DNA of 20,000 nucleotides from an uncultured virus (IMG/VR IMGVR_UViG_3300002125_000001). Lineage: Duplodnaviria; Heunggongvirae; Uroviricota; Caudoviricetes. A program made the translations under genes and the position numbers. The stretch lies in the IMG/VR virus record IMGVR_UViG_3300002125_000001. The stretch is one strand, 5' to 3'. This document shows, in pieces, positions 1 to 20,000 of the stretch; the stretch's first letter is position 1; each line of letters starts with the position of its first letter. Below the pieces are notes generated by a model that ran no database searches, had not been told where the DNA came from, and saw nothing but the letters and a program-made list of their open reading frames with translations.

Positions 1-417
1 GCAAAAAGTAGCTTGTTGCATCTCCGCGAGGAGCAACCGCGAGGTTTCGGAGATGCCGTTCGGAAAAAACAGCTTTTTTAGCTTTGCATCGGCCCACGCT
101 GGTGCGTCGCGGATAAGCAACTTAATAAAACGAACCAAATAATCAATATGAGAATATAAAAACTCATGGCCGATACCTACTTGGAAATCAAAGTCTTCGA
201 TTTTATTCAACGCAAGATCAACAAACTCGGCACGTTCGCTTTCGGGCACCAACTTAATCTGATCGTCAAACTGTTTGGCATACTTGTATTTAAGCCACGT
301 ATTGAAATCAATAAGATCGCGTTGTCGCAAAGGGTATACCCATAGCGTATGCCGGTCCAATTCGTAGGGGACCGGCGATTGCGACATAGCCGATTTGTGC
401 GTGTACGGTAAGATCAT
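1..417 (-). CDS. Partial ORF running off the window edge; possible tail assembly chaperone
   Basis: Not in the ORF track. Translated by hand from ATG at 417 and open to position 1: MILPYTHKSAMSQSPVPYELDRHTLWVYPLRQRDLIDFNTWLKYKY...LKKLFFPNGISETSRLLLAEMQQATFC. Short beta-like start followed by a helical body, located in a virion module, with an in-frame A AAA AAG at 79-73. The function is inferred. Confidence 0.4.
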   Translation of the reverse strand, partial: MILPYTHKSAMSQSPVPYELDRHTLWVYPLRQRDLIDFNTWLKYKYAKQFDDQIKLVPESERAEFVDLALNKIEDFDFQVGIGHEFLYSHIDYLVRFIKLLIRDAPAWADAKLKKLFFPNGISETSRLLLAEMQQATFC

Positions 418-480
418 GTGAATTGAAAACGATTCATTTACCGTATGTATGCCAGAACGCGCCAGAAATTCAAGAACAAA

Positions 481-930
481 TTAGCATCTTCGCCGGGGGA
501 AACGCGCCGGGACCGCCTGCAGGGTAGGGACAAACGATTGTCGGCCCTGCAATGCCAATTCCGTATCCGCCATGCGCTGGGCAAGGCAGTTATTCGGATC
601 GAGCAGCATCGCCTGCTGCCCGTGCAAAGAACCTCGAAGGAACGCATCGGTAGTCATAGCATACGCCTCGCTGGCCGCGCCGACCGATTTTGAGGTAACA
701 ACGCCGGTAGATACCTGGAACTGGTGCGCCGCTAGATAAAGCGTAATCGCCTCGATCTGCTCAGGCGTATAATTTGCCATACACCCGTTCAAAATACTTG
801 TCTGGACCATAAGCGACGCGGTTTTGATAGCCATATCCAACGTCGCGTCGGCGGTCGGCGGTATGTTCGGGTACACCTCCCGTACTTTTCCGTGCGTTGT
901 GTAGGGCGGGGTCATGTCTTTCGGTGCCAT
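481..930 (-). CDS. Head-tail adaptor/connector, DUF4054-like
   Basis: 149 aa with LYLAAH...VTSKSVGAASEAY...SLHGQQAMLLDP, the pattern of phage head-to-tail adaptor proteins. Confidence 0.75.
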   Translation of the reverse strand: MAPKDMTPPYTTHGKVREVYPNIPPTADATLDMAIKTASLMVQTSILNGCMANYTPEQIEAITLYLAAHQFQVSTGVVTSKSVGAASEAYAMTTDAFLRGSLHGQQAMLLDPNNCLAQRMADTELALQGRQSFVPTLQAVPARFPRRRC

Positions 931-960
931 TGCTGCTATATTGTATGATTGGTTATTGTC

Positions 961-1323
961 CTATTTTTTCCGTTTCAATGCCTCGCGCACTTGGCTATCC
1001 TGTTCGTCGGCGATTTCGTAGGCAACGGTATCGTTCGCGTTGTGCGCATCCCGCAGCTGAATCCTAAAAAAATTGACGAGTTTATTCAAATCATCAACGC
1101 TATAGGCGGCGTACTCTTTGATGTTTTGTTCTCTTTCGCTTACCAATTTCTTCAGGTCCTCGGAACCGACGGCACCCTGAAAACTAAGCGTCCAGTCCAA
1201 TTTTCCTTTTGGTTCCCGCATCGAGGGTAGCGGACCAACCGGGACGGGCATCGCCGCGTTAAATGAGGCATTAGCGCATTGTTGCAAATGCTCAAACTGT
1301 GATATGTCTGCCAATTTTTTCAT
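961..1323 (-). CDS. Leader-family protein (MKKLADISQFEHLQ...ASFN), unknown helical C-terminus
   Basis: N-terminal LADISxFExLQ motif shared with nine other ORFs; later LSFQ motif. Confidence 0.8.
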   Translation of the reverse strand: MKKLADISQFEHLQQCANASFNAAMPVPVGPLPSMREPKGKLDWTLSFQGAVGSEDLKKLVSEREQNIKEYAAYSVDDLNKLVNFFRIQLRDAHNANDTVAYEIADEQDSQVREALKRKK

Positions 1324-1353
1324 TGTGATTCCACTAAAAATTACGCACGTCCG

Positions 1354-1788
1354 TCATATAACAAATGAATCTTGGCTGTCGTTCCAATGCCGCCTATCAA
1401 TATAATTTACGGATAATTCCAAACCTGCGATAGTACAAACAAAGTGGTGTCCGCAATGATCCGTATGCGTATCCCAATGATAACCAAGCGATATTAAATC
1501 ATCAACCAGGGCCATTTCAAATTCCAACAATTTGTGTTTTGGTCGTCGCCATAGTTTAGAAAGTAGCACAAAACCTGGATTTCCACGTCGTCCCAACGCG
1601 GCATAGTATAGCCCTTTAGTTAGCCAACATATAGGATTTAATTTGTTCAAAACATACGGCAATTTGAAATTGAATTCTAAACCGTAGTCTAAAACCACAA
1701 ATCGAAAAAACAAACCTAAAAACGCCAACTTAATTGCGACGTTAATCACGCTATGCCTACTGTACCACCATTCTTTTAAACTGTCCAT
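1354..1788 (-). CDS. Hypothetical protein with N-terminal hydrophobic segment, no leader
   Basis: ATG at 1788 lies 1 nt after the TAG of 1790..2227 (TAG-A-ATG coupling). Hydrophobic stretch INVAIKLAFLGLFFRFVVL; AT-rich. Confidence 0.6.
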   Translation of the reverse strand: MDSLKEWWYSRHSVINVAIKLAFLGLFFRFVVLDYGLEFNFKLPYVLNKLNPICWLTKGLYYAALGRRGNPGFVLLSKLWRRPKHKLLEFEMALVDDLISLGYHWDTHTDHCGHHFVCTIAGLELSVNYIDRRHWNDSQDSFVI

Positions 1789-1789
1789 T

Positions 1790-2227
1790 CTAATCCTCTC
1801 GTAACAGCTGTTGCCTTGCCTGCTCATCTTGCCAATCTTTTACAAAACCATTTCTGTTCTTTTTAATGTGTTTTTTGATGTCGCTTACAATAGGGGCAGG
1901 TATGCCATTATTTTCGGCCAACTCGACAACGGCCTGACCATTGTATTCAAGCCAAAATTTTGCTTTTCCTTCCGGCGTATAGACGTGAACGTGCATAGGT
2001 TCTGTTCTGCCGCCATGCTGTTCTTCGTCAACGTAAACAGAAAATGAAAAACCACGAAATGGCGGCGTATTCTTTGATTTGGGCGACATATTGCCGACAA
2101 CGGCACTTTGAAATGCACCTGACAACTTGGAAACTGCCGCACCATCATTAAACATGGACATTTCGCTTCGAGGCATATCCCAGTTCCCCAACGATTCAAA
2201 CATTGATATATCAGCCAACCTTTCCAT
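1790..2227 (-). CDS. Leader-family protein fused to a DUF4160-like domain
   Basis: Leader MERLADISMFESLG...MSMFN...GAFQ. The C-terminal GFSFSVY...EPMHVHVY...KAKFWL...VELAENNG...IKKN..GFVKDW matches the DUF4160 pattern. Confidence 0.75.
   Translation of the reverse strand: MERLADISMFESLGNWDMPRSEMSMFNDGAAVSKLSGAFQSAVVGNMSPKSKNTPPFRGFSFSVYVDEEQHGGRTEPMHVHVYTPEGKAKFWLEYNGQAVVELAENNGIPAPIVSDIKKHIKKNRNGFVKDWQDEQARQQLLRED
2147..2227. repeat. 81-bp leader-coding repeat, copy 1 (pairs with 2960..3040)
   Basis: Manual alignment: 76/81 nt identical to 2960..3040. Confidence 0.9.
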
Positions 2228-2259
2228 TATTCTATCTTTCTTCGTGATTCGGCGAGTTG

Positions 2260-2643
2260 TTACTCTTGGAGATACCTACGATTCCATGATTCGCATATAC
2301 GTCTTAGAGATTCTTTGAAATCTTCTTCATCGTCTTCCGCATACCATGTTACTGTTTGCATACCGCATTCTGGATTGCTGCAACTAGCGTATAATCCATG
2401 AGGATTTATTGTAAATTCCACGCCGTAAGTGCCATCTTCTTTTTTCACGCTTCGTCCACCATTTTTTCCGGGATAAAAGGCGTATTCAATACGAGGCTTT
2501 TCCTGCCCACAATTTGCGCACGGTAACAATGAAACCTCAAACGGTTCTATTAACGCTAGAATTTCGGCTTCATTTTCCAACATGCAGGCATAAAAACAAG
2601 CGGCAGAACCGGGCTTGAATTCTGGGGTCAATTTACTATTCAC
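2260..2643 (-). CDS. Lar-like (restriction alleviation family) zinc-finger protein, paralog 1
   Basis: LLPCANCG ... CSNPECG ... ESWNRR matches the Lar-family LxPCPFCG...CxxC...AWNxR signature. GTG start overlaps the end of the upstream gene. Confidence 0.65.
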   Translation of the reverse strand: MNSKLTPEFKPGSAACFYACMLENEAEILALIEPFEVSLLPCANCGQEKPRIEYAFYPGKNGGRSVKKEDGTYGVEFTINPHGLYASCSNPECGMQTVTWYAEDDEEDFKESLRRICESWNRRYLQE

Positions 2644-3040
2644 AGCTCACCTCTTCATTTTCAAATTTTACCAAACCTTCTATACTGTCGCCCCAAGTAG
2701 AACCGGAACGAACGCGGTTTATGTATTGTAACGCCTCTGCCCGGTCCGTAAAAGGCGATCCTTGTACAACAAATGAATCTTCCATCGGGTTATCTGGGTT
2801 TGTCGCAATTATATCCAAACCTTTGCCTTCCGGATTTTTTCGTAACGAAAATTTATACTGTTTTCCGGTCATCTTGCTTTTAGGCTTACTAAAATTTGGC
2901 GACATACTATCTACGATGGCATCTTGAAAAATCTCCGACAGGCGAGCAACCGCACCACTATTAAACATGGACATTTCGCTTCGAGGCATATCCTCGCTCC
3001 CCAACGATTCAAACATTGATATATCTGCCAACTTTTCCAT
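2636..3040 (-). CDS. Leader-family protein (MEKLADISMFESLG...MSMFN...EIFQ), unknown C-terminal domain
   Basis: Start refined to the ATG at 3040 by alignment with the other leaders; the track start is 3052. Confidence 0.8.
   Translation of the reverse strand: MEKLADISMFESLGSEDMPRSEMSMFNSGAVARLSEIFQDAIVDSMSPNFSKPKSKMTGKQYKFSLRKNPEGKGLDIIATNPDNPMEDSFVVQGSPFTDRAEALQYINRVRSGSTWGDSIEGLVKFENEEVSCE
2960..3040. repeat. 81-bp leader-coding repeat, copy 2
   Basis: 76/81 nt identical to 2147..2227. Confidence 0.9.
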
Positions 3041-3078
3041 AGCAGTATGCAAAAAAAGAAAAAATACTGATCAAAATT

Positions 3079-3609
3079 TTATTTCAATCCGGCCCGCACA
3101 TTGTTGTCCATATCTTCAATATCGTTTTTGAATGTTTCGTATGCCGCATCGAGGTCTTTGTCGCCGTTCTGCAATTGATCGAAAATTCTGTATTGTTTAT
3201 CCGCCTCTTGCGACAACTTGGTATGCGAGTGCAAAAACGTACCCAACGAATCCAACATCCCCTGCTCGCCCTGGGCTACTTTTGCCAGTGTCTGTATCTC
3301 TTTTTTCGGTATACTGGGAAACTGTTTGACGACTGATTTAAGCGTCCGTTTACCCCCGTTCAATTCACGCAGGGCCGAATAGACCTTTTTGAATTCGGGT
3401 CCCGTCACGCCCCGGCTCTCAAACTGTCCCATAAACGCCTCTTTTTGCGCCCGGAAATCATCGCCCGCCTGTGCCGCCTCGTAATGGAACGGCTTTACTT
3501 TTTCAACGAACCCGTCCGATAATTGCGAGTTGAAACACGACATGGGCGACATCATGCGTTGATTCGCGTGTGCCTGCAACGATTCAAATTGTGAAATATC
3601 TGCCTGCAT
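3079..3609 (-). CDS. Leader-family protein (MQADISQFESLQ...MMSPMSCFN), helical C-terminus
   Basis: Leader motif; 176 aa ORF tightly packed in the minus-strand operon. Confidence 0.8.
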   Translation of the reverse strand: MQADISQFESLQAHANQRMMSPMSCFNSQLSDGFVEKVKPFHYEAAQAGDDFRAQKEAFMGQFESRGVTGPEFKKVYSALRELNGGKRTLKSVVKQFPSIPKKEIQTLAKVAQGEQGMLDSLGTFLHSHTKLSQEADKQYRIFDQLQNGDKDLDAAYETFKNDIEDMDNNVRAGLK

Positions 3610-3613
3610 TGTC

Positions 3614-4132
3614 TTACTTTTGTTGTGCGTAGTATTGCATCGCTTCCTCTTTGGTAGCGAATTTTGGCATTTCTTTTTTCGGTTGCGCCGTCCCGCCGGG
3701 CAATTCTACGGGTTTGAAAGCGTCGCCGCCCAACAGGTACGTATTGCCCAAAAACGACTTGGCTATCGCCGCCTGTTTTTTCATCAAGCGGTCATGCGCT
3801 TTCGGATCGTCTTTAACCTGTTCGCCTTCCTGTCGTATCTCGCGGCTAACTTCGCCGACCCCGGCTTTCATAGTATCGACCGCGTTATCGATTTCCGGGC
3901 GGATCGATTTGTATGTTTGCTGCGCCTGCCGCACTTCCTGCTCGTTTCGGGAATGCCAAATATCCTGCTGCGTTTCGTAGACTCCGCGCAAACCGCCTTT
4001 CAATATCTCATAGGCGCGGTCCATCGATTGGAGCGTCTGGTCCAATTCGGGCGAATTGAAGCATGACATAGCAGATACCCCGCCACGTGGCGGGGTATCC
4101 AATAATTCGTTAAATGAATTTACAACTCGCAT
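3614..4132 (-). CDS. Divergent leader-family protein (MRVVNSFNELL...AMSCFN), coiled-coil rich
   Basis: ATG at 4132 is 2 nt after the TAA of the upstream gene; the track extension to 4324 overlaps that gene. AMSCFNS matches PMSCFNS of 3079..3609. Confidence 0.75.
   Translation of the reverse strand: MRVVNSFNELLDTPPRGGVSAMSCFNSPELDQTLQSMDRAYEILKGGLRGVYETQQDIWHSRNEQEVRQAQQTYKSIRPEIDNAVDTMKAGVGEVSREIRQEGEQVKDDPKAHDRLMKKQAAIAKSFLGNTYLLGGDAFKPVELPGGTAQPKKEMPKFATKEEAMQYYAQQK
4074..4099. repeat. Perfect 26-bp palindrome GATACCCCGCCACGTGGCGGGGTATC
   Basis: Self-complementary by inspection; the 16-bp core recurs within 11268..11287. Confidence 0.9.
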
Positions 4133-4134
4133 GG

Positions 4135-4482
4135 TTATCTTTGGGCTATTGCCTGTTCTATCCGATCCAAACGAGTATTTGTATCGCTTTGCAACCGGAG
4201 TAGTTTTGCATCTACGTTTGCAAAACCGTTCTTTGTGGTGATTTCCAAATTGTCCATTCGGCTTTCTAATTTTCCAAACCGTTCGTCTATTTTTCCAAAT
4301 CGCTCGTCCACCTGCTTCCTCCACTCAACCAATGGAAGATTACTCTGTATAGGCGTAGCTGAACTTATGGGACTTATGCCACTCGGCGCATTTTGCACAG
4401 GATTAAACGCCCCCAAACCGGAAACAGGGGCACCCACGGCTCCCAACGATTCAAACATACCAATATCAGCGAGCTTTTCCAT
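4135..4482 (-). CDS. Leader-family protein (MEKLADIGMFESLG...LGAFN) with heptad coiled coil, paralog 1
   Basis: Start refined to 4482. Heptads VDERFGK IDERFGK LESRMDN; full-length paralog at 6102..6446. Confidence 0.8.
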   Translation of the reverse strand: MEKLADIGMFESLGAVGAPVSGLGAFNPVQNAPSGISPISSATPIQSNLPLVEWRKQVDERFGKIDERFGKLESRMDNLEITTKNGFANVDAKLLRLQSDTNTRLDRIEQAIAQR

Positions 4483-4487
4483 GTTTA

Positions 4488-4910
4488 TCACTTTCGTAAA
4501 AGTTGTTCCCGGTACGCTTGGTAGCTTTCGGGCGTTAGGTTCAGGTAACGGAGCATTTCCTGCGAAGGCGTCTCCGTTTTTCTAATCGCATCCTGTACTT
4601 GCAACATCCCCTTTTCGCGTGAGGCTCGTTCGGCGCCCCAATCGTCATACGGATCATCCTGCCGGTCCCCGGCGGCGTCGCCCGTAGCGAAATCGGGGTA
4701 GACCCGCTTGATCGTTTTGGCTACATCGCGTGGGTGCATCCGACCCCCGTCGTCCAAATAAGAGAGCATATCGGGCAGGGTAGTGCCCTGGAACGCGGCG
4801 TTTACGCTCACGGCGCGCAGGCTACGGTCATCAAACGTAAACATAGCGGGTATGCCAAATGCCGCGTTCTGTTGCGTCTGTAGCTGCGAAAATAGTGGGA
4901 TACTGTCCAT
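4488..4910 (-). CDS. Leader-family protein, MDSIPLFSQLQ subtype, unknown C-terminus
   Basis: First 41 aa identical to 5366..5728; the remainder is unrelated. Confidence 0.8.
   Translation of the reverse strand: MDSIPLFSQLQTQQNAAFGIPAMFTFDDRSLRAVSVNAAFQGTTLPDMLSYLDDGGRMHPRDVAKTIKRVYPDFATGDAAGDRQDDPYDDWGAERASREKGMLQVQDAIRKTETPSQEMLRYLNLTPESYQAYREQLLRK
4789..4910. repeat. 122-bp leader-coding repeat, copy 1 (pairs with 5607..5728)
   Basis: 114/122 nt identical by manual alignment; 4789..4871 is an 83-bp perfect match. Confidence 0.92.
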
Positions 4911-4948
4911 TTCAATTTATAGGCGTTGACGTTACTACAACAGTATGA

Positions 4949-5347
4949 CTACTTACCTGTCCTTTTATTCCATGCGCTGCAGACGCGCCTTAACGCTTCT
5001 ACAAAATCGTCTTCGGTATCTTCGGCATTCCACACTCTTGTTTGGATTCGGCAATCTTCAATATCTGAGGGCGGATCAGTAGCAGCATTTCGGCAACACA
5101 CAACATACAACTCATGCGGGCATTCCTTCATGGGGATTTCGCCGTTTGGTTGCAGCTGAGTTGGGAACATATTACCGGGGCGGTACATGTAATGTACATG
5201 CGGACGATCATTTCCGCAATGCGCACAGGGCAGCAAGGTGGCATCAGCCTCGTTAATGAGGGTAGCTATTTCGGACTCGTTTTCAAGCTCGTACAAAAAA
5301 CAACGAGTACGGCCATCACAATTGCCTGTTTTTAGTTTTGTATTCAT
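4949..5347 (-). CDS. Lar-like zinc-finger protein, paralog 2
   Basis: LLPCAHCG ... AWNKR. Shares LENExEI, LLPCAxCG, QTxxWxAED and LRRxCxxWNxR with 2260..2643. GAGGTG Shine-Dalgarno-like sequence upstream. Confidence 0.65.
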   Translation of the reverse strand: MNTKLKTGNCDGRTRCFLYELENESEIATLINEADATLLPCAHCGNDRPHVHYMYRPGNMFPTQLQPNGEIPMKECPHELYVVCCRNAATDPPSDIEDCRIQTRVWNAEDTEDDFVEALRRVCSAWNKRTGK

Positions 5348-5365
5348 TATTGCACCTCATAAAAG

Positions 5366-5728
5366 CTAAAATAAGTACCCCCACTTATCAAACTTATGCG
5401 TATTTTTGAACGCGATTGCTTCTTGAGCCGTTATATTATCCATATCTTCGATATACGCTGTTTGTTTGCCGCCATCGGGGTCTGAAACGGCAATCCCACA
5501 CCTGTCCGTTCCTTGAACAGGGTGTAGCGAAAAAACGTAATGTCTGTCTGGACGCAATTCTGATAAAGAGATTAAGCCGCTCGGAAAGTTTTCTACGGAA
5601 ACGTCTTGGAACGCGGCGTTTACGCTCACGGCGCGCAGGCTACGGTCATCAAACGTAAACATAGCGGGTATGCCAAATGCCGCGTTCTGCTGCGTCTGCA
5701 ACTGCGAAAAAAGAGGGATAGAATCCAT
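5366..5728 (-). CDS. Leader-family protein, MDSIPLFSQLQ subtype
   Basis: 41-aa leader identical to 4488..4910; AAGGA upstream; C-terminal domain resembles that of 2636..3040. Confidence 0.8.
   Translation of the reverse strand: MDSIPLFSQLQTQQNAAFGIPAMFTFDDRSLRAVSVNAAFQDVSVENFPSGLISLSELRPDRHYVFSLHPVQGTDRCGIAVSDPDGGKQTAYIEDMDNITAQEAIAFKNTHKFDKWGYLF
5607..5728. repeat. 122-bp leader-coding repeat, copy 2
   Basis: 114/122 nt identical to 4789..4910. Confidence 0.92.
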
Positions 5729-5739
5729 ACTGATTTCCT

Positions 5740-6099
5740 TTACAATCGTCTCAAAATGCCCTTGCGAACTGCGTCGTTTATTTTACTCTTTACTTCACGT
5801 TCCAATTGGGCCATACTGATTTCATCGTCTGGCCGACGCGCCTTCACGCCTTCCAATTTGAACCGCATCTTTTCGCCCACCCGGTTCATCACAAGTGTGC
5901 CGATAGTGCGTCGTAGATTCTCCTGTGTCGCGAGCGGTATTTTACGATTCTGTCGTTCTCTGGGGTCTCGCCGGTCCGTAACGCCCTTCTTGCGAAGTTC
6001 GGCAAGCACTTCATTTTTTACAAACTGCTCTACTTTATTCGTTACTCGTTGTCGGACCGCCTTGTGTATAGCGGCTTCTATCGTCTTTTGTAGACTCAT
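5740..6099 (-). CDS. Basic helical hypothetical protein, no leader
   Basis: 119 aa, K/R-rich; ATG 2 nt after the upstream stop. Confidence 0.7.
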   Translation of the reverse strand: MSLQKTIEAAIHKAVRQRVTNKVEQFVKNEVLAELRKKGVTDRRDPRERQNRKIPLATQENLRRTIGTLVMNRVGEKMRFKLEGVKARRPDDEISMAQLEREVKSKINDAVRKGILRRL

Positions 6100-6101
6100 A
6101 G

Positions 6102-6446
6102 CTATCTTTGCATAAGAGCTTGTTTGATACTTGCCACATCCTGCTCCAAACGATCAAATCGCGTATTTGTGTCGTTATGCAACCGTTCTATTTTTGCGTC
6201 TACGTTTGCGAAACCGTTCTTTGTAGCAATTTCCAAATTATCAATTCGGGCTTCAAGGCCATCGACCCGCTTGCTCAAATTCTGGCCCCATTGTGGCATA
6301 GGAAGGTTACCCTGGACGGACGCGGGGGAACCGACGGGGTTCACGCCCGGCGCGTTCTCAATCGTATTGAACGCGCCCAAATTCGACAATCCGACGTTTC
6401 CGGTTCCAAGCGATTCAAACATCCCAATATCTGCGAGTTTTTCCAT
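6102..6446 (-). CDS. Leader-family coiled-coil protein, paralog 2 of 4135..4482
   Basis: Shares MEKLADIGMFESLG, LGAFN, NLP..W and DNLEI.TKNGFANVDAK..RL..DTNTR.DR.EQ with paralog 1. Confidence 0.8.
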   Translation of the reverse strand: MEKLADIGMFESLGTGNVGLSNLGAFNTIENAPGVNPVGSPASVQGNLPMPQWGQNLSKRVDGLEARIDNLEIATKNGFANVDAKIERLHNDTNTRFDRLEQDVASIKQALMQR

Positions 6447-6475
6447 AATTATCACTTCCGTAAAAGTTGTATTTG

Positions 6476-6868
6476 CTATTGTGGCAATTCGTCGGGCGAG
6501 CCGCTACCAAAACTAGGCGAGCCGATAAGGGCTGGCGGGCCGCCTGAGGGGACGCTCGGCGTGTCTGAGGACTGGTCATTCCCCATACCGCCTTTTTGCA
6601 GGTCGGCCACGGCGGTCCGCGTACCACGCATACCAGCATCCAATCTATTATTCAACTCGTCAAGAACCCCCTCAAGTTTCGCTTGTTCGGCCTCGGCCTC
6701 GGCGTCCGCCCGGAGCCTGCGAAGCGAATCAATTTGCGTCATCCAACTTTCGACGCTTGTTTTAATATCCTCAACAGTCGCGTTAAACACGGACATGGGC
6801 GACATCATGCGCCGGTTCGCGCTCGATTGGAGATTCTCAAACATTGAAATATCGGCAAGTTTTTCCAT
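6476..6868 (-). CDS. Leader-family protein (MEKLADISMFENLQ...MMSPMSVFN), coiled coil plus S/G/P-rich tail
   Basis: Leader motif; GAGG upstream of the ATG. Confidence 0.8.
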   Translation of the reverse strand: MEKLADISMFENLQSSANRRMMSPMSVFNATVEDIKTSVESWMTQIDSLRRLRADAEAEAEQAKLEGVLDELNNRLDAGMRGTRTAVADLQKGGMGNDQSSDTPSVPSGGPPALIGSPSFGSGSPDELPQ

Positions 6869-6880
6869 AGTAAATCCTCA

Positions 6881-7099
6881 TTAAATATCAATGATTTCGT
6901 TGACCGCCTCCGCGGCGGTCTTCAAATTAAACTGCGCATTCGCAATATCGACGGCGGACGGCGGATGACGACGTGCTTCAAGCTGCAACAAATACAACTC
7001 ATGTCGCAAATCGTCCCGCTTCTTCTCCAAACGCCACAGGGCAGCTTCAACTTCTTTGAGCCCCTGCTCCACGGCGTATATTCGATCTGAAATAGACAT
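6881..7099 (-). CDS. Small coiled-coil hypothetical protein, no leader
   Basis: ATG at 7099 (MSISDRIYAVEQG...) lies just after the stop of 7107..7901 and fills the gap in the operon. Confidence 0.6.
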   Translation of the reverse strand: MSISDRIYAVEQGLKEVEAALWRLEKKRDDLRHELYLLQLEARRHPPSAVDIANAQFNLKTAAEAVNEIIDI

Positions 7100-7106
7100 T
7101 ATCGGT

Positions 7107-7901
7107 TCAATAGTCGCTGGCCGCCTCGAACCTGGCCTTTTCTTTTTCAAACTTAGCTTGATATTCTGCTAACTCTTGCCTCGCTTTTTCAATATATTCG
7201 GATTCAGAAACAGGGTCTTTTGAATAGGGAAACCGCCGCTCCAACTGCGCTAATTTCATCTCAGCCTGTTCAAACCGATCTTGGGCATCAAACATCCAAC
7301 GTCGTAATGCTGGCGTGTTTTGGGAATCTTCCCATTTCTTTATCTCGTCAAATTTTGGGATTGTGCGCTTTATATCGTCAAGCTGCTCTTTAATGACAGA
7401 TGGGCGTTCGTCATAGTCACGTTCGTTTCCTTTTTCATCGTATTTATCGGGGTTTCCCGTGGCAATCCTTTTCGCCCGCTCCAATTTGTCGCTTTCGCTT
7501 TCTGTTATTTGCCGCTGCGGTCGATCATCCTCTATCGGCAACTTTTTTTGGACCGGCTGTTGGTCAATTTCGGCCAACAATTGCTGAGCTTTCGCCTGCG
7601 TGTCTTTGCCGACACGACGGCGGGTAGTTGCGACAGCATCAAAAAACTGACGAGCGACTTCTCTATCTCGTTCGTCCCAGCTACCAATTACGTCCGCCAA
7701 CGTATCCGGCAACTCCAATTGGTTTTGGTCCAACGGACCACTTTCATCTCTTAGCTCGTTTAATTTTTCTTGATAATATGCGGCACGGGCGCCGTTAAAC
7801 GTATGTTTGTAGTTAAACACGCTCATCTGCGACATGCCCATCGCGTTGTGTGCGCCGGATTGAAGGTTCTCAAACACAGAAAGGTCTGCTAGTTTTTGCA
7901 T
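7107..7901 (-). CDS. Leader-family protein (MQKLADLSVFENLQ...MSQMSVFN), charged helical C-terminus
   Basis: Leader motif; 264 aa, E/K/D/R-rich; directly downstream of the protease gene. Confidence 0.8.
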   Translation of the reverse strand: MQKLADLSVFENLQSGAHNAMGMSQMSVFNYKHTFNGARAAYYQEKLNELRDESGPLDQNQLELPDTLADVIGSWDERDREVARQFFDAVATTRRRVGKDTQAKAQQLLAEIDQQPVQKKLPIEDDRPQRQITESESDKLERAKRIATGNPDKYDEKGNERDYDERPSVIKEQLDDIKRTIPKFDEIKKWEDSQNTPALRRWMFDAQDRFEQAEMKLAQLERRFPYSKDPVSESEYIEKARQELAEYQAKFEKEKARFEAASDY

Positions 7902-8024
7902 GGAAAATTCTGCTATTAAAGTTGTGTGTTGTTTTGTTCCGCCTTATAGGACGACGAAACATGTTTCCTAACTGAAACAAAAAACAAAAGGTTCGTAATG
8001 CAAGTTTCCGGGCAAAAAACTGCG

Positions 8025-9719
8025 TTAAGCCGCCATTTTGAATTCATCGCCATCTTCTTCCAAACGCGACGCTTCGTCGGCGACGATAAGTTTCTTCAAT
8101 TCCGGCGACATGTCCAACAAAAACGGGTACCGGGACGCCAGCGAATGGAGCTGCGCAAGGTAGACACGTTTCATATCGTCCGACGATTCGCCCAGGTACA
8201 TCGCCATAGCGTTCCGCGTCTCGGCGAATACCTCGTTCATCGCCTTCGTAAACGCGGTATCTACGCTTTTTCCGCTTATCGCGTCCGCCCCGTCATCGGT
8301 AGTTGACTGGGCGATCCGCGTAGCATCGGGCAACGAATCGGCTTTGGAATCCCCGTACTTTTTAATATGGGACAACACGGCGGCCTGCGCCGCCTTCAAT
8401 TCCACGTCAAGGTTTTCCAACTCACGCAAGTCGGCGGGATCGAGCGGTTTCTTAGCCTTGAGCAATTTTGCGTTCTTTTCCTCCAACTCCGCGATCCGTG
8501 TCCGAATGTCTACTGCAATAGCACGCAACCGCTTGCGCTCCGCATTCTTTTTTTCAACCTCTTCACTATCGAACGAACCCTTCGGTCGCCCGGTCGAGGC
8601 CGACTCCCACAACCCGTCCTCAGTCTGCCGGAACTTAAACCCGCCACGCGCGTCGTTCAGAAGGTTCAGAATCAACGCCTCATTGAATGAGGTAACGAGT
8701 ACCTGTGCCGCGTTTCTTAATTTCTTAACCGTACTTACGAACAGGTCTTCACCCTCTTCCAAATCGTCGGAGGCCACGATTTCGGGGTTATCCTGCATCT
8801 CCTCACGAGCGGGCACCTCCTCAAGAACAATTTCGGGCGTGTCCGGCATAGCTTCGGACAAACTTGCCACTTTCGCGGGACCTGTCGGCGGCTCAATTGT
8901 GATTTTGTAACCCTCGGCTGTTGTAAACGATTGCACGCCGGGCATGACCGGGCCCGCGCCCATTGATTCCAAAGGCGGCGCGACGGCTACTTTTATTTCT
9001 GTATGCGCCGTGCCGTGCGCATTCGCGTTTTTCGCATCGGTGTGTCCCTGTTCTTCTCTAAAAAGTCGTGTAGATTCCATAACCGGCGACCCCGCAAGAT
9101 AATCATTGTTGATGTACGTAGTAATGATATTCAACGTTTCTCCCGCTTTCATTTCTTTTCGTTCGTTAATGAGCAACCCGGCCCCATCCGATAGGCTACA
9201 AGCGCCCTGTTTACGGGGCAGGATAGCGAGATGGTCGGCCCGGATGTTGATGATACGCCCGATATACGGTTCGCTATTCCATACGCCCTCATCCATGATG
9301 AGTTCGGAGAACAGACCGGTCGATATTTCCATCGGGAGCCGGTGTTTGATATGCTCAAGCAGGGTAGGGCACTTCTCCTCGGCCTTGCGTCTATCGATCC
9401 ACGCTTCGGCCTTGAGCTTACCGTCCACAAAATGCGTATTCATAATCATCCCGACCGCCTGCCGCTTGTAGACTTCGAGATCGGTCGCCGTATCGCCCCG
9501 GAACGGATGTTCGATTACGACGGGCTTGAAATTCCACATTTTGGGCGTTTTTGCCAACTCTTCGGTATCGTAATAAACGGGCCCCTGCGAGCCGGTATGG
9601 ACCCCTTCGAGGATCATCGTCATCGGGGCGACGACGTATTCACGGTCGTCAAGCGTTTCGTACCGAACCGTCGGGTCGATAGTTACGTTCCAAATGGTTT
9701 CTATTTTGTTGCGTGGCAT
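8025..9719 (-). CDS. DUF2213-type putative prohead maturation protease with C-terminal scaffold-like coiled coil
   Basis: N-terminal domain with WNFKPVVIEHP, EISTGLF and DHLAILP..GACSLSDGAG, typical of DUF2213-like phage head proteins; followed by an acidic linker and coiled coil. Confidence 0.8.
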   Translation of the reverse strand: MPRNKIETIWNVTIDPTVRYETLDDREYVVAPMTMILEGVHTGSQGPVYYDTEELAKTPKMWNFKPVVIEHPFRGDTATDLEVYKRQAVGMIMNTHFVDGKLKAEAWIDRRKAEEKCPTLLEHIKHRLPMEISTGLFSELIMDEGVWNSEPYIGRIINIRADHLAILPRKQGACSLSDGAGLLINERKEMKAGETLNIITTYINNDYLAGSPVMESTRLFREEQGHTDAKNANAHGTAHTEIKVAVAPPLESMGAGPVMPGVQSFTTAEGYKITIEPPTGPAKVASLSEAMPDTPEIVLEEVPAREEMQDNPEIVASDDLEEGEDLFVSTVKKLRNAAQVLVTSFNEALILNLLNDARGGFKFRQTEDGLWESASTGRPKGSFDSEEVEKKNAERKRLRAIAVDIRTRIAELEEKNAKLLKAKKPLDPADLRELENLDVELKAAQAAVLSHIKKYGDSKADSLPDATRIAQSTTDDGADAISGKSVDTAFTKAMNEVFAETRNAMAMYLGESSDDMKRVYLAQLHSLASRYPFLLDMSPELKKLIVADEASRLEEDGDEFKMAA

Positions 9720-9722
9720 AGT

Positions 9723-10073
9723 CTATTCAGTTTCTTGTTCGGGCACGCCGGGCGGGTAAAGCACATTGGTTTTAGCGATAAAATACGCGCGGACAAACGG
9801 GATAGCATCCAAAGTATGTATCGCAAACGACGAGCATATACTTACCAACCCGCCGTATAGAAACAACGAGACAAGGCAGGGCCACCCGAAAGATGCCGTC
9901 GTTAGGCAAAAGTACAAAACGCCGACCCAGAACCCGACGCACATCGGACATTGCGCCCCGTACCGCAAACCATCGGTCGGGAGCGAATCCCGCAGCGACT
10001 GAAGTATCGCCGAACGGGTAAGTATATTAACCAAACCGACAAGCGATATAAGTTCAAGTATTGCTATGTTCAT
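9723..10073 (-). CDS. DUF1360-like membrane protein
   Basis: Three hydrophobic segments and a CPMCVGFWVG motif. Start refined to the ATG at 10073 because the upstream extension runs through hairpin/terminator sequence. Confidence 0.65.
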   Translation of the reverse strand: MNIAILELISLVGLVNILTRSAILQSLRDSLPTDGLRYGAQCPMCVGFWVGVLYFCLTTASFGWPCLVSLFLYGGLVSICSSFAIHTLDAIPFVRAYFIAKTNVLYPPGVPEQETE

Positions 10074-10081
10074 TTTCGTTA

Positions 10082-10114
10082 TAAAAGAAGGGGCGACGGC
10101 AGAACCGCCGCCCC
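10082..10114 (-). terminator. Intrinsic terminator-like hairpin in the 5' leader of the minus-strand operon
   Basis: Minus strand reads GGGGCGGCGG-TTCTG-CCGTCGCCCC followed by TTCTTTTA (10-bp stem with one G-U pair). Confidence 0.65.
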
Positions 10115-10167
10115 AACCACCTTTTTCCCAAACCTTCTCTTGCGCGGGCAAGAACTCCCGCACCCGT

Positions 10168-10197
10168 AGTATACCAAATTTTCAGCTACCGTGTAAA
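10168..10197 (-). promoter_or_regulatory. Sigma70-like promoter, leftward
   Basis: Minus strand TTTACA (10197-10192), 18-nt spacer ending TGG, then TATACT (10173-10168); extended -10. Confidence 0.65.
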
Positions 10198-10290
10198 AAA
10201 CGCGCACTAGAGAATTTTTTTAGCACATTTACCAAAAATATGCCAAAATACACAAGAACAACCATCGAAGTTTACCAAAAATGCGCCGCT

Positions 10291-10320
10291 TTTACACGGA
10301 ACGAATTTTTATGATATAAT
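10291..10320 (+). promoter_or_regulatory. Sigma70-like promoter, rightward
   Basis: TTTACA (10291-10296), 18-nt spacer ending TGA, then TATAAT (10315-10320). GGAG SD and ATG at 10363 downstream. Confidence 0.7.
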
Positions 10321-10362
10321 GCGAAGGAATCGAATTTCTACTTCTTTCACGGAGACAATAAA

Positions 10363-10896
10363 ATGTTTGCTGATATATCCGTTTTTGAGAATTTACAGCG
10401 GGGCGCACACAGCGCTATGGGTCTGTCACATATCGCCGTTTTCAACGGGTTCGTTGACGACGAGGCGAAGCGAAGAGCCGAATGGTGCGACGCCGAAATC
10501 GGTAAAATGAAACAAGAAATAACTGAAATACGCGATGAGCTGCTAAAAGCGCACAATAGCTACAATTTTCAACAGTATTTAATGGAACGTGGCGAAAGCG
10601 ATAAATCACGAAAGGAAGAGTTGACAAGAAAAATAGAATACCTTGACGAACGAAACAAGCAACTACAGGCGACGGACACAGATGGAAAATTTGTTACCGT
10701 ATGTGCAGGAATTGAATCGTGCCTTGAGGACTTTCAAACACAAATTAGCAGGGCAATAGACAACCCGGCGCGACCAATACCACCAAAAAGACCACCAGGA
10801 CAATTACCAAAACGCCCTCCTCAAGGATTTCATAATTCTACGCATGGCACGCCACTCTGTTTAGGGCTCTCCGTGTTTAATAAACCTTCCGAATAG
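10363..10896 (+). CDS. Leader-family protein on the opposite strand (MFADISVFENLQRGAHSAMGLSHIAVFN), coiled coil plus Pro-rich tail
   Basis: Leader closest to that of 7107..7901; has its own promoter and SD. Confidence 0.8.
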   Translation: MFADISVFENLQRGAHSAMGLSHIAVFNGFVDDEAKRRAEWCDAEIGKMKQEITEIRDELLKAHNSYNFQQYLMERGESDKSRKEELTRKIEYLDERNKQLQATDTDGKFVTVCAGIESCLEDFQTQISRAIDNPARPIPPKRPPGQLPKRPPQGFHNSTHGTPLCLGLSVFNKPSE

Positions 10897-11174
10897 GCTA
10901 TACGGTGCATGGAAAAAAATACGCGGCACATACTATCCGAGTAGCAATTTAATAACTGCTCAGGGGAGAACCACGGATAAAATTCTGAAGCCTCGGCTCT
11001 AAAAATATAATTGATAAGCATATCTACCCTATACCCGTTATGTATGTCAAGACGCACATTTTCACAATCCAAATCTTCCTGTAGCGCCTTTTTCCATTTG
11101 TACCGTTGCTCGGCCCTAGAACGTGGGCCAACCTTTGGAATCTCAGCCAATACCTTATCCAGTTGTGAACCCAT
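10830..11174 (-). CDS. Hypothetical protein
   Basis: Likely start ATG at 11174 (MGSQLDKVLAEIP...); 3' end overlaps 10363..10896 convergently. Confidence 0.5.
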   Translation of the reverse strand: MGSQLDKVLAEIPKVGPRSRAEQRYKWKKALQEDLDCENVRLDIHNGYRVDMLINYIFRAEASEFYPWFSPEQLLNCYSDSMCRVFFSMHRIAYSEGLLNTESPKQSGVPCVEL

Positions 11175-11267
11175 GATACTGCCACGCCTTTCCTGCTTTG
11201 AACAATAGCCACAATATGCCAAAAACAAACGAAAAGATCAAGACGTTCTGAAAACGAAACAGCCGCG

Positions 11268-11287
11268 ATCCCGCCACGTGGCGGGAT
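11268..11287. repeat. Perfect 20-bp palindrome ATCCCGCCACGTGGCGGGAT
   Basis: Self-complementary; same CCCGCCACGTGGCGGG core as 4074..4099. Confidence 0.9.
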
Positions 11288-11302
11288 TCTCAACGGGAAG
11301 CA

Positions 11303-11857
11303 TCATTTATCTGCGACCGCCTGCGAGTAATCGCGGTCCGCGAACAGTTCGGCAAGACCCGAAATCTGCGACAACCGCAGTACCTCGTCCGGCTCCATGC
11401 CCAACTCACGGCCGATCTTTTTATCCGACCAGTTCCGACGCTTCAACTCAACCACAATATCGCTCATAGAAGACACCAGATGAACGCCGCGTGCGCGGTT
11501 ATGCCGTATGGTCGCCGCGATACGATCACAGCGATCCGTGCGCGATTCGTTGATAACAACAACCGGTAGATGCGATAGTTTCAATTTGTCTTTGCCGATA
11601 ATATGACGATGGAAACCGTCCACTACCTCAAACAAATCGCCATTAAAAAACGTTACGATAGGCTGCGTGAAACCGTCCGCCCTGATCGATAGTTCAAGAA
11701 GTTTCAATTCGGGCGTAGCGACCTTATTGGGGTTGTAGTCGTTCGCAACGACCAACTCGGAGGGCACCCAATAGACCTTTGAAACGGGGTGCTCGCCTGC
11801 CCACGCGGGCGCGTGTTCATACGCCGAAAAATCGCGTGTATCACCTACAGCCCCCAT
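11303..11857 (-). CDS. ibrB: IbrB/YbdM-like ParB-family protein
   Basis: HPVSKVYWV, ANDYNPNKVA..ELKLLELSI..DGFTQPIV, VVDGFHR and ATIRHNRARG motifs. Start refined to 11857, overlapping the ibrA stop. Confidence 0.85.
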   Translation of the reverse strand: MGAVGDTRDFSAYEHAPAWAGEHPVSKVYWVPSELVVANDYNPNKVATPELKLLELSIRADGFTQPIVTFFNGDLFEVVDGFHRHIIGKDKLKLSHLPVVVINESRTDRCDRIAATIRHNRARGVHLVSSMSDIVVELKRRNWSDKKIGRELGMEPDEVLRLSQISGLAELFADRDYSQAVADK

Positions 11858-13032
11858 GCGGCCCTCCGCTTTTTCATTAAAATTTTGTACTTTTCGTAGG
11901 CGTCCGATTTCGTGGGCGAAAACGAAAGCCCCTTGCACCAATAGTCGTTCCGCAACAGCGCCCGGCATATCCGACGCCAGCTGGGTTTACGATCCGAAAC
12001 GGCATTTTCTTGTTTAAGCGGCAACTCATCGGGTATCTCCGCGTACCCGCGATCTCGCCACCATTTCAAAAACACAGCAATTTTGTTCTCGTAATGTTCG
12101 CAAAGATGGCCCGGCATGGAATCGAGCAGCAACCGTGCGAACGCCTGCCACGTGATGCCCGCCGGTTTGGAAACCTTTATATTACCCAATATATTGCCCG
12201 ACGTTTGCGAATAGAGCGAGCCCGCGTTCGCACCGTTTACGCGGGCAACGACGCGGGCCCATGTCTCCGGCTCGATCCGGTGGAACAGCCACAAACCTTT
12301 CCGCTGATCGTCGCCGTAAGGCTGACAAATCCGCATCTGATGTATCGAAAGGCCCGCCTTGTGCATCAGATCGTACAACAGGTTATAGGGCAGCCGCGTC
12401 TTACCGAAAAAAGTCCATATATCTTCCGTTTTCCAATCGAAGATCGGGTACGCATTGTAGACGCCGCCCGGCATACGGGTCGTCCACGCCTTATTTGCGA
12501 ACCGTTCTTTGCTCTCGCTCCAAATGGTACGCCGCCGGTTCAAACTCTCCGCCATCCGGATACCGACAAGGCAACACGTAGAAACGCCGCCACCGTACCA
12601 TACGCCAAACTGCGGCACAAACTCTTCAAACTCCATCCCGTACCGGAAAAAGGGGAAGTCGGCACCCGTCTTCACTGGATAATTGGGCAACGGGCGTACC
12701 CAATCTTTTTCACGACCCGGCTCCCAACAAATCCAACGCGGCTCAAACTGTGAAACGGCGTTACGCAAAAGGATAGGAAGCGTACACCAAAAAGGCTCGA
12801 TATGCTCCGCGTACAAAGAAAACAGCTCGGAAACATGCGCAATCGTATGCGCGTACTGGGCCTCCAAATCAATAAAGAACAAGCCGACTTTTCGACCGCG
12901 ACGGGCCGCTTCTGCCAACGCAAGATGCGTCATCACCGACGAATCCTTCCCGCCCGAGAAAGATACGCAAACGCGGTCAAAACTATCGAAGCAAAACGCG
13001 ATCCGCTCTTGGGCGGCTTCAAGCACATTCAT
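11845..13032 (-). CDS. ibrA: IbrA/YbdN-like PAPS reductase family protein with DUF3440
   Basis: SFSGGKDS PP-loop, VGIR.AESLNR, YPIFDWKTEDIW, MRICQPYGDDQRKGLWL and PSWRRIC..LLRNDYWC. Confidence 0.9.
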   Translation of the reverse strand: MNVLEAAQERIAFCFDSFDRVCVSFSGGKDSSVMTHLALAEAARRGRKVGLFFIDLEAQYAHTIAHVSELFSLYAEHIEPFWCTLPILLRNAVSQFEPRWICWEPGREKDWVRPLPNYPVKTGADFPFFRYGMEFEEFVPQFGVWYGGGVSTCCLVGIRMAESLNRRRTIWSESKERFANKAWTTRMPGGVYNAYPIFDWKTEDIWTFFGKTRLPYNLLYDLMHKAGLSIHQMRICQPYGDDQRKGLWLFHRIEPETWARVVARVNGANAGSLYSQTSGNILGNIKVSKPAGITWQAFARLLLDSMPGHLCEHYENKIAVFLKWWRDRGYAEIPDELPLKQENAVSDRKPSWRRICRALLRNDYWCKGLSFSPTKSDAYEKYKILMKKRRAAWGL

Positions 13033-14570
13033 TTTACAATGCGGTACAACAGCGGGTCAAATTCGGTGTGTTTCTTCTGTATACGCAAAATATCGTCATC
13101 TTCAATCCAAACGGCGGCGTTGAGTTTCTTTTTTGCAGCCGTCATCCCGTTTTTATCATGCGGGTTCGATCCCGGCTTCACCTCGTACAACGTGCCAGTC
13201 CGCTCGTCAAGGAAATCGGGGAACCAACGGCGGCAAACGCCATCATCGGTAACGTAGCCGATAAAAACATTGTCCGACCGGTAAAGCCGCTTCAAATGCG
13301 GGTTATCGTAATGGAAAAGCAACTCCCACGACGAATCGTAATGAACGCCGTCGCGGACGTACTTCGCCGAACACAGCGGGCATTTCGTCTTACTATAGTA
13401 TAGCTGGCTAGGCTTCACTGTCCAGATTTGGTTATGCCGCCCGCACAAAAAAGTAGTACGGCGCGTAAAACCGTCCCATTCTCCGTGCAACGAAATCTGC
13501 ACATCATAGCCCGCCAGCCACTCCAAAAACGCCTCTTTCGGCCACGGGACCAACCCGGCGCATTTCGGGCATCCGTTGGGTTTGCAACCTTTTTTGCCGA
13601 TAATAACGCTTCTTGCAGACGTTGTCCATTCGTATCCGTCTATTCGGCACCTAAACCGTGCGGGCTTCCTTAAAAACTGAAAATCGCCGACCAGCTCTAT
13701 ATTGGGGTTCACGACGGCCAGTTTCGCCACAAACATCTCTTCCGTCCAACGCTCTTGACGCGAACAACGCGGACAGCATTTATCACGCGGTCTCGCGGCC
13801 ACAAAATTACACGGCTTAGCCGACCATCGACCATCCGCCCCGTACCCGCACACGTTGCACCGAACGGCAATCCGAGTCGTTATATTGACAAACGGGGACA
13901 TACGGACGATATGCGGGAAACGTTTCGCCATCAGCGCATCAAACGATTCCTGCGTGTACCGCTCCCGTTTGGAACAACGCGGGCACCCAAACCCATTCAA
14001 AACATCGGCAAGATGCGGATGCCATTCATAGCCACAGCCATCTACCAAACAACGAAAATGCGTTTTTTCTTTTTTCTTTGTGAAACCGCCGACCATCTCC
14101 AACAAACGACCCTGTTCTCGGAGCTGCGCATTCACTTTCTCAGGCCCCCAATCGTCGCCGAGCATCGTAGCCACCCGCTTCTTTGAACGGCGGGCCGACT
14201 CCTCCTTGTCTTTCAACAGATGGGCTACGCCGTACCGCTTCAAATGGGTAGCTCGGGACGACTCGACAACCGCAGAAACGTCTTTTTCAACGCCCAACTC
14301 TAACAACCTCATCCCAACCGCACGACGACAACAGCCATAAAATTCGGCAATCTCCTCTTGCGTCTTATTCTCCACCAAATAAAGACGACACAACTCCTCT
14401 TTCGTCGCCTGCGCTACCCGGGACGACTCTTTTTTTATGCCGTATTTCCTGCAATAATTATTGACTGTCTGCAAGCTACACCCAAGACGCCTCGCAACCT
14501 CTTCCTTCACAAGGTCCTGGACAATGTATAAATCAACCAGCTGCTCTTTAGAAAAACCTAACGATCTCAT
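13029..14570 (-). CDS. Putative free-standing (homing-type) endonuclease: two HTH repeats, four zinc-ribbon repeats, C-terminal PD-(D/E)XK domain
   Basis: LY...xEExA...GC twice at the N-terminus; repeated C..xGYEW...GCPRC/CPKC/CPLC units; C-terminal DSSWE...FPDF...YEVKP (TnsA-N-like). Confidence 0.7.
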   Translation of the reverse strand: MRSLGFSKEQLVDLYIVQDLVKEEVARRLGCSLQTVNNYCRKYGIKKESSRVAQATKEELCRLYLVENKTQEEIAEFYGCCRRAVGMRLLELGVEKDVSAVVESSRATHLKRYGVAHLLKDKEESARRSKKRVATMLGDDWGPEKVNAQLREQGRLLEMVGGFTKKKEKTHFRCLVDGCGYEWHPHLADVLNGFGCPRCSKRERYTQESFDALMAKRFPHIVRMSPFVNITTRIAVRCNVCGYGADGRWSAKPCNFVAARPRDKCCPRCSRQERWTEEMFVAKLAVVNPNIELVGDFQFLRKPARFRCRIDGYEWTTSARSVIIGKKGCKPNGCPKCAGLVPWPKEAFLEWLAGYDVQISLHGEWDGFTRRTTFLCGRHNQIWTVKPSQLYYSKTKCPLCSAKYVRDGVHYDSSWELLFHYDNPHLKRLYRSDNVFIGYVTDDGVCRRWFPDFLDERTGTLYEVKPGSNPHDKNGMTAAKKKLNAAVWIEDDDILRIQKKHTEFDPLLYRIVK

Positions 14571-14644
14571 AACGATTACATCTCAAAGAAAAACAAAATC
14601 GGAGCGCAGACCAAGTATGCCAGAAAGACAAAAGAAATCAAGAA

Positions 14645-14682
14645 AGACAAAAGAAAGGGGGCTGACAATCCGTCAGCCCCCT
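14645..14682 (-). terminator. Intrinsic terminator after the major capsid gene
   Basis: 11-bp perfect stem AGGGGGCTGAC/GTCAGCCCCCT (14656-14682) with a 5-nt loop, followed on the minus strand by TTCTTTTGTCTTTC. Confidence 0.85.
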
Positions 14683-14713
14683 CAAACTCAGCATAACGTT
14701 TCGAGGATTATGC

Positions 14714-15865
14714 CTAAATAACGGGCTTCGGCGCAGACAATCTCGCGTGCAAGATACCTGCCCTTCCGTAAAAGTCCGATTTAAGACGAGGCAACAAAAT
14801 GCAGATTACCTTGAAGTGGATTTCAAATCCTCCTTCTGTTTGCCACTGGACGGTGGTGATATCCATACCGGTAACGGCTTGGATGGTATTCTGGTCGAGT
14901 TCGATCATGACGAAAGTTCCGTAGGGTAGGAACTCGGAGCAATTGATCGACTTGATTTCTTTGATCTTTTCCAACCGTTCTCGGAGCGTAATAGTGCTCG
15001 TTTGCCCGGCGGTATGATCGTTATAATCATCGTCGAGGATTTGGTCAAAATCGGGGCTATGGTAGATAGCGAACGGTCCGTAGTGCCGGATGTCGTGCAG
15101 GTTCCGTCGAGCGTCGAGGATTTGCCTGTAGAGGATAGCTGGCGACCAATCGGGATCGCGTGATCCATCGACCCTTGCCCAGTTGGTAAAGACTTTTGTA
15201 AGTCTTTGCGGGTAGTTGCACACGCCGTAGACGTTTCCGCCTCCGAACTGGAAATCGGGTTCGACGCCGAGCGCGAGTCTTTCGACTTTTTCGGCGACCA
15301 TCCGGGACGCCATACCTGCGGTGGTTACGTCGATGGGCATATTGGAGTTCCGGGAGACGGCGATTTGCCGTGCGCTGAAGCTGAAATCCTTGTGGATGAT
15401 CGGCAACGGCATCTGATCCATGTCGTACATGGGCCGGTCCGCGTCCCCTTTGCGAAGCCCGTCCATACTGACGGTTGCGCCGGTGATATTGGATTGCCGT
15501 TCGTACTGCCACACGGTTTTCCCTAGCGCGTTTGGCAGGTTGACGTTAAGCCCGGCGGCTCGTAGGTCGTTGAAGAACCGGAGTCGTGGCATTGCTGCGG
15601 CGACGACGGTTTCGTCGATCATAACCCAGTCATCCTTTCGGAGCGTAGCTGCGTTTGTGGTCTGCACGTTTTTGAGAACGGGCTTCCCGTCTTTCCAACC
15701 GATTTGTTGCGAGATGAGCGAGGTATGCCCGTCATCGTGCAGGAACGGTCGGATGCAGCGGGGGTCGAAGTTGTAGGTAAGCAACCGGGTGGCAACGTCG
15801 CCGGACCCGCCGATTAGACTTGCGCCGTTCGTAATAGAAACGGGCATCGCGTTCAGATTTTGCAT
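14714..15865 (-). CDS. Major capsid protein (HK97 fold, encapsulin/Linocin M18-like)
   Basis: 383 aa with NAATLRKDDW..ID..V..AA..RL, PLPIIHKDFSFSARQI, VYGVCNYP and FKVICILLPRLK. AAAGGA SD upstream and a strong terminator downstream. Confidence 0.85.
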   Translation of the reverse strand: MQNLNAMPVSITNGASLIGGSGDVATRLLTYNFDPRCIRPFLHDDGHTSLISQQIGWKDGKPVLKNVQTTNAATLRKDDWVMIDETVVAAAMPRLRFFNDLRAAGLNVNLPNALGKTVWQYERQSNITGATVSMDGLRKGDADRPMYDMDQMPLPIIHKDFSFSARQIAVSRNSNMPIDVTTAGMASRMVAEKVERLALGVEPDFQFGGGNVYGVCNYPQRLTKVFTNWARVDGSRDPDWSPAILYRQILDARRNLHDIRHYGPFAIYHSPDFDQILDDDYNDHTAGQTSTITLRERLEKIKEIKSINCSEFLPYGTFVMIELDQNTIQAVTGMDITTVQWQTEGGFEIHFKVICILLPRLKSDFYGRAGILHARLSAPKPVI

Positions 15866-16046
15866 TGTTTATTCCTTTCGTAAAAGGAGTTATTGGCACC
15901 CGTACAAGATGCCCGTTTTTTCTATTCCGCACCCGGAAACATAGGGTTGGCGTGCGCCAACAGCGTATTAGTGAAACAGGTCTTGATTCCCCGTTAAAAC
16001 TTTTGTAAAATGGGTTGGTTATTACCCTTAAACTTTTTTCAAACTA

Positions 16047-16265
16047 GTGGCAATGTACGAAACGATTATTTGCGAGCAGGCCAAAAAAATACTAGAGTAT
16101 ATGGCTCTTGAATCATTAGTGGTTTATTGTTGTGGTCATCCTGACAGGCTGTACACGGAACTACGTCATTTGGACAACTTGTCGGGTTGCAACCGTCATA
16201 TTGACGATTACGACATCCCGCAATTGATCGCGGCGTTCAAACGAACGGTACGTTCAAGTGCGTAA
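16047..16265 (+). CDS. Small hypothetical protein
   Basis: 72-aa ORF only; overlaps 16208..16462 convergently. Confidence 0.3.
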   Translation: MAMYETIICEQAKKILEYMALESLVVYCCGHPDRLYTELRHLDNLSGCNRHIDDYDIPQLIAAFKRTVRSSA

Positions 16266-16462
16266 CTGGCCTGATCGTTGTACAAATCCAATGTTTGTTT
16301 GAATTCTTGTTGCAACCTTTCGGCTGCTTGGTACAATTCTTCGTGGGACAATTCTTTCCCTTTTAGGTCGTCGATTTTCTGTTTGTAATCGTCGAGGAGC
16401 GGGATCATCTCGCCCGCGTAATACGGTTGTACGTATTCAAAAACTGGAGTAGTTGCGGGCAT
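16208..16462 (-). CDS. Small helical hypothetical protein
   Basis: 84 aa with natural amphipathic composition; ATG start. Confidence 0.55.
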   Translation of the reverse strand: MPATTPVFEYVQPYYAGEMIPLLDDYKQKIDDLKGKELSHEELYQAAERLQQEFKQTLDLYNDQASYALERTVRLNAAINCGMS

Positions 16463-16592
16463 GGGTTTGTTTTCTTGTCGTATACACCAGTTTTTGCGGC
16501 ATATTTGATAGTAGCCTTTTCCTGCCTGTTTCCCGATTCGATTTTTGGTAGAATCAAACGTTGTTTTATTGATTTTCTATTTTGTTTTTCCG

Positions 16593-16958
16593 ATGCGTCC
16601 TAAAATACACGAGGCGATGTTTCCCGAAAAAAAACCGGAAAGGACCGGTCCACGCCGGACACAATCGGAAATCGAGTTTTATAGGCAGCGGCACATGCCC
16701 GACAGTATCAAACGCGATATTTCGCATATTGGTTTGATTGACAAAGCATTAGTTGATATTAAGCAGGGGACATTCGAGTACCCTGAAAAAAAGTTGTTCG
16801 ACGACCGCTACAAAACAATTGATTATCTATTTGGACAACTATTGGATTTCGATTCTGAACCGCATGGCCATCCCGAATTCGCAGACTACATGGAGTACCT
16901 TGAAACGCCCGGATGGACTCCTTACCGACGCCCAAAAAGGAAACGCAACAAAAAGTGA
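16593..16958 (+). CDS. Hypothetical protein
   Basis: Likely ATG at 16593 (MRPKIHEAMFPEKK...); basic C-terminus; stop abuts the stop of 16960..17391. Confidence 0.6.
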   Translation: MRPKIHEAMFPEKKPERTGPRRTQSEIEFYRQRHMPDSIKRDISHIGLIDKALVDIKQGTFEYPEKKLFDDRYKTIDYLFGQLLDFDSEPHGHPEFADYMEYLETPGWTPYRRPKRKRNKK

Positions 16959-16959
16959 A

Positions 16960-17391
16960 CTATTCTTGTATTTCTCTTTTTTTATGGCCTTTTGATTTTT
17001 CTTTAGCACCGTACCAAAGTGGCGGTCCGTATGTTAGCGCATCTTCAAACGTATCCTCATAGCCCATTTTGTTGCCATCCAAATCTCTTCCCAACGCGAT
17101 GCGCCCGAGTGCTTCTCCTTGTTTTTGTATATTTCTTTCTACGCCTTCCTCTATTTTCTTTTGCAATTCTGCGTTTACATCCTGTGCTTTCGCAAGCAAT
17201 TTGGTTCTTTCTTTTTGGCTTGTTTCTCTATTAGCCGCCTCGGACAAACCTTCATATTTTCGTTCTAAAGGCTGTTCGCTTTGCGACCCGAAATTATCTG
17301 CGAACACGCTCATGGGCGACCGCGTGGCCATTTGTTGGTTAGCTGTCGCCTGTAAATTTTCAAAAACTGAAATATCTGCGAGTTTTTGCAT
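16960..17391 (-). CDS. Leader-family protein (MQKLADISVFENLQ...SPMSVFADN)
   Basis: Leader motif; directly downstream of the head-closure-like gene. Confidence 0.8.
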   Translation of the reverse strand: MQKLADISVFENLQATANQQMATRSPMSVFADNFGSQSEQPLERKYEGLSEAANRETSQKERTKLLAKAQDVNAELQKKIEEGVERNIQKQGEALGRIALGRDLDGNKMGYEDTFEDALTYGPPLWYGAKEKSKGHKKREIQE

Positions 17392-17403
17392 CGTTTATTT
17401 CGA

Positions 17404-17799
17404 TCAAATCTGGCATTGGATCACGACCCTTTCGGACATGAAATCTGGCGGGTACTGTTTCTGTTCCCAACCGAGTTCTGCTATTGTCGATTGTGATACG
17501 ATCCGTTTTGCGTTTTTCAACAAATTCGGATTTGCCTTTTCATCGGGCGTTAGCCCCTGTAGCGTCTCTTCGGTTCCCAGCATCACGAAACTCCCGACGA
17601 CGAGCACGCGGTCGGGGAACACCGTGTTTTGTTTTGCGTTTGTTTGTACGGTGTCGTCTTTTTGTATCTCTTCGGTTACGGTATCCCACCGGCATTTGAT
17701 AACGACCGGTTCGGTGAATATATCCTCGAACTGTTCGTCAACGCCGGTAAGTTTCCAATAGATACAATCGTCGGTCAGTGTAAGGTAATAAACAAACAT
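17404..17799 (-). CDS. Head-closure / head-tail joining-like protein
   Basis: CIYW..TG.D....F.EPVVIKCRWD pattern typical of phage head-closure and minor capsid proteins; ATG at 17799. Confidence 0.6.
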   Translation of the reverse strand: MFVYYLTLTDDCIYWKLTGVDEQFEDIFTEPVVIKCRWDTVTEEIQKDDTVQTNAKQNTVFPDRVLVVGSFVMLGTEETLQGLTPDEKANPNLLKNAKRIVSQSTIAELGWEQKQYPPDFMSERVVIQCQI

Positions 17800-17834
17800 C
17801 ACAATCAACAACTGCGCCGCTACTTTCTAATTCC

Positions 17835-18107
17835 CTACTTGAAATACAAATGGTCCTTACGGCTATCTTCGGACACGGTGTACAACCCGTTATCCTCGAT
17901 CAATTCGTCTTGTCTCTTGGCCAGCGCGTTATAGTCGGGCCACCGGGTCGATTCTCGCAACGCGCCCGAAACGGCGTCCAGTTCGCATAAACTACACGAA
18001 TCGCCCTTGTTTGCGTTGTATACATCCTGGAAGGAACTCATGGCATTTACACTGGTCCCTCCCACGAACGTATCGAAAAAATTAGTAATTGGTTGTCTAT
18101 CGTTCAT
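17835..18107 (-). CDS. Small protein with divergent leader-like N-terminus (ITNFFDTF...SVNAMSSFQDV)
   Basis: AMSSF resembles AMSCF/PMSVF; SVNA...FQDV resembles SVNAAFQDV of 5366..5728. Confidence 0.6.
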   Translation of the reverse strand: MNDRQPITNFFDTFVGGTSVNAMSSFQDVYNANKGDSCSLCELDAVSGALRESTRWPDYNALAKRQDELIEDNGLYTVSEDSRKDHLYFK

Positions 18108-18118
18108 GGCTTTACTTG

Positions 18119-19531
18119 TTAGGTCCAGTTAATCATTGCCGGGTCCAGGTTAAGGAAATCAATCGCGTCCACTTCTGTCCACGTTTGTGGAGAACCCGGT
18201 GTGAATTTCCCTCCGGGGTAGAACTGGATATACCCGTAGGTACAGGTCCCTTCTTTGCCCGTTTCTGCACTTTTTGGGAATGCGTTGTATTCCATATTAC
18301 AGGTGAAAGAGATAGGAGCGGTACTTGCCGTATCCACATTCAAACCGCCGAAAGAACCAAGAAACATTTTCTTAAACTGCCAATAGGCTTTCTGTACCTG
18401 GCACGCATAGAATACAGCCTCTCGGTAATCTTCCTCAAGAGCGTAATGCTCTCTTAATATAGGGTCGCCATCATGGGCCACTTGATCGGTTGAGGAACCG
18501 TAGCCTATTACTTTTTCAAGCGTATTAAGATTTCCGCCTTCTTTGCGTATTAAAGTACCGTGCACAATATCGCCACCGCCAATATAGATACGTGTAAAAC
18601 GATCTACGCCCGGTAAATGGTTCGTTAGGAACTCATTAAAATTACTGCCGTGTACGGTAGTTGCGATAGTGCAGTTTGTCGGCCCCACAACTCCGGATTG
18701 CCACCCGCCTGCGGCAGCCGAACACGAGTTTGCAAACGTAGCGATATCGGTAGAAAACGTGATATTTGCGGTTTGTAAACAAGTGCGAATCATCGAGTCC
18801 AGTAATGACGCCGATCCCCCCGCTTCTTCCGGCGATTTTTCGGATATAATCAACGCGCAATTCTTAGATGGCATGAGCAGATCGCACGGCGGCGTTGTCA
18901 AATCCCAAAAACCGGCACCCGGCGGGGAACCTGGAACCACGGGGTCATTGAACGTATTATCCATCGCATCTGTAGCCTCAAACGGGACCAGTTCATCCCC
19001 ATCCAACTGATAATCAGATTGCCAACCCACGGACCAACTGATAGGTGTGGTCCCTTCGTAGCTGATATTGATAGCCACGTTATTGGCAAGCGCAGCGATC
19101 CTATAGACAGTACCGAGCCTACTGCCTACCTGGCTGTTGTTAGGCCCCACGTAGCCAAAGAATCGGAACCGTTGTCCGGGCGCAATCGGCGGTAAGCCGC
19201 CCAGCCCGTTGATAGTCCCGGTCGCCGAATGTAGACCTTTTACTTTTCCGGCGTAGCCTCGTGTATTGGACGCTTGGTACGATATGGTATTGATCGTATT
19301 TTCCAACGACCAACTGGTCATAGAAGACACCATCGTTCGCTTTATAGGACTGCCTTGACTGCTGGCGTCCACACCAGTCGGCCATGTTAAAAGCAACTCG
19401 GCACCTTTCTCCCAAAACGCGGGTTCATTAGCTATAGGTTCCCAGGGGTTAGTCTTGTCCTGGTACCCATTCGAATCAAAACGCGGCAACGCTCTTTGCA
19501 CGGCTCCGTAACGACCTGAAATAACTGCCAT
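18119..19531 (-). CDS. Putative major tail (tube) protein with two tandem tube-like domains
   Basis: MAVISGRYGAV...SWSLENT...SNTRGYAGKVKGLHSATGTING resembles tail-tube N-termini. A second similar segment reads ANITFSTD...NSCSAAAGGWQSGVVGPTNCTI. GGAG SD; G/S/T-rich beta composition. Confidence 0.55.
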   Translation of the reverse strand: MAVISGRYGAVQRALPRFDSNGYQDKTNPWEPIANEPAFWEKGAELLLTWPTGVDASSQGSPIKRTMVSSMTSWSLENTINTISYQASNTRGYAGKVKGLHSATGTINGLGGLPPIAPGQRFRFFGYVGPNNSQVGSRLGTVYRIAALANNVAINISYEGTTPISWSVGWQSDYQLDGDELVPFEATDAMDNTFNDPVVPGSPPGAGFWDLTTPPCDLLMPSKNCALIISEKSPEEAGGSASLLDSMIRTCLQTANITFSTDIATFANSCSAAAGGWQSGVVGPTNCTIATTVHGSNFNEFLTNHLPGVDRFTRIYIGGGDIVHGTLIRKEGGNLNTLEKVIGYGSSTDQVAHDGDPILREHYALEEDYREAVFYACQVQKAYWQFKKMFLGSFGGLNVDTASTAPISFTCNMEYNAFPKSAETGKEGTCTYGYIQFYPGGKFTPGSPQTWTEVDAIDFLNLDPAMINWT

Positions 19532-19578
19532 TTTATATTCTCCGATATTGTGTTTTTTGAAGTAGAAACGTAGCGCGT

Positions 19579-19887
19579 TTATTTCTGTTTTGCCTTATCT
19601 GCCTGACCGTCAGGTTGATCGCTCAGCGGGACGGGGTTGGTACTTTGGGGTTCTGGCATAGGGGCAACGGGTTTCGGTTCCGTTTTAGGTTTTCTCGCCT
19701 TCAGCCACTTTTCCTTTGTGCTTTTGATGGATTCGCGTTGTTTTTCAAACAGCGGCCCAAACTCGGCCTTTAACTCCGCCGGAAGTTTATCGGGGCTTGA
19801 ATACCAAACACCCCTAACGTAATAACAATCCGGAGGTAAGTTTGTGACCGGCGTTTGTTTACCTTCAAGATTAACCATTCGAGGCAT
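19579..19887 (-). CDS. Hypothetical protein with Pro-rich tail
   Basis: AGAGGAG SD upstream of the ATG at 19887 (MPRMVNLEG...). Confidence 0.7.
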   Translation of the reverse strand: MPRMVNLEGKQTPVTNLPPDCYYVRGVWYSSPDKLPAELKAEFGPLFEKQRESIKSTKEKWLKARKPKTEPKPVAPMPEPQSTNPVPLSDQPDGQADKAKQK

Positions 19888-20000
19888 GATATTTGCTCCT
19901 CTGTTATAAGTTGCGTACCCGCAGCACATGTTTGTTAGTTGTTTTAGACGTCTTCGACCGGCAGGTCCCCGGCGGTTTCGGCTTCGCCTGCCGCCATCAA

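Follow-up and report, generated by a model that had tools for sequence, protein, structure and literature searches.

A conserved N-terminal leader on variable small proteins of a gut phage, and its possible role in prohead targeting

Genes and elements of the locus

The analyzed window is a 20,000-nt stretch of the 167,820-bp (~168 kb) genome of an uncultured gut phage. The initial annotation had described 14 ORFs here in which a conserved N-terminal leader precedes variable bodies; all 14 carry it, their ends stand, and 12 open with a leader of the LADIS or SIPLF type. Eleven of the 14 lie, as had been noted, in a block downstream of the prohead protease gene; the ORF at 10363 is on the plus strand and the other 13 are on the minus strand. 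The features are as follows.

961–1323, minus: shortened leader (LADIS...ASFN), 120-aa body
1790–2227, minus: leader (LADIS...MSMFN), DUF4160 body (E = 1.5e-10)
2260–2643, minus: Cys-rich gene, possible partner; weak Lar restriction-alleviation match (E = 0.003, under cut-off)
2636–3040, minus: leader (LADIS...MSMFN), small alpha/beta body; followed by the Lar-like gene
3079–3609, minus: leader (ADIS...MSCFN), 176-aa body
3614–4132, minus: SFNEL-variant leader, 172-aa helical body; start re-placed to 4132
4135–4482, minus: leader (LADIG...LGAFN, then V-Q-N), coiled-coil body, 115 aa; paralogue of 6102
4488–4910, minus: SIPLF-variant leader, body unrelated to that of 5366
4949–5347, minus: Cys-rich gene, paralogue of 2260–2643; possible cognate partner of the 5366 body
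5366–5728, minus: SIPLF-variant leader gene; followed by the Lar-like Cys-rich gene
6102–6446, minus: leader (LADIG...LGAFN, then I-E-N), coiled-coil body, 114 aa; paralogue of 4135
6476–6868, minus: leader (LADIS...MSVFN), coiled-coil body, 130 aa; body cluster of 4
7107–7901, minus: leader (LADLS...MSVFN), 264-aa charged helical body; first gene past the protease
8025–9719, minus: DUF2213 prohead protease with long C-terminal extension; residues 1–190 have the gp21/assemblin fold
10168–10217, minus: promoter-like element ahead of the protease/leader operon, made up of a 16-nt box, some 25 nt, and an extended -10
10312–10320, plus: extended -10-like element without box, upstream of the plus-strand leader gene
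10363–10896, plus: leader (FADIS...IAVFN), coiled-coil body; one of four paralogous cassettes
10830–11174, minus: convergent gene, possible cognate partner; homologous to genes convergent on three paralogous cassettes
11269–11286, no strand: terminator-like 18-nt palindrome closing the 10363 cassette; 18 copies genome-wide
14714–15865, minus: major capsid protein (DUF6260); among solved structures, closest in sequence to family 1 encapsulins
16960–17391, minus: leader (LADIS...MSVFADN), 143-aa body
17835–18107, minus: divergent leader (ITNFFD...AMSSFQ, then V-Y-N), short body; HMM E = 3.6, pattern match

The 3614 ORF, previously called divergent, most likely starts at ATG 4132 and not at GTG 4324, which lies inside the neighboring gene. 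With this start its motif becomes N-terminal, and the gene belongs to a second leader variant, x-S-F-N-E-L...M-S-x-F-[NQ] (SFNEL); a repeated 18-nt palindrome lies within its leader codons (about 4078–4095). The weakest family member is 17835–18107. As to the (S/A)xFN-like motif reported 22–31 residues in, the 961 copy closes at A-S-F-N (residue 22) and the 16960 copy at V-F-A-D-N; the 4488 and 5366 leaders end F-T-F-D, then S-V-N-A-A-F-Q. The leader DNA of these two genes is nearly identical up to the AAFQ codons and diverges right after; the pair marks a recent leader/body swap.

The leader family and its bodies

For A-D-I-S-x-F-E-x-L-Q, a degenerate DNA pattern has 8 matches in the window, where 200 shuffles give an expectation of 0.00. 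With an HMM built from 20 genome copies, 21 copies score iE <= 1.3e-11, all of them N-terminal; the scores of the seed copies are circular, whereas the control on reversed ORFs (best E = 0.31) is not. In the whole genome the leader occurs intact ~29 times, as three variants that can replace one another (21 LADIS/SIPLF and 8 SFNEL-type or divergent copies); two further copies, at genome positions 116912 and 37367, are broken.

The codon variation seen in the initial annotation is real: Ser codons of both the TCN and the AGY type occur, and at identical residues of 20 copies codon positions 1/2/3 agree at 0.91/1.00/0.48 (1104 comparisons). Since the third position is free where the residue is identical, the leader is conserved at the peptide level. 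Were the 5' end only a DNA cassette, a translation start plus recombination handle encoding a functionless peptide, one could account for the two genes with near-identical leader DNA and for the cassettes with promoter and palindrome that are duplicated around the genome, but not for free third and fixed second codon positions, nor for a peptide kept across genomes of 36–56% GC; we find this explanation barely credible.

A leader profile search yielded 339 proteins at E <= 1e-3. The 256 leader proteins examined are 42–265 aa long, none being longer, though the search reached 2000 aa; the leader starts within 12 residues of the N-terminus in 247 of them, in line with the prediction that HMM matches would be N-terminal, and its median end is residue 31. 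A membrane-like stretch is present in 1 of 256, and the median best 10-residue hydropathy is 1.09; hence, as proposed earlier, the leader lacks a hydrophobic h-region and is unlike Sec/membrane signal peptides. In one conserved gene the leader sits behind a predicted membrane anchor, and P0004 has two tandem leaders, then an ECF sigma factor. The motif is repeated at the C-terminus in 4 of 258 proteins, three of which end F-Q-stop, with nothing cleavable there; the 10363–10896 body has a second L-S-V-F-N close to its C-terminus.

The 249 bodies form 143 clusters. The C-terminal parts, initially described as mostly unrelated, include two related pairs in the window: 4135 and 6102 are paralogues (52%), and the 2636 and 5366 bodies align weakly. 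The 5366 body is shared with the gene at genome position 73199, which has an SFNEL leader (41%); the 2636–3040 body gave sub-threshold leads only in the Atlas. Bodies include HigB-like and DUF4160 toxin domains, the latter described as the DhiT toxin domain family in PMC8198452, and an ECF sigma factor; the HigB-like and DUF4160 bodies are each found with both LADIS and SFNEL leaders. The median net charge of bodies is 0. Three body families keep a homologous neighbor gene, and most bodies have no consistent partner. The suggestion of anti-defense or host-takeover cargo is partly favored by the toxin-like and sigma-factor bodies, but scans of the bodies against Pfam, NCBIfam, and PHROG gave no named anti-defense family.

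Outside this genome, the leader is found in a ~172 kb phage contig (G001:C529, 171,649 bp) with a 73% identical capsid. It holds 14 leader copies, several directly behind its protease, and these are all the copies (14/14) in the 5.2-Mb bin G001. In G001's order 200 other genomes gave no leader match, nor did 243 of 251 genomes of its family. Two expectations of the initial annotation failed. The leader is not general to phages of this DUF2213/capsid type, as 80 loci (1.1 Mb) around capsid relatives of 35–47% identity gave 0 matches; and, against the expected restriction to phages, two host-like contigs (L207, 81 kb, and L208) also carry leader genes. The bins of L207 and L208, which are incomplete, contain no capsid or protease of this type. 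Among 24 other metagenome loci, only 11 have a recognizable non-leader homologue of the phage, a point against head loading; 11 of the other 13 are shorter than 3.3 kb.

Protease, scaffold, and the leader end

The structure model of the protease domain (pLDDT 88.6) best matches T4 gp21 (prob 1.00, TM 0.50, E = 1e-3), followed by herpesvirus proteases. The 13 best PDB matches of the capsid profile are encapsulin shells (best E = 4e-13), with one phage capsid behind (E = 1e-5); against the NCBIfam encapsulin model it scores 31.4 of 100 bits, far under the cut-off, and the gene lies in a phage head module. The phage also has portal and terminase-like genes, and its Mu-F gene is separate from the leader genes. 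To judge from sequence, the leader system belongs to an encapsulin-related capsid lineage.

The leader ends with V-F-N followed by a small residue: P1 is Asn in 234 of 249 leaders, P3 is Val in 123 of 144, and P1' is Ala, Asp, Ser, or Gly in 99 of 143. In the product of the scaffold gene (110703–111785), [VIL]-x-N-[ADGSE] occurs 14 times where 1.5 would be expected (p = 1e-9), the strongest enrichment among 224 phage proteins (runner-up p = 0.009), and six scaffolds from three genomes contain 71 V/I-x-N against 19 expected. Of the Asn residues in 55 distant protease-scaffold fusions, 27% carry V/I at P3; the share is 9% for 47 mature capsids and 14.5% for 364 other ORFs. The protease domain of the window protease is closed by an Asn, and in 33 of 35 rows an Asn comes after the last G-x-G of this domain; the capsid propeptide is predicted to end at T-T-N71, ahead of A-A-T-L-R-K-D. 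A V/I-x-N occurs within 14 residues downstream in 11 of 15 leaders without end Asn versus 54 of 234 others (p = 1e-4, which overstates independence because four of the 15 are relatives from one family and three are probably mis-anchored), and it is 4-fold denser in the 14 residues past the leader (41/2029) than in the rest of the bodies (74/14681). That V-x-N is a short, common motif counts against a cut site. We infer that the phage DUF2213 protease cuts after Asn with Val/Ile at P3; we found no paper testing this specificity.

The promoter-like box has 8 copies in the genome, all upstream of scaffold, protease, or tail/capsid operons or of leader genes (three stand-alone), and was not found in the other loci examined. 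Leader genes, several of them inside tail operons, are scattered on both strands with their own promoter-like elements. Extended -10 elements precede many stand-alone copies; one stand-alone copy, at genome position 158724, lacks V-F-N and has a canonical -35/-10 in place of the box. We take the -10 part of the box to be a plain sigma-70 extended -10, which could fire early.

These data bear on three further explanations. First, the leader may be what a cytoplasmic partner (host RNA polymerase, Clp protease or adaptor, chaperone, or phage regulator) binds for docking or for degradation, with its proteins never packaged and V-F-N merely resembling the scaffold motif. In leaders P2 Phe is more conserved (96%) than the Asn (90%), while P2 of the scaffold is variable, so the leader motif does more than specify a cut; the C-terminal and internal copies, the extended -10 elements, and the copies in host-like DNA point the same way. 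However, a cytoplasmic partner leaves unexplained the compensating V-x-N past the leader, the box that leader genes have in common with scaffold and protease operons, and the clustering behind the protease in two genomes; the null searches in G001's order and family also speak against it; we hold it unlikely. Second, the leader could be a safety catch on a toxic or regulatory body until a cytoplasmic cut by the late prohead protease, timing host shut-off or lysis without packaging. While the HigB-like, DUF4160, and sigma-factor bodies and the protease motif would suit such a catch, 143 unrelated body clusters could hardly all be inhibited by a single 30-residue peptide, T4-type proteases of the gp21 fold are described as maturing proheads (PMC9026906), and the phage protease presumably acts inside proheads only, making a catch distinctly improbable. 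Third, loading of the tail tube or another virion compartment would agree with the small size, with helical bodies that fit the tube lumen, and with the copies in tail operons; yet the end motif matches the head scaffold and tail proteins are not enriched for it, and we consider this very improbable.

Proposed mechanism and comparison with known systems

On sequence grounds, the leader probably works like the T4 capsid-targeting sequence (CTS), bringing small proteins into the head. The head-loading idea of the initial annotation is retained in part, though not as a general feature of the DUF2213/capsid type: it is favored by the non-hydrophobic N-terminal peptide module, the end motif that also marks scaffold and protease, the compensating V/I-x-N, the gp21 fold of the protease, the box found at head operons as well, the grouping of leader genes past the protease in both genomes, the exchange of leaders and bodies, and the small protein size. 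The leader would be a bipartite propeptide that directs small accessory proteins to proheads during assembly. The first half, an amphipathic helix (L-A-D-I-S-x-F-E-x-L-Q and variants), together with the second Phe, may dock on scaffold core, coat, or protease, the V-F-N end would be cut by the DUF2213 protease, and the freed body would remain in the head and probably be ejected into the next host. Late expression, packaging, cleavage, and injection are predicted, as are body activities. Any small domain fused behind the leader would become cargo, so that the phage could sample many bodies by recombination at the leader end. The uncuttable C-terminal, the membrane-anchored, and the host-like copies count against head loading, as do the possibly early firing of the box, its restriction to this genome among the loci examined, the 158724 copy, and the null result around the 80 capsid relatives.

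In a more specific version, which we regard as doubtful, the leader would be a tandem mimic of the coat-binding tail of the scaffold, with an encapsulin-like grip that loads dozens of exchangeable effectors, Asn-specific cleavage, and injection of mRNA-cutting toxins and a sigma factor; convergent partner genes would guard some of these, and host-like copies could reflect a host borrowing the tag. Both leader motifs (I-S-x-F and M-S-x-F) and the C-terminal copies resemble the P-S-T-[FW] scaffold tail of this lineage, while P-x-[MLI]-N-F is the usual scaffold end in distant relatives that have no detected leader. Against the mimic, the likeness spans three residues only, and the P-S-T end is also seen, by eye, in two distant scaffolds (L062 and L085).

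If head loading is correct, a phage lineage with an encapsulin-like, unrelated coat reached the T4 solution at ~29 genes per genome, and at least 339 proteins with more than 140 unannotated body clusters are candidate injected effectors, a candidate list for anti-defense and host-takeover screens. A testable specificity (after Asn, Val/Ile at P3) would then be at hand for a DUF2213 prohead protease, and the leader may offer a new loading tag for protein cages.

To our knowledge, experiments that establish head cargo with a peptide address come mainly from T4-like phages. The leader is not a member of the T4 CTS family. It resembles the CTS of T4/T-even IPI, IPII, and IPIII, as described in PMC9026906 and PMC3012670, in being a short conserved N-terminal propeptide on strongly diverging small bodies, with targeting residues first and the protease site last (PMC9026906 for T4, predicted here), a gp21-fold protease, and a suggested part in the phage–host arms race. 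It differs in length (about 30 residues versus 10–19 in T4; PMC9026906), in the predicted cut after Asn (T4-type proteases, e.g., SPN3US gp245, are described as cutting after Glu; PMC10052503), in the encapsulin-related coat and DUF2213 protease in place of T4-type head genes, in the about 29 scattered genes with own promoters, and in toxin-like and sigma-factor bodies and extra C-terminal and tandem copies. Two further differences count against head loading: T4 bodies are basic, whereas those here are neutral on average (48% net basic), and the T4 head has four cargoes compared to thirty proposed here.

Family 1 encapsulins, as described in PMC11664910, similarly load cargo into an HK97-fold shell by short terminal peptides, but these are about 10 residues long and almost always C-terminal, while the tag here is N-terminal, longer, apparently cleaved, and in a tailed phage. 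A pattern for the encapsulin peptide consensus had 0 matches among the proteins screened. MuF polymorphic toxins of temperate phages, as presented in PMC12226406, also combine a constant N-terminal part, a variable C-terminal effector, and a link to head genes, and some bodies here retain a possibly cognate neighbor; however, the constant part here is a 30-residue peptide and not a MuF domain (no match in 150 leader proteins), and most bodies lack a consistent partner. The propeptides of SPN3US/phiKZ head ejection proteins, as far as PMC10052503 describes them, are not one motif common to dozens of unrelated genes, and their cleavage motif is A-X-E; as proposed here, a prohead protease removes them from the N-terminus at a P3–P1 motif, and two are 20–24 residues long (PMC10052503).

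Leaders and their setting in the phage genome

The initial annotation listed 14 ORFs with a common N-terminal leader; all 14 are real, and each carries the leader. The DNA pattern has 8 matches versus 0.00 by chance, and the best reversed-ORF score has E=0.31. Its view that the peptide and not the DNA is conserved holds, agreement at codon positions 1, 2, and 3 being 0.91, 1.00, and 0.48, respectively. The ORF called divergent at 3614 does have a leader, but it most likely starts at 4132 and belongs to a second type, x-S-F-N-E-L...M-S-x-F-N/Q (SFNEL), the profile of which aligns with that of the LADIS type (hhalign probability 70, E=4e-5). Over the whole genome there are 21 copies of the LADIS and SIPLF types, eight that are SFNEL-type or divergent, and two broken ones. 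At G000:C1:116912-117324, a leader gene is split over two frames, the helix half running into a stop and the M-A-A-F-N half lying in another frame. The N-terminus of the scaffold, which scores no more than 2.7 bits (E=1.4), was rejected as a further type of leader.

Genes 4488 and 5366 share leader DNA and diverge directly behind the leader; two leader types each precede DUF4160 bodies and, likewise, HigB-like bodies. Leaders and bodies are shuffled among one another.

The genome is a single-contig virus record of 167,820 bp with 48% GC, in which the window is G000:C1:77160-97159 and contains the following virion genes.

Virion genes in the window
8025-9719, DUF2213 head-maturation protease (Pfam E=1.3e-7, PHROG 530 E=2.9e-9)
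14714-15865, DUF6260 major capsid protein
within the window, probable tail-tube gene, so named from its position alone

Portal, Mu-F, replication, and tail genes are found elsewhere in the genome; the head genes do not form a single block, as scaffold and portal lie 14-30 kb beyond the window. Genes outside the window were called by a simple codon model, so that some are missed or mis-started (e.g., 87522, 94550, 98754). An HNH/zinc-finger endonuclease-like gene (13029-14570) lies directly downstream of the capsid gene; a PAPS-reductase/DUF3440 and ParB-like gene pair (11303-13032), present also in the second phage contig, G001:C529, possibly serves DNA modification. Domains resembling ribosomal protein S6 (E=3e-13) and the anti-Thoeris protein Tad2 (E=9e-8) are encoded without leaders at L002:7812-8237 and L002:15106-15495. 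In locus L007 (genome 139423-151377), a clamp-loader, a DNA polymerase A, and a 1046-aa gene contain intein or homing-endonuclease domains.

The only sequencing run containing the stretch (X1) is listed as a termite gut metagenome, and may be its source; another run, X2, contains a small share, from which short, shallow pieces were obtained and left out of the analysis, and no RNA run is listed for it. A joint of 10221-11264 in this run, considered as a cassette-less variant, is a repeat artefact, its inserted letters coming from a paralogous locus at genome 25717. Relatives are contained in bins named Planctomycetaceae, and phage tail genes are joined to host-like genes on one contig (L204/L205), which together make a planctomycete a likely host.

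Occurrence of the leader across databases

A profile of 19 leaders, searched against 1.84 billion representative proteins, matches 339 at E<=1e-3. The best 150 of these 339 were looked at and, combined with 97 matches from a second search and the leader genes of the loci, give 258 distinct proteins; a leader was parsed in 256, which are 42-265 aa long. The expected confinement to N-termini is seen in 247 of these 256, where the motif lies within 12 residues of the start, but C-terminal and internal copies occur too. The 249 bodies form 143 BLAST clusters, 97 of them singletons.

Non-leader homologues of the phage accompany the leader in 11 of 24 other metagenome loci; among the remaining 13, 11 are shorter than 3.3 kb, and L096 and L102 have host-like or mobile neighbours. 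The pattern scan of GTDB gives 27 loci, of which 20 are chance matches and seven true, all seven with homologues of the phage genes. Among the loci from pattern scans of IMG/VR, five are chance matches, and the one given by scan A2 is on the same contig as locus L098; the SFNEL alignment scan of IMG/VR gives no loci. No leader match is seen in INPHARED phages or PLSDB plasmids (tblastn, one leader as query) or in PDB sequences (best E=7).

In G001:C529 (171,649 bp), the capsid is 73% identical, the leader has 14 copies, and leader genes follow immediately upon the protease. Of the 201 genomes of the order of G001, one has the leader, as do 8 of the 251 of its family; of four new contigs, two are phage-like and two host-like (L207, L208), the host genes being recognised by eye. 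Generality for the whole DUF2213/capsid type is not borne out: no leader is found in 80 IMG/VR loci (1.1 Mb) around 35-47%-identical capsid relatives, hence the leader marks a sub-lineage of this capsid type rather than all of it.

The same two-gene leader pair occurs in four loci (L097, L102, L112, L096) beside a transposase-like ORF or host-like genes, preceded by a shared upstream element; it is a possible mobile cassette outside a phage. On L207, an 81-kb host-like contig, there is a lone leader gene (L207:5075-5335); its short body, which has no NCBIfam match, resembles the C-terminal part of RelB/Phd-type antitoxins.

Protease, scaffold, and the putative cut site

Modelled by AlphaFold (pLDDT 88.6), the protease domain has T4 gp21 as its first match and herpesvirus proteases as the next (best E=1e-3). 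Distant relatives have a scaffold fused to this protease; here, its split homologues are two genes at genome 110001-111785. One of the two contains 14 [VIL]-x-N-[ADGSE] motifs versus 1.5 expected, a clear outlier among 224 proteins; six scaffolds from three genomes contain 71 V/I-x-N versus 19 expected; and, family-wide, Val or Ile stands at P3 of Asn in 314 of 1179 cases in scaffolds versus 49 of 531 in mature capsids. Asn closes 33 of 35 protease domains, and x-N precedes the conserved A-T-L-R-K-D in many rows of the capsid N-terminus. Since in T4 gp21 cuts scaffolds into many fragments (PMC9026906), we infer from the motif-rich scaffolds that V-x-N is the recognition site of the DUF2213 protease.

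The leader ends in the same way: P1 is Asn in 234 of 249 proteins, Val stands at P3 in 123 of 144, and a small or acidic residue follows. Leaders without the end Asn have V/I-x-N downstream in 11 of 15 cases versus 54 of 234 (p=1e-4), a difference that is suggestive rather than clean, because four of the 15 are closely related to one another and another three are doubtfully anchored. The predicted complex of capsid protein and leader (score 0.01) gives no answer and weighs neither way.

Some observations fit head loading poorly. The motif is repeated near the C-terminus in four proteins, three of them ending F-Q-stop. In a conserved gene (G000:C1:70251-70925 in L004; L109:5741-6448), the leader, reading A-D-L/I-S-x-F-E...A-x-F-N, stands behind a hydrophobic N-terminal stretch; its product might be a membrane tether for proheads, or the gene might be mis-started. 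Leader genes lie on two host-like contigs, L207 and L208, in whose bins no capsid or protease of the phage's type is detected. Finally, Phe at P2 is conserved beyond the need of a cut site, which argues for a binding role of the leader, within the head or elsewhere.

Candidate cargo, shared control, and known systems

The body of gene 1790 is DUF4160, the domain found in DhiT; both E. coli and Dickeya are inhibited in growth when DhiT is overproduced (PMC8198452, PMC12065111). A body family with four members has matches to GraT/HigB in PDB (E=0.0012-0.03) and to RelE/HigB-type clusters in Atlas (0.93-0.94); given its poor model (pLDDT 44.7) and a top fold-search match to HigB at E=0.47, the assignment depends on the PDB and Atlas matches. 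Among the best 150 of the 339 proteins, Pfam gives a convincing name to one, P0004, in which two leaders in tandem precede an ECF sigma factor; the bodies are mostly charged and unannotated. Three body families, the 10363 type, the 2636/5366 type, and one in other genomes, keep a homologous neighbour gene, which is convergent in the 10363 type, and Lar-like and downstream in the 2636/5366 type; co-duplication could explain its conservation in these two types. General toxin-immunity pairing was rejected: for most leader genes no neighbour is conserved, and some of the convergent ones are genes of defence type (GmrSD, HIRAN, HNH). On related contigs, several leader genes abut convergent GmrSD, HIRAN, and HNH genes (L151:3948-5063, L160:8409-10088, L165:906-1577, L162:2456-3970).

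In the genome, a 16-nt box that is followed after about 25 nt by an extended -10 has eight copies (<=1 mismatch), against none in five shuffles.

Copies of the box, by the gene or operon downstream
scaffold operon, 1 of 8
protease/leader operon, window 10217, 1 of 8
operon of leader gene, tail tube, and capsid, in this order, 1 of 8
two further structural operons, 2 of 8
three stand-alone leader genes, one a relic, 3 of 8

These positions, upstream of both leader and virion genes, indicate common control of the two. The -10 part alone is the sigma-70 consensus, so that late activity of this promoter-like element is only presumed. The box is not seen in the other loci examined. An 18-nt palindrome, seen at 4078-4095 and 11269-11286 in the window, has 18 copies genome-wide, mostly intergenic; one copy lies within codons of the 4132 leader, and another truncates a relic leader gene at genome 37367.

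The leader is best explained, and fairly probably so, as a propeptide that addresses small proteins to the prohead and is cut by the phage's DUF2213 protease. In the open-access literature searched, no description of the leader or of DUF2213 specificity was found, and nothing on protease or scaffold was found in the Hardycor1 paper. The capsid targeting sequence (CTS) of T4 is described as all that is conserved among otherwise diverse defence proteins (PMC3012670), with targeting residues followed by processing residues (PMC9026906). The likeness would be in the way of working; the leader differs from the CTS in its length and P1 residue, in the head genes of the phage, and in the charge of the bodies, and is not a member. 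Family 1 encapsulins load cargo through short peptides (PMC11664910), and their shells are the 13 best PDB sequence matches of the capsid profile, ahead of any phage capsid. They are the nearest solved relatives of the coat, although the leader is not an encapsulin tag, and the phage family may lie near the encapsulin root.
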